Shown in pieces: positions 1 through 64,000 of a stretch of 64,000 bases of DNA. The notes below the pieces were generated by a model, which had not been told where the DNA came from, ran no database searches, and saw nothing but the letters and a program-made list of their open reading frames with translations. The translations under genes and the position numbers were made by a program. The DNA is taken from IMG/VR virus record IMGVR_UViG_2595698595_000001, positions 64,001-128,000 of that record. The stretch is one strand, 5' to 3'. Origin of the DNA: a virus (Duplodnaviria > Caudoviricetes). The number at the start of each line of letters is the position of its first letter. The stretch's first letter is position 1.

Positions 1-2
1 CT

Positions 3-512
3 TACGATACTGTTGCTAACACCACTGGTTTATTCGCAGTTGATTCGGTAGCTGACGTTGAATATCCATTAACTAAGGAAGAAACTGGACCTCTTGAGAA
101 ATTCGGTTACAATCCAATCGTTAACGATTCACGTTTAGGTTTGAAAATCTATGGTGATTTCACAGCTAAGAATGATGTAATAACTGATTTATCTAAGATT
201 CATATTTCTGAGCTAGTTCTTACAATTCAGGAAGAATTCGAAGCTATATTACGTAGTTATCCATTCAAAGCTAATAACCTCGGTAATCGCTTGAAATTGA
301 AAACTGAAGCTGATCGTATCATGCAACGTATTCAAGATAATGGTGGTGTCGTTTGGTATTTGAATATCTGTGACGAATCTAACAATACTCAGGACATTAT
401 AAATCGTGACCTTGGTATTATCGAAACTCATATCCAAGCTACTAAAAATGGTGAAAAATGGGTACATGTACTTACATTACACAATAACTTACCATCTTTC
501 GAAATAAGATAG
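3..512 (+). CDS. gp18: tail sheath protein, C-terminal part (gene starts upstream of the window)
   Basis: Frame open from position 3 (YDTVANTTG...FGYNPIV...IYGDFTA...LSKIHISEL), resembling sheath C-termini; tube gene follows. Confidence 0.8.
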   Translation, partial: YDTVANTTGLFAVDSVADVEYPLTKEETGPLEKFGYNPIVNDSRLGLKIYGDFTAKNDVITDLSKIHISELVLTIQEEFEAILRSYPFKANNLGNRLKLKTEADRIMQRIQDNGGVVWYLNICDESNNTQDIINRDLGIIETHIQATKNGEKWVHVLTLHNNLPSFEIR

Positions 513-521
513 TAAGCATTT

Positions 522-555
522 CATGAATGGGATATTTTTATCCCATTCATGTTTT
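522..555 (+). terminator. intrinsic terminator
   Basis: CATGAATGGGATA-TTTT-TATCCCATTCATG stem plus T tract. Confidence 0.75.
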
Positions 556-562
556 ATACATA
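555..562 (+). promoter_or_regulatory. late promoter TATACATA
   Basis: Octamer recurring upstream of structural genes; one base from T4 late TATAAATA. Confidence 0.7.
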
Positions 563-614
563 CAAAAAGGAAACACCTAATATCTTACGTAAGCATTAGG
601 AATTAATTCGCATT

Positions 615-1715
615 ATGAAAAAATTAAGTACTACATTAAAACAATCTTCAAAAGCTTTAAATGAATCTGCAATCGATTCTAAAGAGTCGTTTTTCAGATT
701 TGGTATGACAGCATTATCTATGAGCAAGGGTGCTGATTATACCGATGAAGATTCTCATTTAATTCTTACAAACATTTATGAATCTTCCTATCCGAATTAT
801 TCAGAAATGATTCAAGAATTAACTAAAATCGTTATGACTGATTCTCAGAAATCTAAGAAAGCTGGAAAATTAATTACTGAGATTTTCACAGACTTAGCTA
901 ACAATCCTAACGTTTCTTCATTTTATCATAAATTATCGCAAGCGATGTCTTACGACACTATCGCTACTGTCGAATGCTATGTTAATAATCTTGCTTTAAT
1001 TTCAGAACAAATAAACGTAACTGACATAGACCTAACCAAATATCTGACACCAACATGTCCAGATATTCAACCAGTCATTGAAATGATTTGTTCACCTACA
1101 CATGCTATGCAGGTTGTTGAATCAGCTTTATTATTGTATTCTTACATTTTAGCTAACAATACACCTGATATAGATTTAGGTAGTTTCAAACAATTTTATA
1201 CAGATATCATACAAGTATATAACGAATTCAAAACATCATTCGAGGTATATTCTTACGATATTACAACAGCTAAGAATTTCTTTCAAACTACGTTATCTTT
1301 CAAAGACCCTACATTTTACCTATCGGCTGATAAACTAGAAACTAACGTATCAGAAAGTATGATACCTTTGTTTTTAGGATCGTTCATGAATATCTTTTGG
1401 GAAGGATATTTAGTTAACAGTGAACAATTGATTCGTAGAGTTGATGTGAACGTATTACATAAATTCGAAAATACTTTCACAGGTTTTCTTAAGCTTAACA
1501 AATTATTTGTTAACGAATTATTCAGATTAGATCAGAATAATTTATCGTCAACAAGATTAAAACAATTGTATTATCTAGGACTTCAATTAGCTGCAAAAGT
1601 TAAAGACATGTCAACTAGAAGACTATACATGGATTTCTTAAATGTTTCGAAAGATGTTATTGATGAACTTACAGTAATCGAATCACGTCTTAATGGAATT
1701 TTAAGTACAAGATAA
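615..1715 (+). CDS. hypothetical late protein, possibly virion-associated
   Basis: 366-aa ORF behind a late promoter; N-terminal MKKLSTTL...ALNES. Confidence 0.6.
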   Translation: MKKLSTTLKQSSKALNESAIDSKESFFRFGMTALSMSKGADYTDEDSHLILTNIYESSYPNYSEMIQELTKIVMTDSQKSKKAGKLITEIFTDLANNPNVSSFYHKLSQAMSYDTIATVECYVNNLALISEQINVTDIDLTKYLTPTCPDIQPVIEMICSPTHAMQVVESALLLYSYILANNTPDIDLGSFKQFYTDIIQVYNEFKTSFEVYSYDITTAKNFFQTTLSFKDPTFYLSADKLETNVSESMIPLFLGSFMNIFWEGYLVNSEQLIRRVDVNVLHKFENTFTGFLKLNKLFVNELFRLDQNNLSSTRLKQLYYLGLQLAAKVKDMSTRRLYMDFLNVSKDVIDELTVIESRLNGILSTR

Positions 1716-1717
1716 TT

Positions 1718-1725
1718 TATACATA
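1718..1725 (+). promoter_or_regulatory. late promoter TATACATA
   Basis: Exact motif 23 nt before the tail tube ATG. Confidence 0.7.
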
Positions 1726-1748
1726 CAATATTAAAACATATTATACAC

Positions 1749-2303
1749 ATGAAACTACCACATACTAGAAATTCGGCTGCAGGTTCAAATATGTATGAAC
1801 CAGTTGTAGCATCGCAATTCGCAGCCTACATATTTCCAGCTGCGGGTGTTACTAATGATCCTTTGATTTTACAAGATCATATTCGTAATGTCGTTGGACT
1901 GTTCGAAGATAAAACAGGTGATAACGTTATTACACAAAAGTTCCAAACTGCTACACGTACTTATGATAGCAATGATAAAGGTGATACAAGTTATACCTTT
2001 ACTATTACTTTCACTTTGAACTTAAATGATGCAAATCAAAACTACGTTTACAAGATCATACGTGATTGGGCTCGTAAGAAATACAATCCGTTAACCGGTG
2101 AACGTGGATTAAAACGTGATTATGTTGGAACAATAGTTGTTCAAAAACATGACAGGGTTGGAAATATCTTCCATACTCGTACAGCTATTCAATGTTTCCC
2201 TAACAGTAACATTCCAGATTTAACGAATGATTACGATAACCATGAAGCTCAAGAAATTGATATCCAATTCGTAGCTGACTGGGTAGATGAAACAGAATTG
2301 TAA
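1749..2303 (+). CDS. gp19: tail tube protein
   Basis: 184 aa; DW...YNPLTGERGLKRDYVGTIVV...CFP pattern typical of T4 gp19-like tubes; near sheath. Confidence 0.8.
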   Translation: MKLPHTRNSAAGSNMYEPVVASQFAAYIFPAAGVTNDPLILQDHIRNVVGLFEDKTGDNVITQKFQTATRTYDSNDKGDTSYTFTITFTLNLNDANQNYVYKIIRDWARKKYNPLTGERGLKRDYVGTIVVQKHDRVGNIFHTRTAIQCFPNSNIPDLTNDYDNHEAQEIDIQFVADWVDETEL

Positions 2304-2322
2304 GAATTAGTAAAATACAAAT

Positions 2323-2353
2323 GGAATCATCTTACTCTTAATAAGATGATTCC
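2323..2353 (+). terminator. hairpin, probable terminator
   Basis: GGAATCATCTTA...TAAGATGATTCC inverted repeat after the tube gene. Confidence 0.55.
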
Positions 2354-2375
2354 TAAATAATATTCAAAGAAACAA

Positions 2376-3323
2376 ATGACTAAAAAGAAAGAATCAACCG
2401 AAGAATTACAGATGCAAGCTTTGGAAGCTTTGGAAGCTGTTAAAAATCTTGGAAAAATCGAAACTCCGAAAGCACCAGAAGTAAGTGACATAGTGAAAAT
2501 CACTTTAGGTGAACATATGCTAGACTTGTCAGAACTTAGCTATGATGGTGCATTTTATCCAGAAGGTACTGTAATCAAATATCGCGCTGCTGATACTAGA
2601 GAAATCAAACATTTCTCGATGGTTAATGAAAACTCTCCAATCGCTGTAGATGACGCAATGAAGCAATTGATTAATTCATGTGTTTCTATCTATAACGAAA
2701 AAGGTAAGAAATTAGCGTTTACTAATCTACAAGCTGTTGATAGATTTATCTTCGCTTTAAAAGTTCGTGAAGCTACTTACGCAAATCCCGAATCGAAATT
2801 AACTTACGATGTTAGTTGTCCATGTGGTGAAAGTAAATTCAAAATCGAATTGACTACCGACAAAATTGTTAAACCTGAATTTAACGAATTCCAGAAACAA
2901 CATTACAAGGAACATCTTAGAGCTTTCGAAATCGTATCTAAAACTTTTGGGTCTATCATAGTCGAACCGTTAACATTATATCGTGAAAATCTTTATCGTG
3001 AATACGCTTTAGGATTAGCAGAAAAAGGTCAAGCGATCGATACATTGTTTTCTGAACTGTATTGGTTACTAGTTAATTCAAGTAATCAGTATGACAAAGA
3101 TATCATGGAAAATACTTTCTATCGTTATCAAAAGATGGATAAATACGAATTGGCTTTCTATGTTGAAGCTAACAAACGTTTAAAACTTGAACCAATCAAT
3201 CAGATAAAAGACAATTGTCAAAATAGCTCTTGTAGCCGGGAGGTCTACCATGATATTGTGTTTCCCGACGGAATCAAATATCTTTTCGTTGATACAGCTT
3301 CCGTCGCTTCGGAATTTTCTTAA
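2376..3323 (+). CDS. baseplate hub / tail assembly chaperone, T4 gp26-like
   Basis: YP...IKYRA...E, DRFIFALKVRE, CPCG and terminal Cys cluster; lies between tube and tape measure. Confidence 0.6.
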   Translation: MTKKKESTEELQMQALEALEAVKNLGKIETPKAPEVSDIVKITLGEHMLDLSELSYDGAFYPEGTVIKYRAADTREIKHFSMVNENSPIAVDDAMKQLINSCVSIYNEKGKKLAFTNLQAVDRFIFALKVREATYANPESKLTYDVSCPCGESKFKIELTTDKIVKPEFNEFQKQHYKEHLRAFEIVSKTFGSIIVEPLTLYRENLYREYALGLAEKGQAIDTLFSELYWLLVNSSNQYDKDIMENTFYRYQKMDKYELAFYVEANKRLKLEPINQIKDNCQNSSCSREVYHDIVFPDGIKYLFVDTASVASEFS

Positions 3324-3540
3324 GGAGCGTATGATGCTTCAAAAACATTTAGGAGTCCCTCCAGATTCACTGGACGGGCTTCCGTTTTATGAAGTTCAAT
3401 ACATGATAGAAGACTTACATGAACATTTAAAAGAGGAAGCTAAAGAAAACGAAAGACAAGCTGAGGAATCTAAACGTCAACAAGCAGCTATGAAACTTCC
3501 GAAACCTAGACCTAGTACAATACCAAAAATGAAACGATAA
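3250..3540 (+). CDS. gp51-like hub assembly protein (start uncertain; overlaps the previous gene in the +1 frame)
   Basis: SLRNFLKERMMLQKH...LDGLPFYEVQYMIEDL...EE resembles gp51 of T4-like phages. Confidence 0.55.
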   Translation: MILCFPTESNIFSLIQLPSLRNFLKERMMLQKHLGVPPDSLDGLPFYEVQYMIEDLHEHLKEEAKENERQAEESKRQQAAMKLPKPRPSTIPKMKR

Positions 3541-3543
3541 CAA

Positions 3544-3984
3544 ATGGACATATTGATTGACTTCGACGGTACATGTGTAACACATGATTTTCCAAACGTC
3601 GGTAAAGATATTGGAGCTAAAAGAGTTCTTAAGAAATTAGTTGACAATGGACACAGATTGATACTGTTTACTATGCGTTCAGATGTTGAAAATCCTACAT
3701 CAGAAGATACTAATATTCTTTGTAAAGGTGGAAATTATCTAACTGATGCTGTAAATTGGTTTAAAGAAAATGATATACCTCTTTACGGAATCAATACTAA
3801 TCCTACTCAGAAATCTTGGACTCATTCTCCTAAAGCTTACGGTCAATTAATAATCGACGATATTGGATTAGGTATTCCTTTAGTTTATGATAAAGATATA
3901 TCAGATAGACCATTCGTAGATTGGATCAAAATCGAATATATGTTAATCGATATGGGAATCATAAAATTTATAGAATTTAGTTGA
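3544..3984 (+). CDS. HAD-superfamily hydrolase/phosphatase
   Basis: IDFDGT motif I, LILFTMRS motif II, K...IIDD motif. Confidence 0.75.
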   Translation: MDILIDFDGTCVTHDFPNVGKDIGAKRVLKKLVDNGHRLILFTMRSDVENPTSEDTNILCKGGNYLTDAVNWFKENDIPLYGINTNPTQKSWTHSPKAYGQLIIDDIGLGIPLVYDKDISDRPFVDWIKIEYMLIDMGIIKFIEFS

Positions 3985-4010
3985 TATACATATAAAAATA
4001 CTTAATCAAA

Positions 4011-4319
4011 ATGCGAAAAATGAATAGGAGCGAACTTTACTTTAGATTGAACACAGCTTTAAAAGGCGTTGTTACAACTAGAGGTATTTCATATAGCGTT
4101 AATGTTTTTAACGATAATACTGGAATAGTTCAAGTAAACGTTTCTATTAGTAATATGCGAGCATCAGTTTTAGCTTGCGTTAAAGAAAATGATGACGGGA
4201 CATGGTCAGTATCAGATAATAGCTATACGATAGTTGTTGATAACTTAAATCAAGTTGGAAGCACTATAATTCGTATGGTTACAAAAATTCGTACTCTACG
4301 CTCAAGAATTAACACGTAA
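4011..4319 (+). CDS. hypothetical late protein
   Basis: 102-aa ORF preceded by TATACATA at 3985-3992. Confidence 0.55.
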   Translation: MRKMNRSELYFRLNTALKGVVTTRGISYSVNVFNDNTGIVQVNVSISNMRASVLACVKENDDGTWSVSDNSYTIVVDNLNQVGSTIIRMVTKIRTLRSRINT

Positions 4320-4375
4320 TTATTACGTTAACGAAACTTGGTCTGGTCAACCTCGTCAAATGTTTCTTTGTTTCT

Positions 4376-4421
4376 ACCGGTTATGATGTGATATCGTAAC
4401 CGGTTTTTTAGTTTATACATA
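4376..4421 (+). terminator. terminator hairpin fused to late promoter (TATACATA 4414-4421)
   Basis: ACCGGTTATGAT...ATCGTAACCGGT plus T tract. Confidence 0.7.
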
Positions 4422-4438
4422 TTTCATAAAACAATTAT

Positions 4439-7400
4439 ATGGCTACTTCAGGATCATTTACTGGAAATAAGGACGATAGTTCACCTGACATCACGGCTGT
4501 TATGTTAAATGGTTTTACTGGTTTAATGAATACGTTAAAAAAGAATCATGAAACTGTAAATAACATAAGCGAAACGTCTGAAGCTATTCTTTCTGAAATT
4601 TCAAGAGGAAACAAAAATCAAAACTTAGAAGCTAAGATTCTTATAAACGCTGTTGCGAAATCATATGATTTAGTCAAGAAAGAAACTAATCCGATACTTA
4701 ACAACATTGTTGAAGCTATAAAGAATATTAGTCTAAATGATGGTACTGTCGTAACCAATAAAGACGGTATTCAAATTGTTAAATGGGATGAAAAACAATT
4801 TCAAGCATTTCTACTAAATAAAGACGATTTACAGCAAGATGCTTCTAAGCAAATAAATTCTATAGAATCTTTATTCAAAACCGTAATAGGAGGATTATCT
4901 GAATTAAAAGAACAATCGAAAGGATTTTCTATTCGAAACATGTTCTCTTCGATATTCGAACCTTCTTTCGTTAAACAGGCTAAAGATTTTACGAAAGCTT
5001 ACAAAGTGGTTATTAACGGTATATCAGCTTCATTGATAACGTTAGATAAAGATTCTAAGAAAATTGAAAGAGCTGGAAATATTCTAACAAGTACTATCGA
5101 AAAAATAAATTCAGCAATTTCTGATAATCCAAATGCTCCAGCATACTTTAAGAAATTAGCTGGAGGTATAGCTTTACTTGGATTATCTTTAACAGCTTTT
5201 GCGTTAGTATCTCCTGCAGTTTTAGTTGCGGTTGGTGCTTTAACTTTACTAAAAGGTGTAACCTTCGTAATGACTAGAACTACTGCTAAAGACATGCTAA
5301 AAATATCAGCAGCTATAGCTTTATTTGGTTTAGCAATTTGGGGATTAAGTGAAATCGTAACTTTAGAATCTACATTAAAAACAGCTACTGCTATTATACT
5401 TCTCGGATTGGCTATCAAGGGATTTACAATGGCTATTGGTACAGGTCTTGGAAGGAATGGTTTAAGAACATTACTATTAACGACAGTTTCTGTAGCAGCT
5501 TTAGGTTTAGCATTACAAACATATAACGATGTAGAATGGGAATCGATGTTGAAAGCTGCTGGAGCGTTAACTGTTCTAACAGGGGCTATGTATTTGATAT
5601 CTAAAGTACCTAGTGCTAGTGTTGGTAGTTTAGCTTTATTAGCTGGAGCTGCTGCAATTGGAGCTATAGGTCTAGCATTACAGTTAATGCCAAAGAATAC
5701 AGACATTTATTTACCTGTAGGATTGTTCATTGCTGGATTTGGAACAACATTAGCTTTAGCTGGAACTGTTGCACCATTCATTGCAGCAGGTGCTGCGGCG
5801 ATGTTAGTTGGTGGAGCTGCATTATTAGTAATGGGTGGGGCTTTAGCTGTTATAAATGCTGTAAATTACGATAAAGCTAAAATCGATAGTTTTACTGATT
5901 CATTAGTTTATCTGATAAATTCTATCGGTGATCCAATGTTAATCGCTAAAGCTGTATCAGCTTCATTATCATCTGTACCTATGTTAGCTGTAACTTCCAT
6001 GTCAATGGTGATGGCTTTAGAATTAGCTGCGATAGGAGCTTTAGGATATAACAATGATAACGTAGCTCAATTTGGTGTTGGTGTTACTTTGTTAGCTAAC
6101 GTTCTTGGAAATCCTGTATTAATTGCTAAAGCTTTAGGTGCTACTGTATCAAGTGCTGCATTATTGGCTACAACTTCTATGTCATTAGTAATGGCTTTAG
6201 AATTAGCTGCTATCGGTGCTTTAACGTTCAATCAAGATAATATTGCTGTATTCGGTGAAGGTATGAAAATGTTATCAAAAACTTACATCGATTTAGCTAC
6301 AAGTATTGGAATCATCGGAGCAGCGAAATTAACAGGTGGTGTATTACTAGCTACTGAAATGGCTTTAGCAACACCTCCAATAGCTTTCGCTTTAATGTCA
6401 GTTAGTATAATGTCAAGATTAATCAGTAACGAATCTATTGATAGATTTGATTACGGATTAAACAAATTGATAAAAGTATTCGTTGATAACGCTCCAGCTG
6501 TTCTTAAGAATCGTGAATTACCTAAAGCTGTTAGAATGATACGAGACATGTCAGATTCTACAGTTGGTATTTCCAGAGGTATTAGTGAATTTGTTAAGAT
6601 AGCTGACAAACCAGATTTAATCAATACTGCTGTAACAGGTGTTGGGGATTTCGTTGATAGAATGATTACTATCTTATCAGATAAAGGTCAGTTACTAGCT
6701 TCATTACCTAAAGATGCTATGAGAATCCTAGGTCTAGGTAATCTAATGAAAGACATAGCAGACGGAATGGTTTCTATGGGTAAGTTGGAATATTACGAAA
6801 CTAAGTTAGTTGATGGTCAGATAGTTAAGGTTGGACAAGCTAAGAAATTTACAGCTGCAGATTTCCAAGAAGTTGGAAAATCTATCGATCTATTCATATC
6901 AGCTGTATCAGAACCTTTAGCTAAAATAGGTGACCAAGGAGGATTATTCTCTTCGAACAAAACTAAGAAAGGTATTCAAGCTTTATCAGATATAGGTAAC
7001 GTATTCAATCCAATCATAGGAATTGTTCAAGCTTTCAAATTGGGTGAGAAACAGATAACTAACGATGACGCTATAGAAATAACACAAGTTCTTAATACTA
7101 TCATATTTGGTATATCTTCTACGTTTACTAAACTTGAACAAGATGGAACTTTAGAATATTTCAATACTGAATCGGTTATGATGAAAGGATTATCTGACGT
7201 ATTCAAATCGTTAGGAGGTCTTAAAGGTGATGAATTAAATAAAGTTACTAAAGAAATCAATACAGTATTCGATCGTATAGCTGACGACAAACCATTCAAT
7301 AAACTTATAACTAATCTTGGAAAGATTCGTAAAGAAGCTACAATGATTAAGAATGAGGTTAACAAATTCGATTTGACTAAGCTAACAATGTTTAATCAAA

Positions 7401-7729
7401 TGACTAAGAATTTGATGGATGCTTCGAAAACTGGGGAATTGCATCAGTTAGTAAATGCTATACGAATGTTAGTTGATGAAATACGTGAAGTTCGTGCTAC
7501 ACCACCTCCTCAACCTCAACCACAGTTACCACAATCTATTGTTACTAACAATCAGCAAGTTAACGAAGTTGTTAGTAAAGTAACAGGTGCTAAAGTTCAG
7601 GAAAAATCTAAAGTTGAAGTTCTTGAAGAGCAATTAACACAAGCTTTAGAATTGATTAAAACCGAACTTAAAAATCTTAATAGGAAAGTACAAAATCCAA
7701 TGCCTGTTCAAGTCATTAAGGAAATCTAA
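4439..7729 (+). CDS. tape measure protein
   Basis: 1096 aa, helical, long Ala/Gly/Leu-rich hydrophobic repeats; downstream of tube and chaperones. Confidence 0.7.
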   Translation: MATSGSFTGNKDDSSPDITAVMLNGFTGLMNTLKKNHETVNNISETSEAILSEISRGNKNQNLEAKILINAVAKSYDLVKKETNPILNNIVEAIKNISLNDGTVVTNKDGIQIVKWDEKQFQAFLLNKDDLQQDASKQINSIESLFKTVIGGLSELKEQSKGFSIRNMFSSIFEPSFVKQAKDFTKAYKVVINGISASLITLDKDSKKIERAGNILTSTIEKINSAISDNPNAPAYFKKLAGGIALLGLSLTAFALVSPAVLVAVGALTLLKGVTFVMTRTTAKDMLKISAAIALFGLAIWGLSEIVTLESTLKTATAIILLGLAIKGFTMAIGTGLGRNGLRTLLLTTVSVAALGLALQTYNDVEWESMLKAAGALTVLTGAMYLISKVPSASVGSLALLAGAAAIGAIGLALQLMPKNTDIYLPVGLFIAGFGTTLALAGTVAPFIAAGAAAMLVGGAALLVMGGALAVINAVNYDKAKIDSFTDSLVYLINSIGDPMLIAKAVSASLSSVPMLAVTSMSMVMALELAAIGALGYNNDNVAQFGVGVTLLANVLGNPVLIAKALGATVSSAALLATTSMSLVMALELAAIGALTFNQDNIAVFGEGMKMLSKTYIDLATSIGIIGAAKLTGGVLLATEMALATPPIAFALMSVSIMSRLISNESIDRFDYGLNKLIKVFVDNAPAVLKNRELPKAVRMIRDMSDSTVGISRGISEFVKIADKPDLINTAVTGVGDFVDRMITILSDKGQLLASLPKDAMRILGLGNLMKDIADGMVSMGKLEYYETKLVDGQIVKVGQAKKFTAADFQEVGKSIDLFISAVSEPLAKIGDQGGLFSSNKTKKGIQALSDIGNVFNPIIGIVQAFKLGEKQITNDDAIEITQVLNTIIFGISSTFTKLEQDGTLEYFNTESVMMKGLSDVFKSLGGLKGDELNKVTKEINTVFDRIADDKPFNKLITNLGKIRKEATMIKNEVNKFDLTKLTMFNQMTKNLMDASKTGELHQLVNAIRMLVDEIREVRATPPPQPQPQLPQSIVTNNQQVNEVVSKVTGAKVQEKSKVEVLEEQLTQALELIKTELKNLNRKVQNPMPVQVIKEI

Positions 7730-7735
7730 TAAACG

Positions 7736-7776
7736 AAACCAGTTCTTAACGGAACTGGTTTTTTAGTTTATACATA
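7736..7776 (+). terminator. terminator fused to late promoter (TATACATA 7769-7776)
   Basis: AAACCAGTTC-loop-GAACTGGTTT plus T tract. Confidence 0.7.
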
Positions 7777-7799
7777 TTACCAATAAACATAATAACGAA

Positions 7800-8351
7800 A
7801 TGTCTAGAGAAAGAATTCCATTTGGTGCACAATTAGAAGTAACCGTTGCAGCACCACCAATATACGGTTCACAGGTTGCAAATATGTCAGAACTTACAAC
7901 AATAGCAGCTAAGAATGCATATTTACATAAAGTTGTTTGGGTTATATCTGAGAAAGGTTATTACTATTTATCGGCAGGTAATGGTACTAATTTGAATCAA
8001 TGGTTACCTGTAAGTATCGGAGGTATTCTAGAATATCAAAACAAAGTATATCAAAAAGGTGAAGGTGTAATTCAAAACAGTAAAGTCTACATAGCTTTAG
8101 ACAACATTGGATTAGGTGAAGACCCTGTAAACGCTCCGACTAAATGGTTATCTATTTCAGATGTTAGGTTCAATAAACAAAGTTTTACTAACGTTACTGA
8201 AGTAACTGTTACGACACCTTACGATAATCCTTCTGTTCATGTATATGATGAAAACGATAATGAAGTTTCAGCTTTCGTTAATGTATCAAATGGTATCGTT
8301 AAATTAGATTTGTTTCCTGCTCTAACAGGTTACGTTATTGTTAAAGAATAA
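7800..8351 (+). CDS. putative tail/fibre structural protein
   Basis: Late promoter; beta-rich; YQKGEGV...VYIAL...P...W segment resembling small carbohydrate-binding modules. Confidence 0.5.
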   Translation: MSRERIPFGAQLEVTVAAPPIYGSQVANMSELTTIAAKNAYLHKVVWVISEKGYYYLSAGNGTNLNQWLPVSIGGILEYQNKVYQKGEGVIQNSKVYIALDNIGLGEDPVNAPTKWLSISDVRFNKQSFTNVTEVTVTTPYDNPSVHVYDENDNEVSAFVNVSNGIVKLDLFPALTGYVIVKE

Positions 8352-8354
8352 AAA

Positions 8355-11300
8355 ATGGCTCAGAAAATCAAATCAATATATCACGGTTTAGATTTACTTA
8401 AGAATGAATTGAAGAACGCTTTAGTAAAAGCTGAAGCTTCTGACCCTCATGAAATAGTAAACCTAGAACTATTAGAAAAAGCATTCTTATATGATACAGT
8501 TAAGGCTATATCAATAAAGAATGTATATTCTACAGTAGGAGGATTGACAGCTGGAACTGACGTTTCTAATAAGAACTTGAAAGAAATATTCGATTTGATA
8601 TTTTTCAATCCTAGTTCAGCTGATTACGTTTATCCTCTTATAGCTAACGGTAAGGTTACAGTTTCTAATAATAATTCAGTAGTTTCTGAAAATACATTAG
8701 GTTCTCCGATAGTTATCGAAGAATTCCTAGATTACGAAGGTGATGTAAAAGTAAAAGTTGAATTCGATTACTTACAGAATGACGGTGGTGATTTATCAAG
8801 TATCTTACTTAACGGTAATGACTTTTTAAATGATGCTATCGTTACAGGTAATAAGTATACTGTAGAAATTCCTATTAAATCTATTATTGGAAACGTAAAC
8901 AATAAAGCTGTATCATTAAGTATCGGATATGATGAAGGTCCTCAGAAAAATGACGAATCTGGTCAACCTTCTGGTACACCGATTCCATCCGGTTCTATAG
9001 TTTTCTATAGTATCGTTACATTCAATAATCTTAGTTATCCAGCGTTCTACAAAGTTTTAGAACTAAACGAATTCATAGAAGCTACATTTAATTATCAAAC
9101 AGATGGAACTTTCATAAATGGTGATAATTACGCATCAGTTCCTTCTGATAAAGTTTTAGTTATTGGTATTCCAGTTCAAGGTAATTACGCTGATAAGATT
9201 GTACTTAAAGACAATTCCAATTTTACGAATAAAACGATAAGACGTGAAATAGGAATATCAAGTTCTAATACTACCGGAATTCAGTATAAACTGTATTACT
9301 ATTTCTCTAACGAAAGTGGTAACGATTTTACTATTGGATTAGGTCCAGATTTATCTGAATTAGCATTAGACGATTCTTATGGATGGATAGGTGTTCAAGA
9401 ATCTTTAATATGTTTGAATCAAGGTGTAGACAATTCAGCAAGATATTCTCAAGCTGAATTAACATTTGGTTCTAAACTTTCTGGTTATATTTTACAGAAT
9501 ACAACGCAAGTTCCAAATACAACATCAGCTTCATGTTTAATAGGAAGTTCTGATATCGTAATTAAACTAGCCGATTTATCAACTAACAGATTTACAACAT
9601 TAAACGATTTATATCTTAACGTTAGGGACAATGTTGACGCTAGTAATCAAATAGGTCTTGGAACAGAACAAGTAATTCTGAATGGTGATAAAGTTGAAGA
9701 TCAGAATGGAAACGAATTCACTAATAAGGGATTCTCAGTATTTCAAACTGTAAATGGATATTCTGTATTAGAAATAAAATCTGACAATACTTACGACTTT
9801 CATAGATTTCCTGGAAAATCTAATCTAGTTTATGAATGGAAAGTTGTTCCATCATCAGGTACATGTCAAGTTCTTTTCGGACAAGCTACAGGTAGATTCT
9901 TGTATCAAACTCTTGAATTGTACATTGACAACATAGCTCAAGGTGAATTCAAAGACAATTTAGCATCTGATCAAGATTATGTTGAACCTTTGTATACTGC
10001 ACAATGTTTGAATATTATTCAGAATCTTGGTAAAGGTTTAGAAGATACTAATAGAAAATATACTGACAAGAATTCATGTGATTTTTCTTTATCTGATGAT
10101 ATAGCAGCTATTGGTACTGTTCCAGATGTGGATTATTATGTTTCTGGAAACAACTCATTATGCTATCAATTAGTAAACGGTGTTTATAGTTTAGCTGGAA
10201 AGGCTAATACTATTTACATAATGGTTAAGATTTCTGGAATCTATTACAAGATACTTCAAATCAATCCAGATTCATCTTGGCAGTATCATTACTATACTGA
10301 TAATTCTATAGCTTTAGTTCCAACATCTTGGGTAGGTGATGTAAGTACTGGTGTTTGTGTAATTGGTGCTAATGGTCAACCTACTGGTTATTTGAATTTT
10401 ACTGAAATCTATCTAGTATATTCCGACACAACTTTTGGTACTGAATTACCCAGTTCTAGAAAGAATAATGGTCAGGATGGTGATACTGTACCTGACGTAT
10501 TATCCGATTTATGTAAGAACAATTTACAAGACGTTGAAGATATTACCTATAACGATTTAATCGCTAAGATAAACAATTCGATTCTAGCTAGAAATAAACG
10601 TTACAGAATAATCGATTACAAAACTGTTAGTGATTGGAGTGACGGTGTTACCAGTTTAACTTTGGAATCTGATCAGATAGAACCGTTAATAGTTTTAGCT
10701 ACTTCAGTTAATACTTTAGCTCCTATTGCATATTCTGAATCATTCCCTGATGATGTAATTTACTATAATGTTTCTAATGATAGTTCTTCGTCATTGTATT
10801 ATGGCTGTACTACAGGTCATATAACTAAACGAATCGATACTATAAATAACAGTGAGTATGATTTTGATTTCAGAAATATGAAAACTGGGGTATATATGGA
10901 CGTTAATGGGGAATATCCTAATGTAATAAGTTTAGATACTTTACATAAGATAAGTAACAGTAAGATATCGTTAGCTATATCAGACTATGGGCATTTTTCA
11001 AGTAGTGGTGCTCAATGCTGTTTCATTGACTGTGTTATTGATTATAGTGAAGTAAATCTTCAAGGTGTTCCTACTATATTCGATTCAGTGGATAATATCG
11101 TTCCTACTATACGTGACAGTAAATTAACAGTATTCAGAGATATTAAACTAATGAATACTTATGTAAATGGTAAACCTACTGAAATAATTTCAGACAAACG
11201 TTTCCCATTATCATTATATGCTTGTGATATATACGCCGAAAATCTGTTTTTAGGTTATAATGCTAATTTATCTATAACTAGATTGATAGGATGGGTAGCA

Positions 11301-11501
11301 AAATCTTTATATTTATGGAGAACTCCTATAGATGCCCCGTTTTTCAAGAACGAGAATATACAAAACGCTTTTGTAACTATGTCTAAAGGAAATTCTACTA
11401 TAGAACCTGAACCATTTTCTTATACTTATACAGCTTGTATAGCTTCATACGCTAAAGCTAATAACGAAGGAGTAATTTTCAATACCGAAACAATACTTTA
11501 A
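8355..11501 (+). CDS. large structural protein, putative tail fibre/baseplate appendage
   Basis: 1048 aa, Ser/Thr/Gly/Asn-rich beta-type composition, in a late operon. Confidence 0.5.
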   Translation: MAQKIKSIYHGLDLLKNELKNALVKAEASDPHEIVNLELLEKAFLYDTVKAISIKNVYSTVGGLTAGTDVSNKNLKEIFDLIFFNPSSADYVYPLIANGKVTVSNNNSVVSENTLGSPIVIEEFLDYEGDVKVKVEFDYLQNDGGDLSSILLNGNDFLNDAIVTGNKYTVEIPIKSIIGNVNNKAVSLSIGYDEGPQKNDESGQPSGTPIPSGSIVFYSIVTFNNLSYPAFYKVLELNEFIEATFNYQTDGTFINGDNYASVPSDKVLVIGIPVQGNYADKIVLKDNSNFTNKTIRREIGISSSNTTGIQYKLYYYFSNESGNDFTIGLGPDLSELALDDSYGWIGVQESLICLNQGVDNSARYSQAELTFGSKLSGYILQNTTQVPNTTSASCLIGSSDIVIKLADLSTNRFTTLNDLYLNVRDNVDASNQIGLGTEQVILNGDKVEDQNGNEFTNKGFSVFQTVNGYSVLEIKSDNTYDFHRFPGKSNLVYEWKVVPSSGTCQVLFGQATGRFLYQTLELYIDNIAQGEFKDNLASDQDYVEPLYTAQCLNIIQNLGKGLEDTNRKYTDKNSCDFSLSDDIAAIGTVPDVDYYVSGNNSLCYQLVNGVYSLAGKANTIYIMVKISGIYYKILQINPDSSWQYHYYTDNSIALVPTSWVGDVSTGVCVIGANGQPTGYLNFTEIYLVYSDTTFGTELPSSRKNNGQDGDTVPDVLSDLCKNNLQDVEDITYNDLIAKINNSILARNKRYRIIDYKTVSDWSDGVTSLTLESDQIEPLIVLATSVNTLAPIAYSESFPDDVIYYNVSNDSSSSLYYGCTTGHITKRIDTINNSEYDFDFRNMKTGVYMDVNGEYPNVISLDTLHKISNSKISLAISDYGHFSSSGAQCCFIDCVIDYSEVNLQGVPTIFDSVDNIVPTIRDSKLTVFRDIKLMNTYVNGKPTEIISDKRFPLSLYACDIYAENLFLGYNANLSITRLIGWVAKSLYLWRTPIDAPFFKNENIQNAFVTMSKGNSTIEPEPFSYTYTACIASYAKANNEGVIFNTETIL

Positions 11502-11896
11502 TGAAAGAACAAAAATACATGATAGTACAAACGGTATCAGACTTAAGTCTGATACCGTTTCATAAACGTTTCAAAGGTCTTCTAGTTTACGTTATTGACG
11601 ATAAACGTTTTTACGTTATCAAATCTAAAATAGAAGATTTCGAACCTTTTAACGCTAATAAGCAAGTTGTAGTTTCTGCTAAAGATTTCATAAATCTTAC
11701 AGTATATCATAACTTGAATGCTAGAAATATCCAAGTGCATACAATATCTGACAAAGGTGTTTCTATGGATATTTACTGGAAACTTGGTACAAGCTTCGAT
11801 ATAAATAATACAGCTAATATCGAAAATGCCATAACTCTTATGTCTGGATATCCAATAAAGGAGCTTATACATATTATAATTTTAGAACTTAACTGA
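11501..11896 (+). CDS. hypothetical structural protein
   Basis: Coupled start (TAATG); RFKGLLVYV motif similar to the 7800 ORF N-terminus. Confidence 0.5.
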   Translation: MKEQKYMIVQTVSDLSLIPFHKRFKGLLVYVIDDKRFYVIKSKIEDFEPFNANKQVVVSAKDFINLTVYHNLNARNIQVHTISDKGVSMDIYWKLGTSFDINNTANIENAITLMSGYPIKELIHIIILELN

Positions 11897-11907
11897 TACA
11901 TCTACTT

Positions 11908-12525
11908 ATGGAAATAGATTTTGTCTCATCAAGTGTCACTCTTGGGGCAGTGGCTACATTTATATGGACTCAACGTTCGAAGATTCTTGCTGCAATATCA
12001 AGAGTTCTTGACATTCAGATGACAAAGTCTTTAGAAAAGAATTCAGAAATACTTACAGAAGTCTACGAATATATGAACGAAATACTTGTTGACACTTCAT
12101 CGAAAGTAACTAATGTTGCTATCGTAAAGTATCATAACGGTATGGATAAACTTACCATACATTCAAATATTCATAAAACTATGATACATGAATTATGTAG
12201 TAAGTCTGATGGTGCTTTAAAGGACATTATTCAAGATATTTCAGTAGATTCAAAAACGTTGGAATCTTTATTGAAACTTATATCGAATAACAATAAAGAG
12301 GAAGGAAAGGTTACTTTAGTCGATACTGATGATTTTGGATTATGTCAAAGAATCTATTCAGGAAAAGGTATTAAACGATACTATTCTTATTGTATATATC
12401 GTTCAACTGCTTACTATTTAGTTGTTCATATTTACACAGATTCTGACGAACATATCGAAATGGACGACTTGACAAATATGCAAGTCAATTCTATGAAGAT
12501 AGGTAAGTTATTAACGAAAAGATAA
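11908..12525 (+). CDS. putative holin-like membrane protein (single N-terminal TM segment plus soluble domain)
   Basis: Hydrophobic N-terminus then ~170-aa domain with KYHNG; late promoter at 11866-11873; architecture like T4 holin T (inference). Confidence 0.35.
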   Translation: MEIDFVSSSVTLGAVATFIWTQRSKILAAISRVLDIQMTKSLEKNSEILTEVYEYMNEILVDTSSKVTNVAIVKYHNGMDKLTIHSNIHKTMIHELCSKSDGALKDIIQDISVDSKTLESLLKLISNNNKEEGKVTLVDTDDFGLCQRIYSGKGIKRYYSYCIYRSTAYYLVVHIYTDSDEHIEMDDLTNMQVNSMKIGKLLTKR

Positions 12526-12543
12526 AAACAATAAACCTAGATT

Positions 12544-12588
12544 ACAAAAGGTCGTATGATATCATACGACCTTTTGTTGTTATACATA
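12544..12588 (+). terminator. perfect 34-bp palindrome terminator plus late promoter (12581-12588)
   Basis: ACAAAAGGTCGTATGAT|ATCATACGACCTTTTGT then TATACATA. Confidence 0.75.
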
Positions 12589-12613
12589 TACTGAATACTA
12601 TAATAGACAAAAC

Positions 12614-13207
12614 ATGAAAACGAATCAATATGTTACTGTAATTAACGCAAATATAGCTGAAAATGCTGGGGAGCAATCTTCACAGAGTACTGAATTGATT
12701 GAAACTGCTCAATTCGCTGGAGCTCAATGGTATAACGCACAGGTTCCAAATAATTCATTAGGTAAAAATGGAGATTATCTTATAATCACTGAAGCTATTG
12801 ATGGAACAGGATATACAAATGGAGATTTATATCGTAAAGAAAATGGAATATGGTTCTTTCAAAACTTCAACATATCTGGAGCTAAATTAACGACCTTCAA
12901 GGATATCAAAAACATATCAGCTAACGCTTATACATTATTAGAATCTGACTGGAATCCTATATTACAGTTTACGTCTAATAATTTACAAGATACTGTTGTA
13001 ACTATTCCTTTAGGATTACCTGCTAATATTCGTTTCGAAATTAGACGAATGGGTGCTTCTAAGGTTACATTAGTTGGTGCTTCAGGTGTAACATTGAGAT
13101 ATCCTCCTGAAGAATTACCAAACTTAGATAAGATTTACACGACAGCTGCTATAGAATGGACTAGCAATAATCAGTACATAGTTTACGGACACTTAGAAGT
13201 ATTATAA
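12614..13207 (+). CDS. tail-fibre-associated adaptor protein
   Basis: PNNSLGKNGDY and AYTLLESD...VTIP...GASKVTLVGASGVTL segments typical of fibre domains. Confidence 0.5.
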   Translation: MKTNQYVTVINANIAENAGEQSSQSTELIETAQFAGAQWYNAQVPNNSLGKNGDYLIITEAIDGTGYTNGDLYRKENGIWFFQNFNISGAKLTTFKDIKNISANAYTLLESDWNPILQFTSNNLQDTVVTIPLGLPANIRFEIRRMGASKVTLVGASGVTLRYPPEELPNLDKIYTTAAIEWTSNNQYIVYGHLEVL

Positions 13208-13210
13208 GAA

Positions 13211-16200
13211 ATGATTTCAAGAACAATTAAAGCATCAATTGACAGGAAGCAACCGACTCCACATATTTTCAAGATAGATACTAGATTACATACATCAGGT
13301 GTGACAAATAATAGTTTTGTTTTACCTACTTCTATAACTAGTATAGTACCTGATTCTTTTACAGTAGACTGGGGGGATGGAACACCTAAAGAAAAAATAA
13401 AAGCCACTTCTACCACATTGTCATACGTTTCTCATGATTATTCAGAACCGGGTGAATATATTATTGAAATTCAAGGTGTCGTTACAAGATGGAATCATAC
13501 CCCAACAGCCGATCCGAATTTCAATGATTATAAAAGATGTGTTGTTGAAGTATTGCAATTTGGTGAAACTCTCACAAGGAGAAGTAACAACAACCCTTCA
13601 AATTTTGGAATAACATTCAATGGATATAGTAATTGTACGTTTGAGAATGTAACGGATGTACCTAAAATAAACGATCCGTTATATCCATGGAGTTTAGCAT
13701 ATTTCTTTCAGGGGTGTACCAAACTTACATTCGTAAATAACTTAGAATTGTGGAATACATCATTGGTTTTATCCATGGAGGGAATGTTCAACGGGTGTGT
13801 ATTATTCAACCAATCATTGATTTCTTTTGATGTATCTAAAGTCATGATCATGGCTTATATGTTCGCTAATTGTAAGGTATTCAATCAGAATTTAAATTCT
13901 TGGAATGTAAGTAATGTAACCACTATGCAATCTATGTTTGTAGGGTGTAGTGTTTATAACCAACCAATGAATTATTGGGATGTGGGTAAGGTGAATAATT
14001 TCAATTCGATGTTCTCAAGGTGTGTAGTATTCAATCAAGACCTAAGTACATGGAACGTATCTCAAGCAACTAACACCACAAGCATGTTTGCCGCTTGTAA
14101 TAAATTTAATTCTGATGTTAGTAATTGGAATGTCAGTAAAATGACATCAGCTAACAATATGTTTCAGGAATGCTTCGACTTCAATTCCGATGTGAGTAAC
14201 TGGGATGTTTCCAAAGTCGTTAATTTCTCATCGATGTTCATGCGGTGTAGTTCGTTCAATCGTAATCTATCAAGTTGGTCTATGGTTTCAGCAACCAATA
14301 CTTCCAATATGTTGATAGGTTGTTCAGTATTTAATTCACCAGTACCGACTGCATATTCTGATAAACTTCTGAACGTTGCGGGTATGTTCAAAAGTTGTTT
14401 GGTATTCAATCAACCAGTTAGTTTCAATAATGCAATAAACATTAATAGTGCTGATGCTATATTTGAGTTATGTGGTGAATTTAATAGTACTGTGAACATA
14501 CCTTCTGATAAAGTTACAGCATACGGGGCAGCTTTCGCTAGTTGTAGAAAGTTTAACCAACCATTAACTGGTATTAATACTACTTCAACTACTCACGCTT
14601 CTAGAATGTTTGCTAACTGTGATGTTCTTAATCAGTCTATTAGTCATTTCAATTTGAACAAATTGATATTATCTAGCAGTATGTTCTATGGTTGTTTGAA
14701 ATTTAATCAATCATTTGCTGGAAAAATGACTTCAGGTACTGTTACTAACACTAACAATATGTTCGCTAACTGTCAAGAATTTACTGGTACTGGTGTTGAA
14801 TCCTTTAACATGAGTAACGTTACTAATACTAATGGTATGTTCTTACAATGTTATGTTTTCGACGGTAACGTAAGTGGATGGAATGTTGGTAAGGTCATTG
14901 ACATGCAAGGTATGTTCCAAGACTGTTTCGTATTTGATAGAAGTCTTAGAACATGGAATGTTAGTTCTGTACAATATATTACAAAAATGTTACATAGCTG
15001 TGCTAAATTTGACAACTGGTTACCAAGTGGATTTACTAGTTTGTTAAGTATGAACAGAGAATATCCTTTGAACAAAACTTCTTATAGTGGTGATCCTATC
15101 AATATAGTTACACAGAATCCGTTATTCAATGATGAATTCATTAAGGACATGCTTGATAATTCCAAACTGAATAACAAGACTATTAATATGTTTGGTAATC
15201 AGGTAACAGAAATAGGCGAAGCCACAATAACATCAATGAATTCTAGTGGTTGGAATGTATATAACTATACTGTTCAACAGCCTATGAAACTACGTGTAAA
15301 TGCACACACTGACGGTAAATTCGCTCTTCCAATATTATGGATGAGACGTTCTGATATACAAGTAATCATTAACATTGATACTCAGGACTTTGACTCATTC
15401 TTACCAGAAAAACAAACATTCAAGTGGATAGCACCAAATAAAAACATAGTTTCACCGACAGTAAACATAAAAAATAGTGACCCACTTGCTGATGAAATGG
15501 CATTAGGTACAGGTGTTACTGATGAGGTGATCCATGTGTACGGTAAACTTTCCACATTTGGTGAATATTCAATGTATTCAGGTACTATGAATCAAAAAGG
15601 TAAGTTGATACAATATATTGATGACTGGGGTGAGATGTTAAGATTCGGTAACGTTTCAATGTATGGGATGATCAATTTAAAAGCAATACCTGCATTCAAA
15701 CCAAATACTAGGGTTTGGAATTGTAAGTATATGTTCTCTGAAATCAAATTCAATTTTGATGTCAGTGGATTAGATACTTCATTATCTAAAAACATGTCGA
15801 ATATGTTTAGAGATTGTTGGGCTTTTAATAACCCGGTGAATTTCAACACTAGTAATGTAACTGATATGTCTAACATGTTCCTTAGAAGTTCAGTATTCAA
15901 TCAATCTGTTAATTTCGATACAAGTAATGTTACTAGTATGTTGAATATGTTCTATGGAAGTACTGCCTTTAACAAACCAGTAAATTTCAACACTAGTAAT
16001 GTAACTGACATGTATCAAATGTTTTATGACTGTTCATCATTTAATAGTTCTATTACTTTTTCTGATACTAGTAAAGTAACTAATATGTCAAGCATGTTCA
16101 GAAATTGCACTGTTTTTAATCAACTAGTAAATTTCAACACTGTTAATGTAACAAATATGTCCACTATGTTTGGTAGTTGTGTCATATTCGATCAGTCAAT

Positions 16201-18784
16201 CGATTTCAATACTAGTAATGTCACTAACATGTCAGGTATGCTAGCTGGATGTAGGATGTTCAATCAACCTTTAAATTTTGATACTAGTAACGTCACTAAC
16301 ATGTCAGCTATGTTTAGTGATTGTCGTAAGTTCAATCAGTTATTAAATTTCGATACTAAAAAGGTAACGAATATGTCAAGCATGTTTTATCAATGTTTAG
16401 TATTCAATCAACCTGTAGTATTTCAGACTCCTTTGTTAACTAATACAGCAAGCATGTTTTATAATTGCGGTGCATTCAATAATTCTGTAGAATTAGATAC
16501 TAGTAATGTAACAGACATGTCGAATATGTTTAATGAATGTCGCTTATTTGATCAACCGATCGATTTCGATACAGGTAAGGTAAAAAATATGGCACACATG
16601 TTCTATAATTGCCGAGTATTCAATCAATCGGTATTCTTCAATACTAATGAGGTTACAAATATGGCGAATATGTTCTCGAATTGTTATTTATTTAACCAAC
16701 CGATTGTATTTCAGACCCCGTTAGTAACTAATATGAGTGAAATGTTTAATGGATGTGCTGTATTCAATCAATCTATTAACTTCAATACACCGAAATTAGC
16801 AGGATCGTTGCGAAGTATGTTCGGTTCATGTGTTAAATTAACACAACCAGTAATCCTATCCGACACAAGTAGGGTTACAAACATGTCATATATGTTCAGT
16901 GAATGTGAATTATTCAACTACCCAGTCAGTTTAGATACGTCATCAGTAACTGACACCCAAGGAATGTTCAGGGGGTGTACTTCATTAAACCAAGAATTAT
17001 CATTAGATTTATCGAAATGTCAATTGAGTGGTAACATGTTTCAGAGATGTACCTCATTGAATAAGCAACTTAATTTAACTAACACTGGTTTGATTAGAGC
17101 TATGTCAGGTATGTTTAATTTATGTTCTTCTTTGAACATGAGTTTCGAATCTTTCGATTTCAAATCTATAACTACTATGCAAAGTCTTAATAGTTTCATA
17201 TCGAATGATAACAATAATTCGATACCATTATCAGTTGAAAACTATGATAGCTTGCTTAAGAGGTTATCAGAAACATTGGTGTTTAGTGGACTGAATAAGA
17301 CAAATTCTTTTAGGGCTGATGGGCTTAAATATTCATTGACTGGAAAACAATACAGGGACGTACTTACAACCAATGGAGTTACTGTGGTGGACGCAGGATT
17401 GTATGTCGATAGAAGTAATCCATTTAAATTTACCATTGATACTAGGAATGTAAGTTCAGCTAGTGCGATGGATAATGAGTTTAAGTTACCAATGTCTAGT
17501 GTTTTGTCACCATTAGTTGTTGAATGGGGTGATGGTAATGAATCGATGATTTTTAATTTATCGGAAAATAATACACATATTTACCAAACAGCAGGTATTT
17601 ACACGATTAGTATACATGGTGAGGTTAAATCATTTAACTTCCTAAATACTGACGTGCATAACTTGAAGATGCTTAGTGTTGATAACTGGGGTAAATTAAC
17701 ATTCATAAGTAATGGTATGTTTAATAGAACTATATCGTTTTTTAACTGCACTAATCTAAAACTGGATAATGTTATTGGTGTACCGATCATAGAATCAGGG
17801 GCTAATTTTGTAGAGTTATTCCATTTATGTACGTCACTGGTAACTGTTAATGGTCTAGAAAATTGGGATTTCAGTGGGGTTGTTTCGATGGAGAATATGT
17901 TCGCTTTTTGTACAAATTTCAATCAACCTATAGTAATAAATAACGCTGTTAGTTTAAACCGTACCACTAGAATGTTCATTAGATGTAGTAATTTTAACAG
18001 TACGGTATCGATGTATACAGATAATGTAGAACAAATGACCAGTATGTTTGCTGAATGTAAAAAGTTAAATAGTCAGGTAACATTTACAAATACGGGTAAT
18101 GTTAGTGATTTTTCATCATTATTTTCAGAATGTTCGTTATTCAACCAACCAATTGTTTTAGATACTACTTCGGCAGTATTATTGAGAAATATGTTTTTTA
18201 GGTGTGATAAATTCAATCAACCAATTAACTTAGATACAAAAACAGTGGTGTCTGCAAGTAGTATGTTTATGTGGTGTGTTTCATTCAACCAACCAATTAA
18301 TTTTGATATGCGTAATGCCACAGATATCAGCGATATGTTTGCTAATTGTAGTGCTTTGAATAGTCAGGTTACATTAACCAATGCTAATAAGATAACCACA
18401 TATAATTACATGTTCAGTGGTTGTACATCATTCAATAAACCAATTGATTTTGATTCTACTGAAGCATGTGAAGATTTCCACGGAATGTTCAATGAAAGTA
18501 ATGCATTTAACCAAAGTTTCCAAGGATTCAATTTCAGCAGTGTTACCGATGCCACTAAAATAAGGAGTATATTATCTAGAATGGTTACTGTAACTCCACC
18601 ACCTTTATCACCCGCTAATTACGATTCACTTCTCGAAAGATTGGCAAATACACTTGTGTTCTCAAATATATCAGGTGTTTGTGAGTTATGGGCTAGTGGT
18701 TTAAAATATACTGCACAGGGTGCTATATATAGAAATCACTTAATAGCTAACGGATTCACCATTACTGACGGTGGTCAAGTTTAA
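13211..18784 (+). CDS. BspA-like / DUF285 repeat protein with PKD-like domains, candidate receptor-binding protein
   Basis: Dozens of (W/F)(N/D)xSNVTxMxxMFxxCxxFNQ repeats; DWGDG and EWGDG PKD-like motifs. Confidence 0.85.
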   Translation: MISRTIKASIDRKQPTPHIFKIDTRLHTSGVTNNSFVLPTSITSIVPDSFTVDWGDGTPKEKIKATSTTLSYVSHDYSEPGEYIIEIQGVVTRWNHTPTADPNFNDYKRCVVEVLQFGETLTRRSNNNPSNFGITFNGYSNCTFENVTDVPKINDPLYPWSLAYFFQGCTKLTFVNNLELWNTSLVLSMEGMFNGCVLFNQSLISFDVSKVMIMAYMFANCKVFNQNLNSWNVSNVTTMQSMFVGCSVYNQPMNYWDVGKVNNFNSMFSRCVVFNQDLSTWNVSQATNTTSMFAACNKFNSDVSNWNVSKMTSANNMFQECFDFNSDVSNWDVSKVVNFSSMFMRCSSFNRNLSSWSMVSATNTSNMLIGCSVFNSPVPTAYSDKLLNVAGMFKSCLVFNQPVSFNNAININSADAIFELCGEFNSTVNIPSDKVTAYGAAFASCRKFNQPLTGINTTSTTHASRMFANCDVLNQSISHFNLNKLILSSSMFYGCLKFNQSFAGKMTSGTVTNTNNMFANCQEFTGTGVESFNMSNVTNTNGMFLQCYVFDGNVSGWNVGKVIDMQGMFQDCFVFDRSLRTWNVSSVQYITKMLHSCAKFDNWLPSGFTSLLSMNREYPLNKTSYSGDPINIVTQNPLFNDEFIKDMLDNSKLNNKTINMFGNQVTEIGEATITSMNSSGWNVYNYTVQQPMKLRVNAHTDGKFALPILWMRRSDIQVIINIDTQDFDSFLPEKQTFKWIAPNKNIVSPTVNIKNSDPLADEMALGTGVTDEVIHVYGKLSTFGEYSMYSGTMNQKGKLIQYIDDWGEMLRFGNVSMYGMINLKAIPAFKPNTRVWNCKYMFSEIKFNFDVSGLDTSLSKNMSNMFRDCWAFNNPVNFNTSNVTDMSNMFLRSSVFNQSVNFDTSNVTSMLNMFYGSTAFNKPVNFNTSNVTDMYQMFYDCSSFNSSITFSDTSKVTNMSSMFRNCTVFNQLVNFNTVNVTNMSTMFGSCVIFDQSIDFNTSNVTNMSGMLAGCRMFNQPLNFDTSNVTNMSAMFSDCRKFNQLLNFDTKKVTNMSSMFYQCLVFNQPVVFQTPLLTNTASMFYNCGAFNNSVELDTSNVTDMSNMFNECRLFDQPIDFDTGKVKNMAHMFYNCRVFNQSVFFNTNEVTNMANMFSNCYLFNQPIVFQTPLVTNMSEMFNGCAVFNQSINFNTPKLAGSLRSMFGSCVKLTQPVILSDTSRVTNMSYMFSECELFNYPVSLDTSSVTDTQGMFRGCTSLNQELSLDLSKCQLSGNMFQRCTSLNKQLNLTNTGLIRAMSGMFNLCSSLNMSFESFDFKSITTMQSLNSFISNDNNNSIPLSVENYDSLLKRLSETLVFSGLNKTNSFRADGLKYSLTGKQYRDVLTTNGVTVVDAGLYVDRSNPFKFTIDTRNVSSASAMDNEFKLPMSSVLSPLVVEWGDGNESMIFNLSENNTHIYQTAGIYTISIHGEVKSFNFLNTDVHNLKMLSVDNWGKLTFISNGMFNRTISFFNCTNLKLDNVIGVPIIESGANFVELFHLCTSLVTVNGLENWDFSGVVSMENMFAFCTNFNQPIVINNAVSLNRTTRMFIRCSNFNSTVSMYTDNVEQMTSMFAECKKLNSQVTFTNTGNVSDFSSLFSECSLFNQPIVLDTTSAVLLRNMFFRCDKFNQPINLDTKTVVSASSMFMWCVSFNQPINFDMRNATDISDMFANCSALNSQVTLTNANKITTYNYMFSGCTSFNKPIDFDSTEACEDFHGMFNESNAFNQSFQGFNFSSVTDATKIRSILSRMVTVTPPPLSPANYDSLLERLANTLVFSNISGVCELWASGLKYTAQGAIYRNHLIANGFTITDGGQV

Positions 18785-18789
18785 TCAGT

Positions 18790-18815
18790 AACTTTCGAAA
18801 ATAGTTTGGTATTAT
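18790..18815 (+). promoter_or_regulatory. early/middle-type promoter
   Basis: AACTTT-N11-TGGTATTAT, same spacing as the other copies. Confidence 0.5.
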
Positions 18816-18841
18816 ACAAAATATCAAACTATTTTTCTTTT

Positions 18842-19390
18842 ATGAGACAATTTCTTATCAAGTATGTAATGCGATACAGACTATCGCAAGGTTCGTTATC
18901 CAGTGATATTCAGTTATTCGCTGTAACTTTATCACTAGTATTGGGAATTTTATTCAAATTGTCAATTTGGACAGTTTTAGCTATTCCAGTAATACCACTA
19001 CTAGCCACAAGCATATACACGTTAATCACTAAACGTAATGATTTCGCAAGAAAGCTTTCAAGAGTTACTGGAGTTTCAACAACTTCTAGACTACATGACT
19101 TACTGAAACTTTCAATTATATTGATAACTTTAACAGTAAACTATACATCTATAGAATTTGTTCTGATATCAATAATCTTAGTAGTTTCTTTATTCTACAA
19201 CATTCAAGCATATTTTCAAAAATATCCAGTTAAAATATCAGAGATAAAACAATCTGACAGTATAGTACAATTATATTGGATTTACTCTTCGTTACAGGAA
19301 CAAGCACAATTACCGATACATAATCGTCATAATTACGAATCAGTTATGGAGCTATATCGTGACCATATATCAAGGATTAAAGCTAAGTAA
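18842..19390 (+). CDS. membrane protein (about 4 TM segments)
   Basis: Hydrophobic stretches; ATG 18842 preferred to TTG 18806, which lies inside the promoter. Confidence 0.6.
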   Translation: MRQFLIKYVMRYRLSQGSLSSDIQLFAVTLSLVLGILFKLSIWTVLAIPVIPLLATSIYTLITKRNDFARKLSRVTGVSTTSRLHDLLKLSIILITLTVNYTSIEFVLISIILVVSLFYNIQAYFQKYPVKISEIKQSDSIVQLYWIYSSLQEQAQLPIHNRHNYESVMELYRDHISRIKAK

Positions 19391-19414
19391 CATTCGTTAA
19401 ATCTTTAGTACTAT
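19389..19414 (+). promoter_or_regulatory. early/middle-type promoter
   Basis: AACATT-N11-TAGTACTAT upstream of the polymerase gene. Confidence 0.6.
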
Positions 19415-19440
19415 ACATTTATATAAATATAGTTTCAAGT

Positions 19441-20904
19441 ATGATAATAGACATTGTTCAAAAATCAACACATGTTGACATATCACATTCTACGAAGGAA
19501 GGTAAGATAGTTGTAACATCTGTACCACTTCCCGAAAATGGATATGAAAATTGGGTAATATGTTCCGAAAATGACCCAGACAAAGACCCAGTATTTAGAA
19601 ATTTCAAAGGTGAACCTGTTAAACGGTTACCAGGTGCTAGATTTTGGGATTTAAATCTTAACGAATTCGTATCTAAAAGATTATCACCAGAACTTGACGA
19701 ATCGATTCATTCGAATTATGTTCCTGAAATGTTCTCTGTAGATATTGAGACTGAGATTAAGGATGAGTTTCCCGGTGCTGAAGAAGCTAAAACAAGAATC
19801 TTAGTATTTACTATTACAGCACCTAACATGGCTACTTTAGTATTGTCATTAAAGGAGAAAGCTCATGAAATCGACGATTCAAAAGTTTCTCAGTATATCG
19901 AGGAAGCTATGGATAAACTTGAATGGGGTAAACAATTAAGACCTTCTAATGGATGGCAATGGGTTAATCAAGTTTTCGATACTGAGGGTGAAATGATTAC
20001 ATATTTCCTTGACTTAATGAGAACGACAATGGGTTACATTGGAGGATGGAATTTCCATGCATATGACTGGAAGTACATTACGAATCGTTGTTCTAAACTT
20101 GGTATCGATTTAGGTCGTTCATCACCAGAACATGAAATAGACCGTGAAGGATATCCAATCCATAGAATAGTTCATGACTATATGCATCAATATCAAAGAA
20201 GTGCATATGATTATGAAAATGAATCTTTCAGTTTGGATGCTGTATCACAATGGGAACTTGGTATTGGTAAGTTAGATTATGGAGGATTAGGACTTAAGGA
20301 ATTATACGAACAGGATTATTCAAAGTATATAGCATACGCAATTGTCGATACAGCTTTAGTACAATTAATACATAAGAAAACAGCAAGGAGTGAATGGGTT
20401 TTCGCATTTGGTGAGTATCTTAGAATTGGTGTAAAACAAGCCAACGGTTCACTTGCTCAGGCTGACGCTTTATGTTTTGAAGATATGTACGTTAACAATG
20501 TCGTATATGGTGTTCAAAAACAATCGGTTGAAAAAGAACCTTATGAGGGTGGTTTCGTTAAGAACCCAGTTCGTAAGTATTGCGATTATCCAGTAGGTTA
20601 TGATGCTAAAGCTCTATATCCAAATACAATGCGTTCTTTGAATTTGTCATTTGAAAATTACATTGGTAAAGCAGCGAATGATACTGAAGCTAAAGCTTAT
20701 TTACAGAAAGGTTATATCGTTACAGAAAGAAACAATGTTTATAAGAACGATAAGGACTATATGTACAAACGTATTCAAGAGAAACTTGCTAATCAACGTG
20801 CACAATTCCAGAATTTACAAAACGATATTTGGACTAACGCTTTATCAGTTTTAGACTCTGAAGCTGAAAGACGTGGTATCAAATTAAAGAAACATGATTC
20901 ATAA
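19441..20904 (+). CDS. gp43: family B DNA polymerase, N-terminal subunit (3'-5' exonuclease plus motif A)
   Basis: ExoI DIETE, ExoII GWNFHAYD, FSLDAVS, ExoIII YAIVD, YEGGFV, motif A YDAKALYPN. Confidence 0.9.
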   Translation: MIIDIVQKSTHVDISHSTKEGKIVVTSVPLPENGYENWVICSENDPDKDPVFRNFKGEPVKRLPGARFWDLNLNEFVSKRLSPELDESIHSNYVPEMFSVDIETEIKDEFPGAEEAKTRILVFTITAPNMATLVLSLKEKAHEIDDSKVSQYIEEAMDKLEWGKQLRPSNGWQWVNQVFDTEGEMITYFLDLMRTTMGYIGGWNFHAYDWKYITNRCSKLGIDLGRSSPEHEIDREGYPIHRIVHDYMHQYQRSAYDYENESFSLDAVSQWELGIGKLDYGGLGLKELYEQDYSKYIAYAIVDTALVQLIHKKTARSEWVFAFGEYLRIGVKQANGSLAQADALCFEDMYVNNVVYGVQKQSVEKEPYEGGFVKNPVRKYCDYPVGYDAKALYPNTMRSLNLSFENYIGKAANDTEAKAYLQKGYIVTERNNVYKNDKDYMYKRIQEKLANQRAQFQNLQNDIWTNALSVLDSEAERRGIKLKKHDS

Positions 20905-21407
20905 TGACAGATTTCAAATCGATCAAATTACAAGATAATGGAGCTGTATGTTCCAATCTTAAAGTTACACAAGAAAGTCTTGATATAAGTAACGGTGACA
21001 TTCTAACAATGATTTTCAACTTACAGAAAGAACTTCAATCAGAAGTATTTAATTTCGATATGAAAGAAATTAGAAAAACTGTAGGTTCTATGAAAGAATT
21101 CTATGAATGGAACGCTGAAGGATTACGTGACGAACTTTCAGAGTTTCGTAATGCTATGGGAGGTCTTGAGAAATATCCTAACAAAGAATTCTGGAAAACT
21201 TGGAAAACTAAACATAAGGAATGTCTAGAACGTGAATTCTCAGATTTCTCAGAACAGGAAATATTAGAACTTAAATTCGAATGGATTGACATGTTCAAAT
21301 TCTTGATGAATCTTGGAATCATGATTAACATTTCACCACAGGAAATTGGTAAGATGTTTGTAGCGAAAAATGAGGAAAACATAAAACGTATGAACAATGG
21401 ATATTAA
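20904..21407 (+). CDS. dimeric all-alpha dUTPase/dCTP pyrophosphatase (T4 gp56-like)
   Basis: DELSE...WKTWK...EWIDMFKF...AKNEENIKRMNNGY. Confidence 0.75.
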   Translation: MTDFKSIKLQDNGAVCSNLKVTQESLDISNGDILTMIFNLQKELQSEVFNFDMKEIRKTVGSMKEFYEWNAEGLRDELSEFRNAMGGLEKYPNKEFWKTWKTKHKECLEREFSDFSEQEILELKFEWIDMFKFLMNLGIMINISPQEIGKMFVAKNEENIKRMNNGY

Positions 21408-21846
21408 TTTCTTTAAAGATTTAAAAGACATTTTAAAGTTAGCTTCGAACGAATATGATTTCGAATATCTTTATCAACATAAAGAAGACATTCTTACTTT
21501 ATCGATATCAAATGAAAATATCGATATCGTTCAAAAACAGGATACGTTATTAGATTTATATTGTTTCGTTATTAATAGATTATCGAAATTAGATTTATTC
21601 AATGAATCTTTATCTTCGAATAATACATATCATCTAGGATATAATCCGTCATCTGTATGTCTTTCTATACAGTTTCATGGTTCTAAGAATCAAGTTTTCT
21701 ATCATTCAGATCATGAGAAATATAAAATCATATGTCATGAAAGAACTTCATCAGGTTGGGCAATATGTTCTGGTACTGACGCTTTAGGAAGATCTTTCGA
21801 AAGACAAATAATTTACATTAATCGTTTAAAACCATATTTCAAATAA
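21397..21846 (+). CDS. hypothetical protein
   Basis: 149-aa overlapping-coupled ORF. Confidence 0.55.
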   Translation: MDINFFKDLKDILKLASNEYDFEYLYQHKEDILTLSISNENIDIVQKQDTLLDLYCFVINRLSKLDLFNESLSSNNTYHLGYNPSSVCLSIQFHGSKNQVFYHSDHEKYKIICHERTSSGWAICSGTDALGRSFERQIIYINRLKPYFK

Positions 21847-21847
21847 A

Positions 21848-22390
21848 ATGTCAAAATTTACATTAATCGACAAAAACGAATTCAATTCGTTATCAAGTAA
21901 ACTTCAAAAGTTTCAACATCAATATGCATATCGTTTAGCTGAATCACAATTGTCAAGTAGATTGATCTCTGACTTACTTGATACAGTTAAGAACAAAATT
22001 CAAGTAGGTGAAAGAAGCGATAACGAAAATAAGAAAGTTCTTATCGAAGAAATCGAAAAGGTTCTTTCAAAATATTCTAAAGTAGATTTCAAAACTGTTG
22101 AAGAAACTATCGTTGAGAAAACTGAAGAAATAGTATCAGATAAAGAAGAATCAAAGGAAATTGAAGAAACTATCGTTGAGAAAGAGAAAACTGAAGAAAT
22201 CGAAGAACCTGAAACAATAACTCATATCGTTTCTAAAGAAGATATTGATAACAATCCTGGTACTGATTTAGTTGAAGGAGAAACTATTGTTATCGAAGAA
22301 TCTTTAACTGAAGAAGATTTAGAAGAATCAGATAAAAATGATTCAGATTTAGAAGAGCTTGAGAAAGCTTCAAACGAAGAGGAGGAATAA
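21848..22390 (+). CDS. acidic hypothetical protein
   Basis: Glu-rich C-terminal half with repeated EETIVEK. Confidence 0.6.
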   Translation: MSKFTLIDKNEFNSLSSKLQKFQHQYAYRLAESQLSSRLISDLLDTVKNKIQVGERSDNENKKVLIEEIEKVLSKYSKVDFKTVEETIVEKTEEIVSDKEESKEIEETIVEKEKTEEIEEPETITHIVSKEDIDNNPGTDLVEGETIVIEESLTEEDLEESDKNDSDLEELEKASNEEEE

Positions 22391-22416
22391 AACTTCCTCT
22401 TCTAGTTTAGTATAAT
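22391..22416 (+). promoter_or_regulatory. early/middle-type promoter
   Basis: AACTTC-N11-TAGTATAAT. Confidence 0.6.
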
Positions 22417-22451
22417 TAATTTTTAAATCAAGAAACAAAACAAACATTTAA

Positions 22452-23267
22452 ATGAAGACCATTAAATTAAGTAACATCGATGTAGCATCACTTAAAGGCT
22501 TATTCGGTAGATCGTTATCAGTTAATACTTCTTTGTATTTTGAACTTACTCCTCAAAAAATCGAAGCTTATGCTGCAAATCAACATGATACATTCTGTAA
22601 GGAATGGTCAACTGATCTAAAAGGAATCCTCGAACATAATAACGATTTCGAAAGATTGAAATTCTATTTCGCCCATGGTTCCGTATTCACAAACAAATTG
22701 TTAGGATTTTTCAGTACACCGGAATGGGAAATTCACTTTGATGAAGAAAATGTTGTTAAACGTATCGTAATGACTGATAAAGCTTTACGTATTGATATCA
22801 ACACTACTAACATCAATTTCGCAAATATCATTTCAAAGGATCAACAATTAAAACGTTTTGATTTATCAAACAGTCAAGCTAGTTTTGATTTGAATCCTGG
22901 AATTGTCGATTCAATCGTTTCATTATCGTCAATCACGGAATTTAGTGAACAAAAAATCGATTTCGTTGAATTCGAAGCTGCTAATGGTGTTCTAAAAGCA
23001 TCTAACAATATGTTTAACAAAGAAATCGGTACATACGAAGGTATCGAATTCAAAGCTAAACTTCATAAATCGTTCTTATCTGTTTTAGATAAAGAAGATA
23101 CTAAAGTTCATTACTGTACTAACGATAATGGTACTGTTACTTTCATATTCGATAGTAAACATGCTGAAATCGATTCTAAATCTTGTGCAGTGATTATGAC
23201 AGATTTAGCGATTATGTCAGACCTTGATTTCAACGATGATACTACTGGTTGGGCTGATTTCAACTAA
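22452..23267 (+). CDS. putative sliding clamp (gp45-like)
   Basis: 271 aa, two-domain alpha/beta pattern, acidic tail, located between the polymerase halves. Confidence 0.5.
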   Translation: MKTIKLSNIDVASLKGLFGRSLSVNTSLYFELTPQKIEAYAANQHDTFCKEWSTDLKGILEHNNDFERLKFYFAHGSVFTNKLLGFFSTPEWEIHFDEENVVKRIVMTDKALRIDINTTNINFANIISKDQQLKRFDLSNSQASFDLNPGIVDSIVSLSSITEFSEQKIDFVEFEAANGVLKASNNMFNKEIGTYEGIEFKAKLHKSFLSVLDKEDTKVHYCTNDNGTVTFIFDSKHAEIDSKSCAVIMTDLAIMSDLDFNDDTTGWADFN

Positions 23268-23285
23268 TATCATTTGACCATATAC

Positions 23286-23314
23286 GAATAGGTGGCTAAA
23301 ATTGTCACCTATTC
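23286..23314 (+). terminator. hairpin, probable terminator
   Basis: GAATAGGTGGC...GTCACCTATTC. Confidence 0.55.
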
Positions 23315-23328
23315 TTAATTAGATTTAA

Positions 23329-24543
23329 ATGCCACACAGATACGAAAGACTTAAAGAAAAATTTCTTGACCCTGAGAAATTGAAAAATGTTTCTAATGAG
23401 GAGTTACAAGAAATCTATAATGAGTTTCAAGCTTTAATGATAACTTATAAGACACGACAAATGTCTGTTAAACTTTCAGCTAACTCATTATATGGAGCTT
23501 CTGGAAATCAACATTATAGATTCGCGAATTATGAAGTAGCTTCTGATATTACCGGAGAGGGTGCTTATCATATGATTGCAATTGACAAAGCATTAAACAA
23601 ATATCTAAGAGCTTGGGATAAGGATTTAGAAATACAGAAAATTCTTAAAGAAAAATTCCCAGAACAAGATTTCAAATTTGTTCCAATCGATTGCGATGTT
23701 TGTAATTACGGTGACACAGATTCAAGATATATCGAATATGGTAAGATATTCAAAGCTTGTAATTTCGTTCCAAAGAGTCATGATGATTTAATCGATTTTG
23801 TTAAATTGATGGATGTTCATCGTGTTTCTCCTTTATTCGAAAAGGTTTTAACAGCTGAAGTTACTAGAAAGAATGGTAATAGTACAATGAAAATGGAACT
23901 TGAAGTTATGGGTGGTCGTGGGATTTTCTTAGCTAAGAAAATGTATGTGATGTCTGTAATTTGGAAAGATGGTCGTAATGTTGCTAAAGCTGGAAAAATT
24001 AAAGCAACAGGTGTCGAACTTAAACGTAAGACTTCTTCATTATTTGCTAAGAAAATGCAAGAACGTGTAATTCGAGCATTGTTAACTCCAACTTTCCCAG
24101 TAAATGATGTTTATAGATTAGCTGCTGGAATAGTTCAACATGCTAAAACATTAAGTTTAGATGAACTTTGTAGAATTACTAAGGTCAGTAAATATCATGA
24201 ATTCGTTATTGATGATAAAGAAAACTTGATTCTAGCTAAAGGTTCAAGACCTCCACAAAAAGGTTCAGCTAGATGGAATCATTTACTTTACAAACATGGA
24301 GTACTTGATAAATATGAACCATTATACGATGGTCGATTAAAATGGTATCTTGCTGAAGATGGTCAACCAATGGCTATTCCATTATCTTTAGATTCAACAA
24401 CTTACCCAGATTGGTTACCTAAGATTAATCATGCTGCTCAAATCGAAGCTATCATTATCAAACCATTACAAAGATATCTTCCGGAAAATGCATCAATTTC
24501 GAATCTTGGTAAATCGGTAATTCAAAACTCATTTGGTAATTAA
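23329..24543 (+). CDS. gp43: family B DNA polymerase, C-terminal subunit (motifs B and C)
   Basis: KLSANSLYG, ITGEG, YGDTDS, AKKMY, KATGVE. Confidence 0.9.
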   Translation: MPHRYERLKEKFLDPEKLKNVSNEELQEIYNEFQALMITYKTRQMSVKLSANSLYGASGNQHYRFANYEVASDITGEGAYHMIAIDKALNKYLRAWDKDLEIQKILKEKFPEQDFKFVPIDCDVCNYGDTDSRYIEYGKIFKACNFVPKSHDDLIDFVKLMDVHRVSPLFEKVLTAEVTRKNGNSTMKMELEVMGGRGIFLAKKMYVMSVIWKDGRNVAKAGKIKATGVELKRKTSSLFAKKMQERVIRALLTPTFPVNDVYRLAAGIVQHAKTLSLDELCRITKVSKYHEFVIDDKENLILAKGSRPPQKGSARWNHLLYKHGVLDKYEPLYDGRLKWYLAEDGQPMAIPLSLDSTTYPDWLPKINHAAQIEAIIIKPLQRYLPENASISNLGKSVIQNSFGN

Positions 24544-24585
24544 TACATACATTATTAAACTGTAAATATACAAATTTCTAAGATA

Positions 24586-25842
24586 ATGAAAAAATCACAA
24601 GAATTATTGAATTCGTTATATGAATCGTTGGAAAATGCTACAACCGTTTCTATATCGGGTCAACAAATACAAAATAGTGCATTGAAAGCTGAACGATCGT
24701 TTAATGCTTTTAATGAAGTGTTAGCTAAAACACTTAATGAAAGTCATGACGACGGTTTAAATGCTTGGGCTAATGAAGTTGTTACATCAACTGACGTAAA
24801 CGATAAAGTTCTTGTTAACTTTAACTCAGTAATGGAACGTTTACAAACTGAATCAGAAGATTTACAAAATGCTGTAGCAGCAAGTACTTACGATGATCTG
24901 GAATATCTTACAAATCTTGACGGAAATGGATTAGTTTCAGCTATTACTAATGGAGCTTTGAAAGATTACGGATGGGTTCCAGAATTCGAAGAACTTAATC
25001 TAATGTTAACAGAAAACAAAGGATTGAAAGGTTCTACGAATTTAAGTGAAAATACTGTAATGTATTCACCTTTCTCAATGATCTGTGAGAATAACGAAAG
25101 CGGTTTACCTGTAGTTCGTATTAAGAATAAGAATTACGCGATTGGTAAAACTGGTCGTTTGTTTGAAGCTGAAGCAAGTGCTGAAGCTGATGCTGTTAAT
25201 AACGCAATCGAAAACATTCTTTACAATGACGAAAAGGATCAATGGGAATTAGAATCTCCTGTTGGAATGATTACAATATCTCCATATGAAAAATGTATTC
25301 GTTTAAATGGTGATTCTATGTCATGTGAAGAACTTAAGGAATCGTTAAGTGATGCTGTTAAATCGGAAGATTCTGTATTGACATTACAAGATACAGAATT
25401 ATTGGATGATGTAATTCATATCGTTGATAATATCGATGATATAGCAATTCTTGATCAAGTAACGATTTTTGAAAATCTTGTAGATCGCACAAATCTTGTA
25501 ATTTACCCTAACGAATCTGGAACAGAAGTTTCAGTTATCGAAGATGGTGAAGTAAAATACGCTGATAACTTTGAAGATGTTATCGAATATGCTCATGAGG
25601 AATTCAATGCTTCTAAAGCTAAACTTAACGAAGTGTATTCTAAACAGTTGAAAGCTAAAGCTCTATTCGAATCAAAGCTTAATGAAGAAAACGAAATCGA
25701 TTCCGAAACTAAAGAGGAATTAGAAAAATCACTTCTTGAAGTAGATGAAGAATTAGCATTAGTTGACGCTGACTCTGAAGCTGCAGAAGCTCTTATTGAA
25801 GTTCGTAATACAATCGTATCTGAGCTTGGAAAACTAAACTAA
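24586..25842 (+). CDS. acidic late protein, probable head/core component
   Basis: AATACATA at 24542; many LxE motifs (SLYES, LNES, LFES, LNEE). Confidence 0.55.
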   Translation: MKKSQELLNSLYESLENATTVSISGQQIQNSALKAERSFNAFNEVLAKTLNESHDDGLNAWANEVVTSTDVNDKVLVNFNSVMERLQTESEDLQNAVAASTYDDLEYLTNLDGNGLVSAITNGALKDYGWVPEFEELNLMLTENKGLKGSTNLSENTVMYSPFSMICENNESGLPVVRIKNKNYAIGKTGRLFEAEASAEADAVNNAIENILYNDEKDQWELESPVGMITISPYEKCIRLNGDSMSCEELKESLSDAVKSEDSVLTLQDTELLDDVIHIVDNIDDIAILDQVTIFENLVDRTNLVIYPNESGTEVSVIEDGEVKYADNFEDVIEYAHEEFNASKAKLNEVYSKQLKAKALFESKLNEENEIDSETKEELEKSLLEVDEELALVDADSEAAEALIEVRNTIVSELGKLN

Positions 25843-25850
25843 ACAATTTT

Positions 25851-25878
25851 GACAGACGTTTCAATTGAAACGTCTGTC
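25851..25878 (+). terminator. perfect 28-bp palindrome, probable terminator
   Basis: GACAGACGTTTCAA|TTGAAACGTCTGTC followed by TTTATTT. Confidence 0.7.
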
Positions 25879-25893
25879 TTTATTTATCGAAAC

Positions 25894-26316
25894 ATGACCA
25901 ACCAAAACAATATTTTAAATGAGTTGTTCAATTCTTCCGACAGGAAAATCAAAATAGCTCAGAACAAAAAGAATTTCTATGTAAATAACGATGAGTTACA
26001 TAATGAAATCGTTAAATGTAAAAAGCTTGATGAATGCTCACCTAAACTAGCAGCCATGTTCAAGAAACTAGCATATCGTGTTTCATTCATGCCAGCATTT
26101 AGATATGATAATGAAGACGATCGTAATGATTGTGTTCAACATGCTATTCTAGTAATGATGACAAATTTCAGAGACTTCGATGAAACTAGAGGTACTCAAG
26201 CCTTTTCATTCTTTACAACAACAGCTATGAACGGTTTAAGAGCTGGATGGAACGTTATCAAAAAGAATTCGAAAAACACAATTCGATTCGATATGATATT
26301 TAACGAATCTGTTTAA
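25894..26316 (+). CDS. gp55: late-transcription sigma factor, gp55-like
   Basis: YVNNDEL...F..LA...PAFRY...DCVQHA...FDETRGTQAFSFFTT; ATG 25894 preferred. Confidence 0.75.
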   Translation: MTNQNNILNELFNSSDRKIKIAQNKKNFYVNNDELHNEIVKCKKLDECSPKLAAMFKKLAYRVSFMPAFRYDNEDDRNDCVQHAILVMMTNFRDFDETRGTQAFSFFTTTAMNGLRAGWNVIKKNSKNTIRFDMIFNESV

Positions 26317-26326
26317 ACTTATCGAA

Positions 26327-26569
26327 ATGGAAAAACAATGGATTAAACTGACCTTTCAGAAACCATATTCTAAATGTTTCGAAAATCTGTATTTATCTGA
26401 AACTTTAGGAAATACAAAGATTTATAGAAGCTTATCAGGTGATATGATGTTGATAATGGAATCTGAAGAACTTTATGTACTTTATATTAGTGATAAACGT
26501 TCAAGTAATTACAGACCACCTAGAAAGGCTACTGGTTCTGAATTACCGATAAAGATAGAAAAACTTTAA
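26327..26569 (+). CDS. hypothetical protein
   Basis: 80-aa ORF. Confidence 0.5.
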   Translation: MEKQWIKLTFQKPYSKCFENLYLSETLGNTKIYRSLSGDMMLIMESEELYVLYISDKRSSNYRPPRKATGSELPIKIEKL

Positions 26570-26570
26570 A

Positions 26571-26617
26571 AACGAAACCCTTGGAAACTGAAACTTCTGA
26601 GGGTTTCGTAGTACTAT
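26571..26617 (+). repeat. hairpin/early-promoter repeat, copy 1
   Basis: AACGAAACCCTTGGAAACTGAAACTTCTGAGGGTTTCGTAGTACTAT; near-identical at 27477 and 38712. Confidence 0.85.
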
Positions 26618-26663
26618 ACATTTATAAATAAATGGATTCCGTTACAAAGTAACGTATATAAAT

Positions 26664-27470
26664 ATGAAAACTATAAGTCAATTATACGAAGGTGTATCAA
26701 ATGAATTAGTATTTAATTTTGATCAAGACTCAGAATCTGATATCATATTATTGAATACTGGTTTGAAGAAATCTGATATGTTTGATTCAGTATTTCATTT
26801 TTCTTACGAATTTACAGATAAAGCTAGTTCATCTGACAGAACTAAGTTCTTTAACGAATTTAGATTTGGTGCTAATATAAGTAAAACTGACAGTAATAGA
26901 TTTATTTCTACAGCTATATCAAGATTAGATAAAGAAATAGATTTAAGGAAATTCGACGCTATAGTTTTACCTAGATCAAGGTCTGAAATCAATTCAAGAA
27001 TGCTAAAATTCATTACTAGAACATCAAGAATTAAACCTTTCAGTTTTGAACTAGTCAAAAAACAAACATCTGACATTAATTTCGACATAGATCGATTTAC
27101 TGACGAAGTATTGAATTCGACTGTTATGATGGGTTCGAAAGAAAGACCTAGATATACCGATAAACAAAAATCTGAAGCTTTACAAAAAATGAAAAACATT
27201 ATAGATTCTGTTAGAAAGTCTGATTATTTCAGTATAGCTGAATCTATCAAAACTAATAAACTAAAAGAATATGTTGAGGAATTCTTAGAATTTGAAAACG
27301 AAGAATCTAAAAATACTTACGAAAAATTAAAAGATAAGAACATTCTAGTAATCGATGATGTTACGACAACAGGTTCTACGATAATCGAAATAATCAAAAC
27401 TTTACAAGCTGTAAACAGATCAAATAAGATAGTTATCTTTTCGTTAATAGGTAAACCAAATCTTATGTAA
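26664..27470 (+). CDS. type I phosphoribosyltransferase-domain protein with MKTISQLYE leader
   Basis: PRPP-binding loop ILVIDDVTTTGSTI. Confidence 0.75.
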   Translation: MKTISQLYEGVSNELVFNFDQDSESDIILLNTGLKKSDMFDSVFHFSYEFTDKASSSDRTKFFNEFRFGANISKTDSNRFISTAISRLDKEIDLRKFDAIVLPRSRSEINSRMLKFITRTSRIKPFSFELVKKQTSDINFDIDRFTDEVLNSTVMMGSKERPRYTDKQKSEALQKMKNIIDSVRKSDYFSIAESIKTNKLKEYVEEFLEFENEESKNTYEKLKDKNILVIDDVTTTGSTIIEIIKTLQAVNRSNKIVIFSLIGKPNLM

Positions 27471-27476
27471 AAATAA

Positions 27477-27519
27477 AAACCCTCGGAAACTGAAACTTTC
27501 GAGGGTTTCGTAGTATAAT
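27477..27519 (+). repeat. hairpin/early-promoter repeat, copy 2
   Basis: AAACCCTCGGAAACTGAAACTTTCGAGGGTTTCGTAGTATAAT. Confidence 0.85.
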
Positions 27520-27594
27520 TACTTTATATAAATAAAGTAATTCGATTCGTTTAGAATCTATATACTTATTAATAAATCTTTAAATTATACTTAT

Positions 27595-28020
27595 ATGTCA
27601 ACTTTAAAACAACTTTCGAACCCACTTAAATTAAAAGGTAAATCTCACAAAGCGATTTACGATATCAATTACCAAATCAATAAAGGAATCGTAACACCTA
27701 ATAATCTTTCTGATATTACAGAAGATACTAAAGAAATCAATTTCAGATCAGGTGCTGACGATGTAAGAAATGCTACAGTTTTCGAAAATGATAGAATCGT
27801 TAGTTCTTGTGATGTAGGGCGTGGTTTATATCTTACTGAAGATGGAATAGCTTATCTTGTTTCACCTTACTGGGTTTGGGATTCACTTTTACGTGATAGT
27901 ATCAGAAATCATAACTTATCAAGAACTGAAATCCTTGAAATGGTTGAAGCTAATTGTTCAGCTAAAGGTACAATTTCTGGTAAAGTTATTACAATTACTC
28001 ACATCAATACTTCAAACTAA
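27595..28020 (+). CDS. hypothetical early protein
   Basis: 141-aa ORF after the promoter repeat. Confidence 0.6.
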   Translation: MSTLKQLSNPLKLKGKSHKAIYDINYQINKGIVTPNNLSDITEDTKEINFRSGADDVRNATVFENDRIVSSCDVGRGLYLTEDGIAYLVSPYWVWDSLLRDSIRNHNLSRTEILEMVEANCSAKGTISGKVITITHINTSN

Positions 28021-28538
28021 TGAAAACTTTATATAGCACACTCTTAGATGTTCTTTCAGAAACAAAAATGTTCGAACATGCTATGGACCGAAAATTCGTA
28101 CTGAACAGAATATTTAACAATAGTCAAAATCTAGTTAATCATTTATTGAAAACTATATTTTTTCCAAACGATTATTCTGTAAATCATTGGGAAGATGAAG
28201 TAGTAAATGTCATTGAAAAACATGTGATTGGTTTAGTTAAATCAAAGGTATCTGCTAAACAGTACTACGAATTTTTGATAGCGAAACAATATTCAAAAGG
28301 TAAAAACTTATCGATTGATGAGATTTATCGATTATTTAGAGTACATTTAAAAACTGAATATACTGAACAGTATATGAAAGATTTCGATTCACTTAAATCG
28401 GAATATTCTAGTATCATTTTGGAGAATCTTAAAAACTTCTTTACAGAATTATCAGAACTGTTAGAAACTAAAAACACAAAAATAACAGAATCTGAACTTG
28501 TTAACTTAACTAAGGCGTTCAATTCGATCAAGGAATAA
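28020..28538 (+). CDS. DUF29-like helical protein
   Basis: LVNHLLK...HWEDEV pattern; MKTL...MFE N-terminus. Confidence 0.4.
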   Translation: MKTLYSTLLDVLSETKMFEHAMDRKFVLNRIFNNSQNLVNHLLKTIFFPNDYSVNHWEDEVVNVIEKHVIGLVKSKVSAKQYYEFLIAKQYSKGKNLSIDEIYRLFRVHLKTEYTEQYMKDFDSLKSEYSSIILENLKNFFTELSELLETKNTKITESELVNLTKAFNSIKE

Positions 28539-28543
28539 TATTT

Positions 28544-29101
28544 ATGAAAACATTGACATTATCCGACTTCTTGAAAGAAAATCATTTCGATTTAGAAGTA
28601 CATAATCCGATTCATATCACTCCATATAATCTTCTTAGAAAGAATACGAAACTAGATTTCGATGTAATAGTTTTCGGTGTACCTTTACAACGTACAGTAG
28701 TTTGGAAAGAATATCAAAAACAAGAATTGATTCTAACGCTACTGAAAGGTCAGGAAATTCCTGAAATCTATGCTATTTGTCAATGCCATTACGATAAATC
28801 AGATAAAGTATATCAGATAATTGACGGTAAGCAAAGACTTACAACTATTCTAGATTTCATGGAAAATAAGTTTCCGATTCAATTCGGTAACGATTTGTTC
28901 ATGTACGATCATTTGGATGAACATTTACAGAGACGTATTTGGAATTGTTCTTTAAGAATGTCAATTGTCTATGAATATCCTGATACTATCGTTTCAGATA
29001 TTGACAAAATCAAATGGTTCAATCTTCTTAATTTCTCAGGTACTTTACAAAGTCATCAACATGAGAAAATGCTAAAAACGTTAATTAACGAAAATCAGTA
29101 A
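28544..29101 (+). CDS. DUF262 (ParB-like, GmrSD N-terminal type) protein
   Basis: QRTVVW...ELILTLLKGQEIP...IIDGKQRLTTI...F..LN. Confidence 0.85.
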   Translation: MKTLTLSDFLKENHFDLEVHNPIHITPYNLLRKNTKLDFDVIVFGVPLQRTVVWKEYQKQELILTLLKGQEIPEIYAICQCHYDKSDKVYQIIDGKQRLTTILDFMENKFPIQFGNDLFMYDHLDEHLQRRIWNCSLRMSIVYEYPDTIVSDIDKIKWFNLLNFSGTLQSHQHEKMLKTLINENQ

Positions 29102-29103
29102 AT

Positions 29104-29736
29104 ATGAAACTAGATCATAAAATATTCGATATTTTACATACGATAAACCTACCTATCAGAAAAGGTCTTTCTTATACCCCGAAAGACTTAATGGATGAAG
29201 ATTACTATGAAATCGATTTCGATGTAAAGTTATCAGATGGTTACAATTTACAAAGACCATTGGTTTGGAGCTATGTTCAAAAATCTGAATTGATACTTTC
29301 GATTCTGAAAGGTATTCAGTTACCTAATCTTTCAGTAATCATGAGTGAAACTGAAGAATATGTAACTAAAGTCTCCAACAAAAAGCTATTGAAAGTAATT
29401 GACGGTAAACAAAGACTTTCTACAATATTCGAATTTATTAGAGGTGAGTTTAATATCTATATTCCTGAATTGGAGGAAGCGTTACCTTCATTTAGTTTTC
29501 GAGAACTTGATGAAAAACTTCAAAGACGTATTCTTAACGCTCATCTAAGATTAGATATAGTTTACGAACATCCAGCTGATCCTGAATCAATAGTGTCAGA
29601 TATCGAATTAATCAAATGGTTTAGACTTATTAACTTCTCTGGAACTGAACAGGAAGCTGCTCATAACTTCCATCTTAATCGTAGACTATCTACACTAGTT
29701 TACGAAAGGAATCAACAAACAACTCATAAACGTTAA
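29104..29736 (+). CDS. DUF262 protein, paralogue
   Basis: QRPLVW...ELILSILKGIQLP...VIDGKQRLSTI...F..IN. Confidence 0.85.
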   Translation: MKLDHKIFDILHTINLPIRKGLSYTPKDLMDEDYYEIDFDVKLSDGYNLQRPLVWSYVQKSELILSILKGIQLPNLSVIMSETEEYVTKVSNKKLLKVIDGKQRLSTIFEFIRGEFNIYIPELEEALPSFSFRELDEKLQRRILNAHLRLDIVYEHPADPESIVSDIELIKWFRLINFSGTEQEAAHNFHLNRRLSTLVYERNQQTTHKR

Positions 29737-29739
29737 ATT

Positions 29740-30795
29740 ATGGAAAACAAAGGATTCTTAAAACTAAAGAAACGCATACCGTTTAAACCTCAAACTGTTG
29801 ACAAATATGGTGATTTCGATTTGAAGGAAACGGAACAATCGATAAAACAAGTTTCGTTACTTGGTCTAAATTCTGATACTTCAGTAGTTTATTTTTCTGA
29901 CGAAATCGACAGGAACTTATCAAATACTAATATTGGAATGTATAATCATGTACGAAATACATTAATAGTTAATAATTCTAATACAGTATATTTCATATCT
30001 TCTAAAATGGAAAACAGTTACGAATTTTTCCGGAATACTGATTTAACTGAAGATATTCTTATGAATGTTTCATACGCTATTGGTACAATTAAAGATTCCA
30101 AAATCTTCATAACTCATGTTAAAGAAAGAATCAAACGAAATCAGAATTTGAAAATAGTAGCTGGTGGTTGTTATTATCTATCGAATAAAGAAAGTACTAA
30201 CATATTGCTTTACAAAACTGGACATCATTGGGATCAAGAAAGATTAGTAGACCCTGTAACAAAATACGAATGGCGAAAGGACGGTAGAAATACTATTCCT
30301 GGAAATCAATTGTACGATTTAGCTGATTATCATGAAAAGTTCAATGAAAATTACGAATGGATTATGATAATGTGTGCAGCTGCTTATTATATTCATGGAT
30401 GGTGTTTCAGAAATATATTCACAGAATACGATTGGGTTACTAAAAATCGTAAACATATTTATTATGGTGAACATGGTCAATACGAACCGCGTGAAAAAGA
30501 AACTGTTAAGTATCATGAGATTCTATCATGGTCTACAAAAAGTAAACAAGATATAGTTTCAGAACTTCGTTTAAGATGTCAAGAAATATTTGTTAAGAAG
30601 CATGCTAAATGGAAAGCTAAACCTTATACAGAAGCAGGTGGTGAATGTGGAATATATTCGATTCAAGAACCAACTAATCCAGCAAAATCTTGGAAGATTT
30701 TAGAAATCGGTCTGAAATACGATGTGAACTACGTAAAACCTGAAAAGGTTAAAACAGAACATGACGTAAGTAATATAGAAATGTTTAAAGTTTAA
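29740..30795 (+). CDS. hypothetical protein
   Basis: 351-aa ORF. Confidence 0.6.
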   Translation: MENKGFLKLKKRIPFKPQTVDKYGDFDLKETEQSIKQVSLLGLNSDTSVVYFSDEIDRNLSNTNIGMYNHVRNTLIVNNSNTVYFISSKMENSYEFFRNTDLTEDILMNVSYAIGTIKDSKIFITHVKERIKRNQNLKIVAGGCYYLSNKESTNILLYKTGHHWDQERLVDPVTKYEWRKDGRNTIPGNQLYDLADYHEKFNENYEWIMIMCAAAYYIHGWCFRNIFTEYDWVTKNRKHIYYGEHGQYEPREKETVKYHEILSWSTKSKQDIVSELRLRCQEIFVKKHAKWKAKPYTEAGGECGIYSIQEPTNPAKSWKILEIGLKYDVNYVKPEKVKTEHDVSNIEMFKV

Positions 30796-30799
30796 TACA

Positions 30800-30833
30800 G
30801 TAACTGAAACTTTTGACATAATCGTAGTACTAT
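30800..30833 (+). promoter_or_regulatory. early-type promoter
   Basis: GTAACTGAAACTTT-N10-GTAGTACTAT. Confidence 0.75.
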
Positions 30834-30861
30834 TCTTTTAATACAAAAAATACTTTCAATT

Positions 30862-31146
30862 ATGACAAACTTATTCAGTCTTACAGAAAAAGAAATTCAG
30901 TTCTTAGAAGCTTTCACTCAATCAGACTTCTTCGAAGAAGGGATCGATTCAGTAGTATGGGATTATTCAGTACATGATAATCTTCCATATTCTGGAAAAA
31001 CTCGTTCGGGTGTAATTTCATCACTTTCCCAGAAAAACGTATTAGTTGTTTCACTCAAAGAAAAAGGTGAAATTGCTGGAACTTATCACTTAACTAAAGA
31101 AGCAAAAACTTGCGAATTAATCCAATCGATATGCAACAGAAACTAA
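30862..31146 (+). CDS. small winged-helix-like hypothetical protein
   Basis: LTEKE...SGVISSLSQKNVL...YHLT pattern. Confidence 0.5.
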   Translation: MTNLFSLTEKEIQFLEAFTQSDFFEEGIDSVVWDYSVHDNLPYSGKTRSGVISSLSQKNVLVVSLKEKGEIAGTYHLTKEAKTCELIQSICNRN

Positions 31147-31763
31147 ATGAACTTTTAAAGTCTTCTGAACATATTGTTCAGAAGACTTTCGATATAGAAT
31201 TGAAACATAGATTACGTTTCGATAAAAATGGTGACGTAACTATCAGATTCTATACAGAACTAAAGGATCGTAAACATCATCAATATTCTTCACCTAGATT
31301 ACTTGACGATAGTAAGCATTTAGAAATTTCGAAACATTTAGAAAGTTTCGCAAAGGGTGTGAATCTTTATAAAGATTCTGTTACTAAGTTCTTAAAATCT
31401 GAAGAAATCGGATGGAATCCTTTCAAGGAAGATAAAACTTCAAAGTCTGGGAAAGCTTTGAACATGAAAGTAAATATCTATGAACTTGGTACAATGGTAG
31501 ATATTACTTGGTGCAAAGTTTTCAAGTATAAAGATGAACTTAACGAAGCTCAAAGATTGATACGAGATAAGATGGAAGAAATGAAAGTAGGTACTTCGTA
31601 CGTTTCACGTCTAACCGGATTATCTGAACGCTTTATCAAATCTCAATTAGATGGTACTGATAAAAAATTATCTATAGATGATGCTATCAAGTTTTCATCT
31701 ATTCTAAGAATTAACGTTGAACATCTTTTATCAGCTCAAAATGTCAAAATTACTGCATCCTAA
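31131..31763 (+). CDS. protein with C-terminal XRE-type helix-turn-helix
   Basis: VSRLTGLSERFIKSQLDG..KLSIDDAIKFSSIL. Confidence 0.55.
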   Translation: MQQKLNELLKSSEHIVQKTFDIELKHRLRFDKNGDVTIRFYTELKDRKHHQYSSPRLLDDSKHLEISKHLESFAKGVNLYKDSVTKFLKSEEIGWNPFKEDKTSKSGKALNMKVNIYELGTMVDITWCKVFKYKDELNEAQRLIRDKMEEMKVGTSYVSRLTGLSERFIKSQLDGTDKKLSIDDAIKFSSILRINVEHLLSAQNVKITAS

Positions 31764-31959
31764 AATAGTTAAGAGTATCGAATCTTGTGAAACTTACGAT
31801 CAGCTTACTAACTGTATTAACTTTACTAATTGTATCGATCCTGAATTATATTCGATACTATTAACTATGATTTCGAATAAATCTAGAGAGTTACGACTTA
31901 GAGATTTAGATGAACATGTTTCAGAAATGAAACGTATAAACAAGAAACTAAATGACTAG
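31741..31959 (+). CDS. hypothetical protein
   Basis: Short coupled ORF (IVKSIESCETYDQL). Confidence 0.5.
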   Translation: MSKLLHPKIVKSIESCETYDQLTNCINFTNCIDPELYSILLTMISNKSRELRLRDLDEHVSEMKRINKKLND

Positions 31960-32641
31960 ATACGCTATAGGTGATCCACATGGTAGATATGACGCTTTAG
32001 TTGACTTACTGAAAGCTGTTGATTACAAAGATTTCTTAGATGAATTGTACGTACTTGGTGATATTACTGATTATCATGACGGTGTATTCGAAATCGTAAA
32101 ACTATTGAAATCTATAGGATCGATTAACATTCGTGGAAATCATGATGCAGTATTTAGATATTGGATAAAGTCTGGTAATCATTTGTACAATTGGTCACAT
32201 GGTGGTCAAGGTACTTTGAATTCGTTTAATAAGTCATTCGATTACGATTTCAATTTTCATGATAACATGCTTCATAGAGTTTATGTTCCGAAACATATCG
32301 AACTATTCTATGATAATATGCATGATTACTATCTTACAGAAGATAACATTGTATTATGTCATGCTGGTTGGAATACTGATTATTCGATTCATGGACAAAA
32401 TCCTGACGAGTTCTATAACAATCGTTCAATGTATAAATCAGCTCTAAAGAATCAATTAGACTTATCCTTTCATCCCGATTTAAATCGTGTGTTCATAGGA
32501 CATACAATTACTAAAGATTATAAACCATTTATCTCTGAAAAATTGATTAATCTTGACACAGGTGCTAAACTAGATGATGGGTATCTGACAATCATGAATA
32601 TCGATACTTTAGAATACAAACAATCCAACAAATGGAATTAA
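31952..32641 (+). CDS. metallophosphoesterase (Ser/Thr phosphatase-like)
   Basis: GDPHG, LGDITD, RGNHD, HAG, GHT, DTGA. Confidence 0.9.
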   Translation: MTRYAIGDPHGRYDALVDLLKAVDYKDFLDELYVLGDITDYHDGVFEIVKLLKSIGSINIRGNHDAVFRYWIKSGNHLYNWSHGGQGTLNSFNKSFDYDFNFHDNMLHRVYVPKHIELFYDNMHDYYLTEDNIVLCHAGWNTDYSIHGQNPDEFYNNRSMYKSALKNQLDLSFHPDLNRVFIGHTITKDYKPFISEKLINLDTGAKLDDGYLTIMNIDTLEYKQSNKWN

Positions 32642-32964
32642 GAGAAAATACTTTAAACAGACTTAAAGAAATCATAGCTGAAAATCAGTTAGAAAATCAT
32701 GAACATGTTTTAGAATTAGCATTTTTCATGAAAGGTGAAAATGTCGTAAGTATCAAACGACAAGATGTAATATCTATATGTTCGATAATTAAACCAGTTG
32801 AACATAAGAAATGGGAATTTATGATAAAGTTAGAAGATGGTACAATCATTAGATGTGACTATGCTTGGAACTTTGAAAGATTCATGGTAATTAACGTAAT
32901 CGTTCCAAAGGATATGGACATTTACGAATTTCAAAACTTAAATCAATTGAAACGTGTATTTTAG
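32632..32964 (+). CDS. hypothetical protein
   Basis: 110-aa ORF. Confidence 0.5.
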   Translation: MELRENTLNRLKEIIAENQLENHEHVLELAFFMKGENVVSIKRQDVISICSIIKPVEHKKWEFMIKLEDGTIIRCDYAWNFERFMVINVIVPKDMDIYEFQNLNQLKRVF

Positions 32965-33346
32965 TGAATCTGTAAAAGCTCTTCGAGAAGCTAAGAAATA
33001 TTGTCAAAATCGAATAGAAGAAATTGACAAAGAAATGAAATCATGTCCTAAAGGTAACGTCATTTACAGAGAACTTGACGAAACTAGCGTTTCTGGAAAT
33101 CATTTGTTAAGTTTCGTTTCTAAAACTTGGAAAGGATCACATTTTTCAGAAACTAAATCAGTTTCAGAATCTTTTGCTTTTACTGACGATGAAGAACTAT
33201 TCGATGTATTATCGATAGTTAACGAAATAGGAAATGAACCTAAGTACTTACCTATAGCTAAGATGGAAGCTTTATCAATGATTAAAGATTTAGTTCAGAA
33301 AGACTTAGATTCATTAGACGATTTACTATTTACAGCTTTAGGATAA
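32954..33346 (+). CDS. hypothetical protein
   Basis: 130-aa ORF. Confidence 0.5.
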   Translation: MYFSESVKALREAKKYCQNRIEEIDKEMKSCPKGNVIYRELDETSVSGNHLLSFVSKTWKGSHFSETKSVSESFAFTDDEELFDVLSIVNEIGNEPKYLPIAKMEALSMIKDLVQKDLDSLDDLLFTALG

Positions 33347-33351
33347 ATGAC

Positions 33352-33657
33352 ATGATAAAACATATAATTAACATAATCTTCGGTTATCCGAAACCTCCTA
33401 ATGTCGATATATCGAAACTGTTCGAACCTCGTAGAAACTTCTTTGAAATACATAAGATAGAACAATCCATAACTTCAGATTTTGAAATCGATAAGTTAAC
33501 AGATTCTAAAGAAGTTCTGATTAAACGTCTTTCAGAAAACATAGCTAGAGAATTGGTTAATCGTAATCTTATCAATTTGAATACTGAAATAGATTCTAAC
33601 GGATCAAAACCTGTCCATAAAATTACTGCACATCTGGAAGTTATTAAATCCTTATAA
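33352..33657 (+). CDS. hypothetical protein
   Basis: 101-aa ORF. Confidence 0.5.
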   Translation: MIKHIINIIFGYPKPPNVDISKLFEPRRNFFEIHKIEQSITSDFEIDKLTDSKEVLIKRLSENIARELVNRNLINLNTEIDSNGSKPVHKITAHLEVIKSL

Positions 33658-33668
33658 TGACTTGAAAT

Positions 33669-33708
33669 TATACATACCTTAATACTAATAAATCCGTATT
33701 AAGGTATG
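33669..33708 (+). promoter_or_regulatory. late promoter plus start-codon-sequestering hairpin
   Basis: TATACATA 33669-33676; CATACCTTAATAC (33673-85) pairs with GTATTAAGGTATG (33696-708). Confidence 0.7.
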
Positions 33709-34377
33709 CTATCTTTAAACCCAAGAACTGACCTCCCCCAATTTATATTTGATGATAAGTTTTGGATTCCTTCTATTTGTCAGAAATATGACAGGTTTCT
33801 AAAAGCTAAAGAATATCCTATCGATGATATTCGTGAAGTGGTTGCGGAATCATTAAAGTCTTGGGAAATTCCAGGATTATCTCAAAATCTTATAACACAA
33901 CCCCAATTTACTGGTGACGGTGATTTACCAAATGATGTAAATATTCCCGGATACGAAAACAAACGTAATGCTCAAGGTAAAACATTGACATTGACATTTA
34001 GAATGACTGATGGTCTTATAAATTGGTCATGTTTATTTGAACATTTCTGGGCTAAATTGAATGTCGAAAAGAAACTAGTATATTCAGATTTTCCAGTAAT
34101 AACAAGAAACATGTACGGTTCGAAAATGTTCACCATGATATTTAAGGGTGCTATATTCGAATCTATAGACGGATTCGGTGTCGATTATTCTAATTTCGAT
34201 AGATCGTATAAAGAATTTACATGTACCTGGCAATTGGATAAATTCGAAATCGATTTCGTACCACCATTCCAAGACGTTAAAGGTTATGATGATAAGTCTA
34301 ATTCAGTATTCGATATAGACTATGACCATTCAGAACCTTATATTTGTCCAACTCCTAAACCTAGTCTTCCGAAATAA
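33706..34377 (+). CDS. tail-tube-fold structural protein (tube initiator/terminator-like)
   Basis: LTLTFR...F.GAIFESIDG..VDYS.....FTCTW pattern; precedes baseplate genes. Confidence 0.5.
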   Translation: MLSLNPRTDLPQFIFDDKFWIPSICQKYDRFLKAKEYPIDDIREVVAESLKSWEIPGLSQNLITQPQFTGDGDLPNDVNIPGYENKRNAQGKTLTLTFRMTDGLINWSCLFEHFWAKLNVEKKLVYSDFPVITRNMYGSKMFTMIFKGAIFESIDGFGVDYSNFDRSYKEFTCTWQLDKFEIDFVPPFQDVKGYDDKSNSVFDIDYDHSEPYICPTPKPSLPK

Positions 34378-34378
34378 T

Positions 34379-34816
34379 ATGGTTATTAAATTTCAATCAA
34401 TAGACGAAAAGACATTAACTAAAGAAAATGATACAGATTTGCTATCTAAGTTATGGTCTTTACGAAATGCTGAAGTATCTGTTCAAGAATTAGTAGTAAT
34501 CGATAAAGTAACTGCTATGAGATTAGATTTGTTCTGTATGGCTTATTACAAGACTTTGGACGATTTCGATTTATTTCTTAAAGTCAATGGAATCGTTAAT
34601 CCATTCGAAGAACCAATAGGTAGAGTTTTGATAATGCCTGAATTGACATCTCTTAAAGCTAGTATTGATAAGATAAATCTTAATTCTATAGCTAACGATA
34701 AGATAAAAACAGTTTCAACTGATGGAATGTCTAAGTTATCGAATCGAAAGACTAGAAGAGATACGACAAGAGCTATAGGATTTAAACGTCTCGAAAATGG
34801 TAACCTTGTTTTCTAA
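34379..34816 (+). CDS. baseplate wedge subunit, gp53/LysM-like
   Basis: RLDLFCMAYY...FLKVNGIVNPF...GRVLIMP. Confidence 0.65.
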   Translation: MVIKFQSIDEKTLTKENDTDLLSKLWSLRNAEVSVQELVVIDKVTAMRLDLFCMAYYKTLDDFDLFLKVNGIVNPFEEPIGRVLIMPELTSLKASIDKINLNSIANDKIKTVSTDGMSKLSNRKTRRDTTRAIGFKRLENGNLVF

Positions 34817-36078
34817 TGATAAAAGAAATAATACACCCAACTTTAGAAGCTAAACAAATAATTGTAAGAACTGACAAAGATGAGGATATTGAAGTTCTTG
34901 AGAAAGTAGTTGGTAAAACTTATCCACTGATAAGAGTACTTGACAGAACTATTAATATCGATCAAATTCAGGACTTTAGATACAAAATAGGAGCTTCGTT
35001 ACTTCCAGAAATATCTTTGATTATAACTGACGAAAACAATCGTTTGCGTGAGAAATTGAAAACAAATATCGATACTATAACGGTTTATCTGAGTAATAAT
35101 ATCGATGGTTCGTTTTCAAAACAGGAATACATTCTTTCTACTGTATACAGCGATCCAGGTGATGACAATTTGTCAATGAGGGCTATTCTTTACGTACCAA
35201 ATCTTTTCAAACGTGAAATGAGAGCTTTCCAATCGAATTCTATAGATACGATAAAGGAAATATGTTCTGAAGTAGGATTGGGATTATCAAGTAATTTCAC
35301 TCCATCTGATGAACAGGTAAGATTACAAGATAATATTACTAATATCGATTTTATTCGTAATACTGCGGAATCCTCACAGTGTCTAGCAGTTCATATGTTT
35401 ATAGACCAATGGTCATATTTAAATGTTATCGATATTAAGAAAGCTCACGAAACTAATGACGTAATCGAATATACAGTTAACCCATATTCTGGAATCGATT
35501 TAGAAGAACCACAGAATCTAGTATTATCTAACAATTATCTAAAAACTGATATCGTTGGGAAAATAATGTTTTGGTCAGTAAATGATTCTTACGGAATCAA
35601 ATCTTTATCGTATGTTAGTTTATACGATATCGAAAACTTTGATTTAGTTGAACTTGATAAAACTGATACAGTACAGATAACAGCTGAATCTGAAGAACTT
35701 AGAGCAGAAAAACGTAAGTTACTTGTCAAAAGTGATAACGTTTGGGATGGATATTTTCAATCTAAGTATTATGGTAATTTCGTTAAAGATACTTTGAATC
35801 AATCAGCAGAATTAATCGTTAGAATGCAATATCCGTTACATGCTATTCATCCAGGATTATCATTACCTGTTGAAATCTTTAACACTCAGAAAAGAACGAA
35901 TTCGTATGATCAAGAAGATGAAAACTTATCTATCGAAGAAATGCCTCAAGAAACGGGTGATGAAGCTAGGAAATTAGTTAAGAACGAATTGTATTCAGGT
36001 CAGTATTATGTTCGACAAGTTGAAATGAACTATAACGAAAACATAATTGAACAAACACTTTATCTGAAACAGATTTAA
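34816..36078 (+). CDS. baseplate hub protein (gp27-like)
   Basis: Follows gp53-like gene; IKEICSEVGL, LYSGQYYVRQV...Y...QTLYL terminal motif. Confidence 0.55.
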   Translation: MIKEIIHPTLEAKQIIVRTDKDEDIEVLEKVVGKTYPLIRVLDRTINIDQIQDFRYKIGASLLPEISLIITDENNRLREKLKTNIDTITVYLSNNIDGSFSKQEYILSTVYSDPGDDNLSMRAILYVPNLFKREMRAFQSNSIDTIKEICSEVGLGLSSNFTPSDEQVRLQDNITNIDFIRNTAESSQCLAVHMFIDQWSYLNVIDIKKAHETNDVIEYTVNPYSGIDLEEPQNLVLSNNYLKTDIVGKIMFWSVNDSYGIKSLSYVSLYDIENFDLVELDKTDTVQITAESEELRAEKRKLLVKSDNVWDGYFQSKYYGNFVKDTLNQSAELIVRMQYPLHAIHPGLSLPVEIFNTQKRTNSYDQEDENLSIEEMPQETGDEARKLVKNELYSGQYYVRQVEMNYNENIIEQTLYLKQI

Positions 36079-36102
36079 TACATATTCTTATAAAACAAAG
36101 CT

Positions 36103-36246
36103 ATGAAACAAGGAGACAAAGTAATTCATAATGTACATGGTGCTGGTATAGTTCAATCAGTAAATGGAAACGAAGTAACAGTAAATTTTCCAACATGTAG
36201 ATTGACTGTAAATATATCAGAACTTCAAAAACCTTTATTCAGTTAA
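36103..36246 (+). CDS. 47-aa Tudor/SH3-like miniprotein (absent from the ORF track)
   Basis: MKQGDKVIHNVHGAGIVQSVNGNEVTVNFPTCRLTVNISELQKPLFS; A-rich leader; AATACATA at 36077. Confidence 0.7.
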   Translation: MKQGDKVIHNVHGAGIVQSVNGNEVTVNFPTCRLTVNISELQKPLFS

Positions 36247-36247
36247 T

Positions 36248-36631
36248 ATGAAAACATTAGTTCAACTTTTCGAATCTAAAGATTATTCTAAGAACGATTT
36301 AGCTCTTATCGCTAAAGACACTATCGAAAGAATGTCTACAAAACGTTTAACTGATATCGAAGCTAAAATAAATTCGAATAACTCTTTATCTATTTCAGCT
36401 AAATCGGATGGTAAAGCTTTTAGTTTTAGTCTAAGATTTGTAGTTAAAACTAGAACGGTTAGTGATAAAGTTTCAGACTATGAGATTATCGTTATTACAG
36501 AAGGTTCGAATATCAATAGTACTAATTCGTTAAAACAATATAAGAAGTTACATGAAATGATATTCCTGAAATCTACTTTCAAGAATGAAATCACTTCAAC
36601 TGTTATCAAATCACTTCAAGGGAAATTCTAA
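36248..36631 (+). CDS. leader-tagged putative internal head protein
   Basis: MKTLVQLFES. Confidence 0.65.
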   Translation: MKTLVQLFESKDYSKNDLALIAKDTIERMSTKRLTDIEAKINSNNSLSISAKSDGKAFSFSLRFVVKTRTVSDKVSDYEIIVITEGSNINSTNSLKQYKKLHEMIFLKSTFKNEITSTVIKSLQGKF

Positions 36632-37029
36632 TGAAAACACTTTCGAAATTATACGAAGCTTTCGTAGAAAAAGAAATCGATACTAATTCTAATACGATAC
36701 ATAGAATAATAGCTGACGCTTTCAGAAGATGTGTATCAGTTGGTGAAATCAAGAGACTTAGAAATCTTGAAAGTTTAGAAATAGAAACTAACGGTAACGA
36801 ACATAAAGGTTTACTAGAATTCGAAGCTACAGTAAATCATGTAGAAAGAAAATTCAAAGCTCTTTATTCAGTAATCGATTCTAACGAAAGGATAAAAATA
36901 TCTATTATCATAAACCTTATAAACGAAGAAGTTTCTAGCATAAACGAAGAATTAGTAATCGAAGGAATTGACTTACAGAATCAAGTTATTCTGTTAGTTG
37001 AAAAATTATTACGTAATATAGAAATATAA
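36631..37029 (+). CDS. leader-tagged putative internal head protein
   Basis: MKTLSKLYEA. Confidence 0.65.
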   Translation: MKTLSKLYEAFVEKEIDTNSNTIHRIIADAFRRCVSVGEIKRLRNLESLEIETNGNEHKGLLEFEATVNHVERKFKALYSVIDSNERIKISIIINLINEEVSSINEELVIEGIDLQNQVILLVEKLLRNIEI

Positions 37030-37030
37030 A

Positions 37031-37696
37031 ATGAAAACAATATCAAAACTATACGAATCGAGACTTAACGAAAACTTGAATACAGAGTTATCATACTTTG
37101 CTAACGTAACTAAAGTTTCTAAAACATTTTTAGAAACTTTACCAAAAGTACAAAAAATAATAGATTCACATTATCCATCAAGTAAGTCTAAACTAATACT
37201 CGAACCATCTTTCTATACTGATTCGGTGAAAGTTTCTATAGGTAATGACAAATGGGGTTATGGATATTCATATGCTAGCAGTTATACAAAAACCCCTGAT
37301 CAGAATATGTTAGCTTTATGTTCTGAATTGTTTGATCTTAATGCTTTCGATTCTGTTGCTATAAACAATGGTACATTGAATTTATCGATCAGTTTCAATG
37401 ATTCAGCATCGTTACGAAAGAAAACTTTAGATAGTATTAAGAAATCAAAACTTGACGATTCTAAATTGAATTTTATAACACCTAGAAATCGTGATAATGT
37501 TTATCTTTATATTGACAATGTCTGGGTAAGTGCTCATATAATGGAAGAGGGTGGTTCTAAAATAAAATATGTTTTAGATAAACCTGACCCTGTAACTAAA
37601 GAAAGAGTTTTCTATGCAGACATGAAATCGTTTGTTTTTTCTGACCCATTAAAGGTTAAGAATTATGATAATGATTTAATTTTCTGGAAACCTTAA
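37031..37696 (+). CDS. leader-tagged putative internal head protein
   Basis: MKTISKLYESRLNE. Confidence 0.65.
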   Translation: MKTISKLYESRLNENLNTELSYFANVTKVSKTFLETLPKVQKIIDSHYPSSKSKLILEPSFYTDSVKVSIGNDKWGYGYSYASSYTKTPDQNMLALCSELFDLNAFDSVAINNGTLNLSISFNDSASLRKKTLDSIKKSKLDDSKLNFITPRNRDNVYLYIDNVWVSAHIMEEGGSKIKYVLDKPDPVTKERVFYADMKSFVFSDPLKVKNYDNDLIFWKP

Positions 37697-37706
37697 ACAT
37701 CATCAA

Positions 37707-38192
37707 ATGTCAACTCATATAAAGGACTCTCTTAAACCTAGACTAAATTCTAAGTTTAAGCAAGGGTACTTTGAACAAGCTAGAACAACTGTAAACAAGT
37801 ATATAGGAAAACGTCCAATCATATATCGTAGTTCTTACGAATATGATGCCTTCGTTTGGGCTGATACTTCACCTAATGTCGTACATTGGACAACTGAACC
37901 ATTTCCTATAGAATATACTGACATGACTACAGGTAAGAAACATAAATACTGGATAGACTTGGTTGTAAAATTCAAAGACGGAAGTACAGCTCTTATCGAA
38001 ATCAAACCATTAGCTCAAGTACCTAGATCATTAAACGAGGTAAAACTCGATCCTGTAAAACGTAAGAACTTCCAGAAATGGGAAGCTACTAAAGAATTCT
38101 GTAAACGTAATTATGGTTATAAGTTTATCATACTTACAGAAAAATCTTTATTCGCTTTAACAGGATTGTCAAAATATTCAGCACATAGATAA
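37707..38192 (+). CDS. gp4: head completion nuclease (TnsA-like PD-(D/E)xK)
   Basis: FKQGYF...KYIG...IIYRSSYE...W..E...I.Y...HKYWID...IEIKP...KW...F.ILTE. Confidence 0.85.
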   Translation: MSTHIKDSLKPRLNSKFKQGYFEQARTTVNKYIGKRPIIYRSSYEYDAFVWADTSPNVVHWTTEPFPIEYTDMTTGKKHKYWIDLVVKFKDGSTALIEIKPLAQVPRSLNEVKLDPVKRKNFQKWEATKEFCKRNYGYKFIILTEKSLFALTGLSKYSAHR

Positions 38193-38204
38193 AACAATAA
38201 ACAT

Positions 38205-38708
38205 ATGAACAGACCATTCTTTAGACAATTAGTAGATTTTCTTAGAAATCATTGTATAGGAGACGTTTTAACTCGTCAACAATTTCTTAAAGAATTCAAG
38301 AATTCGAAATGTACGGAAGCTACTATCGATACTACTAGAAGACAATTAACAGTTGTAGGAATTCTATACGAAACTGATAAATTAGGAATTTACGAACTTG
38401 CAAAATATCCTGAATATGATTTAACAATAAGTCAATTAACGAAACAAGCTTATTGTGTAAATCATGAAGTTATTCTTTCGGACCGTCCAGAAATAATCCG
38501 CAAACTTAGCGATTACTATCTAGAAATCAATAACGATACTGTACCTTCTAATAACGTATTGGAAACTAACAAACTAATATCAGCTTTAATTGATTCGAAG
38601 GATTCTAACGCTTGGGAAATTCTTTATGATTATGTAAAACGAAATGATCGAAGAGAATGGCATAATTACAACAGACATATCAGTCATATAAAAGAAATGC
38701 TAAAATAA
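38205..38708 (+). CDS. hypothetical protein
   Basis: 167-aa ORF with winged-helix-like N-terminus. Confidence 0.55.
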   Translation: MNRPFFRQLVDFLRNHCIGDVLTRQQFLKEFKNSKCTEATIDTTRRQLTVVGILYETDKLGIYELAKYPEYDLTISQLTKQAYCVNHEVILSDRPEIIRKLSDYYLEINNDTVPSNNVLETNKLISALIDSKDSNAWEILYDYVKRNDRREWHNYNRHISHIKEMLK

Positions 38709-38711
38709 ATA

Positions 38712-38758
38712 AACGAAACCCTCGGAAACTGAAACTTTCGAGGGTTTCGTAGTATAAT
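38712..38758 (+). repeat. hairpin/early-promoter repeat, copy 3
   Basis: AACGAAACCCTCGGAAACTGAAACTTTCGAGGGTTTCGTAGTATAAT. Confidence 0.85.
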
Positions 38759-38785
38759 ATATTTAATTAAATTAAATGTTTTTAT

Positions 38786-39328
38786 ATGTCAACTATTTAT
38801 CAAACAATACTAACAGTTTCAGAAAAATTCAATAGTAAATCGTTTACTTTGGAAACGATATCAGAATTACTATTAGATCATAATCCTTCAACTATTCAGA
38901 CAATACTATCTCACTTAGTTAGAGTTTCAGCGCTAATGAACGAAGCTAATTCTTATATAGTTGAAAACGAAATCGTATTAAATTCGTATCTTGAAAATAC
39001 TGAAAAACTTGTATACGATTCGACTTACATAACTAACGAAGGTCATAAATTCGTAATGACTGAAGAAATACGTAAAGATTTAAATTGGTTGAAGGAATGT
39101 ATAGAAAACGATTCCTTCTCCGGAATAAAGCAAACTACTTCAGGTGCTGGTAAATCGATCAAATTGATATTTGAATTAGTTAAACAGAAAAACGAAACTA
39201 ACGTATTTCATATCTGGTATAGATATAGGTCAAATAACGGATGTTCTCAACGTAAAACAAACGCTTACAAATATCGTTATAGTTTACATAATGTAATACC
39301 AGAAATCAAGGACATATTTACAAACTAA
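38786..39328 (+). CDS. hypothetical early protein
   Basis: 180-aa ORF. Confidence 0.55.
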   Translation: MSTIYQTILTVSEKFNSKSFTLETISELLLDHNPSTIQTILSHLVRVSALMNEANSYIVENEIVLNSYLENTEKLVYDSTYITNEGHKFVMTEEIRKDLNWLKECIENDSFSGIKQTTSGAGKSIKLIFELVKQKNETNVFHIWYRYRSNNGCSQRKTNAYKYRYSLHNVIPEIKDIFTN

Positions 39329-39342
39329 AAATACTTTCAATT

Positions 39343-39888
39343 ATGAACATTCAAGAACAAAAACCTTTCCAACTTTACATTCATTCTGACAATGTTGCAA
39401 GATTCAAAACACAATACTTCAATTCGTTAGAAGATGCTAAGAATTATATTCTTACAGATTTCGTAGAACTTGTTAGAGAAAGATATCACGAAAACATGTT
39501 CAAGACTATTACGTTTTCGTTATATGATAATCAGATTAAATCTGTTTCTAATCCAAAGCTTTACAGATTCAGATATAACGATAATCTAGAAATAGAACAG
39601 TTCAATGCTAAACAAGGATTTGAACTATCGTTATCAGTTTTACTTGTAGAAGATATTACATCTATCATTACACCATATTTCAATGATGTAAAACCTATCG
39701 AAGAAGCTAAACTTTCGAAACGTGAATTAGAAAGGGGTATGTGTCATTTAAGTACCACTTTCATGCATTTCGGACTAGAGTTAGGAATATCTTTCTGTAC
39801 TACAGCTTTAACCCCTATGAAAGACAACAAATATGCTAGATTCGCTATAGTGTCATTCGACGGTCAAGAAATCTATATAACTTACTAA
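39343..39888 (+). CDS. hypothetical protein
   Basis: 181-aa ORF with AAATACTTTCAATTATG leader. Confidence 0.55.
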   Translation: MNIQEQKPFQLYIHSDNVARFKTQYFNSLEDAKNYILTDFVELVRERYHENMFKTITFSLYDNQIKSVSNPKLYRFRYNDNLEIEQFNAKQGFELSLSVLLVEDITSIITPYFNDVKPIEEAKLSKRELERGMCHLSTTFMHFGLELGISFCTTALTPMKDNKYARFAIVSFDGQEIYITY

Positions 39889-40508
39889 TGAACAAAATAT
39901 TAAGATACTTCGATGTAGTAAAGGGTCGCTCACAAGGTGACCTTAAATCATGGTCAAAGTTACATGAACAAACTAAGAACTATGATAAGTTCAATACTTT
40001 ACTTGAATCAGGTGAAATCGTTAAAATTCCAAATTCTTACAATTACTGTACTAAGAAACGATTAAATGAAGCAATCTTTCAAGTTCTGAGAGAAGAATGG
40101 TTAAAGTACTTTAGAATTTTGATGCGTGACAAATATCACACTCAGCTTGAACGTGGTACATGGTTATTAAATAGTCTTGGTTCTAGTAGAGAAGACAAGA
40201 TATTCGAAATCAAAATGAATCTTAGAAATATCGAAAAGAAGGTTCAGGATTTAGGAAAAACTATTAGTCCTTACTGTTATCAGAAAGTTCTGAAAGAAAT
40301 TCTAACGAAACTATTTGAAAGAAGATCAGTAGTTAAAGATGATATCAGACATTGGAGGGAAAAACATAATTTTCCTTGTCAATCTATGTTCAACGAACTA
40401 GAACTATCTGAGAGATATATAACAGAACTTTGTCAAACGTTAAAAGAATTGTACAAAACGAAAACAAAACATTTCAAGTATTTCAAAGATAAGTATACAT
40501 ATTTCTAA
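39888..40508 (+). CDS. hypothetical basic protein
   Basis: 206-aa coupled ORF. Confidence 0.55.
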   Translation: MNKILRYFDVVKGRSQGDLKSWSKLHEQTKNYDKFNTLLESGEIVKIPNSYNYCTKKRLNEAIFQVLREEWLKYFRILMRDKYHTQLERGTWLLNSLGSSREDKIFEIKMNLRNIEKKVQDLGKTISPYCYQKVLKEILTKLFERRSVVKDDIRHWREKHNFPCQSMFNELELSERYITELCQTLKELYKTKTKHFKYFKDKYTYF

Positions 40509-40517
40509 GGATAAACT

Positions 40518-41267
40518 ATGGCTTCACTTAGAGACAGAGTTACTAGAGCTTCTAAATCAATGACTAGTACTTTCAAAGATGTAACAAAATCTATTTCAGA
40601 CTTCTTCGGAAAGTTCAAACGAATATTCCAATCATATGACTTATTCAAGGAAATAAAAAATCATCCTTGGAATGGACCACAGGGTCGTATACAAGCCTAT
40701 GACTGGTATCGTAAATATCGTAAAGATAAAAAGAACTGGCTTAAGGGTCAATTAATGAAACAAGGTCAATTATATATGTTCGATTACGTCGATCCTAAAT
40801 ACAAAGACGTTTTACCTTGGTTCGATGAGAATCCGTTGGTTATTTCATTAGGTCCTGTAAAAACCTCACTAGGTTGGAGAACGATCAACATAAACTTACA
40901 TTTATTACCACCGATTACTAGAAAGATAGTAATGTCAAAGATATTCGATTTCAATAAGAATCGTTATAAAGCTTTGATGGGTGTAAATAATCCTAAAGCT
41001 ATTCCTAGCGTTAATTACAAATCGTTAATACAGCCTTTAGAGCAGTATGGAATAGGTTTCGCAATTCGTATGTACATTCCTGAATTACAAAAGAACATTG
41101 TAGAATTTCAGTTAGAAGAATGGAAAAATGCAATATTCTTAGAATCCAGAAAATTGAACGGAATTACAGCTCCTAAACTTCAACAAGAATGGGAAACTTT
41201 CGTTGAAGAACATAACAAAAAGAAATCGACTAAACAGAAACTAAGAAAAAATTGGTTCGGATCATAA
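40518..41267 (+). CDS. gp2: DNA end protector protein
   Basis: GQLYMFDY.DPKYKDVLPWFDENPLV...INLHLLPP..R; late promoter 40494-40501. Confidence 0.8.
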   Translation: MASLRDRVTRASKSMTSTFKDVTKSISDFFGKFKRIFQSYDLFKEIKNHPWNGPQGRIQAYDWYRKYRKDKKNWLKGQLMKQGQLYMFDYVDPKYKDVLPWFDENPLVISLGPVKTSLGWRTININLHLLPPITRKIVMSKIFDFNKNRYKALMGVNNPKAIPSVNYKSLIQPLEQYGIGFAIRMYIPELQKNIVEFQLEEWKNAIFLESRKLNGITAPKLQQEWETFVEEHNKKKSTKQKLRKNWFGS

Positions 41268-41276
41268 ATCAAAGAA

Positions 41277-41528
41277 ATGAAAGAAACATTCAACACTAAA
41301 GACGCAACAGGTAAAGAAATTGTAATCGGTGAGAAATATGGATATTCTCAATCAACTAACGGTTATTCAGATGTTAGAATCGGTATAGCTAAATCTTTCA
41401 CACCGAAAGGATTACTGACATTAACGGAAGTAAAAGCTACAAGATCTCTGTACAACGATGAAGCTATTGAAACTGGTCATAAAGGTACTTGTTCAGTTAA
41501 ACCTTCTATGTTATTCAAAATCGTTTAA
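41277..41528 (+). CDS. hypothetical protein
   Basis: 83 aa, D..GKEI.IG SH3-like start. Confidence 0.5.
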   Translation: MKETFNTKDATGKEIVIGEKYGYSQSTNGYSDVRIGIAKSFTPKGLLTLTEVKATRSLYNDEAIETGHKGTCSVKPSMLFKIV

Positions 41529-42025
41529 TGCGAAATCTAATCTATACTGGAATCGGGAGTCGAGAAACTCCCGATTTAGTTTTGTCAATTATGTCTAAGA
41601 TAGCAAAATTCTTAGAAACTAAAGGTTATACTGTTAGAAGTGGTGGTGCTCCTGGAGCTGACTTAGCTTTCGATATCGATATAACTAATAAAGAAATCTA
41701 TTTACCTTGGTATCGTTTTAATGATAACAATTCTAAACTATTCAAGCTTACTAATGAAGCTAGAGAAATAGCTGAGAAGTTTCACCCAGCTTGGAATAAA
41801 CTATCAGAAGCTGCTAGAAAACTAATGACTAGAAATGTTTATCAAGTATTGGGTTTCGATCTTAAATCACCTACTAATTTTATTATATGTTGGACGAAGG
41901 ATGGTAAGGCATCACGAGGTACTGGACAAGCGTTAAGAATCGCAAAATATTATAATATACCAGTTTATAATCTGTTTAATCAGAGTGATCGAAATGATCT
42001 TAAAATGAAACTTAGTATGATGTAA
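41528..42025 (+). CDS. SLOG/DprA-like Rossmann-fold protein
   Basis: YTGIGSRETP, SGGAPGAD, RNVYQVLG, GTGQALRIA. Confidence 0.8.
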   Translation: MRNLIYTGIGSRETPDLVLSIMSKIAKFLETKGYTVRSGGAPGADLAFDIDITNKEIYLPWYRFNDNNSKLFKLTNEAREIAEKFHPAWNKLSEAARKLMTRNVYQVLGFDLKSPTNFIICWTKDGKASRGTGQALRIAKYYNIPVYNLFNQSDRNDLKMKLSMM

Positions 42026-42031
42026 TACATA
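42024..42031 (+). promoter_or_regulatory. late promoter variant AATACATA
   Basis: Heads a cluster of five leader-tagged genes. Confidence 0.6.
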
Positions 42032-42050
42032 TTTCTAAATATCTTAAATA

Positions 42051-42512
42051 ATGAAATCACTTACAAACTTATACGAAAATAAGCTTAACGAAGCTTCAGG
42101 AACTTTTAGCTCTTTGGAATCTAATATGAATTCTTCTATAGATTCTGTAAAGAATCATATTGATTCGGAATTAAAGGAGCTTTTAGCTAAACAATCTAAA
42201 ATAAAGGATGCTAAATCTAAGACTGCTAAAGCTATTAAAGTAATTGAAAATGTTCTTCCAGAATTTACAGAATTACATGCAACTTATAAGATCATGACAT
42301 TCAATGACAGTATTTGCATAGAATTTACTATTCCTAGTGAAATAATGAATGACAAAACTTCGAATATAAAGAAAGATGTTGTTTATTTCAATAATTTCAT
42401 TAAAGCTAATAAATCGGAACTGGATAAAACTTTTAGTTTTGCTGGTGTAACTAGATATAATTCAGAATTCTCCGGAAATAGCTATAGTGATTTAATACTA
42501 GTTCTTAAATAA
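42051..42512 (+). CDS. leader-tagged putative internal head protein
   Basis: MKSLTNLYENKLNEA. Confidence 0.65.
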   Translation: MKSLTNLYENKLNEASGTFSSLESNMNSSIDSVKNHIDSELKELLAKQSKIKDAKSKTAKAIKVIENVLPEFTELHATYKIMTFNDSICIEFTIPSEIMNDKTSNIKKDVVYFNNFIKANKSELDKTFSFAGVTRYNSEFSGNSYSDLILVLK

Positions 42513-42520
42513 TTTAAATA

Positions 42521-42796
42521 ATGAAATCACTTACGAAATTATACGAATCTAAACTTAACGAAAGTGAGGAAATCGACAAAGTAAAAATGAAACAGGCTTT
42601 GGTTACTTTTCAGAAGTCTAACGATCTAATAAAACTTGAAAAAGACTTACTAGCACTTAATCCATATAAAAACGGTATACAATACAATGCTTATATTGAC
42701 TGGATTAATGACAATATCAAATGGTATAAGAACGGTGATACTTATGTATTTTCTTTAACAAGCTCCGGATCGGTTCTTAATTCGTTAGACGATTAA
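42521..42796 (+). CDS. leader-tagged putative internal head protein
   Basis: MKSLTKLYESKLNES. Confidence 0.65.
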   Translation: MKSLTKLYESKLNESEEIDKVKMKQALVTFQKSNDLIKLEKDLLALNPYKNGIQYNAYIDWINDNIKWYKNGDTYVFSLTSSGSVLNSLDD

Positions 42797-42799
42797 ATT

Positions 42800-43426
42800 A
42801 TGAAAACTCTTACTTCCCTACTATTCGAATCTTACAATTCTGACATAAGGAAACTTGAGTTAAAGCTTCAGTCTTTTGGTTATACTGTTCGACATGATAC
42901 AAGTAGACCAAAAGGCTTTGCTTTAGAAATTAGATTACCTAAGGATCAGTTATATGTACCTGAGGATTTAGAAATACTTTCTAAGAACTTGGAAGCTTAT
43001 CCTAATCTTTTAATGATCGATGCTAAAGTCGGGGAAGATAAGAATTACGTAGATTTCATCTTTCCAGTAACAGAAAGATTCGTTGATAAAGTTTATCATG
43101 TAACTTCTAAGAAATGGATAGAATCGATAACTGAAAAAGGTTTATTATGTTCTAGACCTACTGATGCTTCTGATAACATTAAGAAACATGAATCAAAAGA
43201 ATCTTTCAGAGATAGAAAATACAAAGCTGTTTTCGTAATATCGAATTTAGAAGACGCTAAGAAAGTTTCTAAGATGTTCGACTTCGAAGAACCTCAACTT
43301 ATCGAATTAGATACAAAGAATCTTAAATTTTTCGAAGATCCAATGATGCCTGAAGAAATGGATTCATTAGTTCATTTCGATGACATAGAACCAAAAAGAA
43401 TAATTAACATAACTGACATTAAATAA
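42800..43426 (+). CDS. leader-tagged protein with ADP-ribosyltransferase/Tpt1-like C-terminal domain
   Basis: MKTLTSLLFES; VYHVT...IESITEKGL...AVFV...DIEPKRI. Confidence 0.6.
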   Translation: MKTLTSLLFESYNSDIRKLELKLQSFGYTVRHDTSRPKGFALEIRLPKDQLYVPEDLEILSKNLEAYPNLLMIDAKVGEDKNYVDFIFPVTERFVDKVYHVTSKKWIESITEKGLLCSRPTDASDNIKKHESKESFRDRKYKAVFVISNLEDAKKVSKMFDFEEPQLIELDTKNLKFFEDPMMPEEMDSLVHFDDIEPKRIINITDIK

Positions 43427-43428
43427 AC

Positions 43429-43806
43429 ATGAAAACAATATCAAAATTATACGAAGCTAGTTCGGATTTCCAAATGATAGAATTCGAATCGATTAAAGCT
43501 ATAGAATTAGCTATAGCTAACTATTCAGCCTCGGTTAAGGGCTTACAACAAGAAGTAACAAGCATTAAGAATCATTTATCAAAAATACTTGGAAACAAAG
43601 TATCAGACATTAAAGATCTGAATGCTTCTTTAACTGCTGAAAAAGGTATTACGTACATAGAGGTACAACTTCAAGCTGATAAAGTTGAAAAATTTGGAAT
43701 GGAGGAAAGTAAAGCCTTTTCAAAAGTTTTACAAGCTAAAGGCATTACTAAACATAAAACCCAATTTGTCGGAACTAGTTCAATGTACATTACATTATAT
43801 TTCTAA
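43429..43806 (+). CDS. leader-tagged putative internal head protein
   Basis: MKTISKLYEA. Confidence 0.65.
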   Translation: MKTISKLYEASSDFQMIEFESIKAIELAIANYSASVKGLQQEVTSIKNHLSKILGNKVSDIKDLNASLTAEKGITYIEVQLQADKVEKFGMEESKAFSKVLQAKGITKHKTQFVGTSSMYITLYF

Positions 43807-43808
43807 AC

Positions 43809-44180
43809 ATGAAAACTCTATCAAAACTATTCGAAGATCAAATCTTTAACGTTTCTTCAGTTTCTCAGTACTATCGAGAAAATATAGATTTACTGTTACC
43901 AGCTAAAGAAGTTCTTGACGAAAAGGATATTCAAATAGCTAAAGATAGAATTCTGAAAGAAAAAGAAGTTTTACCTAAGGGTCATAAGTATCTTATGATT
44001 AATGAAGCTCAGACATTAATGTTTATGGTTCTAGAACTTCAAGGTTCTAGATATCATGCAGTTCTTACAAGTGATACTGAGAGTACTGTATTTCAGACAT
44101 TAATAAACTGGGAACATGTTGAAGAATATGTCAAAGCTTTAGGATTAGATTTCGATTATTTCAAAGAATCGAAACTGTAA
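43809..44180 (+). CDS. leader-tagged putative internal head protein
   Basis: MKTLSKLFED. Confidence 0.65.
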   Translation: MKTLSKLFEDQIFNVSSVSQYYRENIDLLLPAKEVLDEKDIQIAKDRILKEKEVLPKGHKYLMINEAQTLMFMVLELQGSRYHAVLTSDTESTVFQTLINWEHVEEYVKALGLDFDYFKESKL

Positions 44181-44193
44181 CATCAAATACATG

Positions 44194-44231
44194 AACAAAA
44201 ACCCGTTAGATCGATCTAACGGGTTTTTGTT
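44194..44231 (+). terminator. perfect 38-bp palindrome, bidirectional terminator
   Basis: AACAAAAACCCGTTAGATC|GATCTAACGGGTTTTTGTT. Confidence 0.8.
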
Positions 44232-44295
44232 GTTAAATAACTAAAGTTACCAAAAATTGCAATTATACATATTTCATTATCCCAAACTATAAAAT

Positions 44296-46050
44296 ATGTT
44301 AGGTTACAATAGAAACGCAGGTAGACCCAATTCTGGGAATCTATCAAAGAAATTCAGTAAATTAGGACCGATTATCAAATCGATTGGTAACTTCGGTATC
44401 GTCATAAATAAGAAAGTTCTTGACAAAAAGACTGCTATACCTGAAGACCCAAGATTAGAAGGTGACATTTATTCGATTCTTGATACGATTGGAACTCGTT
44501 CAATGAATCAAACTTCATATCCTCAATATAATCAAAACGATCAAGTACAAAGACAAGCTAGACGTTGGCATTTAATTACAATGTCTAAACATCCAGAACT
44601 TGAAGATATTATTGAAACGTTAACTGATGAAGCTATTGTATATGATAAGAATGCTACTTACTGCTGTTCTGCTATTCTAAATACTTTGATGTTAGACGAA
44701 AAGATAATTAGTTCTAAAGATTCTAAAGACCTTGAAGAATTAGTTACAGAAAAGTTCCCAGCTTTATATAGAATGTTAGGTCTTTATAAATCTGGTGCTA
44801 AATCTTTGATGCAAGAATGGTTAGTTGAAGGTAAGAAAGCTTGGGAGATTGTATACGATTCATTAGATAATCCTAAATCGATTATAGGTTTAGTTCCGAT
44901 AGACCCATTATCATTAATTGAACATTGGGATGAAGATGGTAACAGATGGTGGATTCAGGAACCAAATCTTACTCAACAATCTAGTGCTATGGGTGTTACT
45001 AGAGCTATGGGTGGTCAAAGAACATTACATGACTCACAGGTAATATATTGGGATTGGGACCCAACAGGATTTAAGTTTTCTTATCTTGAAAGACTTTTAA
45101 GAACGTTTAATGTTTACCGAGCTATCGAAAGAATGAAAGTTAACTGGTGGGTTATGAACTCTCAGTTTAGAACTATGATCGTTATTCCAACTCATGGTAA
45201 ATCTAGACAACGCGCTGCTGAGGTATTAGCTGCAGCAATGCAAAGATATCGAGATCATGTTGAATTCTCTGATGAAGATGGAACGGTTAAAGTAAATGGT
45301 TCAGCGAACATTCCAGCGAATAAGGAATATTGGTTAGCTGATACTTCGTCTGGAAAACCTGAAGTTTCTACAGTAGGGGGTGACGGATATGACTTGTCAA
45401 GTGCTGATACTTCATGGTCTAAACGAAATCTGTTAGAACTTTCTAAAGTACCTTTGGATAGATTCGACCCTAGTTCTTCAGAATCATGGAATCTTGACCC
45501 AACATCTTCAAGACGTCAAGAATTGAAATTCGCTAAGTTTGTCCAAACGTTAAGAACTTCAATGTCTGAGATAATGCTAAAACCTCTGATTATTCAAATA
45601 TGTTTAGATCGCCCTAATCTGACAAATAATTACGAATTACTTGATGCGATTACTATAGATTTCTTATCTGAAAACATCTTTACTCAAAAGATCGAAATGG
45701 AAATCATGAAAGAACGTACTGAATTCATTGGTGAAATGATGGACAAGCTTAAACGTGTTGACGCTGACGGTAACGAAAAACCTTTCTTCTCTTTGAAATT
45801 CTTGATGGACAAATACATGATGTTAACTCCTGAAGAACTTGAACAAAATGCGAAAGCTCTTAAAGAAGAGGAAAAGGAAATGGAAGAATTCAGTAGAAAA
45901 CAGAATACAATTTCAGCTGAAATGGAAGCTGAGAAAGCTGAATATACAAAAGAATTCGAAGAAGATGATTCTAAATCTTTATACGAATCTATAAAGGCTA
46001 AAAGAATCAAACGGAAAACAACAAAAGACATTACAAAATACAGAATATAA
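44296..46050 (+). CDS. gp20: portal protein
   Basis: MSKHPELEDIIETLTDEAIVYD, WLVEG, SYLERL...N, EYWL, KVPLDRF, ELKFAKFV..LR; late promoter 44264-44271. Confidence 0.9.
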   Translation: MLGYNRNAGRPNSGNLSKKFSKLGPIIKSIGNFGIVINKKVLDKKTAIPEDPRLEGDIYSILDTIGTRSMNQTSYPQYNQNDQVQRQARRWHLITMSKHPELEDIIETLTDEAIVYDKNATYCCSAILNTLMLDEKIISSKDSKDLEELVTEKFPALYRMLGLYKSGAKSLMQEWLVEGKKAWEIVYDSLDNPKSIIGLVPIDPLSLIEHWDEDGNRWWIQEPNLTQQSSAMGVTRAMGGQRTLHDSQVIYWDWDPTGFKFSYLERLLRTFNVYRAIERMKVNWWVMNSQFRTMIVIPTHGKSRQRAAEVLAAAMQRYRDHVEFSDEDGTVKVNGSANIPANKEYWLADTSSGKPEVSTVGGDGYDLSSADTSWSKRNLLELSKVPLDRFDPSSSESWNLDPTSSRRQELKFAKFVQTLRTSMSEIMLKPLIIQICLDRPNLTNNYELLDAITIDFLSENIFTQKIEMEIMKERTEFIGEMMDKLKRVDADGNEKPFFSLKFLMDKYMMLTPEELEQNAKALKEEEKEMEEFSRKQNTISAEMEAEKAEYTKEFEEDDSKSLYESIKAKRIKRKTTKDITKYRI

Positions 46051-46051
46051 T

Positions 46052-46717
46052 ATGCCTCCACATAAAGTAAGATTTTCATTATATCCAGAAAAACGTGATA
46101 TCGCACAAGAATCGTTTAACTGGTTACGAAGACAAAAACATGCAGGATATGATAGAACAGAATTACCACAGATTCCACAAGATAAGGAAGATTTCGTAAT
46201 TGATTTATTAGAACTTAAACCTAGACGTGTATTTGCTAGGGATTTGAAACCTGCACAAACTCAAATCAAGAAACCTAAAGTAATTGATAAGATCGGAACT
46301 AATCAGGATAAACGTAAGTATATAGTTTCTAAAGATGGCTATTTAGTTGATGGACATCATTCATGGGCTTCATTAATTCCAGATAACGATGTAATAACTA
46401 TATATCAAAGTTCTTCGAAAGATATTCACGAAATGGTTCGAATTCTGAAAGATGATTTAGGTTACGGTTCTAAATCGATAAATGAAAACTTTGACGAAAA
46501 TGAAGAACGTTGTGAAGGTGAATACTGTAATGCTACATATCAAAGAATCCTTAAACTGTATCGAAATGTTATGGAAGTTGATAAGAATCGTGCTAAATCG
46601 TTATTTCAGTTCTTAGGAAAGAAATATAACGAATCTATCAAAGATTTCTGTAAACGTTCTTCTGATACAAATTTGGAACGATTAGAAAAAGAACTTAAAA
46701 ACTTATCAAGAAAATAA
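46052..46717 (+). CDS. ParB/Srx-like domain protein
   Basis: LKPAQTQI...IVSKDGYLVDGHHSWA. Confidence 0.65.
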   Translation: MPPHKVRFSLYPEKRDIAQESFNWLRRQKHAGYDRTELPQIPQDKEDFVIDLLELKPRRVFARDLKPAQTQIKKPKVIDKIGTNQDKRKYIVSKDGYLVDGHHSWASLIPDNDVITIYQSSSKDIHEMVRILKDDLGYGSKSINENFDENEERCEGEYCNATYQRILKLYRNVMEVDKNRAKSLFQFLGKKYNESIKDFCKRSSDTNLERLEKELKNLSRK

Positions 46718-46718
46718 A

Positions 46719-46916
46719 ATGAAAACATTAACACAATTATATGAATCTGTAATCGATGATTCGGATAAAGAATTTTTGAAATCGGAATTGAAACATATCG
46801 ATAATCAAATAGATAAGCTTATGAAGTTATCAAAGATATCTGATAAACAACAAGCTTATTGGGATAAGCTAGAGCTTGATAAAAATGAAATTATAGAACT
46901 ATTGAAAACAAAATGA
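46719..46916 (+). CDS. leader-tagged small protein
   Basis: MKTLTQLYES. Confidence 0.65.
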   Translation: MKTLTQLYESVIDDSDKEFLKSELKHIDNQIDKLMKLSKISDKQQAYWDKLELDKNEIIELLKTK

Positions 46917-47383
46917 AAACGTTAGTTCAACTATTCGAAGACTTATCACTCGATGTATCTAAAGCGATACGTCGAGAACTTGATACAAATTTCAAAGGGT
47001 TTCGTAAACATCAGAATCGTCATGATATCGAAGCTTTAATTGGTGATGCTATGAGAAACTCAGCTTTACCTTTTATAAGACATGCAGCTGAATACGTAAC
47101 TCCTGATAAATTCAAATCTGGTAAGCATATTAATTCTGGATATTGTGTTCAATTCGCTGAGTATATTTTAGATCATGTTCATTCTCGTAACGTTAAGATG
47201 ATGGGTGATGTCGATCATCATGTAATGTTGAAAGACAACGTAACAGGTCTTTATTATGACGCTGAGCATCCAGATGGTATAACTTTAGAAGATTTCCGTA
47301 ATACTACATGGATGAAAAATCCTGACAAAGTTGTACAGTTCTTAAGAAACAAAGAAGTTAAGGAAATTGATTACATGCAATAA
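46913..47383 (+). CDS. leader-tagged protein with putative Cys-His-Asp catalytic triad
   Basis: MKTLVQLFED; NSGYCVQFA...HHVML...YYDAEHPDG. Confidence 0.6.
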   Translation: MKTLVQLFEDLSLDVSKAIRRELDTNFKGFRKHQNRHDIEALIGDAMRNSALPFIRHAAEYVTPDKFKSGKHINSGYCVQFAEYILDHVHSRNVKMMGDVDHHVMLKDNVTGLYYDAEHPDGITLEDFRNTTWMKNPDKVVQFLRNKEVKEIDYMQ

Positions 47384-47407
47384 CTTTATACATATAAAAA
47401 CAAATCA

Positions 47408-48148
47408 ATGAAAAATATATCCATAATATCAAGTATTGACAAACGTTCAATGCTTTTCGAAGCTGTAAGTGACGGATTAATACCAGTACCTGATGGTATG
47501 ATGCGTGTTTCTGGAGTAATAGCTAAGATGGACGTTATGAATAATAACGGACGTTTTTATACTAAAGAAAACTATACAAAACATATTGATTCTATTCAGG
47601 ATAAAATCGCTACCGGTCTTTATGGAGAAATGGAACATCCTGATAGCTTTAATATCAATTATAATAACGTTTCTCATAAAGTTGAAAAACTTTGGTATGA
47701 TCATGCTACCGATGAAGTCAAAGGTATATTTCTACTTTTAGATAACGAAAAAGGTAAAACTGCTCAAGCTATTGTTAAATCTGGTGGTACTCTTAGATGT
47801 TCTACTAGATGTGCTGGTGATGTAGCGAAAGGTAATGAAGCTCGTATAAGTAAATTCTATACAGTCGATTTAGTCGGTACTCCTGGATTCGATGAAGCTA
47901 AATTATTCTTGATGGAATCTTTAGATTTTACATCTAAATCAAATAGTTCAGATATTAAACTTTTGAATGAAGATGATAACAGTATTGTATATGTTTCAGA
48001 ACTTAAACAAATGCTTTTAGAATCTAAGAAATATGTAACTAACGATTCAGCTTTATTAGAAGCTTTAAATGAAAGAACTAATCTAGTTTCTTCGAAGGAA
48101 TCTAAGAAGCTTTATGAATCTATTAAATCGAAAATACTTAAACGATAA
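47408..48148 (+). CDS. gp21: prohead core protease
   Basis: NNNGRFY, GEMEHP, VSH, G..A, CSTRCAG, DLVGTPGFDEA; late promoter 47387-47394. Confidence 0.9.
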   Translation: MKNISIISSIDKRSMLFEAVSDGLIPVPDGMMRVSGVIAKMDVMNNNGRFYTKENYTKHIDSIQDKIATGLYGEMEHPDSFNINYNNVSHKVEKLWYDHATDEVKGIFLLLDNEKGKTAQAIVKSGGTLRCSTRCAGDVAKGNEARISKFYTVDLVGTPGFDEAKLFLMESLDFTSKSNSSDIKLLNEDDNSIVYVSELKQMLLESKKYVTNDSALLEALNERTNLVSSKESKKLYESIKSKILKR

Positions 48149-48150
48149 AA

Positions 48151-48984
48151 ATGAAAACATTAACACAATTATATGAAGCTATAGTTATATCTAAAGATTA
48201 TCCTAAATTTGATTCGTCTAATAAAGATATCGAAAAATATCTTCTAAATATTGCAAACGAATTAAAGAAATCTGAAGGTTTTAACAAATATAGAGGGGTT
48301 TACGATTTTAAAAGCAGATATAACTACGGACAAGGAATAATAGATCATACTGTAATACTCGAATGGTCTGCACCATTATCAGAATGTTTTAAATCTTTAG
48401 GTGTATCTAAATCTGAAGCTATATTGATTTCAGATTTAGGTAAGAATGCTGAAAAGCTAACAACTATCAAATTTAAATTACAGGTACATATTCGTGAAAA
48501 AATATCATCTGATCAAACTATCGATAAATTTGAAAACTATTACAGTGGTACTTTAGACGCTACTATTTATAATCATAATTTCAGTAGAATAGTTTCGTAT
48601 ATGTCTGGATATTATTCTGGTGGTTCTGATGATAAGTATACTTACGATAGAACACAAGAAAGCTTTGATAAGTCTGATAGAATTTTCGATTTAATAAATT
48701 TCGTAACTAGTAATATCAACGCTTATAATAAAGAATACAATCCAGTTTTGATATCATCTAACAGTTCTATTCTTAGTAATGAAGCTTCTTCAGTTTATTC
48801 TAGAATATCAAAAAATAAAACTGACAATTTATACGACTTTACGGATTTTATTAAGAAACATGGTGAAGCTAAACTTTTAAATCTATTAAAGAAATCTTCA
48901 ACGTTTAAAGCTTTCTTAGATAAGGATCATTATAAAGATGGTATCTTATCGAAAACTTCTATCTGGTCAGAAACATACGATTAA
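48151..48984 (+). CDS. leader-tagged putative internal head protein
   Basis: MKTLTQLYEA. Confidence 0.65.
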   Translation: MKTLTQLYEAIVISKDYPKFDSSNKDIEKYLLNIANELKKSEGFNKYRGVYDFKSRYNYGQGIIDHTVILEWSAPLSECFKSLGVSKSEAILISDLGKNAEKLTTIKFKLQVHIREKISSDQTIDKFENYYSGTLDATIYNHNFSRIVSYMSGYYSGGSDDKYTYDRTQESFDKSDRIFDLINFVTSNINAYNKEYNPVLISSNSSILSNEASSVYSRISKNKTDNLYDFTDFIKKHGEAKLLNLLKKSSTFKAFLDKDHYKDGILSKTSIWSETYD

Positions 48985-48993
48985 ACTATAAAA

Positions 48994-49305
48994 ATGAAAA
49001 CGATAAATCAATTATACGAAGCTAAGCTTAATGAAGCTTATGGTACAGAACATCTCGAAGATCAAAATGCTGAATTAGGTGCATTAGTTAAAGACTTAAA
49101 GGATGTAAAAGTTGGGAAAACTTACTGCATTGTAGATTTAGGTTTAGAGGAATGGAATTCTGGATATAAACTTAAAGCGATAAAAGGTAATATGTACATC
49201 TTTGACGATTTACTAGGTTCTCCTTTAGATAAAGAAGTTTTCGAATTTACTAGAGGTGACATTTTAGAATTAATATATGACAAAGCTATAGCTTTCGAAA
49301 AATAA
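48994..49305 (+). CDS. leader-tagged putative internal head protein
   Basis: MKTINQLYEAKLNEA. Confidence 0.65.
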   Translation: MKTINQLYEAKLNEAYGTEHLEDQNAELGALVKDLKDVKVGKTYCIVDLGLEEWNSGYKLKAIKGNMYIFDDLLGSPLDKEVFEFTRGDILELIYDKAIAFEK

Positions 49306-49312
49306 AAACAAA

Positions 49313-49735
49313 ATGAAAACAATATCAAAATTATACGAAGCTAAATTAAATGAAGCTTCAAACTATGATCCATACGAATGGGGTGAAACTGTAATGAAGG
49401 CTGTTAAATCGTTAGCTTCATCTTTGAAACTTAAAGATATTAAAATCCATGAAGCTCATTCTGATGATGGCGAAGGTTACGGTCATGGTATAATCGATTT
49501 TAAGAAAGATGGTGTACCATATTATATCGATTATCATATAACTCTTGAATTACATCATGGACTAGAATTAGGTGATTTAGAAATCCAATTAGGTGTTTAT
49601 GAAGATTCTGATGAACCATATGCACCAAATGATGACGTTGATAAAACTTTCAAGAAAGTTTCTGGTCAAGACGAACCAAAGGTTATTTCGAAAATGGTAA
49701 CAGATTTCTTGAAATCTACTAAAGTTTTGAAATAA
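49313..49735 (+). CDS. leader-tagged acidic putative internal head protein
   Basis: MKTISKLYEAKLNEA. Confidence 0.65.
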   Translation: MKTISKLYEAKLNEASNYDPYEWGETVMKAVKSLASSLKLKDIKIHEAHSDDGEGYGHGIIDFKKDGVPYYIDYHITLELHHGLELGDLEIQLGVYEDSDEPYAPNDDVDKTFKKVSGQDEPKVISKMVTDFLKSTKVLK

Positions 49736-49796
49736 ATCAAAAATCAATACTGTTATACATATAAAAACAAATAAATAAATTCAAATTAGAAATATC

Positions 49797-50824
49797 ATGT
49801 CTAAAAATAATCTAACAGTTGCTCAAAAAGTAAATGCGCTTGTTGAGTCACATATCAAAACAAAATTGATTCCAGTTTTACAAGAGAATCAAAAACAAAT
49901 GTTTGCGATGATCGATCAACATCTTATGGAGAACTTCGGTCCTGCTGTAGTTGCTTTCATTAAAGGTAAAGGTCAAGCTCTTAACGAATCTCAAAACGAA
50001 GAGATTACAAATTCTTTCCGTAATTTCCTTTTGGAAAATGCTGAAGAGGATGTAGCTGAAGAAGTTAAAGAACTTGAAGATAAACTTGAAGACAAGAAAG
50101 AAGAACTTGAAGATTTGAAACTTGAAGAATCTAAACTTGTTAAGAAAGCTAAAGCTTTAAACGAAGCTAAGGATGAAGCTCACGAAGATGAGGAATTATC
50201 TGAAGAAGAAGAAGAAGAAATCATTGATGAAATCGAACTTCAAGAATCTTTGAATACTAAATCACTTACTAAAGTTCGTCGTAAAATGAAACTTGTTGAA
50301 AGTGAATTGGAAGAAATCGCTGACGAATTACAAGATTTAGGTGCTATGGCTACTGAAGATACTGGAATTCCAGCTGATGAAGTTGAATTATCTGAAGAAG
50401 AATTGGAAGAGCTTGAAGGTGAGGAACTTTATGAAGCTTTGAAAACTCGTGTTGCTAAGAAAAGTAAACGTAATGGTAGTCTTTTAGAATCTATCAAAAA
50501 CGATATCGCTAAAGCAAAACGTCTTGACGCAAAAAAAAAGTAAACAAGCTTAACGAAAACGTTAACGAAGATACTAACGTTCTAAAAAATATTCCTGATG
50601 AATTTAAAGCTTTATATGAATCTTTAAGTCCTGAAGCGAAAGATGTTTTAAACGAAAATGCTAGAAATGCTAACCTTGATACGTTATCAGGAGTTCGCAA
50701 CTTCTTTCAGAATACAAACTTCAAAAGCTTACAACAACGTAATGCTTTGAATAAGTTAAATGAAAGTCAAGAAACTAAGCAATCTGGATTAGCGTTTGTT
50801 ACTAACTTACTTAAACCATTTTAA
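49797..50824 (+). CDS. gp22: prohead scaffold protein; frame 0 stops at 50543, -1 frame continues to 50824
   Basis: Acidic coiled coil directly upstream of MCP; late promoter 49754; A9G run before TAA then a 94-codon ATG-less open frame. Confidence 0.7.
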
Positions 50825-50865
50825 TTTGTATGCAAGTTTGACATTATTTTTATAAATCAAACTTG

Positions 50866-50873
50866 TATACATA
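50866..50873 (+). promoter_or_regulatory. late promoter TATACATA for the major capsid gene
   Basis: Exact motif, lying in the 3' arm of the 50827-50871 inverted repeat. Confidence 0.75.
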
Positions 50874-50914
50874 TAAAAACAAAAATTAATTACTTACATA
50901 AATCAAAGAAAACA

Positions 50915-52672
50915 ATGTCTTTTAAATATACTAGGATTAATCCTGCACAAGCCCAGAAAAAATGGGGTGCTAAATTAAACGAATCTTTCGAGTCTATCAA
51001 AACTCTTCCAGGTTTTGCTAACAAGATGAATATGATTTCGAAACTTGCTGCTATTAAGGAACTTAATGACGGTGGAGTTAACAAGGGAGAACGTGCTCTT
51101 ATGGAGAACTATCAAATCTCTGGAACTGGTGATATTCTTGGAATGGGTCCATCTACATGGCCTTCTGATCCAGGTACTGCTCCAGGAAATGAAGAAGGTG
51201 CTTGGACTAAACCAACCTACAAAAAAGGTTCTGGTGATGTTCCTTCAATGATCTTCGGATTAGCGATGAACGTTGCTGCTTACACTGTAGGTTTCGATAT
51301 CGTTCACACTATTCCAGTTGATACTCCGACAGCAGCTTTCCAATTCTTGGATTCTATTTACGCTGGTGGTAAACTTAACGAAGCTGGAAATCCTCCTTCT
51401 TACATGAAAGTAAGTTCAGTTAAACTTCGTGCTGGATTCGATTACAGTACTTTGGTTAAAGGTGGTCATGTATTCTTCAAAACTAAAGGAGATGATACTG
51501 CAGTTCATGGTATTTTCATGGGTAAATCGTTCTTCGATGGTGGTTTAATGATCAAACTTGAATCTACTGGTACTATCGCTACTAACGTTTATACTAAAAC
51601 TGATGCTATCTCTGTAGCTGATGTATTTACTGACGCTGGTGTTGAAGTAATTCCTGGTTCTTCTGCTACTGCAGTTGATGGTACTGCTTTAGATATCGAA
51701 GTTGCACAAGCTGAATACGTTGAATCTTTCCGTGAACATGTACAAGGTTTCACTAACAGTGACCAAATTACTCCACGTTCTATGGATAGAGCAACAGGTG
51801 AGCAAGGAACTCGTTCAGTATTGAACTTACGTTTATGGTCAACTTCTTTGGAAATGCGTACAGTTGAAGTACTTGCTGATATCACTAAAACTCAGTTGAA
51901 AGACTTAAGTGCATATGGTATCGATGGTGTTGCTCAGTTGTACAAAGCTTCTCAAAACGAATTGATTCAGTCAATTAACGATGAGATCATAACTGAATTC
52001 ACTCGTTTAGGTGTTACTAACCACGCTCAATTATTCGCAGCTCAAAACTTGAACTTGAACTTATTTATCGCTCCTGCTGGAACAGCTAATAAGCCTTTGA
52101 CTCAGTTTAACTACGGAGAATTCAAAGACGTTCAAGGTGTTGATCGTGCAGCTGAATTTGGTAATATCATAAACGCTGAGAATAACTCTGCAGCAGAAAA
52201 TACTTACACTCGTCAACGTAGAATTTACTCTCGTTTATTAGCCGCTTCAGCTATTATCGGTACAATTTCTCGTTACGGTTCTGGTGATGTTGCGGTAGTT
52301 GGTCCACAAACAGCAGTTGCGTTACAAGATTCTAAATCTTTCACTGCAGTTCCAATGGAAAACAACTTAGGTTCAACAGCTGATTTACATTACATTGGTA
52401 ACGTAAATGGTATCCGTATCTATGTTAACCCTAAATGGTCATGGGATGATAAACGTATATCTGTTGGACGTCAAGGTCAAGACGATCAACCAGGTTTGAA
52501 ATTCTTTGCTTACGATTTAGCTAGCTCTGTAGAGGTTATCGATTCTTCTACTTACGCTCCTAAAATCTGTGTTACTTCACGTTTCGCAGTTCAAGCATGT
52601 GGTTTCCATCCTGAGGCTTCTTACTTAACTTTCGTTGTCAACTCCGATTTCGGTGGTGATACTTGGGTATAA
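50915..52672 (+). CDS. gp23: major capsid protein
   Basis: T4 gp23-like: KKW...LNES N-arm, P...P.A..F....Y, QLKDLSAYGID, NELIQSINDEII, G.VNG.RIYVNP, STYAPK....SRF. Confidence 0.9.
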   Translation: MSFKYTRINPAQAQKKWGAKLNESFESIKTLPGFANKMNMISKLAAIKELNDGGVNKGERALMENYQISGTGDILGMGPSTWPSDPGTAPGNEEGAWTKPTYKKGSGDVPSMIFGLAMNVAAYTVGFDIVHTIPVDTPTAAFQFLDSIYAGGKLNEAGNPPSYMKVSSVKLRAGFDYSTLVKGGHVFFKTKGDDTAVHGIFMGKSFFDGGLMIKLESTGTIATNVYTKTDAISVADVFTDAGVEVIPGSSATAVDGTALDIEVAQAEYVESFREHVQGFTNSDQITPRSMDRATGEQGTRSVLNLRLWSTSLEMRTVEVLADITKTQLKDLSAYGIDGVAQLYKASQNELIQSINDEIITEFTRLGVTNHAQLFAAQNLNLNLFIAPAGTANKPLTQFNYGEFKDVQGVDRAAEFGNIINAENNSAAENTYTRQRRIYSRLLAASAIIGTISRYGSGDVAVVGPQTAVALQDSKSFTAVPMENNLGSTADLHYIGNVNGIRIYVNPKWSWDDKRISVGRQGQDDQPGLKFFAYDLASSVEVIDSSTYAPKICVTSRFAVQACGFHPEASYLTFVVNSDFGGDTWV

Positions 52673-52692
52673 CGTAAGTTAACCTTATAACG

Positions 52693-52726
52693 AAAACCCT
52701 GTTACTATTAAGTAACAGGGTTTTTT
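52693..52726 (+). terminator. intrinsic terminator after MCP
   Basis: AAAACCCTGTTACT-ATTA-AGTAACAGGGTTTTTT. Confidence 0.85.
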
Positions 52727-52733
52727 AGTTTCT

Positions 52734-52768
52734 GTAACTGAAACTTTCTTTCATTTCGTAGTACTATA
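52734..52768 (+). promoter_or_regulatory. early-type promoter, 35-nt exact repeat of 54151-54185
   Basis: GTAACTGAAACTTTCTTTCATTTCGTAGTACTATA. Confidence 0.8.
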
Positions 52769-52791
52769 AATAAAAACAAATACTTTCAACT

Positions 52792-53070
52792 ATGGATAAG
52801 AAAATCATTGGAACTGTTAAGTCAGTTCAAGGAGAAACTTATAATATTCGTTTACGTAATGTATTAGATCGAACACAGTTATTACTTTCATATGAAATTG
52901 GAATAACCGCAAATGTAGTCTTGAATACATCTAAATTACCAGATTTGATACCAAGTGAATTAGATGTTCAAATGTATCTAATGTATTATAACGAACATAT
53001 AGATTATCATATTAGAAACAATCAACCTTCTTTGAATAAAGTAGAAATCTCATCATTAAAAATGATATAA
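52792..53070 (+). CDS. hypothetical early protein
   Basis: 92-aa ORF. Confidence 0.55.
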   Translation: MDKKIIGTVKSVQGETYNIRLRNVLDRTQLLLSYEIGITANVVLNTSKLPDLIPSELDVQMYLMYYNEHIDYHIRNNQPSLNKVEISSLKMI

Positions 53071-53106
53071 AAACTACATAAGTAGCAAACATAAAGAAAC
53101 AAAACA

Positions 53107-53646
53107 ATGAAACGTTTAAAAAATCTTAACATTATTGTAGCACAGACTAAGAATAATGTAATCGGAATTGGTAATAACTTACCATGGGCTATGGGTACTC
53201 AACGTATCGATATGAAAAATTTCAAACTTAGAACAACTGGAAACATTGTAATAATGGGTTACAAGACTTGGATGTCAATGGGTTCAAAACCTCTACCAAA
53301 TCGTATGAACATAGTTCTAACTTCTAAAAATATAGAAGACCAACCTGGAGTTTTCTTCGAGAATCCTAGCTGTTTAGATACATTCTTAGAGGATTTATGT
53401 CATGTAAATTCAGAATCTCAGATATTCATCATAGGTGGTGCTAATCTTATCAAACAAGTCAATCATTTAGTTACTAACGTTTATCTGACAATCATTGATA
53501 CTGAAGTCGAAGAATCGGAAGAAAACGTTATACTGAATACTTACGAGGATTTAGGTCTAATAGAATCAAAAGAAGTTCATACTTCAGAATATCCTTCTGA
53601 TGAACATAATCATTTTAAATCTACTTTCCACACTTTCACTTTCTAG
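53107..53646 (+). CDS. frd: dihydrofolate reductase
   Basis: IIVA...NVIG..NNLPW...DMKNFK..T.G..VIMG.KTW.S....LPNR.NIVLT...FIIGGA. Confidence 0.95.
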   Translation: MKRLKNLNIIVAQTKNNVIGIGNNLPWAMGTQRIDMKNFKLRTTGNIVIMGYKTWMSMGSKPLPNRMNIVLTSKNIEDQPGVFFENPSCLDTFLEDLCHVNSESQIFIIGGANLIKQVNHLVTNVYLTIIDTEVEESEENVILNTYEDLGLIESKEVHTSEYPSDEHNHFKSTFHTFTF

Positions 53647-53649
53647 AAC

Positions 53650-53898
53650 ATGAGACCACAATTAGAAATCGATGAATTAATAGAACAGTTAAAAGACTTA
53701 ACTGTAAGACGTTCTGATCAAGAAGAAATAGATGCTATTCTTAACGTTCTTGAAAATGATTTAAGTTATGACGAAATCGAAAGTTTATATTTCGATGAAA
53801 ATGTAACAGATGTTGAACAACAGGCTAATAAAGCTCGTGAGTTTATGGATGGAGGTCTTGAAGCTGATGAAATCATGAATTATTATATCGGATATTAA
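53650..53898 (+). CDS. small acidic hypothetical protein
   Basis: 82 aa, strongly acidic. Confidence 0.55.
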   Translation: MRPQLEIDELIEQLKDLTVRRSDQEEIDAILNVLENDLSYDEIESLYFDENVTDVEQQANKAREFMDGGLEADEIMNYYIGY

Positions 53899-53899
53899 T

Positions 53900-54154
53900 A
53901 TGCTACATGATGATATTTTCGTTACATGTCTAATAATTTTCACTTCGATTTTATCGACTGTAATGATAATCAATACTTTCAAAGCTAAACGTAAACCTGA
54001 AAAGACTTTAAAGGAAGAATCTGAAGATTTAGTTAAAAGCTACAATAATCTACTAGAACGTGTCGAGGATTTAGAAATTAGAATCAAAGCTCATAACTTA
54101 AAAGTTGGAGCTCTTAAACGTGATCGTGACATATTGTTAAGTAAATACAAGTAA
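53900..54154 (+). CDS. small membrane-anchored coiled-coil protein
   Basis: N-terminal TM segment then coiled coil. Confidence 0.5.
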   Translation: MLHDDIFVTCLIIFTSILSTVMIINTFKAKRKPEKTLKEESEDLVKSYNNLLERVEDLEIRIKAHNLKVGALKRDRDILLSKYK

Positions 54155-54185
54155 CTGAAACTTTCTTTCATTTCGTAGTACTATA
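54151..54185 (+). promoter_or_regulatory. early-type promoter
   Basis: Identical to 52734-52768. Confidence 0.8.
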
Positions 54186-54219
54186 TACTTAATAAATCAT
54201 ACATTAAACTTTGTCAATT

Positions 54220-54432
54220 ATGCTAAACTTCATCAACTCAAAAATAGGTGTTATCTCAATGGTTTTGGGATTCATTTTCGTAGCTTTAGGTGTAAATCGT
54301 GGATTTCTAGATCATGAGGATATTTCTATCATGTACTGGTTAATCGGTTCAATGCTTTCAATTTACGTTCTGATCTGGTTGTTTATATCAGTGATAGTTT
54401 ATGGATTCGTTAAGAAGTTAGGAAGATGGTAG
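54220..54432 (+). CDS. small two-TM membrane protein
   Basis: Two hydrophobic segments. Confidence 0.5.
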   Translation: MLNFINSKIGVISMVLGFIFVALGVNRGFLDHEDISIMYWLIGSMLSIYVLIWLFISVIVYGFVKKLGRW

Positions 54433-54884
54433 GCTATGTATTTTTATTCGGAAGTGTTTTAATTCTTTCATTGTATCTGATATTCAGAAATAATGGTTCT
54501 ATCGAATACGTAAAAATCAATTACGATTATTCAGAATTGATAAAGTTATTGAAAGAAACTTTTAGGATAGATTTCGAATCTGAACATTACTTTATCGAAA
54601 CTAAGATTTACAAGAATACTAACGATTCTGATGTTATCGAAATCAATAAATGTTCTTTACGTAATACATCTTACAAGTACAAACAAATTCTTTTTGATGT
54701 TAAATCAGGTACAGGTAGATACGATGATCTTTCAGCTGACGCAGGTGATTTCGATCCTTCATGTTACATAGTTTTAAGACATGGTAAGATATTCGAATAT
54801 AAAACAGGTTTCCGTAGAAACGATTATCATTTAATGCATGAAAATACTGCTAAAATCATAAAAGATAGATTAGTAAAGAAATAG
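54426..54884 (+). CDS. membrane-anchored hypothetical protein
   Basis: N-terminal hydrophobic segment. Confidence 0.5.
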   Translation: MVGYVFLFGSVLILSLYLIFRNNGSIEYVKINYDYSELIKLLKETFRIDFESEHYFIETKIYKNTNDSDVIEINKCSLRNTSYKYKQILFDVKSGTGRYDDLSADAGDFDPSCYIVLRHGKIFEYKTGFRRNDYHLMHENTAKIIKDRLVKK

Positions 54885-54916
54885 ATTTCCATTTCATATT
54901 TATACTTTAATTTGGT

Positions 54917-54962
54917 AAACCGATTTGAACATGTTCAAATCGGTTTCGTTTTTATATACATA
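54917..54962 (+). terminator. perfect 30-bp palindrome terminator plus late promoter (54955-54962)
   Basis: AAACCGATTTGAACA|TGTTCAAATCGGTTT then T tract and TATACATA. Confidence 0.75.
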
Positions 54963-54986
54963 TTCCTAATAACTTAGGAATTAACT

Positions 54987-56267
54987 ATGAAACAATTTAC
55001 GTTGCAGGAGCAATCAATGCTTGATTTACATAACTTAGGTCATTCGGTTTCAGAAATAGCTGATATCATTTTTGAAACTGACAATAACGAAAAATTCACT
55101 CGAGATCAGTTACGTAGAAAAATTCGAAGAATACTAAAAGTACATAAAACTTCTCTAAACTCCGAAAAAGAAAACTTAAATCGTTTCAAGTCTGAAAATC
55201 CAGACATATACGAAGCGTTACTTGAAGAATGTGAAACTGCCGGACTAGATATAAATCTTGTCAATCATTTCTGGTATAAGTCAGAAAACTTCTCGATTAA
55301 CATGTCATCAGCTAGGAAAACTAATGACGAAATTCTCAAAGACTTTATAAGTTCAGTTTCTAAAATCGTTAAGAACATTAAAGCTGAAGCTGATACTTCA
55401 GTTTGGGATAACGTTTACAAAGCTAAAACTTTTCAGTTAGAATCGTATTCTGATGAGAAATCTGGTAAGTTATTAGTACCTTCGATATTCGATTTACATC
55501 TTGGTAAACTTGCTGATTTCGATGAAACTGGTGAGGAATACAACTACAAAATAGCTATTGAACGTTTCAATAACGCTATTGATGATTTAATACAAAAGAC
55601 TATTTCTTTTAATCCTGAAAGAATACTATTTCCAGTAGGTAACGATTTATTCAATTCTGATAAAGCTTTCCCATATTCTCAAACTACTGCTGGAACCCCA
55701 CAACATGATGATTTACGATGGCAAAAGATGTTTGTTCTAGGAAGACAATTAATATCGAATGCGATAACAAAACTTTCTGTAATAGCACCCGTTGATGTCG
55801 TTACTGTATTTTCTAATCATGATCATGAAAGGGTATTTTATCTAGGTGATGTTTTAGAAGCTGTATTTAGTAATAACGAAAGAGTAACTGTAGATAACTC
55901 TCCAAAGGGTAGAAAATACTATCAATGGGGTAAATGCATGATAGGTTTAGCACATGGTCATAATGAAGCTGTAGATAGACTACCACTTCTAATGGCTCAA
56001 GAACAACCTAAAATGTGGGCTGAGACTTATTATCGTGAGTGGTTATTGGGACATTTACATCATAAGAAAAAGTATATGACGGAACAAACTAAAGATTACA
56101 ATGGTGTAATAGTTACGTTTCTATCATCATTAAGTGCTACTGATGCTTGGCATTATTCTAAAGCATTTTCAGGTTCTATTAAATCAGCTGAAGCTTTCGT
56201 TTACGATAAGATACATGGACATGTTGGTACAGCAGTTCATAGCATTTATAACGAAATGACAGCTTAA
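54987..56267 (+). CDS. calcineurin-like phosphoesterase with N-terminal HTH-like region
   Basis: DLHLG, GNDLFNSD, SNHD, HGH, GHLHH. Confidence 0.8.
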   Translation: MKQFTLQEQSMLDLHNLGHSVSEIADIIFETDNNEKFTRDQLRRKIRRILKVHKTSLNSEKENLNRFKSENPDIYEALLEECETAGLDINLVNHFWYKSENFSINMSSARKTNDEILKDFISSVSKIVKNIKAEADTSVWDNVYKAKTFQLESYSDEKSGKLLVPSIFDLHLGKLADFDETGEEYNYKIAIERFNNAIDDLIQKTISFNPERILFPVGNDLFNSDKAFPYSQTTAGTPQHDDLRWQKMFVLGRQLISNAITKLSVIAPVDVVTVFSNHDHERVFYLGDVLEAVFSNNERVTVDNSPKGRKYYQWGKCMIGLAHGHNEAVDRLPLLMAQEQPKMWAETYYREWLLGHLHHKKKYMTEQTKDYNGVIVTFLSSLSATDAWHYSKAFSGSIKSAEAFVYDKIHGHVGTAVHSIYNEMTA

Positions 56268-56294
56268 TAATACATATTCTTAAATATCTTAAAA

Positions 56295-56537
56295 ATGAAA
56301 ACGTTAACACAATTATACGAAGCTGAAGAAATTCCAGCAAAAAGAAAATTCTTTGTAAGTCAAAGAGGTGTTGCTGACTTTAAGAAAGATTTGAAGATGA
56401 ACGGTATGAAATATGAAGAACTTAAAGGTAACAATTTCATACTTGATAATTCAAATCCTGGTAAGGTAAACATGGCTGTAAAAATGGTAAGGGAACGTGT
56501 AGGTTCTCAAAATATCAAAGAAAAATTCGATTTTTAA
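56295..56537 (+). CDS. leader-tagged small basic protein
   Basis: MKTLTQLYEA; AATACATA at 56269. Confidence 0.65.
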   Translation: MKTLTQLYEAEEIPAKRKFFVSQRGVADFKKDLKMNGMKYEELKGNNFILDNSNPGKVNMAVKMVRERVGSQNIKEKFDF

Positions 56538-56539
56538 TC

Positions 56540-56881
56540 ATGCCAGTCTGGTTAAAGGAACAACCCAATAACTTACAGATACTTCATTCAGAACTATTAG
56601 ACAACTACGTTCAGTCATGGATTGAACGTAGTTTTCAAATCATTCCACCACATTCTATGGATACGAATTACATTACATGGAAATGTTTCGGATGTTCTAA
56701 ACCATTATCTGTAAAATTCGATTCAGTAAATCATAAAGATTTCTGTTGTAAGAATTGTAAACATTTTGCAGTAGGTAAACCTAATGCTATAATGTTACGT
56801 TTTATGTGGTCGTTTAATATGCACATACAATCAAGAATCATAAACAATTCAGCTAATTTGTCTGAATTACTAGAACAATAA
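56540..56881 (+). CDS. putative zinc-ribbon protein
   Basis: CFGC...CKNC. Confidence 0.5.
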   Translation: MPVWLKEQPNNLQILHSELLDNYVQSWIERSFQIIPPHSMDTNYITWKCFGCSKPLSVKFDSVNHKDFCCKNCKHFAVGKPNAIMLRFMWSFNMHIQSRIINNSANLSELLEQ

Positions 56882-56883
56882 AA

Positions 56884-57069
56884 ATGAAAACATTAAAGTC
56901 AATGTTCGAGTCAATCATCAAGGATGATATGTCTCCGATATATGATAAAGCTAAAGACAAATCATATAACAAGAAAACAAATGACAATTCTGAAATGTCA
57001 CCAACTTATGACAAAGTTAAAGCTGGTAAGAACAAATCAGACGATTACGAAATGTCACCAACTAAATAA
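56884..57069 (+). CDS. leader-tagged 61-aa repeat peptide
   Basis: MKTLKSMFES plus three MSP(I/T) repeats. Confidence 0.6.
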   Translation: MKTLKSMFESIIKDDMSPIYDKAKDKSYNKKTNDNSEMSPTYDKVKAGKNKSDDYEMSPTK

Positions 57070-57073
57070 GAAC

Positions 57074-57112
57074 AAGCCTCATATGAAAACATGTGAGGCT
57101 TTTTAGTATAAT
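57074..57112 (+). terminator. terminator overlapping an early-type -10 element
   Basis: AAGCCTCATATG-AAAA-CATGTGAGGCTT then TTTAGTATAAT. Confidence 0.7.
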
Positions 57113-57147
57113 ATTTCTTTAAAGAATATTCATTAAAACAAAGAAAA

Positions 57148-57828
57148 ATGAAAATCGTATCCTATGACATCGAAACAACGGGTGTCAGTAAACAAAATGA
57201 CAATCAAATTCTAGAACTTGGATTTGTATTGTTCGACACTGATTCTAAAGAAAGACCAACTTTAGAAAACTGTCCAACTTTGAATCTTCGTATCATTCAT
57301 CATTTCATTTCTGGTAACCCATTCGCTTTGAATATGAATAAGCAACTTATCGAAGACTTATCATTCTATTTGAATAATGCTAACAGATTCAAGAAATCAC
57401 CTGAAACGTTTACAGAAGAAGAATACAAAATCATGGATTTGTATGTCGAATTAGAAGGTGTTCATGAAATCGTAGCAACTTGGCTTAAAGCTAATGGAGC
57501 CTATCATGAAGGTGAAAGATCGTTCAATATAGCTGGAAAGAATTTAGCTGGATTCGATATTCCATTCTCTGAAAATACTATTCCTGGATGGAACGATTTT
57601 ATAAGAGCTAAACGTAGGACAATTGATCCAGCTGTTTTCTATGTATTACCTACTGACACTTGTGTACCAAATCTTGAAGAATGTAAGAAACGTTCAGGAT
57701 TATTCGAGGATAATGTAGTTACACATAACGCAGTTGAAGACGCTTTAGATGTTGCTGTATTGGTTCATAATCAATTCAATGTAATGTACGACTTATCAGA
57801 AGGTTCGTATACCACTACAAGAAAATAA
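57148..57828 (+). CDS. DnaQ-like (DEDDh) 3'-5' exonuclease
   Basis: YDIETTG, GKNLAGFDIPF, IDP, HNAVEDA. Confidence 0.85.
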   Translation: MKIVSYDIETTGVSKQNDNQILELGFVLFDTDSKERPTLENCPTLNLRIIHHFISGNPFALNMNKQLIEDLSFYLNNANRFKKSPETFTEEEYKIMDLYVELEGVHEIVATWLKANGAYHEGERSFNIAGKNLAGFDIPFSENTIPGWNDFIRAKRRTIDPAVFYVLPTDTCVPNLEECKKRSGLFEDNVVTHNAVEDALDVAVLVHNQFNVMYDLSEGSYTTTRK

Positions 57829-57834
57829 CAACCT

Positions 57835-57875
57835 ATCATGTTTCGTGAGAGTATACATATCTCATGAAACATGAT
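57835..57875 (+). promoter_or_regulatory. hairpin with late promoter in the loop and the resolvase ATG in the stem
   Basis: ATCATGTTTCGTGAGA-GTATACATA-TCTCATGAAACATGAT. Confidence 0.75.
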
Positions 57876-58559
57876 TTAACCAGACATATTGGAATCATCG
57901 GTATCGATGCTTCTTATAATTCAAGTGGAATTTGTATTCGTTTCTTCGATAAGAACAAGAAAGAACAATTTCACTTATATCGTTTATTTCCCGATTACGA
58001 TAAAAAGAAAAACTCAGTACATATCAAATGTCTGACATATCCTAAAGTATATACAGAAACTAAAGATTTTGAAATCGATGATTTAGGTAAGATCGAAAAC
58101 TGTAAACGTATTACATTAACTATCAAGAATCTAATGGATAGATATGAAAAAGAATTCGATATCAAAGCTTGGGATATTAGATTTGAAGGTAACGTAATGA
58201 ATTCATTCGGTGGTGGTTTACTTAGAATAGTTGATATGGTGAACTTAACTGGTATTCTAAAAGCTAATCTTATCAATAAGAAATCAGTTGGTTCTGTTTA
58301 CGCTATTCTAGAACTTAAGAAATTGTTCTGTGGTCGTGCTAGACCAGCTACAATTAAATGTCCTAAAACTGGAAAACGTAAACCTTCTGAAGATTCTAAA
58401 ATGATGATGATAAATAAGTTCTTAACTATTTATCCAGATTTCGATACTACTGGAAAAATCGATGACGTTATTGACGCTTACGCTTTATCTACAGTACCAT
58501 TGAAACATTCAGAAGATAAACTTAGAAAACTAACCGAATACATTAAATCTTTAGAATGA
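57864..58559 (+). CDS. RuvC-like Holliday junction resolvase
   Basis: IIGIDASYNSSGI, FEG, ELKKLFCG, K..M, DDVIDAYAL. Confidence 0.75.
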   Translation: MKHDLTRHIGIIGIDASYNSSGICIRFFDKNKKEQFHLYRLFPDYDKKKNSVHIKCLTYPKVYTETKDFEIDDLGKIENCKRITLTIKNLMDRYEKEFDIKAWDIRFEGNVMNSFGGGLLRIVDMVNLTGILKANLINKKSVGSVYAILELKKLFCGRARPATIKCPKTGKRKPSEDSKMMMINKFLTIYPDFDTTGKIDDVIDAYALSTVPLKHSEDKLRKLTEYIKSLE

Positions 58560-59482
58560 TGATTAATAGGAGAATAGCAATAGTAGTCCCATTCTGGAAT
58601 CTATCAGAAACGAGGTATAAAGCCTTGCAAATCTGTTGGGCAAACTTAGAGAATCTTAAGAAATCGTTTGACAAATCTAAATTCGATTCAGAACTTGACA
58701 TATTCAATTTTAACTTGTCTTCAACTAAAGAAAATGAAGCCAACGGTCTAAGAATAGATTCAACGATAGATTTAGTAGTTGATAAAGTATCTACCAGTTT
58801 TGATAAATCTATACGAATAAACGAAATGATAATGTATATCAAAAATCTTGGATATGATTTCGTAATGATGATGGATTCTGACATACTGATAGACCGTAAT
58901 TCGTATTCTAAGCTTTTCAAAATATTCAATACTTCAAACGTTAACGAACTTTATAAATTTAACATGGTAAGAACGTCTGAAAAAATTTACAAAGAATTCG
59001 ATAAAAATGGATTATTCTTACATGACTCGTATAAAGATAGTAAAGATATTTGTTTATGTTTAAATTCTGAAAATAAGAAAACTAGATATATAACAGGTAT
59101 TGACGGAGACATTTTTTTCAATATAGATAGATTTATCAAAGCTGGTGGATATAACGAGAATTTTAAGGTATGGGGGTTTGAAGATTGCGAATTTGTAAAA
59201 AGATTTAAATCTGATATCGATAATAAGGTAAGGAATTCGATGATTACTATTGCACATCTTTGGCATGTTACGCATACTTCGACAGCACCAGTCGAAGAAA
59301 ATGAATATGCTAAACTACAGGTAAGGTATTTTAGAAACGTTGAAAAGTTTATGAAAAAGAACAAAGGATCGAAAATCATTTATTCAGCATTTAATTCTGA
59401 TATCGTACCGACTATAGAATTTAAACATTCAATATCAAATTCAAGATACAAAATTTCTTCGTATCTATCATTAAACATCTAA
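58556..59482 (+). CDS. GT-A fold glycosyltransferase (GT2/GT7-like C-terminus)
   Basis: IVVPF, DSD motif, AGGYNENFKVWGFEDCEF..R, HLWH. Confidence 0.85.
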   Translation: MMINRRIAIVVPFWNLSETRYKALQICWANLENLKKSFDKSKFDSELDIFNFNLSSTKENEANGLRIDSTIDLVVDKVSTSFDKSIRINEMIMYIKNLGYDFVMMMDSDILIDRNSYSKLFKIFNTSNVNELYKFNMVRTSEKIYKEFDKNGLFLHDSYKDSKDICLCLNSENKKTRYITGIDGDIFFNIDRFIKAGGYNENFKVWGFEDCEFVKRFKSDIDNKVRNSMITIAHLWHVTHTSTAPVEENEYAKLQVRYFRNVEKFMKKNKGSKIIYSAFNSDIVPTIEFKHSISNSRYKISSYLSLNI

Positions 59483-59507
59483 CAAAGTTTTAGTATAATA
59501 TCTTTAT

Positions 59508-60488
59508 ATGAAACTATCAATAGCTCTAACAATTCCATTTTGGAACGTACATAAATCAGAAAAAGAAAGATCAGAAAACATAGGATATTGTATGAAATCC
59601 TTGAACAAATATGCTAAATGGCATAATGAACGTTCTAAGAATACAAAACTAGATATCATACTTTGTAATATGGGTGAGGAAGTTCATCCATTATATCCTG
59701 AAGCTAGATTCTATCAACATACTGGTTTGAAATATCGTTTCGAAAAACCAACTAGAATGAATACATTGTTTCTAGATTTAGATGAATATAAATTCGTTGG
59801 TATGTGCGATCCAGACTTAATAGTTCTTGAAAGCAATTATGAACGTTTATTCGAAACTTTAGAATATGAATTAGATTTAGACGTAATGCTTACATATTCT
59901 TTCGTCAGAACAAAACCAGAGTTACGTGAACTTATATCAACTTCAGATTTTGAAACTCAACATTTAGAAAATCATCCATTAATTTTAGAAGCTAATCGAT
60001 ATTCTGAAGCTTGGGGAATCTGTGGAGGTATATTTTTCATGGGTCGTGAAGCTTTCATAAAAGTTGGAGGATTCAATGAAGAATATCGAGTTTATGGAAT
60101 GGACGATGTTGACTTTACTAATAGATTTCTGTTAAACGATTATATCGTTAAGAAGTTTCCTGAAGTATTGTTTCATCACTTATTTCACCCTAGAACTTTA
60201 GAAAATTCAGATGAAGCTGAATTGGAAAGATATAAACAGGAACTTACTTACTGGTATATCAATAAGAAAAACTTTGAAGAACAAATAGAAATTCCAAAAT
60301 CTGATAGACTTGTAAGAAATCATATTTCTGAAAGATTCTTAGAATTAGCTAAACGTGATGAAAACTTCTTAGAACATGAAGTTAAATTTACTACAGATTT
60401 AACAAAATTCGATCTAACTAGATTCCCAGAAAAATTCCAAAGACAAATAGGAATTCTTAAAGATGATCCAAATAAATTTTACGGATAA
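59508..60488 (+). CDS. GT-A fold glycosyltransferase
   Basis: DPD motif, VGGFNEEYRVYGMDDVDF..R, HLFH; promoter AACATC-N11-TAGTATAAT at 59474-59499. Confidence 0.85.
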   Translation: MKLSIALTIPFWNVHKSEKERSENIGYCMKSLNKYAKWHNERSKNTKLDIILCNMGEEVHPLYPEARFYQHTGLKYRFEKPTRMNTLFLDLDEYKFVGMCDPDLIVLESNYERLFETLEYELDLDVMLTYSFVRTKPELRELISTSDFETQHLENHPLILEANRYSEAWGICGGIFFMGREAFIKVGGFNEEYRVYGMDDVDFTNRFLLNDYIVKKFPEVLFHHLFHPRTLENSDEAELERYKQELTYWYINKKNFEEQIEIPKSDRLVRNHISERFLELAKRDENFLEHEVKFTTDLTKFDLTRFPEKFQRQIGILKDDPNKFYG

Positions 60489-60504
60489 GACCAAAACGAA
60501 ACAT

Positions 60505-61500
60505 ATGAAACATATTGCATTTACGATTCCATTTTGGAATGTAGGAAACGAAAAAGAAAGATTAGAAAACATAGGATACGTTAAACGTTCTTGTGACAAT
60601 TTCGCAGACTATTTCAACAAAAACAATAAGAACGATTTCAAGATAGATGTAATCCTAGCTAATCTTGGTGAAGAAATCAATCCGTTATATCCTGAAGCTA
60701 GATTCTATCAACATACTGGTTTAAAATATCGTTTCGAAAAACCAACCAGAATGAATACTTTGTTTCTAGATTTACTAGAAGAAGGATATGATTTCGTTGG
60801 TATGTGTGATCCTGATATCATACTATTCGAAGAATACTTTGAGAAGCTAACTAAGAATATCGAAGATAATCTTGATTATTTCTCAATGCTTACATATTCT
60901 GTAGCAAGAACAAAACCGGAATTACGAAAGGATTTAATTCTAGAAACTAGAGAATTTCAACATCTTTCAAATCATGAACTAATTATCGAATCTAATGCAC
61001 AAGCTGAAAACTGGCGAGTTTGTGGTGGTGCTTATTTCATGTCATTAGAATTCTTCCGTGATTTAGGAGGATGGAACGAAGATTACAGAGTTTATGGAAT
61101 GGACGATGACGATTATACTTTCAGATTCGAATTAACTGGTGGTAGCGTTGTAACAGATACATCGATTATTTGGCATCATCTTTGGCATCCAACAGTATTG
61201 GGTACAGCACCTGATTACGAATTAGAAAGATACGAATATGAATGCATGTATCGTAGACTTTCTAAGGATGTTTATGAAGAACAAATCAAATCGCATCTGT
61301 GTGATAGAACTAATCGATTGGAGCATCTTTCTGATAGATTCAATAAAGCATATAGTTATCCAGATTCATTCATTAAAGCTGCTAAGACTAACAATGTATT
61401 CAGTTACGAAATCGGTAAAAGGTCTATCGAAACTATGCCAATCGAAATCAAACGTAAATTGGGATTAGTTAATGATGATAAATTTTATGGTTCTTGTTAA
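60505..61500 (+). CDS. GT-A fold glycosyltransferase, paralogue of 59508
   Basis: DPD, LGGWNEDYRVYGMDDDDY..R, HLWH; ATG 60505 aligns with the paralogue start. Confidence 0.85.
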   Translation: MKHIAFTIPFWNVGNEKERLENIGYVKRSCDNFADYFNKNNKNDFKIDVILANLGEEINPLYPEARFYQHTGLKYRFEKPTRMNTLFLDLLEEGYDFVGMCDPDIILFEEYFEKLTKNIEDNLDYFSMLTYSVARTKPELRKDLILETREFQHLSNHELIIESNAQAENWRVCGGAYFMSLEFFRDLGGWNEDYRVYGMDDDDYTFRFELTGGSVVTDTSIIWHHLWHPTVLGTAPDYELERYEYECMYRRLSKDVYEEQIKSHLCDRTNRLEHLSDRFNKAYSYPDSFIKAAKTNNVFSYEIGKRSIETMPIEIKRKLGLVNDDKFYGSC

Positions 61501-61509
61501 TCAAATGAC

Positions 61510-61545
61510 CCTAGTATGTAACTTTCGATACATACTAGGTACTAT
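61510..61545 (+). promoter_or_regulatory. hairpin containing an early-type promoter
   Basis: CCTAGTATGTA...TACATACTAGG; AACTTT-N11-AGGTACTAT. Confidence 0.6.
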
Positions 61546-61574
61546 ACATTCATAATCACATATTAATATATCAA

Positions 61575-62180
61575 ATGAAATTAGTTATCGTAGAAGGAAT
61601 AGATAGAATCGGTAAAACTACATTCATATCAAATCTGAAAACAAAACTTGAAGAAACTAATTCTGATGTAATCATTGATAATAGAGTTCCGGTATGGTGC
61701 CCAAGGATAGCTTTGAATCATCCACCATATTGTTATGAATATTACAATGCTTTCGCATGGTCTCAGTTTCTTGAAATGTTGAAACTTTTCAATCATAAGG
61801 ATTCGATTATTATCATGGACAGACATCATGGTAGTTCAGAAGCTTATGGAATCATAAAACGTAAATCCATAATAGAAGAACTTTACGAATCAGTTGACAT
61901 TTTCAAAGAACGTATTCAAGAATTTGAAATCGAAATGATGAAACTTCTTGGAGAATCGAATGTTCATTATGTACAGTTTATTGCTGACAAGATTGGTATC
62001 AAGGACGATATAACGAAACTTGAAGATTTGAAATCAGTTAACAAGTATTACGAAGAAACTTTCGATAATCGTAAAATCAAAAACAAGTATCTGATAAAAC
62101 TTGAATCAGATGAAAACTTTGAAACGAACATCATGACTCATTTGGATTGGTTAAGTAAATTAATCAATGAAACTAAGTAA
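61575..62180 (+). CDS. thymidylate/dNMP kinase-like P-loop kinase
   Basis: VEGIDRIGKTT, MDRHHGSSEAYG. Confidence 0.8.
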   Translation: MKLVIVEGIDRIGKTTFISNLKTKLEETNSDVIIDNRVPVWCPRIALNHPPYCYEYYNAFAWSQFLEMLKLFNHKDSIIIMDRHHGSSEAYGIIKRKSIIEELYESVDIFKERIQEFEIEMMKLLGESNVHYVQFIADKIGIKDDITKLEDLKSVNKYYEETFDNRKIKNKYLIKLESDENFETNIMTHLDWLSKLINETK

Positions 62181-62250
62181 ATCAGATAAGTATAATATTC
62201 TTTTAAAATACATATATTCATTAAACACTAAAAACCCTTAATTAAACGCC

Positions 62251-63300
62251 ATGAGTACAGAAATCCAAAACCCTTTCGCAATCTTTCAAACAAACATCGA
62301 AGACATCAAATCATTTGATGAGGTTGAAGGTGGAAATCGTATCGATTTTTCCAAAATCTTTTACGAACCAACACCCGATGAAGATGGTAAAAAGCCTTAC
62401 ATTGCTGCTATCAAATTCTTACCAAACATCTACAATCCACTTGACCCAGTTGTTCAGAAATCATTTTACAAACTAACACACCCTGATACGGGAAAACGTT
62501 TGTACTGGGATTCTCCTTCTTCAATCGGTGAAGCATGTATTGTAATGAACGAATTCTTCCGTTTGAGAAATGAAAAAGATGATGCACGTTCACAAAACCT
62601 TGCTAAGCAATATGCTCGTACTCGTCAAGCATGTGCTGTAATCCAAATTATTAAAGACCCTCAAAATCCAGAATTGGATGGTCAATTCCGTTTATTCCGT
62701 ATGCAATTAGATGGTGATGTTCACAAAGCTATCAAATCTAAAATCAAGCCTACGAAAGAGGAAATGGAACTTGATCCAGACTTGAAAGGATATGATGTTT
62801 TCAATCCATTTGGGTCACCAACTTATCGTTTAAAAGTTCTACAAACTGCTAACGGTCGTGATTTCTCTGGTTCTACTTGGCATGACACATTTGTTGGAAT
62901 GCAACTTCCAGAATTAGATAAAGAAGGTAACGAAGTTGTTAAAGATGGTAAGACTGTTTACAAACAAATCACTGCGGAAGATGCTACTAACACTGAGGTT
63001 CAAAACCGAATTGTTGAAGCATTGAAAGCTGATCACATCAACATTAAAGAACATTTCGCATATAAACCTGCGGATGCTAATCGTGTTGAACTTGTAAAAC
63101 GTGCTATCAAGAAAATGTCTAACGCTCCTGTTGATTTAGCTCCTTCAGCTGAAAGTGCACCAGATCAAAATGCTGCAAAACCTGAAGAAACTAAACAAGA
63201 AACTCCTACGGAAACTAAACCAACTGAAACAGCTCCTGAGGTTACTAAACCAACTTCCGATGATGCAAAATCAGATGTATTTGACGAATTAGGAATTTAA
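62251..63300 (+). CDS. gp32: single-stranded DNA-binding protein
   Basis: IKFLP, IQIIKDPQNPELDGQ, DVFNPF, acidic tail DVFDELGI. Confidence 0.85.
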   Translation: MSTEIQNPFAIFQTNIEDIKSFDEVEGGNRIDFSKIFYEPTPDEDGKKPYIAAIKFLPNIYNPLDPVVQKSFYKLTHPDTGKRLYWDSPSSIGEACIVMNEFFRLRNEKDDARSQNLAKQYARTRQACAVIQIIKDPQNPELDGQFRLFRMQLDGDVHKAIKSKIKPTKEEMELDPDLKGYDVFNPFGSPTYRLKVLQTANGRDFSGSTWHDTFVGMQLPELDKEGNEVVKDGKTVYKQITAEDATNTEVQNRIVEALKADHINIKEHFAYKPADANRVELVKRAIKKMSNAPVDLAPSAESAPDQNAAKPEETKQETPTETKPTETAPEVTKPTSDDAKSDVFDELGI

Positions 63301-63331
63301 TCGACAATCGACAATCGTTTGGATCAATTAA

Positions 63332-63378
63332 AAAGAAGGGTTGTGTAATTTACACAACCCTTCTTTCGTTTATACATA
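63332..63378 (+). terminator. terminator plus late promoter (63371-63378)
   Basis: AAAGAAGGGTTGTGTAA-T-TTACACAACCCTTCTTT then TATACATA. Confidence 0.8.
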
Positions 63379-63403
63379 TTTTTCAAAACGTATTATGTGA
63401 CCT

Positions 63404-64000
63404 ATGGTACTAGAATTTGTATATAACTTTTCGTTACTAAGAGTAGTAAGTGCTACTAAAGAAGAACATGAGCAATTAATGCTTATCGCTACTGGACAAA
63501 ACTATAATTTTCAGACTAAATCATATTGGGAAGAATGTTTCTATAAGAATTATGAATATCTTCCTGCAGGTATGTGGAAACGTGTACTAGAACTTAATAG
63601 AGCTAAGAATCCATGGCATGTTCATATTACTAATCTTAACGATTTCGTTAGAACTGATATTACAAAAGAAAAACTTCAAGAATGGGTAGACTCCCAGAAC
63701 CTCATATATGATCCTTATTACTATCAAGCTGATGCTTTCTTTAAATTGATAAAGTTTCCACGATCTAAAGCTGAAATCGGTACAGGTGGTGGTAAGACTT
63801 TCACAGCGTGTTTATTAGCTAGATATTACTTACAGAATATACTAGAACCTGGACAGAAAGTATTAATCGTTGTACCACGTAGAGCTCTAGTTGATCAGTT
63901 CTTATCTGACTTAAAGAAATACTGTGATGATGGATATTTGATTATCGATTCTGAATATTCTGGAGGTAGAAACTATGCTAACTCAAATGTTATCGTTGGA
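63404..64000 (+). CDS. uvsW: SF2 helicase, UvsW-like (runs off the window; absent from the ORF track)
   Basis: My translation gives PYYYQ, Walker A IGTGGGKT, VLIVVPRRALVDQF. Confidence 0.85.
   Translation, partial: MVLEFVYNFSLLRVVSATKEEHEQLMLIATGQNYNFQTKSYWEECFYKNYEYLPAGMWKRVLELNRAKNPWHVHITNLNDFVRTDITKEKLQEWVDSQNLIYDPYYYQADAFFKLIKFPRSKAEIGTGGGKTFTACLLARYYLQNILEPGQKVLIVVPRRALVDQFLSDLKKYCDDGYLIIDSEYSGGRNYANSNVIVG

Follow-up and report, generated by a model that had tools for sequence, protein, structure and literature searches.

That proteins can be targeted to the viral head and processed is part of the textbook biology of phage T4 (PMC3012670, PMC9026906). In the T4 capsid-targeting sequence (CTS), as described in PMC9026906, targeting depends on residues 4 and 7 and processing on residues 8 and 10; the gp21 protease cleaves after L/I-x-E. 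T4 ipII and ipIII start with MKTYQEFIAE↓A and ipI with MKTFKEF… (here and below, ↓ follows the Glu of a cut motif or candidate cut motif).

The stretch of DNA analyzed here (the window, 64,000 nucleotides) spans bases 64001-128000 of virus record IMGVR_UViG_2595698595_000001 (219,372 bp), which comes from an uncultured T4-like giant phage whose host is probably a member of the Bacteroidota. The genome was read as 292 ORFs totaling 69,191 aa; all ORF sets used here were called simply at the first ATG rather than with gene-finding software. The head module, encoded on the + strand, resembles that of T4 in having a gp20 portal, an S77 protease, a gp22-like acidic scaffold and a gp23 capsid protein. 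The portal protein of the T4 gp20 family (44296..46050; Pfam Portal_T4, E 3.9e-88) is followed by the prohead protease of the gp21 family (47408..48148; Pfam Peptidase_S77, E 4.3e-10; phrog_207, E 5.9e-44), whose His and Ser motifs align with those of T4 gp21 in BLASTP (E 6e-9). The product of 49797..50543 has no family match in Pfam or PHROG, so that its naming as a scaffold/core protein analogous to T4 gp22 rests on its acidic composition (pI 4.6) and position. The major capsid protein (50915..52672) belongs to the gp23 family (Pfam Gp23, E 1.7e-13), and relatives with a capsid protein 76-82% identical to it exist.

An earlier note had proposed that unrelated genes of this phage share an N-terminal leader. 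All 16 window ORFs that it named are present and open with MK(T/S)(L/I)xx(L/M)(Y/F)E, which resembles the T4 CTS by its M-K-T, its hydrophobic residues 4 and 7 and its L-x-E ending; their products have 61-277 aa, as claimed. These + strand genes are 26664..27470 (268 aa, MKTISQLYE↓G); 36248..36631 (127 aa, MKTLVQLFE↓S; no family in Pfam or PHROG), 36631..37029 (132 aa, MKTLSKLYE↓A) and 37031..37696 (221 aa, double leader MKTISKLYE↓SRLNE↓N); 42051..42512 (153 aa, double leader …LYE↓NKLNE↓A), 42521..42796 (91 aa, double leader …LYE↓SKLNE↓S), 42800..43426 (208 aa, with the leader one residue longer, MKTLTSLLFE↓S), 43429..43806 (125 aa, MKTISKLYE↓A) and 43809..44180 (123 aa, MKTLSKLFE↓D); 46719..46916 (65 aa), between the portal and protease genes at the position of T4 gene 67 (80 aa), and 46913..47383 (156 aa), at that of T4 gene 68 (141 aa); 48151..48984 (277 aa, an orphan for which a search among 5.8 billion proteins found only itself), 48994..49305 (103 aa) and 49313..49735 (140 aa), the latter two with the double leader …LYE↓AKLNE↓A; 56295..56537 (80 aa); and 56884..57069 (61 aa, MKTLKSMFE↓S).

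A peptide regex run on the six-frame translation of the genome gives 19 matches, each of which opens a + strand ORF at its first ATG, and the back-translated DNA pattern occurs 19 times forward, 0 times in reverse and 0 times with a reversed-pattern control. Two near variants, MKTLTKIYE at genome position 175238 and MKGLHNLYE at 200549, bring the set to 21 leader genes in 219 kb, 16 of them in the window, with products of 61 to 347 aa. The ending [LMI][YF]E, found 116 times in the 292 ORFs (~0.5 expected per residue position), stands at residue 7 in 19 proteins versus ~0.5 expected. A second (K/R)LNE directly follows the leader in the five window ORFs for which it had been described (37031, 42051, 42521, 48994, 49313) and in two leader genes outside the window (genome positions 9332 and 200549), x-(K/R)-L-N-E thus being present in 7/21. 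Past the leader the proteins have no mutual similarity, as had been noted: the best pairwise BLASTP match with the first 10 residues removed has an E of 0.15. The weaker variants proposed at 28020, 24586 and 615 have the sequences given, while their belonging to the set is uncertain. Searches with the exact leader form gave 0 multi-copy contigs in IMG/VR and chance-like single matches only in JGI metagenomes; a leader profile compared with 5.8 billion proteins recovered only the phage's own 12 proteins, which is weak evidence as just 8,000 word-sharing candidates were scored.

Sites of the L-x-E type are found in the head proteins. The 248-aa scaffold carries 16 [LIM]xE sites (genome, 1.64 per 100 aa), the same density as in T4 gp22 (16 [LI]xE in 269 aa), and its 11 LxE[SANG] sites rank first among the 292 ORFs (binomial p 2.5e-10). 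The protease is also in the top four, as is an acidic protein of 418 aa. In the protease, LFE↓A occupies residues 16-18, and the C-terminal tail (residues 168-237) contains six [LIM]xE sites, of which four read L-x-E-(S/A). The 418-aa protein (24586..25842, + strand, pI 4.1), one of the weaker variants and possibly a further protease substrate, starts with MKKSQELLNSLYE↓S, repeats the motif in tandem (LFE↓SKLNE↓E) over residues 360-368, totals 13 [LIM]xE and 7 LxE[SANG] sites (p 2.4e-4) and has no family match. Its gene adjoins DNA polymerase genes. In the capsid protein, L-x-E occurs at residues 21-23 (KLNE↓S), as in the second leader site, and again at 62-64 (LME↓N); across 22 aligned capsid relatives E64 never varies, and at least 90% have E23. 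In the 2,781 aa that 20 tagged proteins comprise from residue 17 on, LxE[SANG] occurs once versus 6.5 expected, a depletion (Poisson 0.011; 0.0018 of 5,000 resamplings) that involves small numbers, while the control motifs ExL[SANG] (4 versus 4.4) and LxD[SANG] (4 versus 4.5) are not depleted.

Applied to ORF starts, one leader regex matches 20/287 in the phage, 7/283 in pT24, 5/269 in MA9V-2, 1/191 in MaF61 and 1/301 in PTm1, which is essentially devoid of such leaders among these starts; internal Met positions match in 0.2-0.5% of cases. MA9V-2 and pT24 have about 6-7 ten-residue leaders each, and MA9V-2 codes for an 82-aa leader protein at the same place as 46719, between portal and protease. 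In the phage, position P3 is L at 11/11 scaffold sites, 5/5 protease sites and in 19/20 leaders. In MA9V-2, I-N-E dominates both in the protease-scaffold polyprotein (I 11/19, N 14/19) and in the leaders (I 5/6, N 6/6). Judged by these residues, the leader endings of a phage follow the sites in its own head proteins. This covariation, the capsid and scaffold sites and the cargo depletion indirectly support cutting of the leader by the head protease.

The promoter-like motif [AT]ATACATA is the nearest one upstream of 21/21 leader genes versus 189/287 genes overall. Its + strand copies at 36077..36084 and 42024..42031 head the leader clusters 36248-37696 and 42051-44180 (five genes), the second lying immediately upstream of 42051; those at 44264..44271 and 47387..47394 are upstream of the portal and protease genes, and that at 56269..56276 is immediately upstream of leader gene 56295. 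The motif also precedes the scaffold and capsid genes and some DNA-metabolism genes, among them one for an exonuclease and another, with a P-loop motif, whose product we take to be nucleotide-kinase-like. The five copies had been called late promoters; they are real, while the late label was inferred and is insecure because the exonuclease and P-loop-motif genes share the motif.

The favored reading, to which a probability of about 0.68 is given, is that M-K-(T/S)-(L/I)-x-x-(L/M)-(Y/F)-E is the phage's T4-type capsid-targeting, protease-cut tag, the freed cargo being retained in the head and mostly ejected into the host. Expression of the tagged proteins would coincide with that of the head genes, and the leader would take them to the scaffold core while the prohead assembles. 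The gp21-type (S77) protease would then cut after the Glu of L-x-E, and of the second L-N-E where present, to yield the mature protein. Mature proteins of 6-38 kDa would survive in the head because they have almost no internal cut motif, while the scaffold would be chopped up; most would then probably leave the head together with the DNA and enter the host, like T4 IPI-III and Alt. Targeting, cleavage, retention and ejection are all inferred from sequence. The earlier note's proposal is thus supported in part: its core, a capsid-targeting and processing tag, is backed by several independent lines of sequence evidence, namely the T4 CTS match, the L-x-E sites of capsid and scaffold, the cargo depletion, the covariation in relatives and the position and promoter motif shared with head genes.

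The enzyme-like domains that had been attributed to the cargo are firm for 26664 only. Its AlphaFold2 model (pLDDT 90.4, below 50 at residues 1-8 only) has 42 Foldseek matches in the PDB at E ≤ 0.001; those listed all have a phosphoribosyltransferase fold, ComF 7p0h being first. The mature part is thus modeled as a ComF/HPRT-like phosphoribosyltransferase fold, with the leader disordered and outside of it. The protein has 354 homologs; of 102 full-length homologs, 95 have Gly at the junction and 56 have Glu before it, many have prefixes of only 3-8 residues, and a CTS-like prefix is present in 4/102, the family being mostly leaderless. The family is ambiguous evidence for cleavage because the E↓G junction is partly a family trait. 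For 42800, the ESM Atlas gives PARP on 16% of a cluster (score 0.88) and Tpt1/KptA at TM 0.43/0.67; with a single-sequence fold at pLDDT 39.7, a predicted ADP-ribosyltransferase/Tpt1-like fold is a weak lead. For 46913, Phage_YunG-like (score 0.90, 172 shared features) and structure rows that include Peptidase_C93 and Transglut_core3 provide a lead only to a YunG-like/transglutaminase-type fold.

The cargo bears on the strongest alternative, considered possible but clearly less probable, in which the leader is likewise a capsid-targeting, protease-cut tag and the tagged proteins serve mainly as prohead-core assembly or DNA-packing parts, like T4 gp67, gp68 and IPIII, rather than as host effectors. 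Two leader genes lie exactly at the positions of T4 core genes 67 and 68, and the products of 46719 and 46913 may be core proteins of this kind; three more are found between the protease and scaffold genes, no anti-defence family is recognizable among leader proteins in Pfam or PHROGs, and even in T4, according to PMC9026906, what IPII and IPIII do is still unsolved. However, twenty unrelated orphans with pI from 4.6 to 9.7 are hard to see as structural parts, and at least one cargo protein has an enzyme fold. The cargo also avoids internal cut sites whereas the scaffold does not, and 48151 lacks a homolog although the 76-82% identical capsid relatives exist, which looks like turnover and not like a conserved assembly role.

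It is improbable that the shared start is an RNA or DNA feature, such as a start context for a non-Shine-Dalgarno host, a translational-regulator site or a promoter-linked recombination cassette. Codon 2 is AAA in 19/19 genes, A/T-rich sequence that lacks a ribosome-binding motif lies upstream, MK- starts are frequent in the genome (MKT 25, MKI 9, MKS 8 of 292), and shared leaders could aid recombination, which is compatible with the capsid-tag reading. Yet the bases vary while the peptide is kept: Thr3 is coded by ACA, ACT or ACG, Leu7 by TTA, CTT or CTA and Tyr8 by TAC or TAT, with Leu/Ile at residue 4 and Tyr/Phe at residue 8, so that conservation is at the peptide level. It reaches residue 9, and residue 14 in 7 genes, far past a start context. 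Such a feature would leave the L-x-E/KLNE of capsid and scaffold, the cargo depletion, the covariation in relatives and the T4 CTS match unexplained.

Slightly less plausible still is a leader read by another machine (a modifying enzyme, a chaperone/translocase or a secretion route), its final Glu not being a protease site. An N-terminal tag common to several proteins can be used by an enzyme that is not a protease, AAA-type ATPases are encoded in the genome, and a jumbo-phage survey raises the speculation that folded proteins are brought into heads by BCS1-like ATPases (PMC7824862). Against this, a radical-SAM domain has 0 matches in the genome (the control was positive in 14/14 genomes), the leader lacks both a hydrophobic core and a lipobox, and the cut-site logic of capsid, scaffold, cargo depletion and the relatives' leaders and endings is specific to a head protease. 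Least credible is that the leader proteins are very diverged paralogs whose shared start is the best-kept helix of one family, since tandem clusters such as gene duplication produces (36248-37696, 42051-44180, 48151-49735) are offset by the lack of any similar pair past the leader (best E 0.15), lengths from 61 to 347 aa, a 26664 product that belongs to a large phosphoribosyltransferase-fold family with a CTS-like prefix in 4/102 members, and its leader modeled as disordered outside the fold.

The tagging principle is already known from T4; the leader set described here is new and unusually large. Most cargo proteins are orphans, which would fit fast-evolving host-takeover or anti-defence factors. 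As read from its genes, the phage probably ships an unusually large and fast-changing protein cargo in its capsid.

Twenty-one genes of the phage begin with a nine-residue leader, MK(T/S)(L/I)xx(L/M)(Y/F)E, whose sharing goes far beyond chance. The 16 window ORFs for which the earlier note had described this start all begin with it, and five of them add, as it said, a second (K/R)LNE after the first Glu; genome-wide, seven genes carry such a double leader, in which x-(K/R)-L-N-E follows directly. The whole record (219,372 bp, 31.3% G+C, complete by CheckV estimate, ends classed as linear) carries 287 of the 292 ORFs of a simple whole-genome set on the plus strand. In its six-frame translation the peptide MK[TS][LIV]x(2-3)[LM][YF]E has 19 matches, every one at the first ATG of a plus strand ORF, and the back-translated DNA pattern matches 19 times forward, never in reverse and never as a reversed-pattern control. 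Two near variants, MKTLTKIYE at g175238 (the prefix g denotes genome coordinates) and MKGLHNLYEAKLNE at g200549, bring the total to 21; these two together with g9332, g146167 and g159561 lie beyond the window, the other 16 inside it. Over 69,191 residues the ending [LMI][YF]E is found at 116 places; about 0.5 proteins are expected to have it at any one position, and 19 have it at residue 7. Position 4 is Leu or Ile in 21/21 leaders, position 7 is Leu in 19, Met in ORF 56884 and Ile in g175238, and all end in x-E; Ser or Ala comes after the leader Glu in 16/20.

The 21st leader gene (g175238-175915, locus L075, window-equivalent 111238-111915; MKTLTKIYESLS) is broken by an in-frame TAG at codon 13. 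Its frame stays open for 212 codons past the TAG, into an ORF called at g175430, and an [AT]ATACATA motif and a hairpin are found just upstream. None of the six tRNAs found in the genome is a suppressor tRNA for this codon, which may reflect a nonsense mutation, an error in the assembly or read-through. Tandem GmrSD_N (DUF262-type) genes lie at 28544-29101 and 29104-29736 (E 1e-13 and 7e-13); the start of the former, MKTLTLSDFLKE with the predicted cut before Asn, is a possible longer variant of the leader. The leader cluster at 36248-37696 is directly followed by a gene with a TnsA-like endonuclease N-terminal domain (37707-38192, E 7.8e-16), which may be a mobile or homing element beside a variable locus.

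The leader is interpreted, with a probability of about 0.7, as a T4-type capsid-targeting and processing leader set on about 21 separate, unrelated and mostly orphan genes. The capsid-targeting sequence (CTS) of T4 is a classic route for phage proteins into the next host and is also an engineering tool; to our knowledge it has hardly been charted outside the T-even phages. In the T4 record ipII and ipIII start with MKTYQEFIAE followed by Ala, and ipI starts with MKTFKEF. According to the available part of a review (PMC9026906), the first ten residues of IPIII suffice for head incorporation, targeting depends mainly on CTS residues 4 and 7 and processing on residues 8 and 10, and gp21 cleaves after the Glu of L/I-x-E. 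The proteins tagged here resemble T4 IPI, IPII, IPIII and Alt in their M-K-T start, hydrophobic residues 4 and 7, (L/I)-x-E end and small next residue: a leader of this pattern is shared by otherwise unrelated proteins and, as in T4, goes together with a gp20/gp21/gp22/gp23-type head and a motif-dense scaffold. The T4 leader has ten residues with L-x-E at 8-10, whereas that of the present phage has nine with L-x-E at 7-9. T4 has three IPs and Alt, compared with about 21 genes here, seven of them with the tandem (K/R)LNE and many inside the head operon. A further difference from T4 is that the host lineage is here probably Bacteroidota and that the system is known from its genes alone. The number of tagged genes is three times that of the nearest cultured relatives and about five times that of T4; the principle is known from T4, the present set is unusually large.

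The head genes on the plus strand include the portal gene (ORF 44296; Portal_T4, E 3.9e-88), the gene of a 246-aa prohead protease (ORF 47408; Peptidase_S77, E 4.3e-10; phrog_207, E 5.9e-44) and the major capsid protein gene (ORF 50915; Gp23, E 1.7e-13). The Pfam, PHROG and BLASTP matches agree on a prohead of T4 type whose serine protease belongs to the gp21 family (S77). The protease shows 23% identity to T4 gp21 over 116 residues (BLASTP, E 6e-9), with its GEMEHP aligned to T4 GELNHP and its STR to T4 SSR, motifs that we take to contain the catalytic His and Ser. Neither Pfam nor PHROGs assigns ORF 49797 to a family; it is read as the scaffold on account of its acidic pI (4.6), its density of cut motifs (16 [LIM]xE in 248 residues versus 1.64 per 100 residues genome-wide) and its likeness to T4 gp22, which has 16 [LI]xE in 269 residues. 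The gene order is portal, a 221-aa ORF, leader genes of 65 and 156 aa, protease, leader genes of 277, 103 and 140 aa, scaffold and capsid. In the T4 record it is 20, 67 (80 aa), 68 (141 aa), 21, 22 and 23, and by this comparison the 65- and 156-aa leader genes occupy the place of the small core proteins of T4. A serious though less probable alternative sees some or many of these proteins as components of the core or of its packing and not as injected effectors; it is most plausible for these two genes between portal and protease.

The basic 221-aa ORF directly after the portal gene (46052-46717, pI 9.1) matches phrog_2859 (E 9e-40), a family with function unknown, and PTm1 has a 277-aa ORF at the matching place. 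In Tenacibaculum phages PTm1 (564 aa, 24 sites) and pT24 (527 aa, 23 sites) and in Chryseobacterium phage MA9V-2 (1207 aa, 19 sites) (loci L001, L002 and L078), one protein combines the protease with a long scaffold-like extension rich in cut motifs; in the present phage (47408-50543) the 246-aa protease and the 248-aa scaffold are encoded by separate genes with three leader genes in between. The family-B DNA polymerase is split into an amino terminus part (19441-20904, phrog_2062/262) and a carboxyl terminus part (23329-24543, phrog_1918/262), with four unassigned ORFs in between (20904, 21397, 21848 and 22452).

The nearest named phages by tblastn identity of the capsid protein are Tenacibaculum pT24, PTm1 and PTm5 (36-37%), then Chryseobacterium MA9V-1/2 (31%) and Flavobacterium MaF61 (30%), followed by the Prevotella Lak megaphages; relatives with capsid proteins 76-82% identical are present in unnamed assemblies. 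In the available part of a published survey, PTm1 and Lak form a T4-related subgroup of jumbo phages (PMC7824862). Because of this kinship to phages of Bacteroidota, and by kinship only, a Bacteroidota host is likely. By megablast, none of 50,697 phage records matched the head module. The capsid protein as query retrieved no related locus in IMG/VR, and a capsid alignment retrieved only PTm1.

Cleavage of the leader by the prohead protease after its Glu is supported indirectly by sequence patterns in the capsid protein, the scaffold and the cargo (the bearers of the leader) and by covariation between phages. Among the 292 ORFs the scaffold 49797 ranks first in density of L-x-E-(S/A/N/G) (11 sites, p 2.5e-10), and the top four also include the protease 47408 (5 sites) and the 418-aa acidic protein 24586 (7 sites). 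The capsid protein carries KLNE↓S at 20-24 (the arrow marks a predicted cut point), whose first four residues recur in the second site of the double leader, and LME↓N at 62-64. Among 22 aligned relatives, with identities as low as 40%, Glu64 never varies and at least 90% have Glu23. A capsid propeptide of about 64 residues would match that of T4 gp23. Tagged proteins that share the prohead with an active protease and are meant to survive should avoid the cut motif in their bodies, that is, in the remainder after the leader. From residue 17 onward (2,781 residues, 20 proteins) there is a single L-x-E-(S/A/N/G), which lies at residue 25 of g9332, versus 6.5 predicted from the rate of the other proteins (Poisson 0.011, on small numbers; 0.0018 of 5,000 resamplings of 20 size-matched proteins each). 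Plain L-x-E is also low (13 versus 21.7 expected), and the control motifs E-x-L-(S/A/N/G) (4 versus 4.4) and L-x-D-(S/A/N/G) (4 versus 4.5) are at expectation. The depletion has the direction that the protease reading predicts.

The third residue before the cut (P3) is Leu in 11/11 scaffold sites, 5/5 protease sites and 19/20 leaders of the present phage. In MA9V-2, six ORFs start with M-(K/R/Q)-(T/N)-F-x-x-(F/I/T)-(I/V)-N-E↓(S/A), for example MKTFTYFINE↓A and MKNFFSFINE↓A, and one of these leaders heads an 82-aa gene between portal and protease. The 1207-aa protease-scaffold of the same phage is dominated by I-N-E-(S/A), with P3 Ile in 11/19 and Asn at the second residue before the cut (P2) in 14/19, and residues 21-25 of the capsid protein read FINE↓A. 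The leader ending covaries with the sites of the scaffold and capsid protein of its own phage, which is what a shared protease predicts. Another possibility, that the leader is a tag for another enzyme, finds no support, the genome having no radical-SAM domain.

Two further ORFs are rich in the cut motif. The very acidic 418-aa protein encoded at 24586-25842 (pI 4.1, 13 [LIM]xE, no family), adjoining the polymerase genes, begins much like a leader protein (…LNSLYE↓S) and carries the tandem LFE↓SKLNE↓E within its sequence at 360-368. A 135-aa ORF at g6180-6587 (L074), which is followed downstream by an ORF resembling a membrane protein and by leader gene g9332, has five L-x-E-(S/A/N/G) and ranks second of 292 (p 4.9e-5).

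A start signal at the RNA or DNA level is contradicted by the synonymous codons, which vary at the kept residues (Thr3 ACA/ACT/ACG, Leu7 TTA/CTT/CTA, Tyr8 TAC/TAT), and by the way the cut motif is distributed over the head proteins. Conserved residues being written with differing synonymous codons, conservation acts on the peptide and not on the DNA. The motif [AT]ATACATA occurs 77 times; among the genes that it closely precedes are those of the portal, protease, scaffold and capsid protein and many large ones that look structural. It is the nearest upstream promoter-like motif for 21/21 leader genes versus 189/287 genes overall, although the 21 form about 11 promoter units and are not independent. 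An exonuclease gene and a P-loop-motif gene, the latter presumably nucleotide-kinase-like, likewise have it in front of them, so the motif is classed as late only tentatively.

The bodies of the tagged proteins have, as the earlier note had it, no visible similarity to each other: all-against-all BLASTP with the first ten residues taken off gives a best E of 0.15. That they are diverged paralogues is contradicted by this lack of body similarity and by the membership of ORF 26664 in the phosphoribosyltransferase (PRTase) family. The predicted mature cargo proteins have 6-38 kDa and pI 4.6-9.7, and Pfam and PHROGs give nothing above threshold for them, the PRTase loop of 26664 being near threshold. 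The earlier view that the cargo includes enzyme-like domains holds for 26664, the only cargo protein with clear relatives (exhaustive searching of metagenomic protein sets at E<=0.001 gave 354 representatives, P0046-P0194 among them), and comes down to ESM Atlas leads for 42800 and 46913. An AlphaFold2 model of 26664 from an 82-sequence alignment has a pLDDT of 90.4, with only residues 1-8, in the leader, below 50. A Foldseek search of the PDB gives 42 chains at E<=0.001; those listed all share the phosphoribosyltransferase fold, the top listed matches being H. pylori ComF and then HPRT, APRT and PyrR. Pfam Pribosyltran scores 25.2 bits on loop 212-257, just under its 26.3 cut-off, and D231 and D232 are invariant in the 82 sequences. 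By its model the protein has a type I phosphoribosyltransferase fold with a PRPP-binding loop. For 42800, the lead is to an ADP-ribosyltransferase/Tpt1-like fold and rests on the Atlas rows only; the single-sequence AlphaFold2 model has a pLDDT of 39.7 and a PDB sequence search returned one chance-level row. For 46913 the ESM Atlas is likewise the only lead, to YunG/transglutaminase-like folds. Tblastn of 26664 against 50,697 deposited phage genomes gave no match, and 48151 has no homologue but itself among 5.8 billion proteins.

The full-length homologues of 26664 keep the Gly after the leader in 95/102 and a Glu before it in 56/102, with hydrophobic P3 in 51 of these 56. A whole prefix of T4-CTS form is found in 4/102, the query counted, for example MKTFNQFIDE↓G. 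In two members of the family an additional stretch of 138-175 residues at the amino terminus precedes the junction, which reads …LYE↓G or …KLE↓G. The family places the leader outside the fold. As proof of cleavage it is ambiguous and was rejected, many prefixes having 3-8 residues and 39 homologues having Ser, Ala, Cys or another residue in place of Glu.

Leaders of T4 length are carried by MA9V-2, as described above, and by pT24, where 6-7 ORFs of the latter start with M-x-x-(I/L)-x-x-Y-(I/L)-x-E; as far as the literature searched shows, neither set has been described in print. These leaders have ten residues and are found on about one third as many genes as here. A single regex for nine- and ten-residue T4-like leaders matches 20/287 ORF starts in the present phage, 7/283 in pT24, 5/269 in MA9V-2, 1/301 in PTm1 and 1/191 in MaF61, compared with 0.2-0.5% of internal Met, and unsupervised clustering of amino termini recovers the same leader sets. 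PTm1 is essentially without such leaders and has the fused 564-aa protease-scaffold as well; the back-translated leader DNA pattern is absent from PTm1 and pT24. For MA9V-1, the available part of its description reports virion proteins by SDS-PAGE only (PMC10537231).

In the available text of the CTS review, the polymorphic internal-protein loci of T-even phages are read as cargo that counters defence (PMC9026906); that diversity is seen across many phages, in one or two loci, whereas here about 21 bodies are found in one genome on about 11 promoter units. The same portion describes for phiKZ, 201phi2-1 and SPN3US many head-loaded proteins trimmed after Glu by the gp21-related gp175/gp245 (PMC9026906). 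These are likewise giant phages with many head proteins and a three-residue motif ending in Glu; in what that text covers, however, the motif is S/A-x-E and a common amino terminus leader is not described, while the present phage has Leu at P3 and a shared leader. Note that the protease scores 39.9 bits as S77, above the 27-bit cut-off, and 22.5 bits as S80, below the 23.4-bit cut-off, which together with the Gp23 capsid and P3 Leu sets the system apart from a phiKZ-type inner body.

The exact leader was not found outside the present genome in IMG/VR, JGI metagenomes or a protein profile search. A profile of 18 leaders (40-aa pieces, longer proteins) was searched against 5.8 billion proteins, of which only 8,000 word-sharing candidates were scored; this weak test recovered 12 proteins of the own genome and no others. 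The leader DNA pattern has single matches in 26 IMG/VR contigs, rejected as chance (3 with the peptide regex, none in several genes), and the double-leader pattern has none in IMG/VR. The 14 single matches of the latter in JGI metagenomes are taken as chance or as doubtful: most fall within longer frames or at the head of short ones (9-43 aa), and two near-identical ones head one and the same 168-aa ORF. A 135-aa ORF with a leader-like double site, beginning MKPLKELFEIKLNE / MKPLKELFEIKLNEA…, is found on a short unrelated metagenome contig of 41% G+C (L040:738-1142); either this is a chance match or the tag has a distant user here. No description of leader libraries in phages of Bacteroidota or in T4-like jumbo phages was found in the literature covered.

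The T4 logic recurs in a distant uncultured giant phage whose relatives infect Flavobacteriia and Prevotella. It is enlarged about five-fold there, in a wording so uniform that tag and protease motif can both be read from sequence. The analysis supplies screens of Bacteroidota defence and counter-defence with about 21 candidates for injected proteins, nearly all of which lack known relatives. It also provides a sequence test for other phages: motif enriched in the scaffold and depleted in the cargo, with covariation of leader and head proteins. A more tentative extension, which we consider possible but less likely than its opposite, is a plug-in system in which any protein that bears the leader would be loaded into the head, trimmed and injected. 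About 7% of the genes (21 of about 290) would then serve as a fast-renewed, orphan arsenal against Bacteroidota defences that includes a ComF/HPRT-like phosphoribosyltransferase and possibly ADP-ribosyltransferase- and transglutaminase-like enzymes. If so, this would be the largest set of capsid-targeted proteins described in a single genome, and the leader would be a ready-made packaging tag for the engineering of Bacteroidota phages.
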